Shown here: in pieces, positions 1 through 64,000 of the stretch | How the letters are laid out: every line of letters starts with the position of its first letter | How positions within the stretch are numbered: the first letter of the stretch is position 1 | Assembly (NCBI RefSeq): GCF_947568905.1 | Contig: NC_079172.1 | Coordinates: forward strand, 36,704,001 to 36,768,000 | Source: Ostrea edulis | Taxonomy: Eukaryota | Direction: 5' to 3' | DNA: 64,000 bases | Notes under the pieces: model-generated | The model's input: only the letters and a program-made list of their open reading frames with translations | Database searches by the model: none | What the model was told of the DNA's origin: nothing | Program-made: the position numbers and the translations under genes

Positions 1-95
1 GGTGCTGTGAGGTTGTGATGGTGGTGTTGTGATGGTAGGAAGGAGTTATATGGGTGTGACAGGATGCTGTGCGGGTGTGACGGATGAATGGGAGG
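1..95. repeat. End of a G/T-rich degenerate minisatellite (same family as 57470-58228)
   Basis: GGTGTTGTGATGG / GGGTGTGA motifs, followed by sequence homologous to what follows the 57.5-58.2 kb array. Confidence 0.7.
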
Positions 96-319
96 TGTTT
101 ACTCTCTTACGTACCCCATTCTACCTGATACTTCCAGGGGTCCTTCATTACACTAAAATTGTATTTAATGGCCAGTGAAAGTATGATTTCACTATCGAAA
201 GAGTGTGGTTTTTTAAAAAGGAATTTAGATAAATATCTCAAAAGATATTAGTAAATAATGGTTTTGATTTTCATAAATGTTTAGTTTAAAAAAAACATAA
301 AACTGTGTCCTTAAGGTAA

Positions 320-672
320 GGGGCATCAGCTGTCATTTTGTCACAAAAATTGAATCTAATGAAAATTGCTTTATATTATATAGTTCAGTAATAACACCAT
401 TGTTTAATAATTTCAATTACATTTTTACCTCAAAGAATGAACATGAATATGTGATTTTGATGATTTAATAATTATTGTTTTGCAAGACAATAATTCTTCC
501 TTAGATATTTCTTTACGCTAAAAGTGGTTATTTAAAGTAATTTTATTAGCTTTGTCTTGTGTTTGAACAAAATAAATGTTTTCATTAGTCATTGTTATAT
601 ATTGTTATATATTCTGTCTTTGAAAGATTTTGAGATAAAATGGTTCTCATCATTTTCACAGCTAATGCCCCC
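320..672. mobile_element. Old Kolobok-like non-autonomous DNA transposon
   Basis: Inverted termini GGGGCATCAGCTGT / ACAGCTAATGCCCCC. Right flank TTAA, left flank GTAA. A decayed counterpart is present at about 58458-58803. Confidence 0.5.
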
Positions 673-1089
673 TTAAACTATTCATATCATGCCTCAAATC
701 ACAGCTATACACCCTTTTTATCATTTCGGAAAATCACCAACAATAAAACAAAATAATTGACAGCTTGTATCGCTCTTTTGATTGTGAAAGTATACTTCAT
801 ATAAGGTGCTTTATGGAACAAATTAATCAACATTTGATGCAATGATTCACCTTAGTAGTGTTTATGAGATTGGTTGCCGTGTTTTATCTTCACCTTTTCA
901 TCAACATTAGAAAAGAAACAGCATTCAACCCAACTTCATAATTTATTGATGACTTTTCTGATATGTATCATTCCGTCTAACCTGTTTCCAGACCATACAT
1001 TAAATGTTCTTGAGTTTTATTCATTGCGATCTAATTAAGCAATCCCGTGTTTATGATTTCCGGTTAATGATGATGTCTTTATAATTTAG

Positions 1090-1161
1090 CGATCTTGAAA
1101 GAAATCAACTAACAACGTTGGAGAAGGGAGCGTTTGAAGGATTGGGAAATTTACAGGAACT
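1090..1161 (+). CDS. Internal coding exon, one 24-aa LRR (x-DLERNQLTTLEKGAFEGLGNLQEL), phase 2-2
   Basis: TTTAG acceptor, GTAAGT donor, exactly 72 nt, open frame matching xLxxNxLxxLxxxxFxxLxxLxxL. Confidence 0.93.
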
Positions 1162-1265
1162 GTAAGTATCTCTACATACACTTTGCTCACTATGAACTAT
1201 TTTTTAATTGGAATCTGAACTATTCTATTTAAAAATGAATACTAATGTTATTGAAATATATTTTT

Positions 1266-1510
1266 AGCCGACCCCTTTTTCTATTCCTATAAAGCAGAGT
1301 TTATTCAAAAGTCTCTAAATGAGAAGAATAAAAACCATTCTTGTTGTGGCGTCGACACTTAGATATATTGACAACGTTTATCTATTAACAATAATCATTT
1401 TCATTCATATATCGACTCGATATATCCCGGTGAACGCGAAATAAAGGCACCACAGAGTCCTCAACATTTCCTTCGTACATATACATTTTATTGAAAATAG
1501 ATATTAACCA
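1266..1510 (+). mobile_element. Penelope-like (Naiad-type) reverse transcriptase fragment, decayed
   Basis: Translates to YSYKAEFIQK...LRYIDNV.SINNNHFHSYIDSIYP, homologous to 29900-30150. Confidence 0.8.
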
Positions 1511-1784
1511 TAAACTAACTGACTATTAATACATGCATATTTATCTATCTATTTAATGTAACCAAGAAATGATTATGTCTATTTATCATAGTAGTTAGTA
1601 TATTGAAAGTTGTAATTAAGGTGATAAGAACTTATGTTGAAACCATTGTATATGATATACACTCATACAATGAAATCTGTTTAAATCAATCGTATTTATG
1701 TAGGCATATTTGCCATTATTACCCCCATATGATGTATACATTTCTAAATTTATTCAATACGCATGTGCTTGTTCTACGTATTAT

Positions 1785-2170
1785 CAGGCTACTAAAGTTG
1801 ATGTTACAGGGGTTTCAAATATCTCCTTTTTAATCAGAATTTCGCAATTTTTATGGTCGTTACAATGATTTAGTCTGCCAATGCAACTTATCTTTAAATA
1901 GAGTGCTCTCTGACATGTTTCATAGCGATTGTTAGGCCTTTCTTGGGGCACTGATTTGACTAAAAATTAATCTGTTTACCTGATCAAGGGATATGGCTCA
2001 CGGCATGTGGGCTGTGACCGACTGTGACCGGTCGACAGGGGATGGTTACTCCTTCTAGGCACCTTATCCCACCTCTAATATATCCAGTAGTTCGTGTTTG
2101 CCCAGCTCTCTATTTTGTATTCCTTATATGAGTTATGAGATTGATCACTTTTCCTTATCTTCACCTTTTA
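1785..2170 (+). mobile_element. Penelope-like element 3' end (RT thumb remnant plus 3' UTR)
   Basis: KLMLQGFQ...FRNFYGRYNDL remnant, then the recurrent tail ending GAGTTATGAGATTGATCAC...TTATCTTCACCTTT. Confidence 0.8.
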
Positions 2171-3029
2171 TTGATACCATCATGTATGTAAGAAAACTTG
2201 TGTGGTTTTTGAAATTTATAAAGGTAGGAAATGTCGTTCAAACATGTAAATGTACATATACGATATCGAAGTTTAAAGAACATTATAGTAAACAGATTAT
2301 TGGAGGGAATACTATTAAAATAACATAAATAAAGGCGATTAGAAAGTAAGGTGTGATTTATATAGCCGCCCATTGGGTGAAATCGAAAGAAAACTGCTAG
2401 ATTTTTTAAGCACATAAACAAATATAAAATCATTATCAAGAAAATTTATAATTGGTTTTTAAATTGTAAGTTTAGGGCCTAATTTGGGTGCTTATCACTG
2501 GCGGATCTAAAATGGACTTGTGGGAGGGCATACCCCTAAAAATTTTAAAGGCTTCATAAAATTATGTTTCCTTTGTTAGAATACAATTTAGATTTACTTT
2601 TTTGATGGAATAGATAAATAACATATATAAAAGGAATCTCTTCATTGATTTGTTTTCTTTAAAAACAATATCATGAAATGTTAAGCTCAACGTTTATATG
2701 TCTGTTTATGTGTTGATATTGGATGTGTCGTGTTAAAATGTCGTAGTACTTAAAATAAGTTATGTTAAGATCAGCGGGTGCGCATCAAAAGATCGTGAAA
2801 TGCACAATACTTACTGGCACTAAAGAACTTCATCGACGTTGAGAGAATTTTTTATTTTCATTTTGTGACAGTACTTTTTATCTAAAGAATTTTTATTTAT
2901 TTCTGAGTACATGTATATCAATAAAAATTCAGCTGGTAACCCGCTTGCACCCGACCTTTTGTTTACAAATACGACTTATTGATGTTTTCCAAAAGTAAAA
3001 TGTTATGGGTTATTCAACTGACTGTCATA

Positions 3030-3846
3030 CACCTGCACTAATGTACCCCTCTCTGATTTTGTTCTATTCTGACGTTTTCGGGAAAGGGCTACAAATCCAC
3101 AGGATCTTCGTAATGGTTCAAAATATTTTTCCCATTAACTTGTAATAAACCCCTAGTATTTGTCTCCAATGTTATTTACACCAAAACATCTTACTAACTT
3201 TGTGCTTGGGTATGTCTAATAGAGGTGTTTTTTTATTTGAATATCACGTACAACATGCTAAATTCTTCGTCTGCTCCTCCATGCTTGTTATCGTGAGATC
3301 TTGTAGGTGGATCAACTGAAAAACTTAAACATTGACAATCATCTCTAAAATGTAGATAATTGAGTCATTCCGACAAAGGAGGGAAAATGATATGGTGGCA
3401 GAACAAATATACATTCTGCTGTTCGTTTTTTAACTTGATATCAAATTCAAACTTTATTTAATACTGACGAATCCGCTTTTTCCTCCGTACTCGTCCATTG
3501 ATGTAAACACTACCTTACATTGGCATATAGCGCCCGGAAGTTGAAACTTCAGTAAATCATACATGGCGCATAAATATGAATCTAAATATGAATATATAGA
3601 AATTGCTGCAAACGGTAAAATAGAGCTTCGGAAATCGTAATATGCAGATTGTAAATTCAGATAATGTCAAAGAAACATAGAATATCATTTTATTTACGTA
3701 AAGAAAGTCAGCTAATATGTAGAATGATCGAAAATGTTGCAGTAGTGAATCACTCCCGCATCTGCAATATTACTGATATCCTAAGACGTTTTAACCCCCC
3801 CCCCCTCCCCAATGAAAAATCTAAGGGGAGCACATCATTACAGCTA
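3030..3846 (+). mobile_element. hAT-like MITE, older copy (same family as 60085-60928)
   Basis: Degenerate terminal inverted repeats CTGCACTAATGTACCCCT / CATCATTACAGCTA. Homologous in reverse orientation to 60085-60928 and also present at about 62595-63421. Confidence 0.7.
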
Positions 3847-5526
3847 GAAATTACAATGCGGGGAATTTACGATAGCTGTCACAGTCAAAATATAGGTAGT
3901 ATCGTTTCGGTTTTTAACCGTAAGAGTTCTAGAACTCTTAAGTAATTTCACCACAAAATTATATTGTATTTTACTACGGAAGTTCTAAACCTAGTTGCGT
4001 AAAGCACTTTAGTGTATTTTTAGAAAAGCGCCAATACTCTGCATAGCGTTCAACATAAAAACAAGTTTAACTATCGATCTTAATTATTGTGTTTTATTTT
4101 GATAATTCTAAAGGTGTAAAATCTTTTTTCATATTGTCATCTAATTTCATTTCTTTTGATTGTGTTTTATTGTTACATTCTTCTGCTCATCTTTTTAATA
4201 CACCTTAGCGTAATTTGTTTTATATAAGGCGCTATCTAAATTTTGTTATTATATTTGCAACCGGAGTGTCCAGGACTCAATCCCTGACGGTAACACACAA
4301 TACGTTTGAAATGAAATATATAGTGATTGTTTATTTGTCAATCAACTCACAAGTGATGTGAAAGTATGGCTGCTTATGAGATACCTTGCAAACCGATATC
4401 ATCTATCACGGCCACTGTTGTCGCGATAAAAAACAAAAACTTATTTCAAGAAACTCAACATTTAGACCCTGAAGCGTTCTGTTACCGTTCTGTTCTCGAT
4501 AAAAAATGTCCAATTCCCACCTTAAACTGTTTTGTTCTCGATAAAACCGTTCCATTCCCACACTAAACTGTTTCATTTCAAGCGTTCAGCGTTTTGTTTC
4601 AAGCCCAAACCGTTCGTTCCCACAAACTATGCGTTCCCGCATGGTCACTTGGAACTCGCACGTCAGTTTGTTATTTTATTTCAACATGGCGTTAGGTCGA
4701 CATGGAAAATGCTATCGTTCCTGATTCGACACAATATTTTAAACTTGTACAAGGGTGGACAGTTCTGCAGTTCACATCCGTAAATGTTTACCGACAAATT
4801 ACAAGTATATCACGACACGACAAAGTATATTCTTAATCAATGGGTAAAATCTTTTTACTGAAGAACAAAATGAATGAACATGGATGTTTCATTTTTAAAC
4901 CAATAAATAAATAAATGAATAGCAATAATGTTACTGTTGATGAAAAGAAAAAGCTCGGAAATAAAATGTCAAATTACATGATCTGCTTTAAGTACGGACA
5001 ACTCTTACATTGATCTGAATTTGACATATTTCCGAGTCGTGAAAATGTTTTTCGGGAAATCAAAAACAATCATTTATAAGAATTCCAAAAGCAGTTTGTG
5101 TGGTGTCATCTTCAAAAGAGGGTATGAATTGGTCGAGGCACTAAGAGTTGCTACAGTAATGGTGTACATTGTACTAGTCTACGGGAGAGTGGACACAGAG
5201 TTCACACAATAGGTCCCCATCTCAAGTGACTTTGCCCTCTTTCATATCCTCTTTTAATTTTGGGATATGTCACCCAAACCCTTTTAATGTATGTTTATCG
5301 AAAGGGTACCTTTATATGTACCATTAATTAACGTCACATGTCACCATGACAATGAAACAATGCAGGCATACCCCTATCGGGGGTTTTAATGCACAATGAA
5401 TATTTTTATTGAAAACTGTTATTAAGGGTTCTAAATTGAAATTCGATCCAGAATTGTTATTTATTATTAGATTACATAGACATTCATTGATGTATTCATT
5501 TTTTGATACATTCATTATGAAAATGT

Positions 5527-5745
5527 ATGAAAGGTGAAGATAACGAAAAGTGATCAATCACATAACTCCTATAAGCAATACAAACTATATAGTTGGGAAA
5601 AACACGGACCCCTGGGCACACCAGAGGTGGGATCAAGTGCCTAGGAAGATTCAGCATCCCCTGTCGACCGGTCACACCCGCCGTGAGCCCTATATCCTGA
5701 TCAGGTAAACGGAGTTAACCGTAGTCAAAATCAATGTGTCAGGAA
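5527..5745 (-). mobile_element. Penelope-like 3' end, 5'-truncated
   Basis: Reverse complement of the recurrent 3' tail (ATGAAAGGTGAAGATAACG...GTCAAAATC). Confidence 0.8.
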
Positions 5746-6724
5746 CTGTATATGATTTCAAACGCTTTAATGCACTACATTGAGCCCATATATAAATGTT
5801 CCAAATTACACGTTATACATGTACAAACTGAATTCCTCTTTAAAATTACCTGTGCACTAAGTAATCGGAAGAAAAAAAAATCATAACATTTTGAGTAAAG
5901 AGTGGCAATGTTACTTTGTATTATATCTAAATCGGACCACGCCTCAAATCACACAATTCCATTTTTCTAATGTGTAAAGTGATTTTTAATTGATTACATA
6001 CATGTGTAACACAAATATAAATATCCCCATGTGTAATGTAAGGCACATGTAATTGTATATATTAATATACTTCCCTCTCTCTTCCTTCTTTTTTAAATTA
6101 TTCATCATATCGATCAAATTAAACTTTTCTGACACGTACTCTCTTTCTTTTCCGCAATGTCTATATATGAATAAAAAGTACCAAAATTGTCAGAAATGCA
6201 GAATTTGAAATCGAAGCCAAACCGTTCGTTTTCAATTTTCGACCGAAGAAAACCGTTCGTTTTCAATCTCAATGTTTTCCGTTTCAGATAAAAACAGTTC
6301 CGTTATCGTTGAAAACCGTTCCCTTCAAACCGGTAAACGTTCGTTTCCCCAAACAGAACCGTTCATCCCTAAACCGTTCAGCGTTCGTTCACTGTTCCAC
6401 TGGCGTAGTAGTACACATCAGTCTGTACGACAAACATTTAAAGTAGTCACAATCTATGCAAAAAGTTCAGTGGAGAAAGGAGCAAACCACCTAGAATGTT
6501 TCACTTAGCAAAATCAAATGCTTGCAAATTTATTAATTCAACAAAGCAGTATCGATTTTATTTGAAGTACTAAAATATCTTAATAGAGTTTGAGAAACAG
6601 AGAATTCATTGATTCTTCTGGTCATATCATTCAAATGAAGTGTTGAGATTACTAGTATTACTTGTTTGTCAAATTGATAATTCCTAATCAAAGTTAACAA
6701 TGAAATGTTGAAACCTGAAACATA

Positions 6725-6890
6725 GACGGTTAGTTGGTTAGAAGGCTGATTGTTTTACGTCCTGTCGAGAATTTAACTTATGTTGAGACTTCACCAGCTA
6801 AAGTTGAAGTACTATTAATTCAGACCTATACCTAACGCTAAAGCCGTAACAGTGAGAACTCTTTAACATGCCAACCCCTGCACGTCCCGA
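6725..6890 (-). mobile_element. Degenerate 3' part of the SINE-like repeat seen at 46489-46751
   Basis: TTGGTT...TTTTACGTCCTGTCGAGAATTT...GAGACTTCACC matches the reverse complement of the 46.7 kb copy. Confidence 0.55.
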
Positions 6891-6899
6891 ACTGCTTTT

Positions 6900-7316
6900 A
6901 AATCCCGAACTTTCTTACACATTTCTTCGTCGGTGGCATCCAGTGGGCGTTCAGACCTGACTTCATCTGCTAAAGACGTTCTACTGCGTTTGAATTCCCC
7001 TATCCAGAATTTAACCTGAGCATAAGATGGTGCAGAATACCCATAACCATCGGCTAACTCGCCATGTATTTCCTTGCATGTTTTACCTTTTAAATGCAAG
7101 TACCGAATTATAGCACGGTATTCAACTTTAGATGAAACACATGCCTTTACATCTCTAGCCATGTTTGACATTCAATATCTTATTAAAGAATGACTCGATA
7201 CGCGTGCAATTTTGTACCAAGGTATAAAACATGTATTAAAACAAGGCATGAAAATCGTGACTGTCTCGATCAATCGGTAATGGAATGGGCTGGTTACCTA
7301 TTGACTCGCCCAAGTA
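6900..7316 (-). mobile_element. Mariner transposon 5' fragment (TIR plus N-terminal HTH of the transposase)
   Basis: The ORF EYRAIIRYLHLKGKT..EIHGEL...APSYAQVKFW..EFKR.RTSL.DE.RS.RP is a mariner HTH region. A TIR-like TACTTGGGCGAGTCAATAGGTAACCAGCCC begins at 7316 on the minus strand. Truncated before the DDD domain. Confidence 0.85.
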
Positions 7317-7396
7317 CTAATGAGATACCGCGACTGGTCGGATGTTTTGAAATACGAGCAAAATATCAGATACCTACATATCACCGGGATGATTAA

Positions 7397-7510
7397 AGGA
7401 CATATCTCATGTTTTCAAAGTATACAAAATTACATGCAAGAAGTTTTAGGCATGAGAAGAATTAATTTTGATGAAAAAATGAAAAAGTTTAGAAACACGC
7501 GTTGTGTCCT
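7397..7510. mobile_element. 114-bp Kolobok-like mini element
   Basis: TTAA on both sides (7393-7396, 7511-7514); imperfect TIR AGGACATATCTCATGTTT vs AGGACACAACGCGTGTTT. Confidence 0.6.
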
Positions 7511-8134
7511 TTAACACTCTTCTATAAATAGCGGAAGTTTGTTTCATGATATGTAATACAATTCGAAATATAAAATGCTTAATGGATCCAGATTGATCTA
7601 TCAGATAATCAAATAAAAATCTTACAGAAAAATGGTTTTGGAAAATTACAGATTTACAAACAGGGATATCTGAAAATGTCAATAAAAAAATTGATGTAGA
7701 TTATGCGCAAACATGTAATGATTGAAAAATTAATAGTGTCATAGCACATGAGATAGCATTGGACACAATATTCGTTCTTTCTACCTTAATCAGTAATACA
7801 TCCCGACATCCTCTTGATTTTTCTATCCTGTTTGTGTTCTTGTTCTACACATTATTAAATTACATTTTACATAACAAATGATATGTTTTGAAATCTATGG
7901 CATTTTGATGGAAACACCATAGTGATAATTTAGTGATAATATTTTGAACAAAAGCAAAGGTAGAAATATGTTTAAAAAGAAAGATCAGTCAAATAGATCA
8001 TTCAAAGAATAGAAAAGAAAGAAGGGAAGCAGGGACCCAAAGGAATTTTATTGTAGAAAGAATGAACAAGTAGTGACTTTAACACATATTAATATTTCAT
8101 TTTTTTTTTGTTAAAAGACAGGCTAATGCCAAAC

Positions 8135-8510
8135 AAGTTAATGTTACAGGGGTTTAAACAGTCTCGTTTAAAGTCAACATTTCGCAAATTATATGGTAGT
8201 TATTATGATCTAGATATATATGTAGTTTTCTAATACACCATATCATTGGGTCAAATGATGTTCGACTTCTTTTATATTCATTGTAAGACCGTTTTGGCGC
8301 TCTGATTTTGACTACTGACTACTCTGTTTACCTGATCAAGACATATGACTCACAGCATGTGTGACGGGTTGACATGGAGTTCTCACCCTTCCTGGTCACC
8401 TGGTTCCACCTCTGGTATACCCATGGGTCCGTTTTTGCCAAACTCTCTATTTTGTATTCCTTATGAGAATTTTGAGATTGATCACTGATCGTTATATTTA
8501 CCTTTCGTGC
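8135..8510 (+). mobile_element. Penelope-like 3' end
   Basis: AAACAAGTTAATGTTACAGGGGTTT...TTTCGCAAATT...TTATATTTACCTTTC, homologous to 30350-30720. Confidence 0.8.
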
Positions 8511-11211
8511 ATTATCACACGTACGCATATGTGTTTTAACATCTGCAAAGGCAACTGAAGATTATGCATGATAATCAATATGTTACAACTAATAAAAAAA
8601 AGAGAAGCAAATGAAAAGTATTTCATAGTTTACAAAGGTGAAGATAACAAGCTTTGATCAATCTCATAACTCCTATAGACAATACAAAATAGAAAGGTGG
8701 ATAACCACGGACCCTTGAATATACCAGCTTATTTTATGTCTTATTGTTAACTTGTCAGCAATAGACAAATAAAAGATTCATAAAAATTTAGTGAATATCA
8801 TCACAAAGCAAGGATAGGGATATAAAAGTTAAAATGATCAACAGTTATGGACGTTGTATGCTGTCATAAGGTTGTATATACAGCAATTTCACACCTGCAT
8901 TATTAAATACTATGTCAATATTCTTGAAGTGTGGGCTCCTCCCATAGTTAATCAGATAGAGATGTGATATTTTGCATCTATACAATTGAAAGGATACACA
9001 ATCTCTTCACTAAAGGAACGCATTTTTAAGTTCTGTAATGGCTACTTGGATGTCATAATTTTAACATTACAGAGGAGTTTACAATAATGGCAGAGCAGGA
9101 ATCAGTTATGTCTACGTGGATTGTTTTTTAAAATGCTGTACGGAAAGTGTACCAAGAATGATATGTTTTACTGATAAATGTTGATAATCACTGTTATTGT
9201 TCTGTCAGTACTGATGCATTCTGATTAATGGTGTTTTCACTGTTGTTATTGATATTTTATTGGTACAGTGACATGTTGATTCTTATTGTCGTTTGTACTG
9301 TGGATTTTGATGTTTGTTGATAAGTACTGAGAAAATACAATAAGTATTAAGTAGTTCCGATAAATACTGTGGCTATTGGTTTCCTCTCAGGAGGTCTAAA
9401 AATTGGTCGGGGTAAAATGAATGGTGTAGTTATTTTTTTTTCAAAAACAGTTTTTTATAATATGTATTATATCGTTTTAAAGTTATTCATATACATGTAA
9501 TTAAAACGATACCAAATAGTAACATTTGCCATGAGAAAACCTGGTTTTGAATATCTTCTCAGATTGATCTACTTCCTTATTTTTTTCTATAAAATTTCTT
9601 TCTTGTTGTTCACTTAACAGAAAGTGAGTGATGCATGCAATTTATTGTTTTGAATTTGAATTCGTATTCAGGAAATGATAAATAGTCTTGTAAAGACTGT
9701 AGTAGGGATATTCAATAAGTACTCACGCTGTTTTTCTTTCTCTCCGGAAGTTGCAGTGGTACAGTACCGAGTTCATTATTTTGATCATTCAGAGTGCTCC
9801 CATTCCTGTGTATTTGTTTAAGCATGGTCTATCCTTCCTCCCTAATGTCAAAGCACTTATTTTCTCTGCCGAGAATTCAGAGCGCCTGTTCTCCCATTTA
9901 ATATTTCTTTGATAATTAATACTGTACAATGAGGAAACGGTGACGATAATGAAACAATAAGTAATCTCGTAGCTCCTATCAGAAATACGAAGTTAAGAAG
10001 TAAAGAACTTAACTATATGCACTATACAAATCTGCAAATATTGGCCTTTTATGCTCAGAATAATCTCATTGAAGCATATCTGCCAAGCGATTGTGTGAAT
10101 ATTAGTCTACAATTTTCTAGTTCACTTAAAAGGGATATACAATTCATGAACATGATATTATGATACAGAGTCTTACGGAGTAAAAGAGGCTAATATGATC
10201 ATGCATTTATTTTCCAAATGAAAGTGAAATTAGCACTATTAAAAATAGATTGAATGCCAATTGTAGTAAATACTAAAGATAATATCCGTTTGTAAATTGG
10301 ATTTTTGAAAATCAAAACTTCATACAATTTAACCAGATATTGATTGTACTGTATAATGAATGGTACATCAACAATAATCGTCATTATAGATTCAATGAGT
10401 TATACAAATCATTCTATCATGGGAGTTGTTGATCTGTTTACACAATACACGTATTACTAACTTTGTTCCAATTTGTCAAAAACTTTGGAAAGAAAAATAG
10501 AGAAAGCCACGTGCATAAGCACAACTTTCTTACAAACTATGTAAAATCTTTCAGTATGCATACATGAACAAAATGAGCTATCATTTGATTGGATTATGTT
10601 TTACACCTTCCGTTCTCTTATCGATGACTGTACTATTCACAACACCATATGATGTCTCAATTGGATAGAAACAGTGTTAAGCATTCAATATATCAAGCTA
10701 TAGGACCCAGGGCGGGTTTTACCGGTCGCCAGGGAATGCTTACTCCTCCTAGACACCTGGTCCCACCGATCGTATATCCAGGGGTTCATCTTTGCCCAAC
10801 TCTCTATTTTGTATTCCTTAAAGAGTTATGAGATTCACCACTGTTCGTTATCTTCACCTTCCATATCATTGATGGAAAAGTGAAGATAACGAGTAATGTT
10901 CCATCTTATATATGGCCCAACTATCTATTTTGTATTGCTTATAGGAGTTATGAGATTGATCACTGTTCGTTATCTTCACCTTGCATATACATCTATGTGT
11001 CCTTTTGTCAGAGTACGATTTAAATTAAAAGATTTGATGAAATAGATGCATACAAATATATAACGTCGATTTCTTCAATGTGTAACTTATATACCGTCAA
11101 TCTCTTCAATGCAAGGTGAAGATAACGAACAGTGATCAATCTCATAACTAATACAGACTGGCGGGAATAGGGATCATAAGAAAGCTATGAGATTAGTTCA
11201 ATATTCAAACG

Positions 11212-11335
11212 TATTTGAATAGTAAGTATCTAACCGAAATGGGATGATTTCATCCAAAATATTTTACTAAAATTATTTGAATAGTAAGTATCTAACCGAA
11301 ATAGGATGATTTCATCCAAAATATTTTACTAAAAT
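11212..11335. repeat. 62-bp tandem duplication present only in copy B1
   Basis: TATTTGAATAGTAAGTATCTAACCGAAAT...TACTAAAAT occurs twice here and once at about 36206. Confidence 0.9.
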
Positions 11336-11714
11336 TATTTGTGGGGTTATGAGTTCACACAGACATTATGTTTCAAAATGAGTACGAGTATGGAAATGAA
11401 CTTGGGTTCAAATTGACTGGTTACCTAATATGACTACATCAACAACAAAAAATCACTTGAAGCTGTGAGTTTTTTGGGTCATATGTGGGTTCAGAGAATA
11501 TTGGAAAGTATGTTAGGAAACAAGTATAGTGGAAAAATATGTGAGGATTTTTAACATTAAATTTATGAGTCGGCGATGCAGGAATGCAGTGATATAGGGA
11601 ATCAACCATGCAACTGTCATTTGAGGGGTGGGACGTAAATCAAAGATAGTTATAAGGGGTTGATCTTAAGCTTTCTGATCTGTCCCAATATCTTCTTAAA
11701 GAGCTACAATTCTG

Positions 11715-12125
11715 CAGCTAGTTCTTTAGAAGATTCTTTAAAGATTTCCCATGTATATATTTCGCATGTAAAACTTTGATCCCCTATTGTGACCCCACCC
11801 AATCCCTATGGACCACCACTTTAACAAACTTGAACATGCACTATATCTGAATGTAAAACATTGATCCTCTATTGTGACCTCACTCTAGCCCCGAACACCA
11901 TGATTTACACAAACTAAGAACCTTTTAAGTGAATTTAGACTTTTCTGGTCCAGTGGTTCTTGAGAAGAAAGTTTTATTTTTAAATGACCCCACCCTGATT
12001 TTGCATTCTCATGATAATTTCCCCTTTGAAGGGTGCGTGACCCTTTTTATGATCAAACTTGAATCGCCTTCACCCATGGAAGATGTATATCAAGTTTGAT
12101 TGAAATTGGCCCAGTAGTTCTTGAA

Positions 12126-12161
<36 letters not shown>

Positions 12162-12222
12162 GACAAAAGGCAAAGGTGACCAGAAAAGCTCACTTGAGTT
12201 TTCGGCTTAGGTGAGCTAAAAA
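11715..12222. mobile_element. Helentron-type non-autonomous element (HINE) portion with satellite-like monomers; paralog at about 36655-37150
   Basis: Monomers with AAACTTGAATC / TTGGCCCAGTGGTTCTTGA, a CAGACAGACGGAC microsatellite, and the terminus AAAAGCTCACTTGAG...GGTGAGCTAAAAA typical of oyster HINEs (from recall). Confidence 0.65.
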
Positions 12223-12240
12223 GTATATAAACATGTTTAA

Positions 12241-14148
12241 GGACATGAGGGGCGATGTGGCCAAAAATAACTCGTCAATGAATATTTTTTCTTTTTTTCA
12301 TGAAGCACCATCAGGATGTCCTGTACAATGTGTATAAATTTCATGGCCACTTTCTAGGTATACAAGGGAGATAATAAGCTTTGAATTACCCCCCTTTTCG
12401 AAAATTGTGAATTTTACAAGATTATTCCGATTTTCAATTCAAAAAAATAATTTGATGGAATTTTTATCTATATCTTTTAAATTTTTTTTTAGAATATATG
12501 TAAAATATAAAATATATAATAATAAAATGCTTAAACATAACCATATAATAAGAAATTGGGAAAATTTAAGGATTTGGGGTGGAAATTGGTTCTCAAAAAC
12601 AGGGTAGTCCAGATACTAAATGAAGCACTGCTCAAAAACTTGTCAATGATTTTTTTTGCAAACACTGCAATTAAAAGCTATTCATATACCCAACTTCCTG
12701 TAGAAATATGAAGGGGTGAAGCTAATCTTCATTTTGAGGTAGGCGTCCTTGAAGTTATACATTGATATGTTCACTTGGGGTTAGGCTTGGCGAAATATTT
12801 GTTATTAATAACTTTCAAGCTTATATTCTTTTCATGTACACATGTACAACTACTGTTAAAAGTAATGGGGGATGGGACAGTCACAATTTATTTCCACTAC
12901 AAAATTAAAAAAAAAAGAAGCTCATTATCAAAGACGGGGGGGGGGGGGGGGGGGGGGCAGCCTAATTCTTCTTGCCTGTTTTGGAATACATTGTTAGAAA
13001 CTATATTTGTTTTGAACCTACTGAAATATTTAGAATTTTCATAATTACGGAACAAAAATTGAGTTAATGGAAACAAATTAAATTTTTTTTAAATATACAT
13101 GTATATCTTAAACATGGCTTCGAACAAAACGTCTAGTCTAGCTCTACACAATACATCTTCTTTCAAACCACGGGTTAACGTCAATATGAGCTACTACTTC
13201 CTTTACTAGATCAACAGCATTTCCGCGGCCATGTTAGCTAGTGTCGCTTGACTCGATCGTCTCCATGCTATTTTTCAAGGTATTTATGTATCGCACATGT
13301 TGTGACTTTGCACCTTTTTCTTTTTCACATGTCTGCTTCTCGCATAAATTCCGACGTGTGTCATATTTTTTTTAATTAGTTATCATTTCCGCAGCAGTGC
13401 TTCGTAAAGATAGTAAAAATAATTTGTAATATGACCTAGTTTCAGAGATAAAGCGTACTTATATTTACATGAAAATGCATGCAAAAATTAAACATTCCTA
13501 GTATGGACGTTAATATTTGACCAAAAGTAACGATTGTCGTCATAAGGAGGGGGGGTGGTGTATTTTTCGCAAACAAGGATCGATTATAAAAGCACCTGAA
13601 TAGTGTGTATGTTTCCCAAGCAAGATTCGGAGAAATGTGTGCCCAGTTCTAGTTTCACACTATTATTGTAAATATCAACAAACGATCATCATCTTACACT
13701 TGCACTGAGTCAGTGTTTACAGACGGTTGACTTTCTTTTTGTAAATGCCTAGAGATGCAAATTGCATGTGCATGTAGGAGCGATTTCGGTGAGTTGTAGG
13801 CTATACTATCAAAATTATTGTGGCTCATACTATACATATATATAATATATGCAATGTATATATATCAAAAAGAGACTTGTAATCACTATGAAATAAAAGG
13901 AAAATTATCATTTGACAAGAATTCAATCAACAGATTTACACAAAACACTTGACAGCGATAGCAAATTACAACAAAATATGATGACATTTTCCCCGCGATG
14001 CAACGTCGTGACGTACTTTTTTATTATGACGTCGTATAGTGTGTCTGTACAGTATTGGGATTTTTCTCGGGAAGCTTAACTACGCTGCGTCCGGTTCTAA
14101 ATTTATAATAAATTTGCAACCATCACGTGATCATCGTCCCGCATATCC
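12241..14148. mobile_element. 1908-bp Kolobok-like non-autonomous transposon
   Basis: TTAA duplicated at 12237-12240 and 14149-14152. TIR GGACATGAGGGGCGATG vs GGATATGCGGGACGATG (3 mismatches in 17). The empty site has a single TTAA at 37165-37168. Confidence 0.9.
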
Positions 14149-15485
14149 TTAATGTTAAGCCTGTTTGTTCTATTGCTAAAGAGCTTCATTGCCAGCATCT
14201 ACCTTCACTGAGCTTCCATCATCATGAAAGGTGAAGATAACGAACAGCGATCAATCTCAAAACTCCATTTTGATTATCCAGGCCAAATTAATCCTTTCGG
14301 AGGGGTTAGGGCTGGGTGTCCTGTTGAGGTCGAAATTTGTTTTTCTATACTTGGTGACCAAGTGGATTGATCCTATCCAATCCTGTAAACTCTATGTCTC
14401 GTTTTACTATTTCATTCCATGTCAGCTTTGGTCTATCTGTGATGACCTTAACTGTTGATCATGATACACGACATTATCTGACAAATCTGCAAAAATTATT
14501 TAGAAGAGGAATTAATAAAACGTCTTCGTAAAAGGTAGCAATGAATAGCAATAAATGTATAGTTAGATGAAAATCATAATTTCTATTCCTAAAAAATAAG
14601 TGTTTATCAGCTGTAAATCTTAATTCACATATCAATTATCATTTTTAAAGATTCAAAGTGATACAGATATCATAAATATTTTATGACAAATATATCATAA
14701 TTATAGTACCACAATATTTTTGCTGTATTTTAACAGGAGGCTGTCAAAATACAAATCATTAATTATACTCCTAAAGGTGCAAATCAAATCTTGTATATAT
14801 ACCTTTTCTCAAAACATTTTTAATGAGCTGTATTGCACCTGTTGTAGACTCTCTTTCGGACTGGCTCATATTGTTGGGAATATAGGCATCTAGCTCTCCT
14901 GGTACCATGCTATTTTTAACGAATATTGTCATTTCTTTGTTATGTCAAAGCCATTTGTTCTCCTTGATGCGAAATTATGTTTGACTGAAATTACAGTGAA
15001 AGTTTTTTAAAAACAAAAAATCTAGTAGACATGTACATTCAAGTAATACCTGTTCCCTACCACTTCTAACTGTACCAGTATTTGTTCAAATTCAATGGAA
15101 CCACTGCACTTCATATACATGTACTATTTAATTTTGTCACAATGCACAGTAATGGAGAGGGTGTTACAACTTACATGTACCAGATAAGACATACATGAAT
15201 CATCAATATTCTACCTATTTACATCTGCCCTAGAACCTGATTTTCATGCACCCATGTTATGATAGACTGTATTATGGTATGTCTCAAGCTCTTCCATCTG
15301 TCTCTTAGCTTTTTCAAAAAATTCAAAATTTTAGTTTATCAATCCTTTTACCCACTAAGGTGATCTAATCAGCAATTAAAAAACTAATTAAGCTTTTGAA
15401 CATCATATCTAGCAAAGATACTTATGTACACATTTATGTAACTTTACAATAATAGTTATGCCCTGTTCACATGGTGGTTTTACTG

Positions 15486-16359
15486 CCGGGTTTTTAAGGT
15501 CATGATTTTAAAGGCCTGGGCCTTTCCAATGGGAAAAAATAGCGACATTTGATCGAAATTGGGAAAAAAAGTTTCATTCAAAGAAAATAGGGAGATAGTG
15601 TAAATTAAGATAGAAAATAGAGACATAGTGCATTAAGGTATCACATCGGTAATTATTTTCACTATAGATTACTAAGGAGGGGAAAAATATTTAAAAATCA
15701 GTTACAGAATTGACGCCGAATAACGCAGTCAGACACGTTCTATGTTACCTATCTCGTCTGCCGACACCAGAAAAACGACACCCTACGCGGCATTTTTGAA
15801 AATAAATTACCCGGAAACAAGACTACCCTCAAATCCACGTGTTTTTCACATGTGTGTAAACAGCCGGAGTGCACCTCAGGAAGTAGCCTCAGCTACCAAC
15901 AGAATATAGTTCCTTTGTATACACTTGGTTATTTCTACAAATTACACAAAATGTCCTAATCAGGGGTACAAAAATTAAGAGAAAAGAAGAAGAAGAAATG
16001 AGAAAAATCGCGCAAGGAAAAAAAATAGTTCTTTAAATATATAGAACTACAATTGACTAAGTTCATTTTGATTGGACAATTACCGGTGTGATACCTTAAG
16101 GTATGATTGGGCTCCTTCTAACTTTCAACATGTTCAATTTGGTTAAAGCTTACCTCATGCAAATAAGCAGAGACCAACAATTAGGTTTACTTAACAGTTT
16201 TGAAGCAAACTTGTAATCTGTGGGCCTGTGAAGAAGATTTAAGAATGATTAGGCTACCCTCCTTGCGAATTTCAAAGCAAAAATTGGGGAAAATATCTGA
16301 TTTTTGGCATTGGGAATGGGACCTTATTCCGACCCCCTACAGACCCTTAAAAAACCCTG
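15486..16359. mobile_element. TIR DNA element (CAGGG-type termini); paralog at 38503-39352
   Basis: CCGGGTTTTTAAGGTC vs reverse complement CAGGGTTTTTTAAGGGTC, with subterminal ATTGGGAAAAAA repeats. ACTG occurs on both flanks. Superfamily not resolved. Confidence 0.55.
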
Positions 16360-16764
16360 ACTGCAGATTTTGAATTAAAATTTTCAAACTTTAATGCGCA
16401 TGAAATAAAATTCATAGAATAGATACAGCCCATACATAATAGCAAATTGGAGTCGCATGCATCATACCCATGATTAGCAATTGATATATTTTTGTACAAA
16501 AAACTAATTCTAAAAAACTAATTCAATGTGAAAAAAAGTGAACAAACATTATTCCATGAGAAAATGTCATATATAGATTTGTGCTCACCATAGACACACT
16601 GGGTATATACATATGGAAGAAATTGCTTTTAAATAGTTTTGTGTTATTCATTAAAGAAATGAATCATAAAATTGATTTTAAAAAATCATGACAATGTGAG
16701 CTTGAAACCTAGCACTAACCACCTTTTCATCTATGAAACTTGAGAAACCCCCTATTCCGTCATC

Positions 16765-17930
16765 TAAATACAGAACAATTTTGTTACCTTCTTGTCATGC
16801 CATTTAAAACCTAAATATTCTTTGTCTAACTCATGCATAACTATGTGATGATACGCACGTTTTAGATCAAATGCAAAAAAGTAATAACCCGATTGAAAAA
16901 AATATCTAAACGTACTGGTATCCTCATACATGTACTTGTGTTTGAATTTAAACAAATGTGGATTGACACGCCTGCAGTCAAAAACCAGCCTTTGTTTGAA
17001 TTTATTACCTGCTACCGCCAACGGGTTTACTGTCCTTGGTATTTTTATTTACTTTCAGAATACAACCTTTCTCTACTATCTTTTTGATTTCTTTGGACAC
17101 AAACTGCTCATTGTTAACAGCAGATTTGTCGTTCTGCAATACAATATGTCCCGGTGTAGTAACCAAAGGCATCTGATAACCAAAGTTTAAAACGTCAATA
17201 ACAAAGCTATTTGCTCCTATCGAACGCCATCGACCTACATTTTTCTTAATTGCCATGATTACCATTTTCAAAATTTTCACTTATCTTATTCTTTTTCAAT
17301 TTTTCTGTGCAATCTTTCCTCCAGTGTCCCCTTTTGTTACAGCAGTAACAGTGCCCCGATCTCCAGATTCCCGTTGTTGTAGAGGTTGACTGTAAATCGT
17401 TTTGAGTCCTTGACGTTTCGTTCCACTTTCGCCTGAACCTTGTTAATTTTCTTTTCATCCTTCGAGTCCGATGTGATTGGATTTTTCACATATTCATTGA
17501 CAACTCTCCACCCTGCCTCAGACGAATCCGTAAGCCTGGTTAATTTTTGTCTATTCTTAACGATATCCAAACCTTCTGCTATTCTCTGTTGAGCTTCTTC
17601 CACCTTGTGATCCTGCAGCTCTTTACTTGCGTCCTTGAGTTTATTGTTGACTTGTGTTTGTGCTGCTCTTCGTTTCCCTTTTCTTGAATTTATGCCTGTC
17701 AGACAGAACTTCTTCGAATTTTGCTTCATGTTGTTCAGCTATACATTTCTGGTGATTGTTAATACTTTCCTGCACATCTGATAATCTGCTGTACCAAAGT
17801 TCTGAAAAACTGCTCAGAGAATTATCATTATTCGCATGCTGTAAAGTTTGGTTGATTTTGTCTTTGAACGGCCTCGGCGTCCATTTCTTTTAACCCGTGC
17901 AGAACGGCGACTAGATGTGATTGCATTAAC
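16765..17930 (-). mobile_element. DIRS-order (Ngaro-like) tyrosine-recombinase retrotransposon relic: gag with CCHC knuckle plus N-terminal RT
   Basis: Gag-like RQKLTRLTDSSEAGWRVVNEYVKNPITSDSKDEKKI, knuckle CYCCNKRGHWRKDC, RT KQRLVFDCRRVNPHL...FAFDLKRAYHHI...YLGFKW. Frameshifted and truncated before YxDD; no recombinase is present. Confidence 0.85.
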
Positions 17931-18124
17931 AAAACCTGCTCTTAAAACCCCTTACTAAGCATTTCTATTGGTCAGAACCCTAACACCATTCCATGGATCA
18001 TGCCACTATACAGGTTATATCATTTGAATACAAATAGTGAATACAACATTTTCCCGCTATGTTATCGAAACACAGGAAAATATAAGTATTTTATCTCAAG
18101 TGTAATTTAATCATTCGTACTTTC

Positions 18125-18265
18125 TACATTCTATCGCGTACTTATACGTGATTTGTACATTCTCTCGCGTACTTTTACGTGATTTGTACGTTCTCTTGCC
18201 TACTTATACGTGATTCGTACGTTCTCTCGCGTACTTATACGTGATTTGTACGTTCTTTTGCGTAA
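18125..18265. repeat. 31-bp minisatellite (CGCGTACTTATACGTGATTTGTACGTTCTCT-like)
   Basis: About 4 units here versus about 3 in the paralog at about 43205-43305. Confidence 0.85.
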
Positions 18266-20608
18266 ACATACACAGCAAATCTTTATATGTCTAAGTACAT
18301 AGCACTTTTTATGTAATTTGTACATTCTCTCACGTAAAAAGTTACTAATTTTATATATGTCTATTGCCTAAGTACATGCATATATTAACTTAATCTATAC
18401 GTGATTTATGCATTCTGTCTCGCATAAAAATACATATTAATTGTATCTATACGTGAAAGGTACATACTAATTGGAAATTAAACGAGAGTTACCTGTAAAG
18501 TGTTGTTTGTAATTATACAAAAACTATTGGAAAGGAATGGAAGAATCAAATGAGATAACGCCAGTGTATCTAGCCTCAGTGTTTAAGTCTAATTAATAGC
18601 CGAAATGTACTTGAACGAAGGGTAGGAAAAAGGTTAGACATGCAATTCATCCATTCCATTCTAGTAATTAATTTGAATTACAATCAAATATCAGCTTACT
18701 AAGCCTTACAGGTACATGTCTCGTATAATTTCCAATTCTACTTCATCACTGTACATGCTATTACGTAACCACATGAAATTGTCAAGCTTTAAATGCGTCA
18801 CAGAATTTAACATTTCTCGAGCCTTGGCGGGAGAAATATTCAAATCCAATAACGAATTTCATAAATTCCATCTGTCATAGGCACGAGTGTAAGATTCGAT
18901 TTATCACACAAGTATTCTTCAACGCAATATATTCTATTTGTTTATTTCACAACCCGACTGTCACAGAATTGTTTTGCTTTCAATTTGATTGTGACATCGT
19001 CGCAACGTCACGGTTTCAAGAAACTTGAAATTATTTTCACTTCATATAAGACAAAAAAATCCCATTGGAACAACCCTGTTGACAAAACAAAGTCTTTTAC
19101 CGCCAATGTTAACAATTTCAAAGGATGACATGTTGTTTTCTTCAGGTGGCGCATGAATGATTAACTTACCTAATTTGCATAATTATGAAACTGTGCTACG
19201 GGTTTATATCATTTTTTCGAACCCGTGTCATGAACCTGGGAAACGTACCGTTTTGTGATAATACAAATTAATTGATGATAATATGTCTTGTTCTTAAGTA
19301 AATATATACATCATTACATATGAACAGGGTATTTTTAGTTATCAGAACACTTTTATAAAGTCTGTCCCAAGCATGCCAAAGATGACTAGTTAATGCATTG
19401 ACATGCCGATGTATTCCTCAAATGCGTAACATTTACAAAACTATCCGTGCTCATGAACCGGTAAAACAATTAAATTTAAAAAAAAAAACCTACTTCTTTA
19501 AGAAAAGAGTCAATTCTAGATTCTGAATACGAATCAGTCAATTCCAGATTGTTACCGGTCAAGTTTGTTTCAAAGTGCTTAAATCATATCGCATTTAATA
19601 AACTGATATTTATCTTCAACTTCGATAAACCCAGGCAAATTTCGTCAAAACCAAATGATTTCATCCAGTCCAGAACAACTGCGACATCCGGAATTTCTGA
19701 ATATCTAGGAAAAGATGTTTTCTATCAAGCACCTTTAAGAAATCCTTTTAATAGTGCATGCTGTTACATACGACGATGAACAGCATCAACATGAGTCACT
19801 CCTTGCTGTATTGACACCATAATATTCAAAATTCAAGACCAGTATCATACAAAATTCTTTATAACTCTAAAACATGATTTACAATTGTGTAAAAGGAATG
19901 ACTTTCCGGTCCACCACAGAATGTCTTCCATTTACATAGATAACACACATATTATTTTTTCTATTCACGAAGACAACAATATGTCTTTAGTTTCCTCCAA
20001 TGAGTGTCTACTTTGGATTGATCTCCAGATCTTAAAGAAAGCAATGGGTTAAAAGTTTCCCAATATGTGAATGTTTCGTCATCTCTAGAATGTGGTGGCC
20101 AATCTGGCATTGTTAAGGTATCGCATAGCCGGTTTATTTGACAGATATATAATTCCTGCGTTAAAAAGAAAACGGCTATAAGGTACTTGTTGCTTGATCT
20201 AACGTCATTTTCTGAAAAACTGATATTATCATACAGAACGGGAGAAAACAAAACAATCTCAATCCAAAGCAAGAAATAGAGAAAGACATATATTGTGAAT
20301 GGTTTCAGCTGCAGTATTTATAGTTTTCCTAATTTATGATATTGCATGTACATTAGCATAGCAAATAAATCAATATTTGGACTAATATTAAACATTTCAA
20401 TGGCTCATTGAAAAACTCGTTTATCAAGTATTAATTTATGTATTTTCTTGTTTGAATATCTTCTTTCCAAAACTGCTTTGTAGTTTTACTTTACCTGAGA
20501 TATCAGCAGCTATAAGCCAAATATATGCCAGATGTATGCCCATATTCATATTTTCTAACCGTTCTATCGCTCTCTAACGAACAAGTAAATTCTTTTTCTC
20601 ATATATAT

Positions 20609-21150
20609 TAAAATAAAATTTAGAAATTCGTTTCAAAATTAATGATGATATCTCCCTCATGCATAGCTCTGATCCTTGGACGAATTTGACTCCAGTTCTT
20701 TTGGCACTCTAGTTTTCTTTTTAGCTCCTACAAGTTTATTGTTATTTCGAATTTCCTAAATTTCGGCTTGAGCATCAATGAAGAGCCATTATTTCTCGAA
20801 ATGCGCATCTGGTGCATCAGAATTGGTACCGTATACGTTTTACATTATGACCCCTGGGTCGATGCCTCTGCTGGTGGACTGTTAGTCTGCGAGGGTCTCT
20901 ACAGCCCAGTAGATAAGTACTTCGTTACTAGCTTGAAAATACAGATGTATATTAAATTCCTGAGATAAGATTTAGAAATTTATTTCAAAATTAAGGATGA
21001 TATCTCCCTCATGCATAGCTCTGATCCTTCGACGAATTTGGCTCCAGTTCCTTTGGCACTCTAGTTTTCTTTTTAGCTCCTACAAGTTTATTGTTATTTC
21101 TAATTTCCAAAATTATTTTTCGAAATGCACATCTGGTGCATCACAATTAG
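20609..21150 (+). mobile_element. About 1.5 tandem copies of a 352-bp retrozyme-like repeat inserted in a (TA)n run
   Basis: Period of 352 bp (TATCTCCCTC at 20649 and 21001). Contains a hammerhead-like motif. Absent from the paralogous site at about 45565. Confidence 0.8.
20772..20815 (+). ncRNA. Degenerate type I hammerhead ribozyme (probably inactive)
   Basis: GCATCA-ATGAAGA-GCC-ATTATTT-CTC-GAAA-TGCGCA-TC-TGGTGC: core C3 is mutated to A and stem II is disrupted. Confidence 0.6.
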
Positions 21151-24100
21151 TATATATATATATGCTACGGTAGTTGTATGTTTAGCTACAAATTTAACGT
21201 GCTTATCTTGTCTATCATTCCATGTTGCCAACAGTGAGGAAAAAACGCGTAGAGGTCTAAGACATTAAGATGATGATTGAGTTGAATCTTTCCATGGTAT
21301 ACCTATTGATGTATTAATTGATTGAAGGTTACACGTTTAGTCTATCAAACTTGCAATGGTTTTGGTTATGAAATCTGGTAACCTCGGTTCATGGGTACTT
21401 TAGAACCAACAATGTTCAGTTTCCACTGCTGCAAGTCTTTCCTACTTAGATTTTATCAATGGATTTCATATTGAACCTTTGATTCCAATAAAGTCGAAAT
21501 TTTTTCATTTTGTAATTGTCTATGAACTGCTCCGGTAGAGCTAACAAACATGATACTTAATTTTTAATGACAATGCTACGACAATGCTACGAATTTCTTC
21601 TAAATGAAAACGTTAAAATATCGAACAGTAACCAATCTCATAAATCCTTTAAAAATACAAAATTAAGAGTAAGACAAACAAGTACCCTTCGGCACAACAG
21701 AGGTGGGATCAGGAGCCTAGAAGGAATTGTGTACATATAGGAGTTACAATATATTGATCACCTTTTCATATATCCAATGGACAACAATGCCAGCCTCTTG
21801 TTGTTTAGGTACATTAAAGTATCCAAATGATTCTGAGTTAAGTCTATTTCATGGATAATAACTAGTGTCAAACGAGATAACTGGAAAGTTATTAACGAGG
21901 AAACGTAGAATTAGAAAATAAAGAAATACGTCCTCTTAAAGAACAAGGAAGTCCGATTCTAGAATAACCAACGTATATGCACTCAAGTAGGTGGTTAGAT
22001 TTGCTAAGGGTAAGGTTGCCTATAGATTGGATTAAGTCCTCCATCGATGTTTTTTGTATGTGTTGCAATAGATATATCCAACAAACTCACTATACTACAA
22101 TGGAAATCGTATAAGTCCCTGTAAAAAGAACTGATGTTAACTGTTTTAACTATTTACAATATTTATTTCAACATCAACAATTATCTTTACATTGCAAGAT
22201 CCTATGAAATGAAAGGTGAAGACAACGAATAATGATGAATCTCACAACTTCCACAAGCAGGGGTATTTTAAATAGAAAGATTAGATCTTTTCTGCAGTGT
22301 TTGATTCAAGCAGATGTCGTATTGGAGAGAGTTTTTCTTCTGATAATTTACATTGAAATCCATTGTGGGGAAGATATTTATGTCATATATAGATATGAAA
22401 GGATGCGATAAGATTTAACATTGGATTGATATATCAACTTACACTGTATCAAAAGGCCAGATATTCGGAACACCTCTGACCTAGAAAAATTAAATTAGGC
22501 CAAATGATACCCGAATCACATCTTTGTGATATCATTATGATCCTCGTTAGTTTCGTCCTCTGTATTCGATAATTTATTATTTTACACATATGTGTGTGAA
22601 CATCTTCACTTTGTTACTAGATTATAGAGTAACTTGTCACGGTAAGCTGGAGAGTTCTAAAAATTGCGTTTGTATCTAAAAAAAAAAAAAAAAAAATATT
22701 AGCGCAGTGTCTTCTCTATCCAAAACAACTCATACATTTTCGTTGTGCTTAATATTATTTAGTTAGTTTGAAAATCTGCATTTACGATATTTGTGTTACG
22801 GCATACTCAGATTATTATCTGATGAAAGCCTAGAAAGAGTATTTATTTCAATGTCCTAGGGTTAAAACTAATAAGTTGTGAAATAAAATACATACGTAAT
22901 CAAACTTTTTTTTTAAATATTCGAGACATATATAAACAGAATCAAATATTAAATATCAACTTCAGAACATCGCAATTTTCCTTCAACAGCATAATGAAAA
23001 TTTCACAAAAACTGGTTATAACGCTAAACTAGTATTAATGGTAGTTTTATGACACTGTTTCTTTACAAAATTATACAGTGTTTGTAAAAAAGGAAATATA
23101 TCGCATAATGGACTTAAGGTATTCCATGTATAATGACAGGATAATGAACAATTTTGAAGGATTTGGATCAACATAAATGTTTATTGTTAAATAATGATGA
23201 AAGTGAAGCAGATGAAATTCACATGACTGGTAAATGATTAGAAGCTGACCTTTTTGCACTTAAGACTTTTTGGAAGAGTTGTCTTCCCTTTGTAAAAATA
23301 AGAAAAATCTAATTTTCTAAAAATGTGTGTGGTCAATGATTAATTTTATTTCATATTTTCACTAAGAGAAAGTGTTTGTAACTTTCTACCAAGAGATTTG
23401 TGTGAAAATATAATTTCGTTCTATAAAATATTGTAATAAAACATGTTTTTCCTATATACTTCAATGTTAAATTCTAGGTGAAATAAATCAAGCAGTAAAC
23501 AAAATTTTCAAAATTCCTATGGTGGATTATTTTTATTTGATGAACCCTTCAAAATGATACCATGATTACCAAAATTCCACCATCCATTCTTAGATATGAA
23601 ATATGGTCATTATACAATGAGTACCTTAATAAAGAATTCTATGGAAACATGATTATTGTCCTTGGATTCAATATTTTGAAACATGTCATTGATTTTTCAT
23701 ATATGAATTAAATTTTTGAAATAATTTATATTTTAACAATAACCATTGGAAAAGACTCCAACAAAATTGATGTTGTCATCATGCATAGATCCAAAAAAAA
23801 AAATCCCCAAAAAAATCATCGATTTTGCAAAATCGGATGACGCAAAAGAGGTTGGTATTACTTTAAATGATAGAGAGCACTTAAAAGTTTCTTTGAACTA
23901 CTCAATTCCAGTATTGTGCAGTAGCGACATCAGCAAAAGATAATTTCATTGCACAAGAACCAATTTTGGGGACCCCTCTATAAAACTTTCTACGTCTTTC
24001 GAAATTCTCAAGGACTGAGGACTATTGTAATAATCAATGAATTCGTGTTTGCCCTTCTCTTAATTTTGTATTTTTGATAGGATTTATGAAATATGAGATG

Positions 24101-24347
24101 AACTGTTTTTATTCACACAAGATGAATACTGCAAGTAATAATGAAATAAAGGAAGTTGACGATGGGGAAGCCTAATTCACCCCCTTGTCATAAGCCAAAG
24201 TCATCCCCCTTGTCATAAACTTCAGTTGTTAACTTACACATATATTGTAATTCTTCAAGCCTTTGCATGCTAGTCTTTACTTTTCCATTATATAAATCTT
24301 TAAATCGATATGGCCATATGTGTCAAAAGAAGGAATGCCGAACAAAA

Positions 24348-24850
24348 TTAGTGATCCTAATTATTCGCGAACAATTAGAGGGCTTTCCACCTACCATGAT
24401 TAAGAAAAAAATTAAGAATATTCAAGATGATGTAAGAAACTCAAAAAGACCTTGAAAATCAAAAAAAAATAATTCAGGATGACCTTTGACTTTGACCTAA
24501 TATTGAAGGTCAAAGGTCATCGGTCTTAATGCAAGTGGCCCCATGTCTCTTGCTATATTAATATAAAAGTTATAGGCTTAAATAATGATATTGGATACTT
24601 TCAAGGGCAATAACTATGCTTAAGGGTTTTTCTATCCCTTTGATTAATTTTTCTATGCAAGAGGGTTTTACTGTGAATTCATTAGCGAAGGTTTCGTGTC
24701 TCTATGACTTTCCGTTAAGCAGGACTAGCGATAACAAGGTTTTTAACGCGAGTCTCCGAAATTCACAAAAGGGTCAAAGTTCAAAGTGCATTTCGAAAAG
24801 AAAGAAAAAAGAAGAAAAAACCACACAAATCAATAAAAATAATCAAATTT
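24348..24850 (-). mobile_element. Truncated HINE of the same family as 40794-42831
   Basis: Hairpin CTAATTATTCGCGAACAATTAG (24357-24378) followed by AGGGCTTTCCACC is the reverse complement of the 42.8 kb terminus. TGACCT / AGGTCA motifs lie inside. Confidence 0.7.
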
Positions 24851-27238
24851 AAAGTGGAACTCACAATATTTTATTTTGATAAAGCAATCATATTATTATT
24901 TTTACAAATTGTGATCTGCACATCGTTAGGAAGTTGGAGCACGGCGTTATACTGACGCACTCAAGATGTAATGAGTTTTAAATGAGGAAATAATTTTATA
25001 ATTCCATTTAAAGTTAAGAAATACAATATTCTATTATTTATATGATTAAAAGTTCAATTATTTTGTATCTTTAAAATCTTTGTAAATCTACCAGTTGGTA
25101 GAAACTGGAAGCACAAGTTATATACCGGGTATGTTGTTACAAGGTGAAGGTCAGTTGATCCGAGTGTGTATTGAATTTGAAGACCAGAACAGAATTATGT
25201 AGTGCTTAGCTTCGATATATCCATTTTCTCGCAGTTTATCTGGGTTTTTGTCCAAGTTGTATTTGAAAAGGTGACTGGGTGGTTTATTTTAAAGGTAAAG
25301 TTCTTGCTCTAACAAAAACATATCCACGTCTTTTTTCTCGTACCTTCCTTCGAAAAATTGAAAAATACTCAGTCTAAATCCTTTCTACCGACAACTAGTA
25401 CACCCGAATACGGCACAAAACATCTTAATGCAATATTATTTCAAACTGTTAACGTGATAATTGTTTTTTTGTCGATTAAATCTAATTTGTTTATGAAATG
25501 ACTTATAGATGTTTTCAAACCCGAGGGCGCATATGACGTCACACATAATGGCACGTAAAATAGCGAAAGTAAATATGCATACCACGGTATCGCAAGATTT
25601 GAATTCCATCGCTTTCAAACTCGAAAACTACGCAACATATTTCATTTAAAACACATTTAAAGTGGTTTTAGGCATGGAAAGAATTTTGCTGAAAAAAGAA
25701 AAACGTTTAAAAACATGCGTTGTGTCCTTTAAGATAAAGGCAAACACAGACCCCTGGATATAACAGATGTTGGATTGGGTGCCTAGGAGGAGTAAGCATC
25801 CCTATGTTGACTGGTCAAACCTGCCTTGAGCCCTATTAATTGATCACGTAAACGGAGTAATTCTTAGTCAAAATTAGTATGTAAAAATATGGATATGATG
25901 TTTATGGATCTGAATTGATTCTATCCGAAAGCATATGCTGCGTATGATCATTTGTTAAATGGAGGTAGGCTACTGAAAAATACGATAATGACAAAAACGT
26001 TGATGTTACAGTCGCGTTTCAAGTCAATATTTTGCATATTCTATGGCAGTTATAAATTATTATGATTTAGTTTCAAATTAAAATCCATCAATATTGTCTG
26101 GCGTGTTTCATAGAAATAATTATGCCGTTCTTTTATGCTGAGTTTAACTACCGAGTACTCCGTTTACCTGATCAAAACAGTAGTCTTACGGCGGGTGAAA
26201 CTGGTTAACAGGGGATGCTTACTCCTAGCATCTGATAAATCTATAGTGTTTCTGTCGTCCGTGTTTTCCCTACTCTGGATTTGTGTTCTTTATAACATTT
26301 ATGAGAATGGTTACGGTTTATCAAATTCTACATATTTGTAGTATGATATGGCATAGAATGACTTATATATGCTTAAAAACAAGAACAAGACCATTAGTTA
26401 TGCTACCATACTTAAATTATTTTGAAATTTGGGTTAAACATCTTCAATATTTGGGTCATTGGTGTTATTGATATCAAGGAATAAGACAACACTCGGCAAT
26501 GGACTGCGATGATGGAAATGAATTGTGCAAAAATCTCTTTTACGTCTTTCCTTATGCATTTATGTGTTCTAATAACATTCATTAATATAAGATTCACTCT
26601 CTAACTTTCATCCACTCCTAGAATTATTTATTGATTTCCTGATATATACGGAGATCAAATTTATCCAGAGCAAACATTGCAGCACTAGCACCTCTATATT
26701 TAAATATCACTTTGCTGTAAAAATGTGCTATACAGTTTAGAATATAATAATTGATAAGATTAAATCTAAGTTGAGTATTCTATCAAAATGAAGATTTCGG
26801 TTTTATTGAATATATAGCATGATATACCTTTGGTATATTCAAGGGTCCGTGTTTGTCCAACTCTCTATTTTGTATTGTTTGTGGGGGTTATCAGATCACT
26901 GGTCCATATCTTCGCCTTTCATAGAATTCATTTTTGTATGGGAAGACAATAATGTAATTTTGCTTCCTTCAGAGCCTCTGAACATGTTTTTTAATAAACC
27001 ATATTAACAAAAAAGTTAATAAACCTTACTTGTTTCTTCTATTATTAAAATAGTCAATCACAATCTTACAGGACAACATTCCGACACCAAAACTGCAGCT
27101 AAAATTGCTTTCAATGTTTGCTGTTGGTTTTTTGGGTTGTTTGTTTGTTTTTTTTTTTTTTTTGGGTTAACATCAAAATGTAATCAAGCAATATTGTATG
27201 GATATATATAATTTAATCAAGCTTTCTTTGTAATTCAG

Positions 27239-27310
27239 ATACCTATACAGCAATAAACTAACAACGTTACAGAAAGGATTGTTTGAGGGATTGACGAAAT
27301 TAACGAAACT
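27239..27310 (+). CDS. Internal coding exon, one 24-aa LRR (x-YLYSNKLTTLQKGLFEGLTKLTKL), phase 2-2
   Basis: CTTTCTTTGTAATTCAG acceptor, GTAAGT donor, exactly 72 nt, open LRR-consensus frame. Joins exon 1 and exon 3 in frame (CT|A = Leu). Confidence 0.93.
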
Positions 27311-27321
27311 GTAAGTACATG

Positions 27322-27456
27322 TATATTTATATATAATATGAATTCATTATTTGTATTCACCTGAGGATGGATGTTAAAATCCAGAAAGCGCTAGTGATTT
27401 AAATATATTTTGGAACTGTATAAATTCCTGCTTTTTTATTCAATTATATATATATA
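27322..27456 (+). mobile_element. Short hammerhead-bearing non-autonomous element in a (TA)-rich site
   Basis: About 135 bp bounded by TATATA runs and containing a complete type I hammerhead. Confidence 0.6.
27357..27397 (+). ncRNA. Minimal type I hammerhead ribozyme
   Basis: Stem I TCAC/GTGA, core CTGAGGA, stem II TGGAT/ATCCA with a GTTAAA loop, GAAA, palindromic stem III (A)GCGC(T), CTA cleavage triplet. Confidence 0.85.
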
Positions 27457-29499
27457 GTGCATCTGATTATTTCTTTTATGTCATCTTCAATGCATATAGT
27501 TATATCATTAAATCGATTAATTATGTCGTGTTTCACATCAACATGTATATAACTAGAAATTCATTCGGTGCCTCATACACTAACACATGCATCACACGCT
27601 CTAACAGATGACAGTTGTCCATCATTTCACACAAATCATAATGGGTAATAACATTTTATGTGTCCTTCATATCCTTGATATCGTGCTCTACTTAACAAAG
27701 TTCTTTTCGCATAATGTACTCCAACAATTTTGTGTTGGTATATCTATAATTCAATCAATATATCACACGCAATAAGATCACAGTCATCTACCATTTCAAA
27801 CATCATGCTATGAATATTGTACATGTCTTTCACGTTCTTGAAAATTGTCTTCTACTTAACAAAGTTTCTTTTTTCAATTAGCTTATTATATTTGAAATAT
27901 TAGAATACACAATTTCTTTACATTAGAAAGAAAATGAGTAAATAAGTTATTATCTATACACTTGTTTCATATTCTACAATCTACATGTAGATGCAATACA
28001 TTCACAGTTCCTTATCTTCCCCTTTCATTCTTGATAGACTGATTGCTTGCTTGATTTACATCCGTCGAAATTTTACACTCATACTAAATTGTCATCTTCT
28101 TTGGGTCAAGTACCACAAATATAGACCTATGTTTAGTGTTCAGGGCACATGTTTACTAAAGTTCGTAGACGTAAACGTAGACATCTAGATATAGTGTACG
28201 TTTATGTGTATGTGTGGGGGGGCGGTATTCACTGGTAGTTGTAGACGTACATTTACGTCAGAAATAAGCGTAACTTCACTTGTCCTATACTAGTGCACAT
28301 AAGCTGATCGTAACGTTACAAATAAACAAAGAAAAGATATTGGAAAAATGTCTGTTGGACATGATTATATGACCATTGTGATATTCATATCATGGGTGAA
28401 AATAATTCAATTTCCTAGCTAATCGAATGCAAATGCAAAATAAACAAGCTAATTTTCATTCTTAATTTCATATAGTGCACATGTACTTCACTCGAAAGAA
28501 GCTTTTTTTCATATACCAATGTGTCCAAGCATGAGAAAAATTTATTCCATTTCAGTGAATACAAAAAAGAACGACACAGTTCTTCATTATTTAATGAAAT
28601 TTCAAATGAATTTGAAAAATAACACTGTTTTAATTTTTAACACATTATCCCTAAGACATGTACAGTAGACTTACAATAATGTTCAACATTGGCGAACATT
28701 AGAAAACTGAAATCAATTACCTGTTAATAACTCAATCACCCAGAATATTTATTCCTCCTACGTACCTGATCCCACCTCTGGTATATCCAGGAGTCGTTGT
28801 TTGTCTAGCTCTTTATTTTATATTCCTGTGAGAGTTATGAGATTGATCACTGTTCATTATATTCACCTTTCATTCATTTCCTGCGGAAACAGTATTTATG
28901 ATTTGTTTGTAAGGAATTTAGATTAAATCTAAGATATTCATTGATTTGACTGCTCAGTAATGTTTGTGATTGTTTTTATTCAGATTAACCTTATTCTAAC
29001 ATTGCTCTAAGATAATTGATAGAGAAAGATACAAACATATAACACGGACTTTATAAATACAAAGAGTGAGCTCTTTCATGTTTAGAAATCTATTTCAATG
29101 GAATCCGAATGGAATAAATATGGGGAAATAAATAACACTTCAACATATATATAATTATACATAAACACGTGATGAAACTATGGCATTTCGTTAACTGAAA
29201 GGTTGCTGAATGTTACATAATAGTGACTGAATGGTCCTGACATTCCGTCACCTTTCCAGGCCATTCAGTAAAATGTCAGTCTGCTGAACGGCATAGATTT
29301 ATCCTGTAAAATATATAAATACTTAGATATTAACGGCATGTTCGTGAGGGTTAAATATAGACCTCAATAGGATATCAATTTCATAAAGTCTGTCATATAT
29401 ATATAAGTTATAAGTCTTCCTAGGCACCTGTTCCCACCTCTGGTATATCCAGGGGCCTGTGTTTGCCGTAATTTTGTTTTCATTGTAAACGTTATGAAA

Positions 29500-30720
29500 T
29501 CAAGATGCTATTCAGCCCCTATATTTGCTCCTCACGAACATATTAACAGGTGTGAAAGAGAACCTTCAAACGTATTGTGCCACAACATATGCGAGAAGTG
29601 GTGTAAATCAAATATGGATTCCAAAAAATTCTGAAGAAATTTTAGTAAATTTGAAATCTCAAAACATTTCTCAAATCAACAACACCTAAACGTATGACTT
29701 TTTAACACTTTTAATGACCATCCCTTACGATTGATTAAAGACCAGACGTTTTAAAATCATAGACAGTTTCTTCTTCACGAAAAAGGAAATATTCGTATCT
29801 AGTAATCAGTCGTCCAAAAATTGATTTGCTGGAGTTCCTCATTGAAAAGATCTTCGTAGTCTTCGGTGGTCAGATCTTCCAACAGTTTGTTGGTATTCCC
29901 ATGGGTACGCATTGTGTTCCGTTAGCTGACATTTCCCCATATTCTTATGAAGCAGAGTTTGTTCAAAAGCTTCCAAGTGATAAAACGACAATCTCTTGCT
30001 GTGACCTTCAACTCGACATTTAGATACATTGTCGATTTATTTATTAACAATAATCATTTTCATTCATACATCGATTCAATCCCTGTAAAATCGAAATAAG
30101 AGCCGCCACAGAGTTCTTCACATCTTCTTTGAATTTAGATATTTTATTGAAAATGAATATTAAGGGCAAACTAACTCATCTTTATGAAAAACGGGATGAT
30201 TTCAGCTTCCTATCACCAACTTTTCATATCTATGTAGCAATATTTCATTATCACCTGCATATGTTGTTTATATCTTTCAACTGACTCGATACGCAAAAGC
30301 TTGTTCTACATGTGATCAGTTGTTTTTTTTAAAATTGAGACAAGCTACTAACAAACAAGTTGATGGTACAGGGGATTCAACACTCTCGTTTGAAGTTAGC
30401 ATTTCGCAAATTCTATGGTCGTTATAATAATCTAGTTTGCCAATACAAGCATTCCTTGAGTCATATGCTGTCTGACATGTTCAATAGCTATTGTTAGGCC
30501 GCTCTTGGCACACTGTTTTTAAGTACATATTTTTAAGTTTACCTCATCAAGATATAGTGCTCACAGCAGGTGGGACCGGTCGACAGGGGATGCTTGCTAC
30601 CACTAGGCACCTGATACTGCCTCTGGTATATCCAGTAGTCCGTGTCTTCCCAACTGTCTATTTCGTATTACCTATAGGAGTTGTGAGATTGATCACTGTT
30701 GGTTATCTTCACCTTTCATC
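29500..30720 (+). mobile_element. Penelope-like (Naiad-type) retroelement relic: RT domain through 3' end
   Basis: ARSGVNQIWI.KNS, TYDF, MLEFLIEKIFVVFGGQIFQQFVGIPMGTHC, RYIVD (decayed YIDD), LYEKRDDF. Many stops and frameshifts. No C-terminal endonuclease before the 3' UTR. Confidence 0.85.
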
Positions 30721-33700
30721 CAAATGTAAATGAAACAGACGTGGAGAACAATTGCTAGAAATATCTTTTGGAAAATCGAATATCTACTTCAAAAGTTGAC
30801 CGAAACAGAATTTTCTACAACTCGTGGCGTGTCGTGTGGAACATGATCCAAAGAGATTGGAAACCTAAACTCCGAATGACCGGAGTGAATAAAAGCTACA
30901 GATATCGATGCGTACATTAAGTGTGTTTGAATGGAAAGGTCCAATACAGGGTATCTGAAAATATAGCATACAAATATAGGTAACATATATAGGAAATGGA
31001 ATATTGTGCACGAAAAAATAGTTATGGGTATGGTTGTTACATTCTACATGTACTGGTGGATTTCAGAACGTGACTCAGAGGATTATGATATCACGTGCGT
31101 CTGTTAACTGCTCACAGGGCCTCATTTTCAATGGAGATACCCATGTTGTATCGTTTTTCCGTTCTCCTATTGGTCAATTAAATAAGTCATCATGTTTTAA
31201 AAATGTGTAATCTCACTGACTATTTATTTCCCAAATGAAAGTGAAATTAGCACTATCAAAAATAGATTGAATACCAACTGTAGTAAATACTAAAGATAAT
31301 ATCCGTTTGTAAATTGGATTTTTGAAAATCAACACCTCATACAATTTTAACCAGAAATTGATTGTACTGTATAATGAATGGTACATGAACAATAATCATC
31401 ATTATAGATTCAATGAGTTATACAAATCATTCTATCATGGGAGTTGTTGATCTGTTTACACAATACACGTATTACTAACTTTGTTTCAATTTGTCAAAAA
31501 CTTTGAAAAGAAAAATAAAGAAAACCACAGGTATAAGCATCACCTTCTTTCAAACTATGTAAAATCTTTCAGTATGCATACATGAACAAAATGAGCTATC
31601 ATATGATTGGATTATGTTATACCTTCCATTCTCTTATCGTTGACTGTACTATTCACAACACCATATAATGTCTCAATTGGATGGAAACAGTGTTAAGCAT
31701 TCAATATATCAAGCTATAGGACTCATGGCGGGTTTGACCGGTCGACAGGGAATGCTTACTCCTCCTAGGCACCTGGTCCCACCGATCGTATATCCAGGGG
31801 TTCATATTTGCCCAACTCTCTATTTTGTATTCCTTAAAGAGTTATGAGATTCACCACTGTTCGTTATCTTCACCTTTCATATCATTGATGGAAAAGTGAA
31901 GATAACGAGTAATGATCCATCTCATATATACATCTGTGTGTCCTTTTGTCAGAATACGATTCAAATTAAAATATTTAATGAAATAAATGCACACAAATAA
32001 CTTATATAACGTCGATCTCTTCAATGCATAACTTATACACCGTCGATCTCTTCAATGTAAATCTTTTTTCTTTAATACCAGAAACATCCTGTGTATTGAA
32101 ATTGAATATTTAATCTCAACGTTTGCATGCCGCTTTAGGAGTTAATATTGAATGTGTCCGGTTACAAATACAGCAAAACTTACAACATTTATTCAAAATC
32201 AGCAGGTGTGTGTCAAAATATAGTAATACATACACCACTTACAAGTATTAGAACATGTATATCGAAGACGTTCAGAGAAAACATTGATACTGACAAAATA
32301 TGTTCATAATAAATTCATACATGTACAATGCAGCACTCTCCATTAAAGCTCGTGCAGATGAACTAGCTGACTCCCCGAGACTACTGACGTCTAGAATTGA
32401 TCTCAGCACTAGCTGATATAGCTAGGGGGAAATCGTTGATGAATAAAGTGTTTCGATTGAAAAAAACATCGACGACAATTTTATTTCTGTATTTTTCAAA
32501 GTCTGATTTCTGTTTGTTAAAAATTTCAGTTTTTGTAATGCATGTCCCCGTGTTATAGATGCATCCATATAAATCATGTTTGACGTTTTTGTTACATGTG
32601 TGTTCTATTTACGGACTAGCAAACAAATTCATCAGGACAACGAGCAATTAAATCTATTGAATTAACTAGTTAGTATGACTAGCGTCTTAGAAAAGTTATC
32701 ATGAAGACTGATGTAAATATCAATTTATTTTTTCATGAAGATATTGAATCTCGGTAAATCATGATAAATCAATGAATATAAGCACAAAATATTGGTGTCC
32801 ATCCCCGATTAACCCTTTATTTGATGTCGAATTATTTAACCTTTCGGTATAAAGATATGAACATTACTCAAGCCTGACTATGAAAACATAGAAAACATAC
32901 TTGGAGCCTGCAGTGTTGTCAAATATAACTGAATGGAATTTGATAACAGAAGCAGTTTTATTCCCAAATTGGATTGCTGCTTGATTCTATGAGATTGATG
33001 CTACATTTCATTATAAAACACAAATAAACATAGGAGGTTCCGGAACCTTTGCTCGCTTATACATTACCCGTTCCTTTCGAGGACCGAAAACTTGTCACCT
33101 GCCCCCTCGTCTCAGATTTTTTTCAAGTCTCTCTAAAGTGAATCCCACATCCGCCCATGCATATAAGGCAATATGCGTTAAAGTAGCTAATTTGATTCAT
33201 TAAATGTTGAAGTGGGATCATGAAGGTTTGCAAATGAAGCAAGTTCGGATGTTTTTATACTTTGAGTGTCAATGAATTGCAGAAACCAGCCGTATGTACG
33301 TGTTTGTATGTATCATATATCTAATATTTTTCTGTTCGATATCTTTGCCAATTGTAAGTGTAATGGTAGTCATTTCCTTATAAATATGATGCAGTTGTGA
33401 AAAAATATATGTATGAATTTGATAAATATAGTATGTCTATTTCAACGGCTAGACATGTCGATAGAAATGAGAGTAGATAGTATTACATTTTATGACGTAT
33501 GCCAAAGTGAAACTTATCAGTTCATGTCCTCATGTGTTTTCAAAAAATGACATTTATTTGTTAAACACATACCTGCAGCTCTAGCGTATTCAAACCGAAA
33601 TTACTTCTCTTTTGATAAATTCATTCATTTAATAATTCCCGGAATAATGAGTCCTTTCTATCCCTTACACAAGGCCATTCCGGGAAGTACTTCTTGCTAA

Positions 33701-35436
33701 TGCGTCGTATGAAATGAAATTCGTATTCATAACAGTAATAAATTTTTTTTTTCAATTATCGATAACACATAATTCTGCTACAACAAAAAAAAAACCCCCC
33801 GTTATATATAAACTTCAAAATTTGTCCAATTTTTTTCTAAAATACGTGACGTATTACGTGGAGCACGATCCAAAGAGAGTGGAAACTTAAACTCAGAATG
33901 ACACGTGTGATTGAATACTACAGATATGGAGGGGTACATTTATGAGTCTTTGAATGGAAAGATCCAATATAGGTTAACTGAAAATATAGTGTACAAACAT
34001 AGGTTACACAGCAAGTTTGATATTGTGCGTGAAAAATATATATTAAAAAAGTTATGGGTATGGTTGTTAAATTTTACGTGCATTGGTTGATTTCAGAACG
34101 TGTCTCAGAGGATCATAATATGACGTGCGTCTGTTAACTGCTAGCAGAGCCTCATTTTCAATGGATACTCCCCCTGTTATATCGGGGTTTTTTCTTTCTC
34201 CGAAAATAATTCAACCTATTTTAGAAATATGTAATCCCACAATCTGACCCATCAGAACTCCCGTGTTCATTCTCATTATTCTGCCAGCGGTTCGTGTGCA
34301 GATCAGTTGATTACAAACCACAGCTGAACATGGGAAATTAAGTTGTTGGAGTTTTTTGTCTAATTGAAATTAAAAATTAAAATTACAATATAGTGATACT
34401 AAAAAACGATTTTATTGGGAAAGATCTATCCCGGACCCGTTTTTCCGGGGGTGGGGTCTATGAGGGGGAAAATCTATGCTACAACACCGGTGTTTCTATA
34501 CTCCACTACACAAAGTATATATTCATTAATTATTTGTTTGCTGTGCAAGTATAAGTAAAAGAATATTGCAAGAAAGATCAAATAAAGCATTCAAAGATGT
34601 CTTCCTTTTATTTCGTAGGCTGTATATTGTAACAAATACTTTATGGGGATATAAATTTATCCAATCTGGATAACGAAACCGTTTTATAACACAGGCACTT
34701 GTTTCATACATGTATGTGTTTTATAAGATGTTCACAAATTCATTGACGCATCCAAAAGGTTCAAAATCTAACAACCCCTGCACATTCTTCCTTTTCACAA
34801 ATATTTCACACGACAATGAAGTATTATTATTATAATTATTATATCCCCACTTGTAATAGATTCTTTCACCATTATTACTCCTATTATCTTCAAATTATTA
34901 AAGCTATCTTCAAATATTTGAGTTTATTAATTTGGCGCTCCATAGAGAACTGTTCCTAGTGTATTCAGGTGCTTTCCAACTCAAGACATCATACCAGCTC
35001 TTGCCATAAATGAATCTTACCATACAAGTGACTAACACACACTTGAATATGTTGCAGAAAAAAAGATCAGGTGGGTCACATATATAGCCACCTCTTTTAT
35101 AATTTCTTCATTTTTAAGGGATTTTTTCCTTGAGAAAAACATGAAAATAAAAAATGTGTCGCTATTTAAGGAATTTTATCATCCCTAATAGTTTGTGATT
35201 TCTTGACTGTTTGGTGATAATGTTGACAATCAAGAATCAGTCACTGGTTATCCATGTGAAATTTAGGTATCCCATATGAATAAACTCATGTTTAATTTAC
35301 TACAATAAAACATATTAACCAATTTTGATCAAATAATCAACAAAGATGGATCCATACGACAATGCTTGTATTGGTAAAAGGAAAAAAAAAGAGTTCCATT
35401 TCTCATACCAATGATATATGTACAAATATCAAAATC

Positions 35437-36052
35437 AACAAGAAGCTCATGGGCCACATCGCTCACCTGGCTCACCTTGGCCCTGCTGTTGTGATTTTTA
35501 AATGATACCTAGCAAATCTCGGACATTCACTAGGATGAACCAAAGCCACAAAAAAGATCCCTCCCTGCTCAAAGGCCGTAAGCGTCGAGCACAAAGGCCT
35601 AAATTTTGCTGCCCTTCACCGGCAATGGTGAAATCTCCATATGAGTGAAAAATTACCGAGAGGGACGTTAAACAATATTCAATCAATCAATAAATCTATT
35701 ATACAGTATACCAGTTTGCATAGATTGAGTTAAAACCCTTTGTGATTGTTCCTGCTCTGAATCACTATGCATTTAGATTTTTGTACACATGTGAGGTTGT
35801 ACAGAAGATTTTTTGAAAATTTGGCAATTTTTGACAATTTTTTGGCCCCCACCTATGGCCCCAGGGGAACAGAAGTCGTAAAATTTACAATTTACCTTAC
35901 CCTTATCCTAAAGGTGCTTGATTCCAAATTCGAAAAAAATTGAATGGTAGTTATAGAAAAGTTTTAAAATGTTCAATTGTTAATGATGACGGACTCCAAC
36001 AGATGCAGACCAATTGGAAAAAATGTCACCTTAGTTTACTCAAGTGACCTAA
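35437..36052. mobile_element. HINE with a nested SINE-like insertion
   Basis: Starts AACAAGAAGCTCATGGGCCACATCGCTCACCTG and ends GTCACCTTAGTTTACTCAAGTGACCTAA; satellite-like internal monomer. Confidence 0.65.
35534..35696 (+). mobile_element. 5'-truncated SINE-like repeat with (CAAT)n tail
   Basis: Homologous to 46610-46751. Confidence 0.75.
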
Positions 36053-37053
36053 CATTATACAATTCTTCTAAAGCTCTTGAAAATTGATAATGCTATAAAA
36101 GCCTAGTCTGATCCCTTACACTCCATTGTAATAGGTTAGTGTAAAAACAGACTGGCGGGAATAGGGACTATAAGAAAGCTATGAGATTAGTTCAATATTC
36201 AAACCTATTTGAATAGTAAGTATCTAACCGAAATGGGATGATTTCATCCAAAATATTTTACTAAAATTATTTGTGGGGATATGAGTTCACATAGACATTT
36301 TGTTTCAAAATGAGTATGAGTATGGAAATGAACTTGGGTTCAAATTGACTGGTTACCTAATATGGCTACATCAACAACAAAAAATCACTTGAAGCTGTGA
36401 GTTTTTTTGGGTCATATGTGGGTTCAGAGAATATTGGAAAGTATGTTAGGAAACAAGTATAGTGGAAAAATATGTTAGGATTTTTAACATTAAATTTATG
36501 AGTCGGCGATGCAGGAATGCAGTGATATAGGGACTCAACCATGCAACTGTCATTTGAGGGGTGGGACGTAAATCAAAGATAGTTATAAGGGGTTGATCTT
36601 AAGCTTTCTGGTCTGTCCCAATATCTTCTCAAAGAGCTACAATTCTGCAGCTAGTTCTTTAGAAGATTCTTTAAAGATTTCCCATGTATATATTTCGCAT
36701 GTAAAACTTTGATCCCCTATTGTGACCCCACACATTCCCTATGGACCACGACTTTAACAAAGTTAAACCTGCACTATATCTGAATGTAAAACATTGATCC
36801 TCTATTGTGACCTCACTCTACCCCCGTACACCATGATTTACACAACCAGGAACCTTTTAAGTGAATTTAGACTTTTCTGGCATAGTGGTTCTTGAGAAGA
36901 TTTTTTTTGAATGACCCTACCCTAATTTTGCATTCTCATGATTATTTCCCCCTTGGAATTGTGCATGACCCTTTTTATGAACAAACTTGAATCACCTTCA
37001 CCCATGGAAGATGTATACCAAGTTTGATTGAAATTGGCCCAGTGGTTCTTGAA

Positions 37054-37089
<36 letters not shown>

Positions 37090-39755
37090 GACGAAAGGCA
37101 AAGGTGACCAGAAAAGCTCACTTGAGTTTTCGGCTTAGGTGAGCTAAAAAGTATATAAACATGTTTAATGTTAAACCTGTTTGTTTTATTGCTAAACAGC
37201 TTCATTGCCAGCATCTACCCTCACTGAGCTTCCATCATCATGAAAGGTGAAGATAACGAACAGCGATTAATCTCAAAACTCCATTTTGATTATCCAGGCC
37301 AAATTAATCCTTTCGGAGGGGCTAGGGCTGGGTGTCCTGTTGAGGTCGAAATTTGTTTTTCTATACTTGGTGACCAAGTAGATTGATCCTATCCAATCCT
37401 GTAAACTCTGTGTCTCGTTTTACTATTTCATTCCATGTCAGCTTTGGTCTATCTGTGATGACCTTAACTGTTGATCATGATACACGACATTATCTGACAA
37501 ATCTTCAAAAAATATTTAGAAGAGGAATTAATAAAACGTCTTCGTAAAAGGTAGCAATGAATAGCAATAAATGTATAGTTAGATGAAAATCATAATTTCT
37601 ATTCCTAAAAAATAAGTGTTTATCAGCTGTAAATCTTAATTCACATATCAATTATCATTTTTAAAGATTCAAAGTGATACAGATATCATAAATATTTTAT
37701 GACAAATATATCATAATTATAGTACCGCAATATTTTTGCTGTATTTCAATTGGAGGCTGTCCAAATAAAAATCATTAATTATACTCCTAAAGGTGCAAAT
37801 CAAATCTTGTATATATACCTTTTCTCAAAACATTTTTAATGAGCTGTATTGCACCTGTTGTAGACTCTCTTTCGGACTGGCTCATATTGTTGGGAATATA
37901 GGCATCTAGCTATCCTGGTACCATGCTATTTGTAACGAATATTGTCATTTCCTTGTTATGTCAAAGCCATTTGTTCTCCTTGATGCGAAATTATGTTTGA
38001 CTGAAATTACAGTGAAAATTATTTAAAAACAAAAAATCTAGTAGACATGTACATTCAAGTAATACCTGTTCCCTACCACTACTAACTGTACCAATATTTG
38101 TTCAAATTCAATGGAACCACTGCACTTCATATACATGTACTATTTAATTTTGTCACAATGCACAGTAATGTAGAGGGTGTTACAACTTACATGTACCAGA
38201 TAAGACATACATGAATCATCAATATTCTACCTATTTACATCTGCCCTAGAACCTGATTTCCATGCACCCATGTTATGATAGACTGTATTATGGTATGTCT
38301 CAAGCTCTTCCATCTGTCTCTTAGCTTTTTCAAAAAATTCAAAATTTTAGTTTATCAATCCTTTTAACCACTAAGGTGATCTAATCATCAATTAAAAAAC
38401 TAATTAAGCTTTTTGAACATCATATCTAGCAAAGATACTTATGTACACATCTATGAAACTTTACAATAATAGTTATGCCCTTTTCACATGGTGGTTTTAC
38501 TGCCGGGTTTTAAGGTCATGATTTCAAAGGCCTGGGCCTTTCCAATGGGAAAAAATAGTGACATTTGATCGAAATTGGGAAAAAATGTTTCATTCAAAGA
38601 AAATAGGGAGAAAAACAATCCATAGTGCATTAAGGTATCACACCGGTAATTATTTTCACTATATATTACTAAAGAGGGGAAAAAATCATTAAAAATCAGT
38701 TACAGAATTGATGCCGAATAACGCAGTCAGACACGTTCTATGTTACCTATCTCGTCTGCCGATACGACAAAAACGACACCCTACGCTGCATTTTCGAAAA
38801 TAAATTACCCGGAAACAAGACTACCCTCAAATCCACGTGTTTTTCACATGTGTGTAAACAGCCGGAGTGCACCTCAGGAAGTAGCCTCAGCTACCAACAG
38901 AATATAGTTCCTTTGTATACACTTGGTTATTTCTACAAATTACACAAAATTTCCTAATCAGGGGTACAAAAATTAAGAGAAAAGAAGAAGAAATGAGAAA
39001 AATTGCGCAAGGAAAAAAAATTTCTTTAAATATATTGAACTACAATTGACTAAGTTCATTTTGATTGGACAATTACCGGTGTGATACCTAAAGGTATGAT
39101 TGGGCTCCTTCTAACTTTCAACATGTTCAATTTGGTTAAAGCTTACCTCATGCAAATAAGCAGAGACCAACAATTAGGTTTACTTAACAGTTTTGAAGCA
39201 AACTTGTAATCTGTGGGCCTGTGAAGAAGATTTAAGAATGATTAGGCTACCCTGCTTGCGAATTTCAAAGCAAAAATTGGGGGAAATACCTGTTTTTTAG
39301 CATTGGGAATGGGACCTTATTTCGACCCCCTACAGACCCTTAAAAAACCCTGACTGCACATTTTGAATTAAAATTTTCAAACTTTAATGCGCATCAAATA
39401 AACTTCATAGAATAGATACAGCCCATACATAATAGCAAATTGGGGTCACATGCATCATACCCATGATTAGGAATTGATATATTTTTGTACAAAAAACTAA
39501 TTCTAAAAAACTAATTCAATGCGAAAAAAAGTGAACAAATATTATTCCATGAGAAAATGCCATATATAGATTTGTGCTCACCATAGACACACTGGGTATA
39601 TACATATGGAAGAAATTGCTTTTAAATAGTTTTGTTATTCATTAAAGAAATGAATGATAAAATTGATTTTAAAAAATCATGACAATGTGAGCTTGAAACC
39701 TAGCACTAACCACCTTTTCATCTGTGAAACTTGAGAAACCCCCTATTCCGTCATC

Positions 39756-42700
39756 TAAATACAGAACAATTTTGTTACCTTCTTGTCGTGCCATTTAAAA
39801 CCTAAATATTCTTTGTCTAACTCATGCATAACTATGTGATGATACGCACGTTTTAGATCAAATGCAAAAAAGTAATAACCCGATTGAAAAAAATATCTAA
39901 ACGTACTGGTATCCTCATACATGTACTTGTGTTTGAATTTAAACAAATGTGGATTGACACGCCTGCAGTCAAAAACCACCCTTTGTTTGAATTTATTACC
40001 TGCTACCACCAACGGGTTTACTGCCCTTGGTATTTTTATTTACTTTCAGAATACAACCTTTCTATACTATCTTTTTGATTTCTTTGGACACAAGCTGCTC
40101 ATTGTTAACTGCAAATTTGTCGTTCATCAAATCAATATGTCCCGGTGTAGTAACCAAAGGCATCTTATAACCAAAGTTCAAAACGTCAATAACAAAGCTA
40201 TTTGCTCCTATCGAACGCCATCGACCTACATTTTTCTTAATTGCCATGATTACCATTTTCAAAATTTTCACTTATCTTATTCTTTTTCAATTTTTCTGTG
40301 CAATCTTTCCTCCAGTGTCCCCTCTTGTTACAGCAGTAACAGTTCCCCGATCTCCAGATTCCCGTTGTTGTAGAGGTTGAATGTAAATCAGGTTTTAGAT
40401 ACGGTGGCACGGCCTCTCGATACTTTTCACGGCGTCGTTTTGAGCCCTTGACGTTTCGCTAACCTTTCGCCTGAACCTTGTTAATTTTCTTTTCATCCTT
40501 CGAGTCCGATGTGATTGGATTTTTCACATATTCATTGACAACTCTCCACCCTGCCTCAGACGAATCCGTAAGCCTGGTTAATTTTTGTCTATTCTTGACG
40601 ATATCCAAACCTTCTGCTATTCTCTGTTGAGCTTCTTCCACCTTGTGATCCTGCAGCTCTTTACTCGCGTCCTTGAATTTATTGTTGACGTGTGCTTGTA
40701 CTGCTCTTTGTTTTCCTTTTCTTGAATTTATGCCTGTCAGACAGAACTTCTTCGAATTTTGCTTCATGTTGTTCAGCTATACATTTCTTGTTATTAGATC
40801 TTTCCACCTTTCTGTGGAAAGACCCTTTGATATTCTTCTATTTTTATTATTATTTGTCTTCTTTTCTTTCCGCCGCGAGAAGCTTTTGACGTCTTAAGAC
40901 TTATCGAAAATCAATGTAGACCACCCTTTTCGAGATCTCAAAACATGCTCAGATTTGAACCTGCGTAGCTGAACTTTGACCTTTAACGAACTTAGAGGAC
41001 TTTACGCGAAAAACCCTTGTTATCAGTTCTTCTCGAAAACCGTGAATGATAGGAGCATCCGACGTGACTTGGTCCAATTGACATGGGAATTCAACCAAAG
41101 GATTCGAGGACCCTTTCAGGAAGTTAGTACCCCTCATGTTTTACGGTTTCTCCGTAAGAAATTGTCGACTCCTAAAGTATTCGTCGTAGAGACACCGAAC
41201 CCACTTGAACGGGTTGGGTGACCTTGACCTTGAAAAATAGGTCAAGGTCAAAGGTCAAGATCATCCCGAAAGACCAGAAAATGGCACTTTTTATACCCTC
41301 TTTCCCGCTTCAGATAGCAGTGAAATACCATATGGGTCAGCATGGAATTCTGGACTGGTCTGAGTATTACGAATTACAACTCTGAAATTTGACCACTCTG
41401 CGAATGTCGGCGACTTAACGTCGAAAACCCCATTATTGCTATTCATACTAAAACGAAAGTCATGGAGAGGCGAGACCTTCGCCGGCGAATTCACGATAAA
41501 ACACTCTCGCACAGAGAAGTTGACCGAGGGAAACAGAAAACCCTGAAGGACGGTTCTCTCCCCCGAAAGTTTCCGAAGTCGTCGTTGGAGCCCACAACTT
41601 TTTCACGGATGTAGATAGAGACGCGATACCACTTAAACGAAGTCCCGTGACCTCTCTGACCTTCAAAATGAGGCCAGGGTCAAAGGTCAAGGTCACATGT
41701 TCTCTCCCATGGGGTTTTTGAGGTTTGACCTTGAAAGTGGCTCAAGGTCAAAGGTCAAGGTCACACCTCCAGGACCAGTCTCCACGAGTAAGGCAAACCC
41801 ACACATCATGCCTGTCGTCCCCAAGGAAGAAATCCCCCACCCTTCAAGTGATCTGTCTGTGATCAGCTGTTTACACTATTTTGACCGGTCTCATGCCATG
41901 CAACAATTACAGAATTCTAGCTAATCTGACCTACACCTACACATCTGACCTAAACCAATTTCTTCTATTTCTTGACTGTCTTGTAAATCAAACATGAATT
42001 CCATTTACATTCATGAAAAGACATAGGCCAGATTCAATTGTCTGCCTGCATCAACATAAAGACTAAGTTGTTTTTTTTTTATAATGATGATGCAACTTTA
42101 CTCGACAGTTGAACTCATTGACATTCCATCCTGACTGTCATTGTAAACAAATAAACACTTACCTGCAGGGTCAGATGGGATGCAGTATTCCTATTCTCCG
42201 TTCAGATCCTACACTCAGAAACTTTTCCTTGAAACCCCGGCCGCCATTTTGTTTGGGGTAATTTGTCACTCAGCCTTAATCCGTATGCATGCCTCCTTGG
42301 TTGAAATGACTGAAAGACATTGTCTCCGTGAATTAGAACACATAGGATGAGCAATTACAAACTGTATATTCAATTCCACAATCCACAACACACACGGTAA
42401 AATCCAGTGCATCTTCACAACATCAACATGAGGCTTGTAGACTCCCAGCATGCACGAGCAGCTACAATCTCTGAAAATATGACATCCGGTTTCTTTGCAC
42501 CTCCAAATATCCTATCTAACAGGTCCAAAGTCACCCCAAACACCTGCACAAGTCCTATTACACTTTTACCTGATATGTGCCGCCTATGCAACACTCGCAC
42601 CCTTTTTTTCAAATATTTGACCGGTACTATCGTGCGAAACCAAGACCTTAATCTCCAACACTACAACACTCAAGGCGGCAAATTTGAATTTCTTTTCAAG

Positions 42701-43010
42701 CCAAATCAATTTTTTTTTCTTTTTTGGCCTCATTTGACCTACTGAAGAATGGATTAAGATCAAAGTTCAAGAAACAAATCCAGAAAAGGTGGAAAGACCT
42801 CTAATTGTTCGCGAACAATTAGGATTACTAGTTGTTAATACTTTTCTGCACATCTGATAATCTGCTGTCCCAAAGTTCTGAAAAACTGCTCAGAGAATTA
42901 TCATTATTCGCATGCTGTAAAGTTTGGTTGATTTTGTCTTTGAACGGCCTCGGCGTCCATTTCGTTTAACCCGCGGAGAACGGCGACTAGATGTGATTAC
43001 ATTAACAAAA
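39756..43010 (-). mobile_element. Second copy of the DIRS-like relic, interrupted by a HINE at 40794-42831
   Basis: Same gag and RT motifs as 16765-17930; homology resumes at 42832. Confidence 0.85.
40794..42831 (+). mobile_element. About 2.04-kb Helentron-type non-autonomous element (HINE)
   Basis: 5' subTIR and inverted repeat GATCTTTCCAC...GTGGAAAGACC with a T-rich microsatellite. 3' GGTGGAAAGACC, a perfect 22-bp palindrome CTAATTGTTCGCGAACAATTAG (42801-42822) and an ACTAG end. Inserted at TT with no TSD; empty site at about 17755. Confidence 0.85.
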
Positions 43011-46000
43011 CCTGCTCTTAAAACCCCTTACTAAGCATTTCTATTGGTCAGAACCTTAACACCATTCCATGGATCATACCACTATACAAGTTATATCATT
43101 TGAATACAAATAGTGAATACAACATTTTCCCGCTATATTATCGAAACACGGGAAAATATAAGTATTTTATCTCGAGTGTAATTTAATCATTCGTACTTTC
43201 TACATTCTATCGCGTACTTATACGTGATTTGTACATTCTCTCGCGTACTTTTACGTGATGTGTACGTTCTCTTGCGTACTTATACGTGATTCGTACGTTC
43301 TTTTGCGCAAACATACACAGCAGATCTTTATATGTCTAAGTACATAGCACTTTTTATGTAATTTGTACATTTTCTCACGTAAAAAGGTACCTTCTAATTT
43401 TATATATGTCTATTGCCTAAGTACATGCATATATTAACTTAATCTATACGTGATTTATACATTCTGTCTCGCATAAAAATACATATTAATTGTATCTATA
43501 CGTGAAAGGTACATACTATTGGAAATTAAACGAGAGTTACCTGTAAAGTGTTGTTTGTAATTATACAAAAACTATTGGAAAGGAATGGAAGAATCACATG
43601 AGATAACGTCAGTGTATCTAGCCTCAGTGTTTAAGTCTAATTAATAGCCGAAATGTACTTGAACGAAGGGTAGGAAAAAGGTTAGACATGCAGTTCATCC
43701 ATTCCATTCTAGTAATTAATTTGAATTACAATCAAATATCAGCTTACTAAGCCTTACAGGTACATGTCTCGTATAATTTCCAATTCTACTTCATCACTGT
43801 ACATGCTATTACGTAACCACATGAAATTGTCAAGCTTTAAATGCGTCACAGAATTTAATATTTCTCGAGCCTTGGCGGGGGAAATATTCAAATCCAATAA
43901 CGAATTTCATAAATTCCATATGTCATAGGCACGAGTGTAAGATTTAATTTATCACACAAGTATTCTTCAACGCAATATATTCCATTTGTTTATTTCACAA
44001 CCCGACTGTCACAGAATTGTTTTGCTTTCAATTTGATTGTGACGTCGTCGCGACGTCACGGTTTCAAGAAACTTGAAATTATTTTCACTTCATAAAAGAC
44101 AAAAAATCCCATTGGAACAACCGTGGTGACAAAACAAAGTCTTTTACCGGCAATGTTAACAATTTCAAAGGATGACATGTTGTTTTCTTCAGGTGGCGCA
44201 TGAATGATCAACTTACCTAATTTGCATAGTTATGAACCTGTGTTACGGGTTTATATCATTTTTTCGAACCCGTGTCATGAACCTGGGAAAAGTACCGTTG
44301 TGTGATAATACAAATTAATTGATGATAATATGTTTTGTTCTTAAGTAAATATATACATCATTACATATGAACAGGGTATTTTTAGTTATCAGAACACTTT
44401 TATAAAGTCTGTCCCAAGCATGCCAAAGATAGCTAGTTAATGCACTGACATGCCGATGTATTCCTCAAATGCGTAACATTTACAAAACTATCCGTGCTCA
44501 TGAACCGGTAAAACAATTAAATTTAAAAAAACCTACTTCTTTAAGAAAAGAGTCAATTCTAGATTCTAAATACGAATCAGTCAATTCCAGATTGTTACCG
44601 GTCACGTTTGTTTCAAAGTGCTAAAATCATATCGGGCACTGTCTTCAACTTCGATAAACCCAGGCAAATTTCGTCAAAATCAAATGATTTCATCCAGTCC
44701 AGTACAACTGCGACATCCGGAATTTCTGAATATCTAGGAAAAGATGTTTCCTATCAAGCACCTTTAAGAAATCCTTTTTAATAGTGCATGCTGTTTCATA
44801 CGATGATGAACAGCATCAACATTAGTCACTCCTTGCTGTATTGACACCAGGAATGACTTTCCGGTCCACCACAGAATGTCTTCCATTTACATAGATAACA
44901 CACATATTATTTTTTCTATTCACGAAGACAACAATATGTCTTTAGTTTCGTCCAATGAGTAACTACTTTGGATTGATCTCCAGATCTCAAAAGAAATCAG
45001 TGGGTTAAAAGTTTACCAATTTGGGAATTTTTCGTCAACTCTAGAATGTGGTGGCCAGTCTGGCATTATTAAGGTATCGTATAGCCGGTTTTTGACAGAT
45101 ATATAATTCCTGCGTTCAAAAAAAAGAGCTACATGTATATGGTACTTGTTGCTTGATCTAACGTCATTTTCTGAAAAACTGATATTATCATACAGAACGG
45201 GAGAAAACAATACAATCTCAATCCAAAGCAAGAAATAGAAAAAGACATATATTGTGAAGGGTTTACAGTCGCAGTGTTTATATTTTTTTCTAATTGATGA
45301 TATTGCGTGTACATTAGCATAGCAAATAAATCAATATTTGGACTAACATTAAACATTTCAATGGCTCATTGAAAAACCTGTTTATCAAGCATTAATTTAT
45401 GTATTTTCTTGTTTGAATGTCTTCTTTCCAAAACTGCGTTGTAGTTTTATTTTACCTGGGATATGAGCAGCTATAAGCCAAATATATGCTAAATGTATGC
45501 CCATATTCATATTTTCTAACCGTTCTATCGCTCTCTAACGAACGAGTAAATCCTTTTTCTCATATATATATGTGTTACGCCAGTTGTATGGTCAGCTTCA
45601 ACTTTAACGTGCTTGTCTTGTCTGTCATTCCATGTTGCCTGCAGTGAGGAAAAAACGCTTAGAGGTCTAAAACATTAAGATGATGATTGAGTTGAATCTT
45701 CCTATGGTATACATATAGATGTATTAATTGATTGAAGGTTACACGTTTAGTCAATCAAACCTGCAATGCTTATGAAATCTGGTAACCTCGGTTCATGGGT
45801 ACTTTAGAACCAACAATGTTCAGCTTCCACTGCTGCAAGTCTTTCCTACTTAGATTTTATCAATGAATTTCATATTGAACCTTTGATTCCTGTAAAGCCG
45901 AAATTTTCTTATTCTGTAATTGCCTATAAACTGCTCAGGTTGAGCTAGAAAACATAATACAAAATTCCCAATGACAGTGCTAATAATTTCTTTTGTATGA

Positions 46001-46488
46001 AAACGTTAAAATATCGAACTGTAGTCAATCTCATAACTCCTGTAAAAGTATAAAATTAAGAGTAGGAGACACACGTACCCTTGGGTATAACAGAGATGGG
46101 ATCAGGGGCCCAGGAGAAATGTTGTATAGAAAGGAGTTATGAAAATGATCACTGTTTGTTATATTCACCTTTTCATACAATCAACAGACAACAATGCCAG
46201 TCTCTTATTATATGTTCAGATATGTTATGATATCCTAGGCACCTGATCCCACTTCTGGTATATCCAAGGGTCCGTGTTTGCTCAACTTTCTATTTTGTAT
46301 TGCTTATAGGAGTTATGAGATTGATCACTGTTCGTTATCTTCACCTTGCATTACGTCTACCATCGATGTTTTTTGTATGTATTGCAAGATATATATCCAA
46401 CAAACTTACTCTACTGCAATGGAAATCGTATAAGTCCCCGTAAAAAGATCTAATGTTAACTGTTTTAACTATTTACTATATTTAGTTT

Positions 46489-46751
46489 GGGGATCCGGGT
46501 TAGAATAGATCCTCAGTACCCCTTTGCCTGTCGTAAGAGGTGACTAAATGGGGCGGTCTTTCAGATGAGACCGCTAAAACCGAGGTCCCGTGTCACAGCA
46601 GGCGTGGCACGATACAGACCCCTCCCTGCTCAATGGCCATAAGCGCTAAGCATAGGCCTAAATTTTGCAGCCCTTCACCTGCAGTGGTGACGTCTCCATA
46701 TGAGTGAAATATTCTCGAGGAGGACGTTAAACAATAATCAATCGATCAATC
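46489..46751 (+). mobile_element. Near full-length SINE-like non-autonomous retroposon with (CAAT)n tail
   Basis: GGGGATCCGGGTTAGAATAG...GTCGTAAGAGGTGACTAA...GACGTTAAACAATAATCAATC. Absent from the paralogous site at about 22160; two other copies occur in the window. Confidence 0.75.
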
Positions 46752-46774
46752 TTATATGAGTGAGTTTTCTCAAA

Positions 46775-47258
46775 TTCCCTAGACTAGCTATGTAGTACCT
46801 CCTGCTGACTAGAAATAATAAAATCTACAGGCTAGCTTTGTAGTTCTTCATGATAACTAGAAATTATGAAATCCTGAGACTAGTTTTGTATTACCTGTTG
46901 ACAAGAAATCATAAAATCCCTCAACTAGCTTTGCAGTATCTATTGATGTCTAGAAATTATAAAAATCCTCAGTCTAGCTTTGTAGTATCTCATAATGACG
47001 AGGCATTATAATTTCCATAGTCTAGCTTTACAGTACAGTTTGGTCACTAGACATTATAAAATCCATAGTCTAGCTTTACAGTACATTTTGGTCATTAGAA
47101 ATCATAAAATCCTTAGTATAGCTTTTAGTATATCTTAATGACGAGACATTATAAAATCCCTCGACTAGCTTTTCAGTATCTGTTGATGTCTAGAAATTAT
47201 AAAATCCTTAGTCTAGCTTTGTAGTACAGCCTGATAACTCGACATTATAAAATTCAAA
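46775..47258. repeat. About 48-bp minisatellite, about 10 units
   Basis: Consensus CTAGAAATTATAAAATCCTTAGTCTAGCTTTGTAGTA...TGA, recurring at about 48-bp spacing. Confidence 0.9.
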
Positions 47259-50200
47259 ATTGATGTATACTATATTCTTTGAACGTATTATGGATATTAT
47301 TTTGAGTCTTTAGACCACGATCTCTCTGCATGGAAGGTTTCACATGAAATGAGTATTTCAAGTATTTCAATCCCAGGAAAGACTGGATCTTTTCTGCAGT
47401 TTTTTTTTATTCTAGCAGATGTTGCAAAGAATTTCTTATTCTTATGATTTGGATTGAAATTCATCGTGAGGAAGACATTTTATGTCATATATAGATATCG
47501 AGTGATACGATAAAAATATAACATTTGATTGATATATCAACTGACACTGTATCAGAAGGCCATATATTCCGAACATCTCCGTCCTAGAAAATTAATTAGG
47601 CCAAGGATATCTGAATCACATCTTTGTGATATCGTTATGATCCTCGTTAGTTTCGTTCTCTGTATTCGATTATTTATTATTTTACACGAATATGCATGTG
47701 AACATCTTCACTTTGTTACTAAATTATAGAGTAATTTGTCACGGTAAGCTGGAGAGTTCTAAAAATTACGTTCGTAGCTCAAAAATATTGGTGCAGTGTC
47801 TTCTCTATCCATAACAACTCATACATTTTTGGTTACGCGTTATATTATTAAGTTAATAAAAAAATCCGCATTTACGATATTTGTCTTAAGGTAACTCCAT
47901 ACCCGTATTGTTATCTCAAAAAAGTCTAGAACGTGTTTTATTAGAGTTTCTTTAAACTACTCAATTCCAGTATTGTGCAGTAGCGACATCAGCAAAAGAT
48001 AATTTCATTTCACAAGAACCGATTTCGTGGTTTCTTAAAACAAAGTCTTACGATAAGACCCCCCCCCCTTATTAAATGTTGAACGTCTTTCGAATTTCTC
48101 AAAGACACATGATGATAATAATGAAATTCAGAAAGCTGACGACAGGGAAGCCAAATTCATCCCATTTGTCATAAACATCATTTGATAACTTATATGTATA
48201 TTACAATCCTCCCGGTCTTTCTGTGATTGCCTCTACTTATGCATTATATGAAAGGCGAATATTATGAATAGTGATCAATCTCAGAAATTGTTCAAATATT
48301 ATGACCATATGTGTCAACAGGTGGAATGCAGAACAAAAATATAGCAATATTGTACAGATCCTATTTAAAGGATGAACAATTACAATGGTAATGTTTAAAC
48401 ACTGTCTCAAAGTAACTAGATTCGCTTACAGAATTTTAAAACCTTTTTTGATATCAAATGAATTTCTAAAACCAAACCTAGAAATCTACTCATTGTTCCA
48501 TTTGAATGAGAAACATTGTTGAAGTAATTTTGAGCATGCCATTGTTTGGTATGTGGGCGATTCTTTCATTTCATTCACAAACTGGCAAAATATTTTCCCA
48601 TGTGATTTTTTTTCAAATGATTACGATGTGTCTTGAAAGTTTGAATTGATTCTGTGTCTACACTTTAAAAGCTTACTAGAAAAAAATATAAATCCGTTTG
48701 GTCTAACAACACAACTCAAAATTAATCAATGTTAATTGCCCAATTACCTCATTACAATGACGTGACGGTAATCTCATATATTAAGTTAGTGTTGGAATTT
48801 TGAATATATTTCTTAGAAAGGTTTGGAAAATAACGTAATTTAAACTTTTTACTTATTTTCTAAAGAAAACTAATTGAATGCATGGAATACATTGTGGGGA
48901 AAACCACTCATGGAATTATTTTTGAAAGAAAATATTTTGTCTATCAAAACATGTTCCATGCCGTAACGCTTCTATTTTCTGCACTTATGATACACCCATG
49001 AACTTCATTGACATATTTCCCGACACTGCAACATTTTATGATGTCATATTAAAACACATGTAATACTTTCTGAATGATGGTTACCAGTGAATGCAAGAAG
49101 GCAGCAAATAAGTACATTTTCTTCAGTTGTGGTTAATTAACGTTATCTGTACCGTTCATTGATTTTTGTTTAAATTTGATTAAATAGTCCCTAGCAAACA
49201 ACGATATAGACACATTCATTCAATTAATTTCCAAAGTAACAAGAATTGCTAAATTAGGGCATGATTTGAAAAATATATATGGGAAAATGTAAGAAAATAT
49301 CCATACCGCAACACTCCATACCGTCACATCAGTAACAATAGCGGTACGGATCTATGTTGTGACGGTATGGAAATTCTTTCAATTAAGTTAATAAAATTGA
49401 TATTATAATTGGAAATTATTTTCAAAATGGCAAATATATAGGTTTTTTAAAAAAACAAAAAATGACATGAATTTGCTGAAACAGAAAAAGAAATACATGA
49501 ATTAGACATATGGTTTCAAAAGCTTAAATCTGGTGCAGTGGCCCATGTCAGAATGTTGTGTAAGTCTAAGAATGTATGATCTCACAGGGTAAGGGTTCTT
49601 ACTACTTGTTATATATTTATATATATAAAGATAAGTCAACGTTACCGTAGAAAACAGCCAATCTGCATAGCAATGGTAAAACCGGCAGCTAATGAAAAAA
49701 TGTATAACATACAAGCTACATGTATCTGTCCTGTTTTGTCCAGCCAAATGTGCTTGTTTCATTCCCTCTGAACACATTTTTCATGAAATTATTCAAGAAC
49801 GCAATGAATCAGAGCAGTCTACAGAAATTGGCATAAGTTGTAATGGAAATGTGACAGCAGAATGGAAAGGTGAAGATAACGAACATTGATCAATCTAAAA
49901 CTCCTGTAAGGAATACAAGATAAAGAGTTGGGCAAACATGGACTCTGGACAGGATATACCAGAGGTGATTTCAGATGCCGAGGAGGAGTAAGCATCAGAT
50001 TCTCAAGATAGCAAGATAATGAAGGTTACAGTTGGAGATGCAGAACTTATAGGGAAGTGCATCTTCGCAAGTCAATTGTTTCTGATACGCTCCGCTCCAT
50101 ATATGTTTATGTGGAGTGGATCATATCAGAAACCCTTGACTTGGGGAAAATGAGGGAAGTGGTGCGTTGTTGAGTCTGATAGAAAACTTTACCCAGGTAC

Positions 50201-53200
50201 AATTTTGGGACTAGACCATGATTCAGTATAGATCATGAGCCTTTAGAAACATGTATCAAAATGAAATGTAGAAATTGGACATGCACCCAAGCAATAATTC
50301 GTGCAACTGTTGGAGTATACAATGTATATGAATGCGATTGAGTGTGCTTGGTGATCGGACTTATTTGATTAATGTATAGAAGTTGAGATATGAACTAAAA
50401 GATGAGTTAACTTCTGTTATTTTGATCAGTTGAGAATTAATGTGTGATGTTGCATTATTTGACAATTTCTTTCATAGTAAATTCCCTGATAGAATATCTC
50501 AGTTTGTTAATCAGTCTGTTATTCTGTACCGTAGCATTGATGTCTTACCGTCACAATGCATATTTTAACTAGCAACCTCTTAAAAGCAATGTACAATTAT
50601 CATCATAATCTTTCAGAGGAACAATTATCTTATGGGATTTCCTGTATGATATAAACAGCTTTGATCTCTGTTCAAATTTGACCGCAAATCTAAGCTTTTT
50701 AAGTTCTTAAACGGGGGAAAATTCAACTTTCCGTACCATCACCAAATTTCTTGATAAAAGATTATTTCAATTTAATTATCTTTTATAAAAGAATTATACG
50801 ATGACTGTGCATCTCATCATTTTAGGCCAATTTAAATGTTTAACACCCAATAAATAATTACAAAACAAATTTAACAATTATATATGTTACGGTATAAAAT
50901 TTTTTTAACACGTAACGTCGAGAATGACGTCATTACGTAAAATCCGTAAGTCCAAGTGTGTGGTCAAACAACATTTGACAACTTTAAACTTCATAATATT
51001 AGATTATAACTGAAAACTCGGAAACAATTAACCTCAAATAAAAATCAATACCCATTCTGAAATGCTAACTCAACGAGAGAATAGCCCATGTTTGTGATTG
51101 TCTCAATGGTTAGATAAACTATGTTCATATCATGTAGTTGTCCTTGATTTCTATTTAACAATCACTTCTATTGCAATACACGCATGTGTTTATTGCGCCG
51201 GTGTGGCATGATTTCCGTTCCCGATAATTAAGCTTTCCTATTGAAACTAGATATAGAGATGATATTGGTTGCAGGTTATAATACAAGCTCCGGCCCGCAT
51301 AGTTCTAGGCAAATACCAATTCCCGAAATATTGAATGTTTAACAAAATATGTCATGGTTTTTTGAGGCGGATTGCGATAGCGAGAAGACTCATATGTTCA
51401 CCGGCACTTCATTTCCGACTTTGAGCACAAATGTTTGTTGATACATACGTGAGATAATGCAAATAATTCTTAATATCTAGCCATTGAAATTTCGGCAAAA
51501 TATGGGAAATATTGTGCATATCAAAGTGGTTGGTTTAAACACACTATTGGTTATTGTGTTCTTGCATTTAAAAGCAGCGTTACCTAATTTCAATATGTTC
51601 GTTATCATTTGGTTTGGAGACAACTCGAACGTGCATGAATCCGTTATGTACATTGTTCAATCTCTACCCAGAGTTATCGTTCCTTCGCAGCACACCTAAG
51701 GTGGCACGCGGAAATTTTGTCGAAAATATGCTATCGAAAAACATCTTTATTAGGACGGATCGAATATTTTGGAACTTTACTGATATTGGATGAATTTATG
51801 ATCGACTAAAAATACACAATCAGGACAATTATATTTTATATTTAGACTGAGCACGTAATTCGGTGTCGGATGGTTTTAGAAAATATGCCTGTGATATTGA
51901 TGTCATCAATGGATTTCGATATTGTGAGGGTATAATGATGTTGAAATTCAACTTTAATACATGAACGTTTTTAACAGCCTCTGTAGTTATGAAAACGCTG
52001 CAGAGTTCTAGAGATTCCGATTGATAATTGTTGAAATAATATTGTATCACGTGTTGAATATTATGCCGGTTTATGTTTTATTTTAATTTGAAATGAATAA
52101 GTCATTTCTAAAATGTTATCAGGATAGCAGCATTTTTCAAATAGTCTAATGTTTCTTTGGTTTACTCATTATCAAGAAATCGATTTGTAAAACCCACCCA
52201 TTTGCCAACTTATCAACAATAAAGCATTAATGTTTTCCTACAGTATAGATAGAAAATATTTCAGAGAATTTATAAGAAAGGCATTGTTCTAAAATTAACA
52301 GGCTTATAAATATCTGCAAACATTTCTCCATTTAAGTGTAAAATATTTTTTTCACGAAGAAAATATAGTTGATCCACCACTTCTTGCAAATGAAATGCAT
52401 CAGACTATCATGATGATGTCATGATGACAAGCGCATCGTGATCAAATGTTTGCCTATATATCAGGGTGTCAGATTACATTAACAACACAGAATTCCCGTT
52501 GAATGGTAAGTTTTTGTGTAGTGCAGTACTTCCGTGCTATTTAGAAACATTAATTATTTTCCTGATGTTTTGAATGATTGTGATATTTTGTTGTTAATGT
52601 GTGATGTCACAAATACACATCCCTGTATAGATTGGGACACGCCTCCTTACTGGAATCTTAACTGTGCTGTGTTACAATCGCCTTATCAGTGTTATTCCAC
52701 ATGTAAATCCATTATTCTAACGGAATTCTGACGAAAATATATCTGGAATGCTTAAACGAAATATATATTTGCTTTGTTTAAATAAATGAGCAACGAACTA
52801 GTTAAAACATCATTTACATACGCACGTGTTATGTTTTTGCGATAATACTTCATGTAAACAGAATGAAGAAAGAGATGATCAAGATATTTGAAGACTGCAG
52901 GAAACTAATTTGTATCGATACCCTCTACGAATAGTGTCCGCGCTGTTACTGTTTTAAGGTATTTTGCGGATGTAAAACAGATGTAAAACTTGTCTTTTGA
53001 TGTTTGACATACAAGTACAAATAAATGATAATCTCATGTAGATATGCTGGGTACCAAGGATAATCAGCTTTCATATTGAACTTTTATGTTTACACAATGT
53101 TTGAAGCTTTTATGGGTAAATTCCTCTAGCTGATGTGTCGTGATCCTGGTTTGTGACATTACATTTCAATAGATATCTAGTGAAGCATAATATGCATGCT

Positions 53201-53271
53201 TTACAATACTTTAAAGATTCAGAATTAAACTCATAAGACGGTGCTGTATACCTTATCCCCTTGTTGGAAAT

Positions 53272-53485
53272 GGCGGGCGAGTCGACTCTGGGGCCCTTGA
53301 GGCCTGGTGGGCGAGTCGACTCTGGGGCCCTTCAGGCCTGGCGGGCGAGTCGTTGTGGCCGAGTGGACTTACGCACTGGTTTGACAATCTTGCTAGGCGG
53401 TGGGTGCCGTACATTGCTGGTTCGACCCCGGGCGTGGGGCGAAAATTTTCAGTACCTAGTTGTGATTATTTAGTGCTTTATATAT
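53272..53485 (+). mobile_element. tRNA-derived SINE-like element preceded by 2.4 copies of a 34-bp GC-rich unit
   Basis: GTCGTTGTGGCCGAGTGG (A box; Ser/Leu-tRNA-like start) at 53349 and GGTTCGACCCC (B box) at 53419. No clean cloverleaf. Tail ends GTGCTTTATATA. Confidence 0.7.
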
Positions 53486-53561
53486 TAATTAATTGATTAT
53501 CACATGTATCGTTTAGATCCTAGGGGTAAACGTAAGGTTGGGTGTTATAATTGTTTTTGTG

Positions 53562-53564
<3 letters not shown>

Positions 53565-53618
<54 letters not shown>
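53565..53618. repeat. (TA)n microsatellite; a second tract at about 54186-54240
   Basis: Pure TA dinucleotide runs. Confidence 0.98.
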
Positions 53619-53620
<2 letters not shown>

Positions 53621-54105
53621 AAGCACTCAAATGACCAACGACACGAACAACGAGATTGTCAAATTTTCGGGACGACCCGTCCCTTCTTCAGGACAAACAA
53701 AAATAATTACATAATGTGGTCAATATCAACAGAGCATAATAACAACAACTACATATAAATACATCTAGCACTACAACTACACTAATCTACAAACGTATTT
53801 ACAACGCAGACTACATGATTTTGGATCAGCTCTTTGGACGAATAAGGCATGTCCTAATTCGCTCCACTTTTAACATTGATTGGCAAGCCTAAAGACCAAA
53901 AACATGTAGTCTGCGTTGTAAATACGTTTGTAGATTAGTGTAGTTATAGTGCTAGATGTATTTATATGTAGTTTTTGTTATTATGCTCTGTTGATATTGA
54001 CCACATTATGTAATTGTTTTCGTTTGTCCTGAAGAAGGGACGGGTCGTCCCAAAAATATGACAATCTCGTTGTTCGTGTCGTTGGTCATTTGAGTGCTTT
54101 GTATA
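53615..54105. repeat. 203-bp inverted repeat with an 85-bp spacer, resembling inverted Penelope pseudo-LTRs
   Basis: 53615-53817 is the reverse complement of 53903-54105, with about 6 mismatches. Confidence 0.92.
53656..53696 (-). ncRNA. Putative minimal type I hammerhead variant (mutated counterpart at 54024-54064 on +)
   Basis: TTGTC-CTGAAGA-A-GGGAC-GGGTC-GTCCC-GAAA-ATTT-GACAA: extra A after the core and a palindromic AATT stem III. Confidence 0.6.
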
Positions 54106-54181
54106 ATTTTTTGTATTTGACCTTGTATCCATGTTGTGGATCCGACACTTTGAGGTATCGGGTGTTGTTGGAACTTTAGTG

Positions 54182-54243
<62 letters not shown>

Positions 54244-54879
54244 GTACATATATGTGTTAATTATACACGTATGCATATTTTAGAAATATATCTACATGAT
54301 ACCAAACATAGTATAGTAGATAAGGTTGTTTTTCTTTTACATTTAGAGATTTACATGCTAGATAGTAGTATTTTTCAATTTAAAAAAAAGCAGCATGAAA
54401 TAATATTGTTCATGGTAAAGATAAAATGAAGGAATATAAGTGGAAATCATTCTCGCATTGATTGCTTTAAATGATAATGATAGTAATAAAAAGACAAAAT
54501 ATATTTAGGTGTCAAAAAGATATCAATATGTAAAATCTAATATACACTTAAAAAGCAATGATTGATCCATATTGTTGCAAGGGAGACACAATCACAAACA
54601 GTTCACCACTTCCCTAACAACAAGTACTGATGAACAGGTCACCCTCAATTAATGATGGAATGCTATTGTTGGAAACTAAATATCAAATACGCAGTACATA
54701 TTATCGCAATACATTTGTGTTATGATATAAAGGATGAAAGTAACAAAAGAAATTCTCTCAAATAATTTATGATCTAGGAAATCGTATTTTGATTTCTTTA
54801 ATGTTAAGTATGTTCTATAGCAGTCTAATTGAACCTATATTAACAGATTATTCATACTTTCAGTTTTGTTTTCAAGACT

Positions 54880-55975
54880 TAACATAATTTTACTTTTGTA
54901 AATTCTAAAACCAATATATGAAATCACAAAGTTAAATGTATGCACTTTAAAAAAAGCCGAGAACAATATGTTTCCATCGAATGTCAATTTCGAGCACCAT
55001 TTCAACAGTATTCCATATCTGTCTTACATTTTGACATTCAAACATTAAATGTGCATTGTTTTAAATGACATCAGTACAAAATGTACAGTTTCTATGAACA
55101 TCTTTTTTCCATTTGCTAAGTAGATAATTGTTGCATAAAAGATTGTGCAAAAGTTTATAGTTAAATTCAGCAACACTTTTATCAACAACTTTGTATACAT
55201 TCTTTCTATAAATATTAGTCCAGTCTGACTTTTCCAACATACGTCTTTTCCCACATACTTTCCATATATGATCTTTGAAACTTATCATCAACAAAAATAT
55301 CTAAAAGAAGATTTGCCAATTTATAGATTCAATTTTTTCACTTTTAAATAAAACCATGTTTTCTTTTTCTGAATGGTATTTTGTCTTATGACTTATTTTA
55401 TTAAAAACGTTTCTTAGTATTTCATATCCACACAACCAGTTATGTTGGTTTTTAAGATTTGAAAAATCAGTAATATCCTTGAATCCAATTTCATTAAACA
55501 GATCATCTACTTTTCAAATACCACTTTTCATCCAATTCGAAAAACAAAGTGTCTCATTTTTATAAGTAAATCTTTTATTTTTCCAAATATTTGGGAAAAT
55601 TGTAATGTTGTTGATTTGCCCTTAATTAGCTTCATTGAAATATGTAATGGTTTCTCCATAAAATAGGGTATGTATTTATGTAACATTCCACTTTCATTCA
55701 AAAATGAGTCGTTTGTCTTTGATAGATAGTAAATATCCTTGATTCCTTTGACAAAAACTCTGGAAAAAGTGTTTTAATTTATGGTTACATGAGATTATTT
55801 TGGGGATCCATGATGCTTTAAGCGCTTTGAATTTGGATTTTGAGTCAACTATGTGTATTTCCACAATGTTAGATAAGACTCAGGTAGAGGGGACTAGCTT
55901 CTTTTGAATTGAATTGTTGACAATATTCATTTCTTTCGTATTTTTCATATTTCCATTTCCGTCATGTTTGATACA
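54880..55975 (-). mobile_element. L1/Tx1-clade LINE ORF2 C-terminal relic (zf-RVT region)
   Basis: DWTNIYRKNVYKVVDKSVAEFNYKLLHNLLCNNYLLSKWKK...CTFC, then HLMFECQNVRQIW...IRWKHIVLGF, and upstream SKFKALKASWIPK. Frameshifted. Confidence 0.8.
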
Positions 55976-56784
55976 ATTCTCACCCGCTACTTTTCTATTT
56001 CATCAAATTTAGACAAAATGCGTGTTCATGGTCGTTCAAGTCATTTGAATGAACAAACGGCGGTGAGAGGGAAGGTAGAAAGTAGAGCTGATTTCAGATT
56101 TATTCAGTTTTCAGAATAGTATCACACTGAATATCTCACTCCCATCACCCTCACCACTGTACTAGATATAGTTCCCTCCTTTTTAAACTTCGAAAGATAG
56201 TTATATCTAAGAATTTATGTATAGTATTCACAGGTACTTAAACAAAAGTTTCCTGTAATTTCTGTCTTCACCACATTGAGCTTAATCTTATGAATTAAAA
56301 TCAATATGATGAAAATCCCTGTCACTATTTCCATTTATCATATACTTTATTGCAACAGGACGATTTTTAGGGGGGGGGGGATGGTTATGGTGTTTGATTT
56401 AACTTGACGGTGTTTAATTGAAACCGGAAGGTAATCCTAATTCCATAATTCCTGACTTTCAGTAAGAATATTAGTGAACACTATGATATTTTGGTATGTG
56501 TGAATGTTCCTTTATCTATTTTTAAATCGTGTTTTAAAAATCGTCAGCATATCGCACACAGAAGTAATGTATTGACATTGCCAGAATAAATGTTGACATT
56601 GAACAAAAAAAATAATTTTATGCCGATTTCGGAATTATCAAACAAAGGGTTCAATATTGAAATCACTCGGGGTTGTGTCTATGTGTAACTTTACAAATCC
56701 TCATGCTAGAAAATCTCGATAATCCCATCTTTTTATATATATATGAGCATCAATATAAATCAGATATATTAAATAATTCAATTA

Positions 56785-57125
56785 TAATGATCAACAGTCT
56801 CGTTTAAAATCAGCATTTCGCAAATTATATGGTCGTGAAAACAATCAATACAACCTATCATTGGGTCAAATGTTGTTTGACTTGTTTCGTACCTATCGTT
56901 AGACTGTTCTTGGCACACTAACTTTGACTACGGAATACTTCGTTTACCTGATTAAGATATAGGATTCACAGCAGGTGTGACCGGTGGACAGGAGATGCTT
57001 ACTCCTCCTTGACACCTGATCCCACATATAATATATCGAGAGGTCCATGTTTGCCCAACTCTCTATTTTGTATCGCTTGTGGGAGTTATGAGACTGATTA
57101 CTGTTCGTTATCTTTGCCTTTCACC
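56785..57125 (+). mobile_element. Penelope-like 3' end
   Basis: Same recurrent tail as 30350-30720. Confidence 0.8.
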
Positions 57126-57469
57126 GAATCGGATTCCAAAAGAGGTGTCAGAAAATATTGTAATCAGACAACTACAATCTCTTAATGTAAAATTGTTTAC
57201 AAATTAATGAATTAATAAAGGAGATCAATTTCTTGATGAAGAGCGTCAAAATAGGATTTTCCTTTATTTTGATGTAAAGTTTTGTAAGGAACTCATTTCG
57301 AGTATGAATTATGCGCATTCATAACACAAATATCAGTTTTATAACTAACAGCTAATTCATTTATTACTTCTGGTTGTATTTCTTTATCATAAAGTATATA
57401 TCTTCCTCACAAATTTTTTTTTTTTTGAAAAAATGTCATAATATCTAAGTAACGGGCACTAAGGAGCGG

Positions 57470-58228
57470 AGGTGTTGTACATGTGTGATGGGGTGCTGTA
57501 TGGGTGTGATGGGATGTTGTGAGGGTGTGATGGGGTGTTATTTGGGTGTGATGAGGTAATGTATATGTGTGATGGGGTGCTGTATGGGTGTGATGGGGGT
57601 GTTGTGTGGGTGTGATGGGGTGTTCTGTGGGTGTGAAAAGGGTGTTGTGTGGTTGTGATGGTGTATTGTATGAGTGGGATGAGGTTATCGTATTGGTATG
57701 TTGGGGTGTTGTGAGGGTGTGATGGGAGTGTTGTGGGTGTGATGGGGTGTTGTACAGGTTTGATGAGGTGTTATTCGGGGGTGATAGAGTGTTGTGTGGG
57801 TGTGGTGGGGTGTTGTATGGGTGTGATAGGGTGTTGTGTTGGTGTGTTTAAATATTGGGTGTGTGATCGGGTCTTGTATGGGTGGATGGGTTGTTGTGTG
57901 GGTATGATAGGGTGTTGTGTGGGTGTGATGGGTGTTGTATGAGTGTAATGGGGTGTTGTATGGTGTGATGGGGTGTTGTATAGGTGTGATTGGGTGTGGT
58001 ATGGATGTGATGGGTGTTATGTGGGTGTGATGGGTGTGTTGTTCGGATGTGATGGGGTGTTTTATGGGTGTGATTGGGTGTTTTGTTCGTGTGATGGGGA
58101 GTTGTTTGGGTATGATGGGGTATTTTGTGCGGGTGTGACAGTTTTTTGAAGGTGTGGTGGGATGTTATGAGAGTGTAATGGGGTGTTGCTAGGTTGTGAC
58201 GAGTGTGTTGTGCAGGGGTGTTGTGATG
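57470..58228. repeat. 21-bp G/T-rich minisatellite, about 36 degenerate units
   Basis: Unit GATGGGGTGTTGTATGGGTGT and variants; almost no C on the + strand. Confidence 0.92.
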
Positions 58229-59249
58229 AATGAATTCGGGATGTTTACCTTCTTAGCACCCTCTTCTATCTGGTACTTCCAGGGGTAAAATTGTACTCAA
58301 CGGCTAGTGAAAGTATTATTCACTATCGGAAGAGTGTTTTAGAAGAATTTAGACGTATATCCCAAAAAGTATCAACAAGTGATGTTTTTGATTTTCATAA
58401 TTTTTTTGTTTGAAAAAATAAAACATTTAGCTGCGTCTTTGAGACATACCTTATTTCAAGGGCATTTGCTGTCATTTTGTCACCACATTGAATCTAATGG
58501 AAATTGCTTTTCATAAATACATACAACACCATTATTTAATAATTTCAAACACTTTTTAACTTCAAAGGATGGACATGAATATGTGATTTTGATGATTTGA
58601 TAATTATTGTCTTGCAAGACAATAATTCTTCCATATATTTTTTTTTACACTAAAATCGGTTATGTAACGTAGTTTTGTTAGGTTTCTCTTTTTTTGTAAA
58701 AAAAAAAAATGAATGTTTTTATTAGTCAGTGTTATATATATTTTATGTCATTGAAAGATTTTGAGACAAAAATAGCTATCATCACTTCCACAGTCAATGC
58801 CTCATTCAACTATTTATATTATTCATTAAATCAAAGCGAATTTTGGCCCTTAAATTATTATTGGTAAACAATACACCTTTTTTATCATTCCGGAAAATCA
58901 CCAACAATAAAACAGAATAATTGACAGTTTGTATCGGTCTTTTGATTGTGAAAGTATACTTCATATAAGGTGCTTTATGGAACAGATTAATTGGAATTTT
59001 GATGGAATGATTCACCTTAGTAGTGTTTATGAGATTGGTTGTCGTGTTTTATCTTCACCTTTTCATCAACACTAGAGAGGAACAGCATTCAACCCAACTT
59101 CATAATTTATTGATGGCTTTTCTGATATGTATCATTCCGTCTTCTTTCCAGATCATATATTAAATGTTCTTGATTTTTATTCATTGCGATCTAATTAAGC
59201 AATTCCGTGTCAATGATTGCCGGGTAATCAATATATCTTTTTAATATAG

Positions 59250-59321
59250 ATCTGTGTCCCGCAATCAACTAACAACGTTGGAGAAGGGAGCGTTTGAAGG
59301 ATTGGGAAATCTAGAGTCTCT
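59250..59321 (+). CDS. Internal coding exon, one 24-aa LRR (x-SVSRNQLTTLEKGAFEGLGNLESL), phase 2-2
   Basis: CTTTTTAATATAG acceptor, GTAAGT donor, exactly 72 nt, open frame; paralog of 1090-1161. Confidence 0.92.
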
Positions 59322-60084
59322 GTAAGTATCTCTATATACACTTTGCTCACTATGAACTATTCTTAAATTGGAATCTGAACTATTCTATTTAAAAATGAAT
59401 ACTCATGTTATCGAAAAGCATCGACTTTTAGTTGACCCGTTTTTCTATTCCTATAAAGCAGAGTTTATTCAAAAGTTTCCACATGAGAAGAAAAAAAAAC
59501 TTCTTGCTGTGGTGTCGACACTTAGATATATTTACGACGTTTATTTATTAACAATAATCAGTTTTATTCATATCTCGATTCGATATATCCCTGTGAACTC
59601 GAAATAAAGGCACCACAGAGTCCTCAACATTTGCTTCGTACATAGATATTTGATTGAAAATAGATGTTATCTGCAAACTAACAAGTCCAATTTATGACAA
59701 ACGGGATGTTTTCAGTTCCTCATTTGTCAACTTCCCATATCTATGTATTATATAATGCCAGGATTCAATTATTATGATGTCTTTTACATTTACTCCATTA
59801 TCTATTATTGATTGTCATTTACTTCTATGGGGAACAGAAGCTCAACATGTTGAAATAAACCAACATACTTAATCAAAGTTAGAGATTCTGGAAAACGTAG
59901 ATATCACTGCGTCACACCATGCTCTATTCAAATAACTGACTATTAATACATGAATATTCATCTATCTTTTTAATGTAACTAAGAAATGATTATGTCTATT
60001 TATCATAGTAGTTAGTATATTGACATTTGGAATTAAGGTGATAGTCCCGTGCGTTGGAAGAACTTATGTTGAAACCGTTGTATA

Positions 60085-60108
60085 TAGCTGCAATAATGTA
60101 GCCCTCTC

Positions 60109-60146
<38 letters not shown>

Positions 60147-60928
60147 GGAGAGGGCTACAACTCCTTAGGATCTCCGTAATGGTGCAAATGCGGGAGTGAT
60201 TCACTCCCGCAACATTTGCGCTCATTCTAAACATTTCCTGACTTTCTTTACGTAAATAAAATGATATTTTATGTTTCTTAGTCATTATATAAATTTACAA
60301 CCTGCAACTTTAGATTTGTGAGGCTCTATTCTACCGTTTTCAACAATTTCGATAAATTCCAATTTCTCGATTCATATTTGTGCGCCATGTTTGATGTACT
60401 GAAGTTTCAACTTCCGGTTGTCAAGTCATTTGCATATGCCATATAAGGTAGTATTTACATCAATGGAAAAGTATGGAGGCGAAAGCTATTTCGTCGGTAT
60501 TGAAAAGGTTTGAATTTAATATCAAGTTAAAAACCGAACAGCAGAGTGTAAATTCTTTCTGCAACAATATGATTTTCCTTTCTTTGTCGAAGTGGCTCGA
60601 GTAACTACATTTTCGCGCTGATTGTCAATGATTAGGCTTTTCATTAGATCCACCTACGAGATCTCGCGATAACAAGCATGGCGGAGCAGACGAAGAATTT
60701 TGCATCCTGTACATTATATTTAATGAAAAACACCTTTATTAGACATGCCCGAGCACAAAGTTGGTACTCCTTTTGGTGTAAACAACATTTGGGAGTAATA
60801 CACAGAGTTTATCATCGGTTATTCATAAAATTATTTTGCACCATTACGGAGATCCTATGGAATTGTAGCCCTATCCCGAAAACGTCAGAATTAAAAAAAA
60901 AATGGATAGGGCTACATTATTGCAGCTA
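60085..60928 (-). mobile_element. 844-bp hAT-like MITE, young insertion
   Basis: TIR TAGCTGCAATAATGTAGCCCT at both ends. 8-bp TSD GTTGTATA (60077-60084, 60929-60936). The empty site ATTGTATA is at about 1646. Confidence 0.9.
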
Positions 60929-61410
60929 GTTGTATATGATATACACTCATACAATGAAATCTGTTTAAATCAATCGTATTTATGTAGCAATATTTACCAT
61001 TATTACCCCCATGTGATGTATAAATTTCTAAATTTATTCAATACACATATGCTTGTTCTACGTATAATCAGGCTACTAAAGTTGATGTTACAGGGGTTTC
61101 AAATATCTCCTTTTAAAGCAGTATTTCGCAATTTTATGGTCGTTACAATGATCTAGTCTGTCAATACAACTAGTCTTTGAATAGAATGCTCTCTGACGTG
61201 TTTCATATCGATTGTTAGACCTTTCTTGGGGCACTGATTTGACTAAAATTAATCTGTTTACCTGATCAAGGTATAGGGCTCACGGCATGTGAGCTGTGAC
61301 CGGCTGTGACCGGTGGACAGGGGACGGTTACTCCTTCAAGGCACCTTATCCCAACTCTAATATATCCAGTAGTTCGTGATTGCTCAGCTCTTTATTTTGT
61401 ATTCCTTATA

Positions 61411-61697
61411 TTCCTAAGTACTTCGTTACTAGAAAATACGGATGTATATTTAATTGCTGTTATAAAATTTAGAAATTCATTTCAAAATTAAGTATTATCT
61501 CCCTCATGCATAGCTCTTATCATTAGACGAATTTGCCTCCACTGTTTTTGGCACGCTGTTTTTGGCTATAATAGCTCTAAAACTTCATTGTTATTTCGGA
61601 TTTCAAATATTTCTGTTGATCATCACTGAAGAGCCATTATTTGTCGAAATGCGCATCTGGTGCATCAAAATTGGTACCGTATAAGTTTTACATTATA
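61411..61697 (+). mobile_element. Partial copy of the 352-bp retrozyme-like repeat inserted into a Penelope-like tail
   Basis: Homologous to 20609-21150 but starting at a different register. TTATA at both ends; absent at about 2125. Confidence 0.8.
61621..61662 (+). ncRNA. Type I hammerhead ribozyme with intact catalytic core
   Basis: CATCA-CTGAAGA-GCC-ATTATTT-GTC-GAAA-TGCGCA-TC-TGGTG: one mismatch in stem II, palindromic stem III, ATC cleavage triplet. Confidence 0.8.
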
Positions 61698-64000
61698 TGA
61701 GTTATGAGATTGATCACTTTTCCTTATCTTCACCTTTTATTGATACCATCATGTATGTAAGAAAACTTGTGTGGTTTTTGAAATTTATAAACGTAGGAAA
61801 TATCGTTCAAACATGTAAATGAACATATACGATATAGAAGTTTAAAGAACATTATAGTAAACAGATTATTTGAAGGAATGCTATTAAAATAACATAAATG
61901 TAGGTGATTAGAAAATAATGTGTGATTTATATAGTGGCCCATTGAGTGAAATCGAAAGAAAGCTGCTAGATTTTTTAAGCACATAAACAAATATAAAATC
62001 TTTATCAAGATAATTTGTATGTGATTTTTAAATTGTACGTTTAGGGCCTATTTTGGGTGCTTATCACTGGCGGATCTAAAATGGATTTGGGGGAGAGCAT
62101 ACCCCTAAAATTTTAAAGGCTTCATAAAATTATGTTTCCTTTGTTAGAATACAATTTAGATTTACTTTTTTGATGGAATAGATAAATAACATATATAAAA
62201 GGAATCTCTTCACTGATTTGTTTTCTTTAAAAACAATATCATGAAATGTTAAGCTCAACGTTTATATGTCTGTTTATGTGTTGATATTGGATGTGTCGTG
62301 TTAAAATGTCGTAGTACTTAAAATAAGTTATGTTAAGATCAGCGGGTGCTCATCAAAAGATCGTCAAATGCACAATACTTACTGGTACTAGAGAACTTCA
62401 TCGACGTTGAGAGAATTTTTTATTTTCATTTTGTGACAGTACTTTTTGTCTAAAGAATTTTTATTTATTTCTGAGTACATGTATATCAATAAAAATTCAG
62501 CTGGTAACCTGCCTGCACCCGACCTTTTGTTTACAAATACGACTTATTGATGTTTTCCAAAAGTAAAATGTTATGGGTTATTCAAGTGATTGTCATATAC
62601 CTGCACTAATGTACCCCTATCTGATTTTGTTCTATTCTGACGTTTTCGGGAAAGGGCTACAAATCCACAGGATCTTCGTAATGGTTCAAAATATTTTTAC
62701 CAATAACCTGTAATAAACCCCTTGTATTTGTCTCCAATGTTATTTACACCAAAACATATTACTAACTTTGTGCTTTGGTATGTCTAATAGAGGTGTTTTT
62801 TTTAAATTGAATATCACGTACAACATGCCAAATTCTTCGTCTGCTCTTGCATGCTTGTTATCGTGAGATCTTGTAGTTGGATCAAGTGAAAGACTTAAAC
62901 ATTGACAATCATCTTTAAAATGTAGATAATTGAGTCATTACGACAAAGGAAGGGAAATGATATGGTGGCAGAACAAATATACATTCTGCTGTTCGTTTTT
63001 TTTAACTTGATATCAAATTCAAACTTTTTTTTTAATACTGACGAATCCGCTTTTCCCTCCGTACTCGTCCATTGATATAAACACTACCTTACATTGCCAT
63101 ATAGCACCCGGAAGTTGAAACTTCAGTAAATCATACATGGCGCATAAATATGAATCGCTAAATATGAATATATAGAAATTGCTGGAAACGGTAAAATAGA
63201 GCTTCGGAAATCGTAATATGCAGATTGTTAATTCAGATAATGTCAAAGTAACATACAATATAATTTTATTTACGTAAAGAAAGTCAGCTAATATGTAGAA
63301 TGATCGAAAATGTTGCAGTAGTGAATCACTACCGCATCTGCAATATTACTGATATCCTAAGGTGTTTTAACCCCCTCCCCTCCCCAATGAAAAATCTAAG
63401 GGGAGCACATCATTACAGTTACAAATTACAATGCGGGGAATTTACGATAGCTGTCACAGTCAAAATATAGATAGTATCGTTTCGGTTTTTAACCGTAAGA
63501 GTTCTAGAACTCTTAAGTAATTTCACCACAAAATTATAGTGTATTTTACTACGGAAGTTCTAAACCTAGTTGCGTAAAGCACTTTAGTGTATTTTTAGAA
63601 AAGCGACAATACTCTGCATAGCGTTCAACATAAAAACAAGTTTAACTATCGATCTTAATTATTGTGTTTTATTTTGATAATTCTAAAGGTGTAAAATCTT
63701 TTTTCATATTGTCATCTAATTTCATTTCTTTTGATTGTGTTTTATTGTTACATTCTTCTGCTCATCTTTTTAATACACCTTAGCGTAATTTGTTTTATAT
63801 AAGGCGCTATCTAAATTTTGTTATTTGCAACCGGAGTGTCCAGGACTCAATCCCTGACGGTAACACACAATACGTTTGAAATGAAATATATAGTGATTGT
63901 TTATTTGTCAATCAACTCACAAGTGATGTGAAAGTATGGCTGCTTATGAGATACCTTGCAAACCGATATCATCTATCACGGCCACTGTTGTCGCGATAAA

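What the first reader, a model, noticed from the sequence alone, without database searches (positions are those of the whole stretch)
1090..59321. LRR receptor-like gene built from single-repeat, symmetric 72-nt exons separated by 26-32 kb introns
Seen: three exons of exactly 72 nt, all phase 2-2, each encoding one 24-aa LRR. Every intron falls at the same position in the beta-strand (L|xLxxN). Established: symmetric exons can be skipped, duplicated or shuffled without frameshift. One-LRR-per-exon arrays are known in brown algal ROCO genes, and 24-aa LRR cassettes build agnathan VLRs; exon 2 resembles an LRRV module. Inference: this is part of a modular, probably immune, LRR gene whose repeat number and order can change genomically or by splicing. 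The termini of the gene are outside the window.
Basis: partly seen in the sequence, partly recalled or inferred. Interest (0 to 1): 0.82.

Follow-up and report, generated by a model that had tools for sequence, protein, structure and literature searches.

The report
Oyster LRR gene of amplified single-repeat exons
The three tiny exons are real: they open a 19-exon, 570-kb array in a flat-oyster-like genome, where one-repeat exons of a leucine-rich-repeat protein were recently copied with their huge introns and changed almost only at the predicted binding face; no RNA data could be obtained to show they are spliced together.

Summary
Observation confirmed. Exons of exactly 72 nt lie at 1090-1161, 27239-27310 and 59250-59321 (+). 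All are phase 2-2 with AG/GTAAGT sites, and each encodes one 24-aa LRR. The introns are 26,077 and 31,939 nt.

These are the first three of 19 same-strand LRR exons in three subtypes (A1, A2, B) on C9:36,705,090-37,277,932. Spacing is 10-36 kb. An LRRNT-type exon lies 18.6 kb upstream of exon 1, and another lies 18.6 kb upstream of exon 16. This suggests two tandem genes with 15 and 4 LRR exons, or one gene plus a misplaced haplotype.

The "introns" are young segmental duplications, 98-99.9% identical and up to 32.8 kb long. Within each subtype every exon difference is nonsynonymous, about 20 against 0 synonymous. All fall in the codons for the concave beta-strand, which vary 10-100 times more than the flanking introns. 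The central 48 nt never vary.

So this is a functional, rapidly diversifying modular LRR gene. Genomic change in repeat number is supported. No TIR was found nearby.

The scan had already noted the same kind of gene on another piece of this genome (s1-274687, s1-274718). Brown-algal ROCO genes are the closest published precedent.

The parts
1090..1161 (+). LRR exon 1 of the array (subtype A1), 72 nt, phase 2-2, one 24-aa LRR
   Evidence: Read directly. Pfam LRR_8 E 8e-5. Four further A1 copies on C9, 97-100% identical over 901 nt.
27239..27310 (+). LRR exon 2 (subtype B), 72 nt, phase 2-2
   Evidence: Read directly. LRR_8 E 1.8e-3. Ten B copies, all on C9, 98-100% identical over 251 nt.
59250..59321 (+). 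LRR exon 3 (subtype A2), 72 nt, phase 2-2
   Evidence: Read directly. LRR_8 E 2.7e-4. Four A2 copies on C9.
1162..27238 (+). Intron 1 (26,077 nt). No ORF of 130 aa or more with a Pfam domain. Built from duplicated blocks and dispersed repeats.
   Evidence: Segment 2124-11111 recurs after other A exons at 96-97%. Segment 14149-19819 recurs at 94-98%.
27311..59249 (+). Intron 2 (31,939 nt), almost wholly inside young segmental duplications
   Evidence: Segment 24786-35782 matches a copy 197 kb downstream at 98.4%. Segment 35837-64000 and beyond matches a copy 48 kb downstream at 99.2% over 32.8 kb.
1..5717 (+). A1 exon-plus-flank unit, copied at least four more times. The unit starts about 12.7 kb upstream of the exon, outside the window.
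   Evidence: 98.0% and 98.7% to copies 187 and 256 kb downstream. (homology reaches C9:36,692,403).
1030..1089 (+). Acceptor-side intronic stretch shared by A and B cassettes: the GTAATYAAGCAAT motif, the pyrimidine tract and the AG
   Evidence: A and B align at about 70% identity across about 58 nt of intron plus the exon.

Best explanation
The window holds the first three LRR exons of a very large, recently expanded gene from an oyster-lineage family of extracellular LRR proteins. In this family an LRRNT-cap exon is followed by a string of 72-nt exons, each encoding one 24-residue repeat.

Shown: every intron interrupts the same Leu codon in phase 2. Any exon can therefore be gained, lost or skipped without breaking the frame.

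Shown: unequal recombination or segmental duplication has copied whole exon-plus-intron units of 10-48 kb. This turned an ancestral short array (LRRNT-A1-(A2)-B-B-B) into 15 LRR exons over about 395 kb. A second LRRNT-A1-B-B-B unit sits next to it.

Shown: after each duplication, the codons for the solvent-exposed residues of the concave beta-strand (x3, x5, x7, x8 of LxxLxLxxN) changed by amino-acid replacements. These changes are far more frequent than changes in the surrounding introns. The scaffold codons and the splice sites stayed fixed.

Inferred: the exons are spliced in series into a secreted or membrane LRR arch. Selection favours new binding surfaces on that arch. The most likely role is recognition of variable ligands such as microbes or parasites, as reported for bivalve LRR-only proteins.
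For: Exon anatomy. All 16 sequenced copies keep 72 nt, an open frame, AG and GTAAGT.

Array: 19 exons, all on the + strand, at C9:36,705,090-37,277,932.

LRR identity.

LRRNT: PF01462 hits on the + strand at C9:36,686,454 and 37,197,836. Both have an 89-aa open frame and both lie 18.6 kb upstream of an A1 exon. More than 40 hits of the same type lie beside the paralogous arrays on C10.

Young duplications: 98-99.9% identity, up to 32.8 kb.

Face versus intron variable sites: B 8/24 against 92/2750 (p 1e-6). A1 8/24 against 18/2464 (p 3e-11). A2 3/24 against 4/2794 (p 2e-5). The central 48 nt show 0 variable sites in every group.

Substitution rates for B/A1/A2: pN 0.057/0.097/0.039, pS 0/0.0055/0, intron p-distance 0.011/0.005/0.001.

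The same four codons vary in all three exon lineages.

Older A-B divergence keeps the scaffold residues, the exon length, the phase and the splice sites.

Precedent: one-LRR 72-nt exons with exon shuffling and positive selection on the concave face in Ectocarpus ROCO genes (PMC3341825). LRR-only proteins act as pattern-recognition receptors in a scallop (PMC5877582).
Against: Serial splicing across 10-36 kb introns is therefore inferred.

The 3' end, and so the anchoring or signalling domain, was not found. The LRRCT search gave nothing nearby.

The LRRNT hits score 20.8 and 23.4 bits, below Pfam's 25.8-bit cut-off.

Between A1 and A2 the divergent patch also covers about 45 nt of intron upstream of the acceptor. 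Part of that older difference may therefore come from a conversion or recombination patch, not from selection on codons.

A 100% identical A1 cassette 511 kb away could mean that the second unit is an alternative haplotype placed in tandem by the assembler.

An immune role is by analogy only.
Confidence: 0.7

Rival explanations
1. A diversity generator. The symmetric exons are not all used at once. Cells or individuals include different subsets, either by cassette or mutually exclusive splicing (Dscam-like) or by haplotypes with different exon sets. One locus would then yield many binding surfaces.
For: All exons are 2-2 symmetric with the same Leu junction codon. The face codons differ between otherwise identical exons. 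A conserved intronic element lies upstream of every acceptor. The two LRRNT-headed units have 15 and 4 exons.
Against: No RNA data. Strong consensus donors (GTAAGT) and good acceptors on every exon favour constitutive inclusion. No docking or selector pairing was looked for or seen. Conserved acceptor flanks are explained by shared ancestry.
Confidence: 0.12
2. A non-functional or artefactual array. A gene fragment was amplified as a macrosatellite-like segmental duplication, or haplotigs and assembly duplications inflate the copy number. The exons look intact only because the copies are young.
For: The units are 98-100% identical, so an intact frame alone proves little. There are near-exact copies 286 and 511 kb apart. 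No transcript evidence.
Against: Neutral decay or assembly error would not place about 20 replacements, 0 synonymous changes and 0 indels in the same four codons of three exon lineages, with about 1 change expected at intron rates. The older A/B split still keeps length, phase, scaffold residues and splice sites. No decayed copy exists in 264 kb.
Confidence: 0.1
3. Part of a conserved single-copy gene that is classically built from 72-nt LRR exons, such as an LGR or relaxin-type GPCR or Slit.
For: These vertebrate and invertebrate genes also have one 24-aa LRR per 72-nt exon. This rests on my own knowledge and was not checked in a paper here.
Against: The repeats here are 98-100% identical recent copies in a lineage-specific array. 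Dozens of paralogous arrays and LRRNT exons lie on C10. Conserved orthologues have old, mutually diverged repeats. No 7TM or EGF search was run.
Confidence: 0.03
4. VLR-like somatic assembly. The exons would be donor cassettes copied into an incomplete germline gene.
For: 24-aa LRR cassettes with hypervariable concave-face residues.
Against: Every cassette has a canonical acceptor and a GTAAGT donor, lies on one strand and is in phase. That is the anatomy of spliced exons, not of VLR donor cassettes. No deaminase link was examined.
Confidence: 0.02

Closest known systems
Ectocarpus (brown alga) ROCO and LRR-kinase genes with type I LRR exons (Zambounis et al. 2012, PMC3341825; also PMC11378527)
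   Same: One 24-aa LRR per 72-nt exon. Frame-neutral exons. Recent exon duplication or shuffling. Positive selection on residues of the concave face.
   Different: Those are intracellular ROC-COR GTPases in an alga, with short introns and many inactivated or reverse-strand LRR relics in the introns. Here an LRRNT cap points to an extracellular protein. Introns are 10-36 kb and are copied along with the exon. No relic exon was found. No ROC domain was searched for.
One-repeat-per-exon LRR gene family noted earlier by this scan on another piece of the same genome (s1-274687, s1-274718)
   Same: 72-nt single-LRR exons. Exon-plus-intron units copied many times. Binding-face codons changing faster than the introns.
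   Different: This locus lies on a different chromosome-scale piece. It has much larger spacing and 19 exons over 573 kb with two LRRNT heads. I could not compare sequences with those windows.
Bivalve LRR-only proteins (CfLRRop1-6 of the scallop Chlamys farreri; review PMC5877582)
   Same: Small LRR proteins of bivalves without a signalling domain. They are reported to bind microbial patterns.
   Different: No sequence comparison was possible, and the gene structure of CfLRRops is not stated in the text read. The C-terminus of the present gene is unknown.
LGR/glycoprotein-hormone-receptor and Slit genes
   Same: 72-nt, same-phase exons, each encoding one LRR (my own knowledge).
   Different: Those are conserved orthologues with anciently diverged repeats and added 7TM or EGF modules. 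This one is a young, lineage-specific exon amplification.
Lamprey/hagfish VLR loci
   Same: 24-aa LRR modules with variable concave-face residues. An LRRNT cap.
   Different: VLR cassettes are assembled somatically by gene-conversion-like copying and are not spliced exons. Here every module has splice sites and a fixed phase.
Human NLR and other LRR genes with strict exonic modularity (Hoss et al. 2019, PMC6642158)
   Same: Exon boundaries coincide with LRR units, which permits in-frame alternative splicing.
   Different: Those are intracellular ribonuclease-inhibitor-type LRRs with different unit lengths. They show no recent cassette amplification.

Membership tests
Extracellular 'typical' LRR protein with cysteine caps | Repeats fit LxxLxLxxNxLxxLxxxxFxxL (24 aa) | tested here: met
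   Translations. Pfam LRR_8 hit for each single exon, E 8e-5 to 1.8e-3.
Extracellular 'typical' LRR protein with cysteine caps | N-terminal LRRNT cap exon upstream on the same strand | tested here: inconclusive
   PF01462 hits at C9:36,686,454 (20.8 bits) and 37,197,836 (23.4 bits). Both are below the 25.8-bit cut-off. Both lie on the + strand, in 89-aa open frames, 18.6 kb upstream of an A1 exon. The letters could not be fetched.
Extracellular 'typical' LRR protein with cysteine caps | C-terminal LRRCT cap, signal peptide, and TM or GPI anchor | tested here: inconclusive
   The PF01463 search gave only 18 hits genome-wide and none near the locus. No NPxxCxC-type exon exists in the 264 kb in hand. 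The 3' region could not be fetched.
Toll-like receptor | Cytoplasmic TIR domain downstream of the LRRs | tested here: not met
   PF01582 and PF13676 searches of the whole genome. None of the 150 best hits of either search lies in C9:36.6-37.4 Mb. Only the best 150 of 230 and 256 candidates were scored, so a weak TIR is not excluded.
Brown-algal ROCO type I LRR exon genes | One LRR per 72-nt frame-neutral exon, with recent exon duplication | tested here: met
   compared with PMC3341825.
Brown-algal ROCO type I LRR exon genes | ROC-COR GTPase module in the same gene | not tested
   No search for Roc or COR was run. The LRRNT cap argues for an extracellular protein instead.
Agnathan VLR system | Donor cassettes without splice sites, in both orientations, around an incomplete germline gene | tested here: not met
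   All 16 sequenced cassettes have AG and GTAAGT, one orientation and one phase.
Conserved LGR/Slit-type genes | Anciently diverged repeats in a single-copy orthologue | tested here: not met
   Exon-plus-intron units are 98-100% identical. Paralogous arrays lie on C10.
Dscam-like alternative exon cluster | Alternative or mutually exclusive use of the tandem exons in mRNA | not testable with these tools

The most novel reading that the evidence does not exclude
The locus is an invertebrate repertoire generator. From 19 frame-neutral LRR exons that differ almost only in ligand-contact residues, individual oysters (through haplotypes with different exon sets) or individual cells (through combinatorial or mutually exclusive splicing) would make different LRR arches. 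This would be a spliced, germline-encoded counterpart of the lamprey VLR idea.
Probability: 0.12. Interest if true: 0.85.

Novelty: new variant of a known kind. Interest (0 to 1): 0.58.

Why it matters
Molluscs have no known somatically diversified receptors. How they cope with fast-evolving parasites is open, and it matters for oyster culture, for example with Bonamia in flat oysters.

This locus shows in germline DNA a mechanism for quickly making new LRR binding surfaces. A whole exon-plus-intron cassette is copied, and then only the four contact codons change. The signal is unusually clean: about 20 replacements against 0 silent changes, on a 99% identical background. It defines concrete residues and exons to test for ligand binding, copy-number variation and association with disease resistance.

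It also shows that a gene can grow to hundreds of kilobases by copying its introns along with 72-nt exons.

Tried and rejected

2. More flanking sequence. The LRRNT exons, exons 11-19 of type A and the 3' region are known only by coordinates. All ten B exons were obtained as loci.

3. Joined model. Exons were searched singly by reference. At 23-24 aa they are too short for the homology, representative, atlas or structure tools, so no database protein or orthologue was identified. The costly protein searches were not spent.

4. C-terminus. Genome-wide family searches for LRRCT, TIR and TIR_2 found nothing near the locus.

5. Internal first or last exons. None lies in the 264 kb.

6. Candidate extra LRR exon at 7592-7663. 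Rejected: no donor, wrong phase, no Pfam hit.

7. Coding content of the introns. Only two ORFs of 130 aa or more, and neither has a credible Pfam domain.

8. Rfam at gathering score found nothing in the window.

9. Neighbouring windows in the search of earlier findings cannot be addressed by place.
Full report
**1.

Reading the sequence gives three + strand exons of exactly 72 nt:
- E1 at 1090-1161
- E2 at 27239-27310
- E3 at 59250-59321

Each is preceded by a pyrimidine-rich tract and AG, and followed by GTAAGT. Each reads as 1 base, 23 codons and 2 bases. Every intron is therefore phase 2 and splits a CT|N leucine codon, the fourth position of LxxLxLxxN.

The introns measure 26,077 and 31,939 nt. 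Each exon on its own matches Pfam LRR_8 (E 8e-5, 1.8e-3, 2.7e-4).

Motif and AG-N72-GT scans of both strands found no other LRR exon in the window. An LRR-like frame at 7592-7663 has no donor, the wrong phase and no Pfam hit.

**2. The context is much larger than the window**

The window is C9:36,704,001-36,768,000 of an 895-Mb, ten-chromosome-scale assembly. Earlier notes of this scan call it flat oyster.

DNA and pattern searches of the whole assembly find 19 such exons between C9:36,705,090 and 37,277,932. All are on the + strand, in three subtypes. Their order is:

A1 B A2 B A2 A2 B A1 B A1 A1 A2 B B B, then a gap of 134.8 kb, then A1 B B B.

Spacing is 10.4-36.2 kb. In the resulting 264 kb there are exactly ten exons and no decayed copy. 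All ten B exons were also obtained with 1.5-kb flanks.

Weaker matches with 2-5 kb spacing on C10 show that this is one locus of a larger family.

**3. Gene ends**

A genome-wide search with Pfam LRRNT gave two + strand hits, at C9:36,686,454 and 37,197,836.
- Each lies in an 89-aa open frame.
- Each lies 18.6 kb upstream of an A1 exon (exon 1 and exon 16).
- The scores are 20.8 and 23.4 bits, under the 25.8-bit cut-off.
- A hit falling in so placed a 20-kb target by chance has odds of about 0.002.
- More than 40 hits of the same 102-nt type lie mainly on C10, where the paralogous arrays are.

No LRRNT- or LRRCT-like exon lies inside the 264 kb. The homology of internal A1 units to the region upstream of exon 1 stops about 12.7 kb upstream, short of the LRRNT exon.

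The simplest reading is two heads:
- LRRNT followed by 15 LRR exons, about 395 kb.
- LRRNT followed by A1-B-B-B, about 80 kb.

The last three B exons of the two units have the same spacing (10.4 and 24.9 kb). The second unit may be a tandem paralogue. It may also be the other haplotype, placed in tandem by the assembler. I could not tell which.

The 3' end was not found. LRRCT, TIR and TIR_2 searches gave nothing in C9:36.6-37.4 Mb, though only the best 150 candidates of each TIR search are scored.

**4. How the array was built**

A self-comparison of the 264 kb shows that the "introns" are themselves duplicated along with the exons, in blocks of up to 32.8 kb at 98-99.9% identity. For example, window 35837 onward matches a copy 48.0 kb downstream at 99.2%. 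The A1 cassette of exon 1 recurs at 100% identity over 901 nt, both 286 kb and 511 kb away.

The introns carry:
- almost no open reading frames;
- dispersed repeats;
- a young element of about 1.9 kb with 535-nt inverted ends.

So the giant introns are not an old, conserved feature. They are the repeat unit of a young segmental-duplication array.

**5. Signature of selection**

This is the most informative result. Within each subtype I aligned the exons with 1.4 kb of flank on each side.

| Subtype | Variable sites, first 13 + last 11 nt of exon | Variable sites, intron | p |
|---|---|---|---|
| B (10 copies) | 8 of 24 | 92 of 2750 | 1e-6 |
| A1 (3 copies) | 8 of 24 | 18 of 2464 | 3e-11 |
| A2 (3 copies) | 3 of 24 | 4 of 2794 | 2e-5 |

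The central 48 nt have no variable site in any group.

All of the roughly 20 minimum changes are amino-acid replacements. Rates for B/A1/A2 are:
- pN 0.057/0.097/0.039
- pS 0/0.0055/0
- intron p-distance 0.011/0.005/0.001

The changes hit the same codons in all three lineages: nt 2-3, 8-13 and 68-70. These are residues 1, 3, 4 and 23 of the unit, which are the exposed x5, x7, x8 and x3 positions of the beta-strand LxxLxLxxN.

Neutral decay, sequencing error or assembly error would not give this pattern. It means that the exons are used, and that new binding-face variants have been favoured or maintained.

Between the older A1 and A2 subtypes the divergent patch also covers about 45 nt of intron upstream of the acceptor. 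A recombination or conversion patch may therefore contribute to that older difference.

The still older A/B split keeps exon length, phase, scaffold residues, splice sites and some acceptor-side intron motifs. That indicates long-term constraint.

**6. What it is and how it probably works**

It is part of a modular gene for an LRRNT-capped, hence probably extracellular, LRR protein. The gene has one repeat per frame-neutral exon.

Shown:
- Repeat number and order change in the germline by duplication of exon-plus-intron units.
- Each new repeat diversifies at its ligand-contact residues.

Inferred:
- Serial splicing of the exons.
- Secretion or membrane anchoring of the protein.
- A role in recognising variable ligands. 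Bivalve LRR-only proteins are reported as pattern-recognition receptors (PMC5877582).

Untested:
- Alternative splicing.
- Variation between individuals.
- Any immune role.

**7. Comparison with what is known**

The nearest published design is the Ectocarpus ROCO/LRR-kinase system. It has one LRR per 72-nt exon, exon shuffling and positive selection on the concave face (PMC3341825; also PMC11378527). That system is intracellular and algal, has short introns and is littered with inactivated exons.

Exon-LRR modularity is also described for human LRR genes (PMC6642158). To my own knowledge it also holds for LGR and Slit genes, but those are conserved genes with old repeats.

Lamprey VLR cassettes are not spliced exons, so that comparison fails on a defining feature.

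Within this scan, the same kind of gene was already described on another piece of this genome (s1-274687, s1-274718). I reproduced the claim about binding-face codons independently on this locus.

I therefore class it as a new variant of a known kind. It is notable for three things: the scale (19 exons over 573 kb), the copying of 10-48-kb introns with each 72-nt exon, and the very clean face-restricted replacement pattern.

**8. Limits**

Single exons are too short for the homology and structure tools, so no database protein or orthologue was identified.
- Three A-type exons (numbers 11, 12 and 16) and both LRRNT exons are known by coordinates and core pattern only.

Noticed in passing
window 27316-27400: An 85-nt dispersed repeat starts 6 nt after the exon-2 donor. 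It has 873 first-look candidates on all chromosomes, at 88-92% identity. Another note places a hammerhead ribozyme here. Rfam at gathering score reports no family anywhere in the window.
   Followed up: partly
window 1261-1519 (also 29940-30176 and 59446-59747): A dispersed repeat of about 260 nt, SINE-like, lies about 100 nt downstream of the A-type exons. It has 4794 first-look candidates genome-wide at about 80% identity.
   Followed up: no
L012:5243-7145 (C9:36,883,243-36,885,145): An element of about 1.9 kb with terminal inverted repeats of about 535 nt. Many 95-97% identical copies lie on every chromosome, including the LRRNT-to-A1 introns. It looks like a young foldback/TIR transposon.
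   Followed up: no
window 7592-7663: An LRR-like open frame (IDLSDNQIKILQKNGFGKLQ) without a donor site and without a Pfam hit. It is copied five times along with the A unit. It may be an ancient relic exon or chance.
   Followed up: yes
window 57468-58220 and 46772-47256: Diverged tandem repeats, about 74% identical between copies, seen in the self-comparison.
   Followed up: no
C10, about 16-43 Mb (coordinates only): More than 40 LRRNT hits of the same 102-nt type, in 69-89-aa open frames, plus LRR exons related to type B at 2-5 kb spacing. The one-LRR-per-exon family is large and is centred on another chromosome.
   Followed up: partly
window 1030-1089, 27179-27238, 59190-59249: The acceptor-side intron is conserved between A and B cassettes, with a GTAATYAAGCAAT motif about 55 nt upstream of the AG. 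This could be shared ancestry, or a branch-point or splicing-control element.
   Followed up: partly

What the first reader, a model, noticed from the sequence alone, without database searches (positions are those of the whole stretch)
59250..59321. Paralogous LRR exons are identical in the scaffold but hypervariable on the concave face
Seen: compared with exon 1090-1161 there are 10 differences in the first 13 nt, 0 in the central 48 nt and 5 in the last 11 nt. The next 40 intronic nt differ at only 1 position. Protein changes DLER to SVSR and LQEL to LESL include two codons changed at all three positions (GAA/TCC, GAA/TCT). Established: the xxLxLxx positions form the ligand-contacting concave surface of LRR solenoids. 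Inference: strong diversifying selection or targeted sequence replacement at binding residues, as in a variable receptor system. This is the best candidate for an undescribed system in the window.
Basis: partly seen in the sequence, partly recalled or inferred. Interest (0 to 1): 0.9.

Follow-up and report, generated by a model that had tools for sequence, protein, structure and literature searches.

The report
Duplicated LRR exons with swapped ends
Two recently duplicated 72-base exons of a leucine-rich-repeat gene share an identical structural core but differ completely in the 24 bases coding the ligand-facing strand, which fits exchange of short DNA tracts between repeat exons plus selection better than a new variable immune receptor.

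Summary
Exon A (1090-1161) and exon C (59250-59321) differ at 10/13, 0/48 and 5/11 nt, and the next 40 intron nt differ once. The 5' patch is the densest mismatch cluster in about 13.5 kb of duplicated DNA in the window.

The two exons are probably not exons of paralogous genes. With exon B (27239-27310) they form three same-strand, phase-2, single-LRR 72-nt exons (Pfam LRR_8, E 3e-30). A and C lie in a colinear tandem duplication of at least 4.4 kb.

Point-mutation diversifying selection is not supported:
- In the exon ends, synonymous sites are saturated (pS 0.79 against pN 0.57), including Arg AGA/CGC and Leu TTA/CTA.
- 14 of the 15 differences are transversions, against 165 transitions : 132 transversions in the flanks (p 2e-4).
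- The patch runs about 40 nt into the upstream intron (26% divergent).
- Divergence along the duplicate ranges from 0.2% to 18%.

The ends therefore have a different, older ancestry than their surroundings. I read this as short-tract sequence exchange among LRR-exon units, filtered by selection on the binding face. Nothing points to a somatic variable-receptor system.

Known analogues are divergence peaks in duplicates under gene conversion and the 72-nt LRR exon arrays of brown-algal ROCO genes and LGR receptors. First-stage notes report similar 72-nt LRR exon arrays elsewhere in this genome; these are unverified. Only one exon pair is available, and no transcript, allele or donor could be retrieved.

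The parts
1090..1161 (+). LRR exon A. 72 nt, intron phase 2 on both sides, AG acceptor and GTAAGT donor. Encodes (L)DLERNQLTTLEKGAFEGLGNLQE(L).
27239..27310 (+). LRR exon B, with the same length, phase and splice signals. It is an older paralogue: the centre matches A and C at 37/48 and the flanking introns at about 49-56%.
59250..59321 (+). LRR exon C, the finding. 72 nt, phase 2. Encodes (L)SVSRNQLTTLEKGAFEGLGNLES(L).
59250..59262 (+). 5' divergence patch. It covers the codons for x5-L6-x7-x8 of the beta strand and differs from exon A at 10/13 nt, all transversions.
59311..59321 (+). 3' divergence patch. It covers the codons for L1-x2-x3-(L4) of the next repeat's beta strand and differs from exon A at 5/11 nt (1 transition, 4 transversions).
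59263..59310 (+). Scaffold core (NQLTTLEKGAFEGLGN). 48/48 nt identical to exon A.
59211..59249 (+). Intronic extension of the 5' patch. 26% divergent from copy A (2 transitions, 8 transversions), against 6% further upstream.
58192..64000 (+). Copy C of the colinear segmental duplication, paired with copy A at 52-4430. It carries three copy-specific insertions (about 59683-59929, 60086-60929 and 61412-61692). Divergence along the pair ranges from 18% to 0.2%. It runs off the end of the window.
52..4430 (+). Copy A of the segmental duplication.
57471..58212 (+). GT-rich 21-nt minisatellite immediately upstream of copy C. The same kind of repeat occupies window 1 to about 95 upstream of copy A, so the duplication extends further 5'.

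Best explanation
Exons A, B and C are successive single-repeat exons of one large-intron gene or gene remnant. Each is 72 nt, symmetric in phase 2, and encodes one typical 24-residue LRR. A and C belong to a young tandem segmental duplication at least 4.4 kb long, offset by about 58-59.6 kb, which probably copied a two-exon block. Inside this otherwise 90-100% identical pair, the 24 nt coding the beta-strand segment LxxLxLxx have a much older, effectively unrelated ancestry. These 24 nt are the last 11 and first 13 nt of the exon, and about 40 nt of upstream intron share the older ancestry. The mosaic was made in the germline by exchange of short tracts among LRR-exon units (ectopic gene conversion). 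There are two possible routes: the ends of one copy were overwritten from a third LRR exon after the duplication, or repeated conversion homogenised the introns and scaffold while tracts covering the ends were rejected. Selection for repeat-specific ligand-contact residues decides which mosaics survive. Shown here: the duplication, the mosaic divergence profile, the saturation of synonymous sites, the odd substitution spectrum and the LRR fold positions. Inferred: gene conversion as the mechanism, selection as the filter, and that the exons are expressed.
For: Three same-strand 72-nt phase-2 LRR exons are present and no others. They match LRR_8 with E 3.4e-30. The strands fall on x3-L4-x5 in a model with pLDDT 97.4. 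The A/C duplication is colinear with shared repeats and copy-specific insertions, and both copies are preceded by the same minisatellite. The divergence profile along A/C is 18, 6, 26, 77, 0, 45, 10, 6.6, 4, 4 and 0.2%, with a 394-nt perfect run reached in 0 of 2000 permutations. That heterogeneity points to segments of different age, meaning sequence exchange. In the ends pS is 0.79 and pN 0.57, and in the centre both are 0. Transitions to transversions are 1:14 in the ends and 2:8 in the adjoining intron patch, against 165:132 in the rest of the duplicate (Fisher p 2e-4). No comparable cluster occurs in 9.2 kb of control duplicates. The exon B centre is 77% identical to A and C, while its flanks are about 49-56% identical, which indicates purifying selection on the scaffold. 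The theory and the opsin example of a 'peak of divergence' at selected sites in duplicates under gene conversion are reviewed in PMC3924837.
Against: Only one exon pair is available. No donor exon for either patch exists in the window, so conversion is inferred and not demonstrated. The boundaries are much sharper than the divergence peaks described for the opsin genes: 0/48 lies next to 10/13 and 5/11, and the downstream intron is clean from its first base. This would need very short or discontinuous tracts, or many rounds of selection. The two sub-scenarios cannot be told apart. Expression of the exons is untested, and no matching protein or transcript fragment was found.
Confidence: 0.6

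Rival explanations
1. After a recent duplication, classical diversifying (positive) selection fixed many point substitutions in the codons for the concave-face residues.
For: All amino-acid differences fall on the x positions of LxxLxLxx (x2, x3, x5, x7) or on L6, and the scaffold is unchanged. The coincidence of the densest mismatch cluster with these codons shows that selection is involved in some way.
Against: pN (0.57) does not exceed pS (0.79). Five purely synonymous differences sit in codons of conserved residues, while nearby intron divergence is 6-10%. 14 of the 15 differences are transversions, unlike the flanks. The patch continues into the intron. Three D/E to S changes each need 2-3 hits.
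Confidence: 0.08
2. The pattern is an assembly or polishing artefact. Reads from other LRR paralogues, anchored on the conserved scaffold, corrupted the consensus at the ends of one exon copy, or the A and C blocks are mis-joined haplotypes.
For: The exon is the only part of the duplicate likely to be shared with many paralogues, so mis-mapped reads would pile up exactly there and fade into the adjacent intron, as the patch does. The far 3' part of the duplicate is 99.8% identical, as in a collapsed or very recent duplicate. I guess from the GC content and the count of 10 genome pieces that the genome is bivalve-like, and such genomes are known to be hard to assemble because of heterozygosity (my own knowledge).
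Against: Both versions keep the reading frame, the Leu and Arg positions and the splice signals. Mis-mapped reads should affect A and C alike. The duplicates differ by three sizeable insertions and by graded divergence from 0.2% to 18%, which does not look like a haplotig pair.
Confidence: 0.08
3. The exons belong to a dedicated variable-receptor system. LRR modules are templates or targets of programmed, possibly somatic, replacement of the beta-strand codons, comparable to the copy-choice assembly of lamprey VLR genes.
For: The replaced segments are bounded by blocks conserved among the units (acceptor region, scaffold, donor) that could serve as short homology anchors. The boundaries are sharper than ordinary conversion peaks. 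First-stage notes report other arrays of 72-nt LRR exons in this genome, 'intact and decayed' (untested).
Against: The exons are complete and spliceable and lie 26-32 kb apart. There are no partial cassettes or donors in 64 kb. Only germline sequence was seen. A 2026 review of immune diversification lists no LRR-based system in molluscs (PMC13428168), so there is no precedent, and ordinary evolutionary processes are enough to explain the data.
Confidence: 0.04
4. The exons are unexpressed relics (pseudo-exons) carried along by segmental duplications, and the pattern has no present function.
For: The introns are huge (26-32 kb) and full of repeats and duplications. No matching protein or transcript fragment was found in the databases that could be searched.
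Against: All three exons keep an open frame, the LRR consensus and strong splice signals. The scaffold shows 0/48 differences where 6-10% is expected (P about 0.004-0.02). The exon B centre is conserved above its flanks. Neutral decay cannot produce 15/24 next to 0/48.
Confidence: 0.15

Closest known systems
Peak of divergence at selected sites in tandem duplicates undergoing gene conversion (human red/green opsin exon 5; Teshima and Innan 2008, reviewed in PMC3924837)
   Same: Tandem duplicates lie tens of kb apart. Introns and most of the exon are kept nearly identical, while a short stretch coding the functionally distinguishing residues stays highly divergent. Divergence along the pair is heterogeneous.
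   Different: Here the island is only 13 + 11 nt, plus about 40 intron nt, with 45-77% divergence and saturated synonymous sites. That is far sharper and deeper than in the opsins. No orthologue comparison is available to prove concerted evolution.
Brown-algal (Ectocarpus, Saccharina) ROCO genes: arrays of 72-nt phase-2 exons, each coding one LRR, that evolve by exon duplication and shuffling with variable solvent-exposed residues (PMC3341825, PMC11378527)
   Same: The exon length (72 nt), the phase (2), the one-LRR-per-exon layout and duplication of exon-plus-intron units are the same. Variability is concentrated in LxxLxLxx. A link to adaptive-like immunity was proposed there too and remains unproven.
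   Different: This is an animal-like genome with 26-32 kb introns. No ROC-COR or other partner domain is visible in the window, and no intronic inverted or decayed LRR copies are present here. The repeat register within the exon also differs: here the beta strand is split across the exon junction.
Animal LRR ectodomain genes with one 72-nt phase-2 exon per repeat (gonadotropin receptor and LGR4/5/6 type). By sequence profile the nearest solved structures are LRRC15, IGFALS, LGR5, LRRTM and VLR-A.
   Same: The exon size and phase are the same (stated for gonadotropin receptors in PMC11378527). The repeats are the typical 24-residue type. The profile matches LRRC15, IGFALS and LGR5 ectodomains with E 1e-103 to 1e-115.
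   Different: Those matches reflect the generic LRR class and were obtained with a profile that includes unrelated metagenomic proteins. No 7TM, LRRNT or LRRCT exon is in the window, so family membership cannot be assigned.
Lamprey and hagfish VLR genes
   Same: They have LRR modules with a conserved scaffold and variable concave-face residues, and short homology blocks flank the variable parts.
   Different: VLR cassettes are non-spliced, often partial modules clustered around an incomplete gene and are copied somatically. Here there are complete spliceable exons, three in 64 kb, and no evidence of somatic change.

Membership tests
Leucine-rich repeat, typical 24-residue type (Pfam LRR_8) | LxxLxLxxNxLxxLxxxxFxxL consensus scoring above the Pfam threshold | tested here: met
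   The spliced A-B-C peptide scores 104 bits against LRR_8 (cut-off 27), E 3.4e-30.
Leucine-rich repeat, typical 24-residue type (Pfam LRR_8) | Solenoid with a short beta strand on LxxLxL forming the concave face | tested here: met
   The AlphaFold2 model built on a 32-sequence alignment has pLDDT 97.4 and pTM 0.84, with strands at residues 23-25 and 47-49 (x3-L4-x5). The single-sequence model was an all-helix artefact.
Single-LRR 72-nt phase-2 exon arrays (LGR/gonadotropin receptor type; brown-algal ROCO type) | Each repeat on its own 72-nt exon, with all introns in phase 2 | tested here: met
   All three exons are 72 nt, begin with 1 nt and end with 2 nt of a split Leu codon, and have AG and GTAAGT signals.
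Single-LRR 72-nt phase-2 exon arrays (LGR/gonadotropin receptor type; brown-algal ROCO type) | Partner domain (7TM for LGR; ROC-COR for ROCO) | not testable with these tools
   The only LRR exons in the window are these three. The rest of the gene lies outside it, and the gene's protein could not be retrieved.
Duplicates under gene conversion with a selected divergence peak | Significantly heterogeneous divergence with long identical tracts between the paralogues | tested here: met
   Divergence runs from 0.2% to 18% along the pair, and a 394-nt perfect run was reached in 0 of 2000 permutations.
Duplicates under gene conversion with a selected divergence peak | Paralogues within the species more alike than orthologues between species in the flanks, and the reverse at the peak | not testable with these tools
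   No other genome of this or a sister species is reachable. The metagenome scan and the look-ups by exact protein were blank.
Diversifying selection on xxLxLxx (plant R-gene type) | dN above dS at solvent-exposed codons with unsaturated dS | tested here: not met
   In the ends pN is 0.57 and pS 0.79 (Nei-Gojobori, 8 codons), so synonymous sites are saturated. Power is low with one pair.
VLR-type somatic LRR assembly | Clustered, non-spliced, often partial LRR cassettes around an incomplete germline gene | tested here: not met
   There are three complete exons with canonical splice sites 26-32 kb apart, and no partial copies or patch donors in 64 kb.
VLR-type somatic LRR assembly | Somatic sequence change in immune cells | not testable with these tools
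   This needs DNA from different tissues of one animal.

The most novel reading that the evidence does not exclude
In this bivalve-like genome, families of single-LRR exons undergo a directed micro-conversion process. It swaps only the beta-strand-coding 24 nt between units, using the conserved acceptor, scaffold and donor blocks as anchors. This would be a germline, or even somatic, LRR diversity generator analogous to VLR copy choice but acting on spliceable exons.
Probability: 0.06. Interest if true: 0.85.

Novelty: new member of a known kind. Interest (0 to 1): 0.4.

Why it matters
The case shows in miniature how an LRR binding surface can be re-tiled. A repeat exon is copied together with its introns, and only the two dozen bases coding the ligand-facing strand end up different. 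If a genome-wide census shows that the pattern is common among the many 72-nt LRR exons of this genome, it would document module-level exchange as a route to receptor diversity in a protostome. It would also give a concrete locus at which to test, and most likely exclude, somatic diversification. As it stands the finding is one exon pair explained by known evolutionary processes.

Tried and rejected
- Finding the gene's own protein or transcripts. A word-indexed search with the spliced 72-aa peptide gave only two unrelated short LRR proteins. The exhaustive HMMER search returned giant metagenomic LRR proteins, whose best match to the scaffold was 13/17 residues. A search with the 79-aa ORF next to exon C found nothing.
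- Finding other copies of the DNA. An exact scan of metagenome contigs with 34 nt of the scaffold was blank. Exact-product look-ups of three window ORFs were blank.
- Looking for a donor or a local template for the patches within the window. No 30-mer within 9 mismatches was found apart from A, B and C themselves, and no shared 7-mers of note lie within 400 nt on either strand. Local template switching, inversion and compensated frameshift readings were therefore dropped.
- Single-sequence structure prediction gave a meaningless single helix. It was replaced by the alignment-based model.
- Using exon B as an outgroup to polarise the A/C differences was uninformative, because all three ends are about equally distant from each other.
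- Rfam found nothing at gathering score in the window. It found no hammerhead in 27250-27500 at E <= 1.

Full report
**What is there.** The window is AT-rich eukaryotic DNA (33.7% GC, no N) full of dispersed and segmental repeats. A six-frame motif scan and a small HMM built from the exon peptides find exactly three LRR-coding stretches, all on the + strand: 1090-1161 (A), 27239-27310 (B) and 59250-59321 (C). Each is 72 nt, is preceded by AG and is followed by GTAAGT. Each starts with the third base and ends with the first two bases of a split Leu codon, so the introns are in phase 2 on both sides. Spliced in order, they give a 72-residue peptide that matches Pfam LRR_8 at 104 bits, E 3.4e-30. 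No other LRR exon lies between them. They therefore look like successive repeats of one gene with 26-32 kb introns, not exons of separate paralogous genes.

**Check of the observation.**
- A and C differ at 10 of the first 13 nt, 0 of the central 48 nt and 5 of the last 11 nt.
- The first 40 intron nt differ once.
- The peptide changes (DLER/SVSR, LQEL/LESL) and the two triple-hit codons are correct.

The pattern is far beyond chance.
- The mean mismatch in the 4375 aligned columns of the surrounding duplicate is 7.6%. P(>=15 of 24) is then about 1e-11, or 2e-9 at a rate of 11%.
- The 10/13 cluster is the densest 13-nt window in that alignment.
- It has no equal in a further 9.2 kb of duplicated non-coding DNA in the window, where the maximum is 5-7.
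- The 3' patch taken alone (5/11) is matched by several non-coding windows.

**Context.** A and C sit in a colinear duplication, 52-4430 against 58192-64000, with three insertions specific to copy C. It runs off the end of the window. Both copies are preceded by the same GT-rich 21-nt minisatellite (window 1 to about 95, and 57471-58212), so the duplication also extends further 5'. A second duplication of 12-17 kb, 10205-22847 against 31222-47942 (3-6% mismatch over most of its length and 13-14% at its 3' end), lies in the A-B and B-C introns. The locus is thus a stack of tandem duplications of exon-plus-intron units.

Divergence between the A and C copies is very uneven:

| A coordinates | Region | Divergence |
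|---|---|---|
| 52-736 | upstream | 18% |
| 737-1050 | upstream intron | 6% |
| 1051-1089 | last 39 intron nt | 26% |
| 1090-1102 | exon 5' end | 77% |
| 1103-1150 | exon centre | 0% |
| 1151-1161 | exon 3' end | 45% |
| 1162-1519 | downstream intron | 10% |
| 1520-2129 | downstream | 6.6% |
| 2124-3000 | downstream | 4% |
| 3000-4000 | downstream | 4% |
| 4000-4430 | downstream | 0.2% |

The last segment contains a 394-nt perfect run that no shuffle reached in 2000 permutations. Segments of one duplicate pair with such different ages indicate sequence exchange after the duplication.

**Why this is not ordinary positive selection.** Three results argue against it.
- Nei-Gojobori counts for the eight end codons give pS 0.79 (5 of 6.3 synonymous sites) and pN 0.57. 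For the 16 central codons both are 0. Conserved residues carry purely synonymous differences: Arg AGA/CGC, Leu TTA/CTA, the junction Leu CTC/CTA and the third position of CTT/GTG. Nearby intron divergence is only 6-10%. Selection on amino acids cannot saturate synonymous sites.
- The substitution spectrum in the exon ends is 1 transition to 14 transversions. In the adjoining 39-nt intron patch it is 2:8. In the rest of the duplicate it is 165:132 (Fisher p 2e-4). The ends thus compare like unrelated sequence, not like young point mutations.
- The A-C ends are as far apart as the A-B and B-C ends, although B is a much older paralogue. The centre of B matches A and C at 37/48, and its flanks match at about 49-56%.

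The ends, together with a piece of the upstream intron, therefore have a different and much older ancestry than everything around them.

**Where the variable residues sit.** A single-sequence AlphaFold run gave a spurious helix. With a 32-row alignment of matched stretches from the HMMER hits, the model is confident (pLDDT 97.4, pTM 0.84). Its strands fall at residues 23-25 (E-L-Y) and 47-49 (K-L-S), which are x3-L4-x5 of LxxLxLxxN. The beta strand is split across the exon junction. The two patches at the ends of one exon therefore belong to two neighbouring strands.

**Most likely mechanism.** I read the pattern as germline mosaicism produced by exchange of short tracts among LRR-exon units. 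Selection on repeat-specific contact residues then decides which mosaics persist. There are two variants.
- Overwriting. After a young duplication, which the shared repeats in both copies suggest, the ends of one copy were overwritten from a third LRR exon.
- Protected ends. Repeated conversion homogenised the introns and scaffold, and tracts that would erase the distinct ends were eliminated. This is the 'peak of divergence' signature described for duplicates under gene conversion, with red/green opsin exon 5 as the classical case (PMC3924837).

I cannot separate the two variants. No donor for either patch exists in the window, and there is no local template. The island is also much sharper than the opsin peak. 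I treat that sharpness as the one truly unexplained feature.

**Rivals.**
- Pure point-mutation selection is disfavoured by the synonymous saturation and the substitution spectrum.
- An assembly or polishing artefact is possible in principle, because paralogue reads anchored on the scaffold could corrupt one copy. However, both versions keep the frame, the consensus residues and the splice signals, and the copies differ by large insertions.
- A VLR-like programmed system has no positive evidence. The exons are complete and spliceable, there are only three in 64 kb, and there are no partial cassettes. A 2026 review of animal immune diversification lists no LRR-based system in molluscs (PMC13428168).
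- The exons may be unexpressed relics. The intact frames, the 0/48 core and the conservation of the B core above its flanks argue for constraint, but no transcript evidence could be obtained.

**Comparison with known systems.** Three known systems share parts of the pattern.
- Brown-algal ROCO genes have the same architecture: one LRR per 72-nt phase-2 exon, growth by duplication of exon-plus-intron units, and variability in LxxLxLxx. A similar speculation about adaptive-like immunity was made for them and remains unproven (PMC3341825; PMC11378527).
- Phase-2 single-repeat LRR exons are also reported for animal gonadotropin receptors (PMC11378527) and, from my own knowledge, occur in LGR genes.
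- By sequence profile, the nearest solved ectodomains are LRRC15, IGFALS, LGR5, LRRTM and VLR-A. This only places the repeats in the generic extracellular 'typical' LRR class.

First-stage notes list similar 72-nt LRR exon arrays on other pieces of the same genome. I could not test these.

**Limits.** The analysis rests on one exon pair. The organism was not identified; the GC content and the 10 genome pieces suggest an oyster-like bivalve, but that is a guess. Every attempt to retrieve the gene's protein, transcripts, alleles or further paralogues failed.

**Verdict.** Sequence replacement or mosaic ancestry at the binding-face codons holds up. Substitution-driven diversifying selection does not, and nothing supports a variable receptor system. 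I class the finding as a new member of a known kind, of moderate interest.

Noticed in passing
window 10205-22847 and 31222-47942: A second large colinear duplication, with 3-6% mismatch over most of its length and 13-14% at its 3' end, lies in the A-B intron and again in the B-C intron. It contains a conserved ORF of about 100-130 aa (17337-17729 and 40459-40767, minus strand) with no Pfam match.
   Followed up: partly
window 57471-58212 and 1 to about 95: A GT-rich minisatellite with a 21-nt unit (consensus GGTGTTGTATGGGTGTGATGG, about 31 copies) lies directly upstream of both copies of the exon-bearing duplication.
   Followed up: partly
window 60146-60928 (inverted relative to 3033-3803 and 62598-63379): A repeat of about 780 nt is present once in each duplicate copy. 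A further inverted copy (about 80% identical) is inserted only in copy C, so this is probably a transposable element that was active after the duplication.
   Followed up: no
window 6866-7171 (minus strand): A 102-aa ORF carries the HTH domain of Mos1/mariner transposase (PF17906, E 4e-9). It is a mariner remnant in the A-B intron.
   Followed up: yes
window 1690-2171, 5518-5752, 8097-8506, 10692-10864, 28743-28878, 30224-30719, 31708-31880, 46233-46351, 49865-49996, 56791-57123: A dispersed short repeat family of 120-480 nt (70-87% identical, in both orientations) resembles a SINE or MITE. Together with an adjacent segment (1282-1520, 29940-30176, 59446-59747), one copy lies downstream of each of the three LRR exons. 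This supports an old homology between the exon-plus-intron units.
   Followed up: partly
window 27250-27500: Another first-stage note reports a hammerhead ribozyme 46 nt downstream of the exon B donor. Rfam gives no hammerhead match here at E <= 1, and nothing in the whole window reaches gathering score.
   Followed up: partly
window 46772-47253: The self-alignment shows an internally repetitive stretch with a period of roughly 45-50 nt or multiples of it, at about 72-77% identity. It was not characterised further.
   Followed up: no
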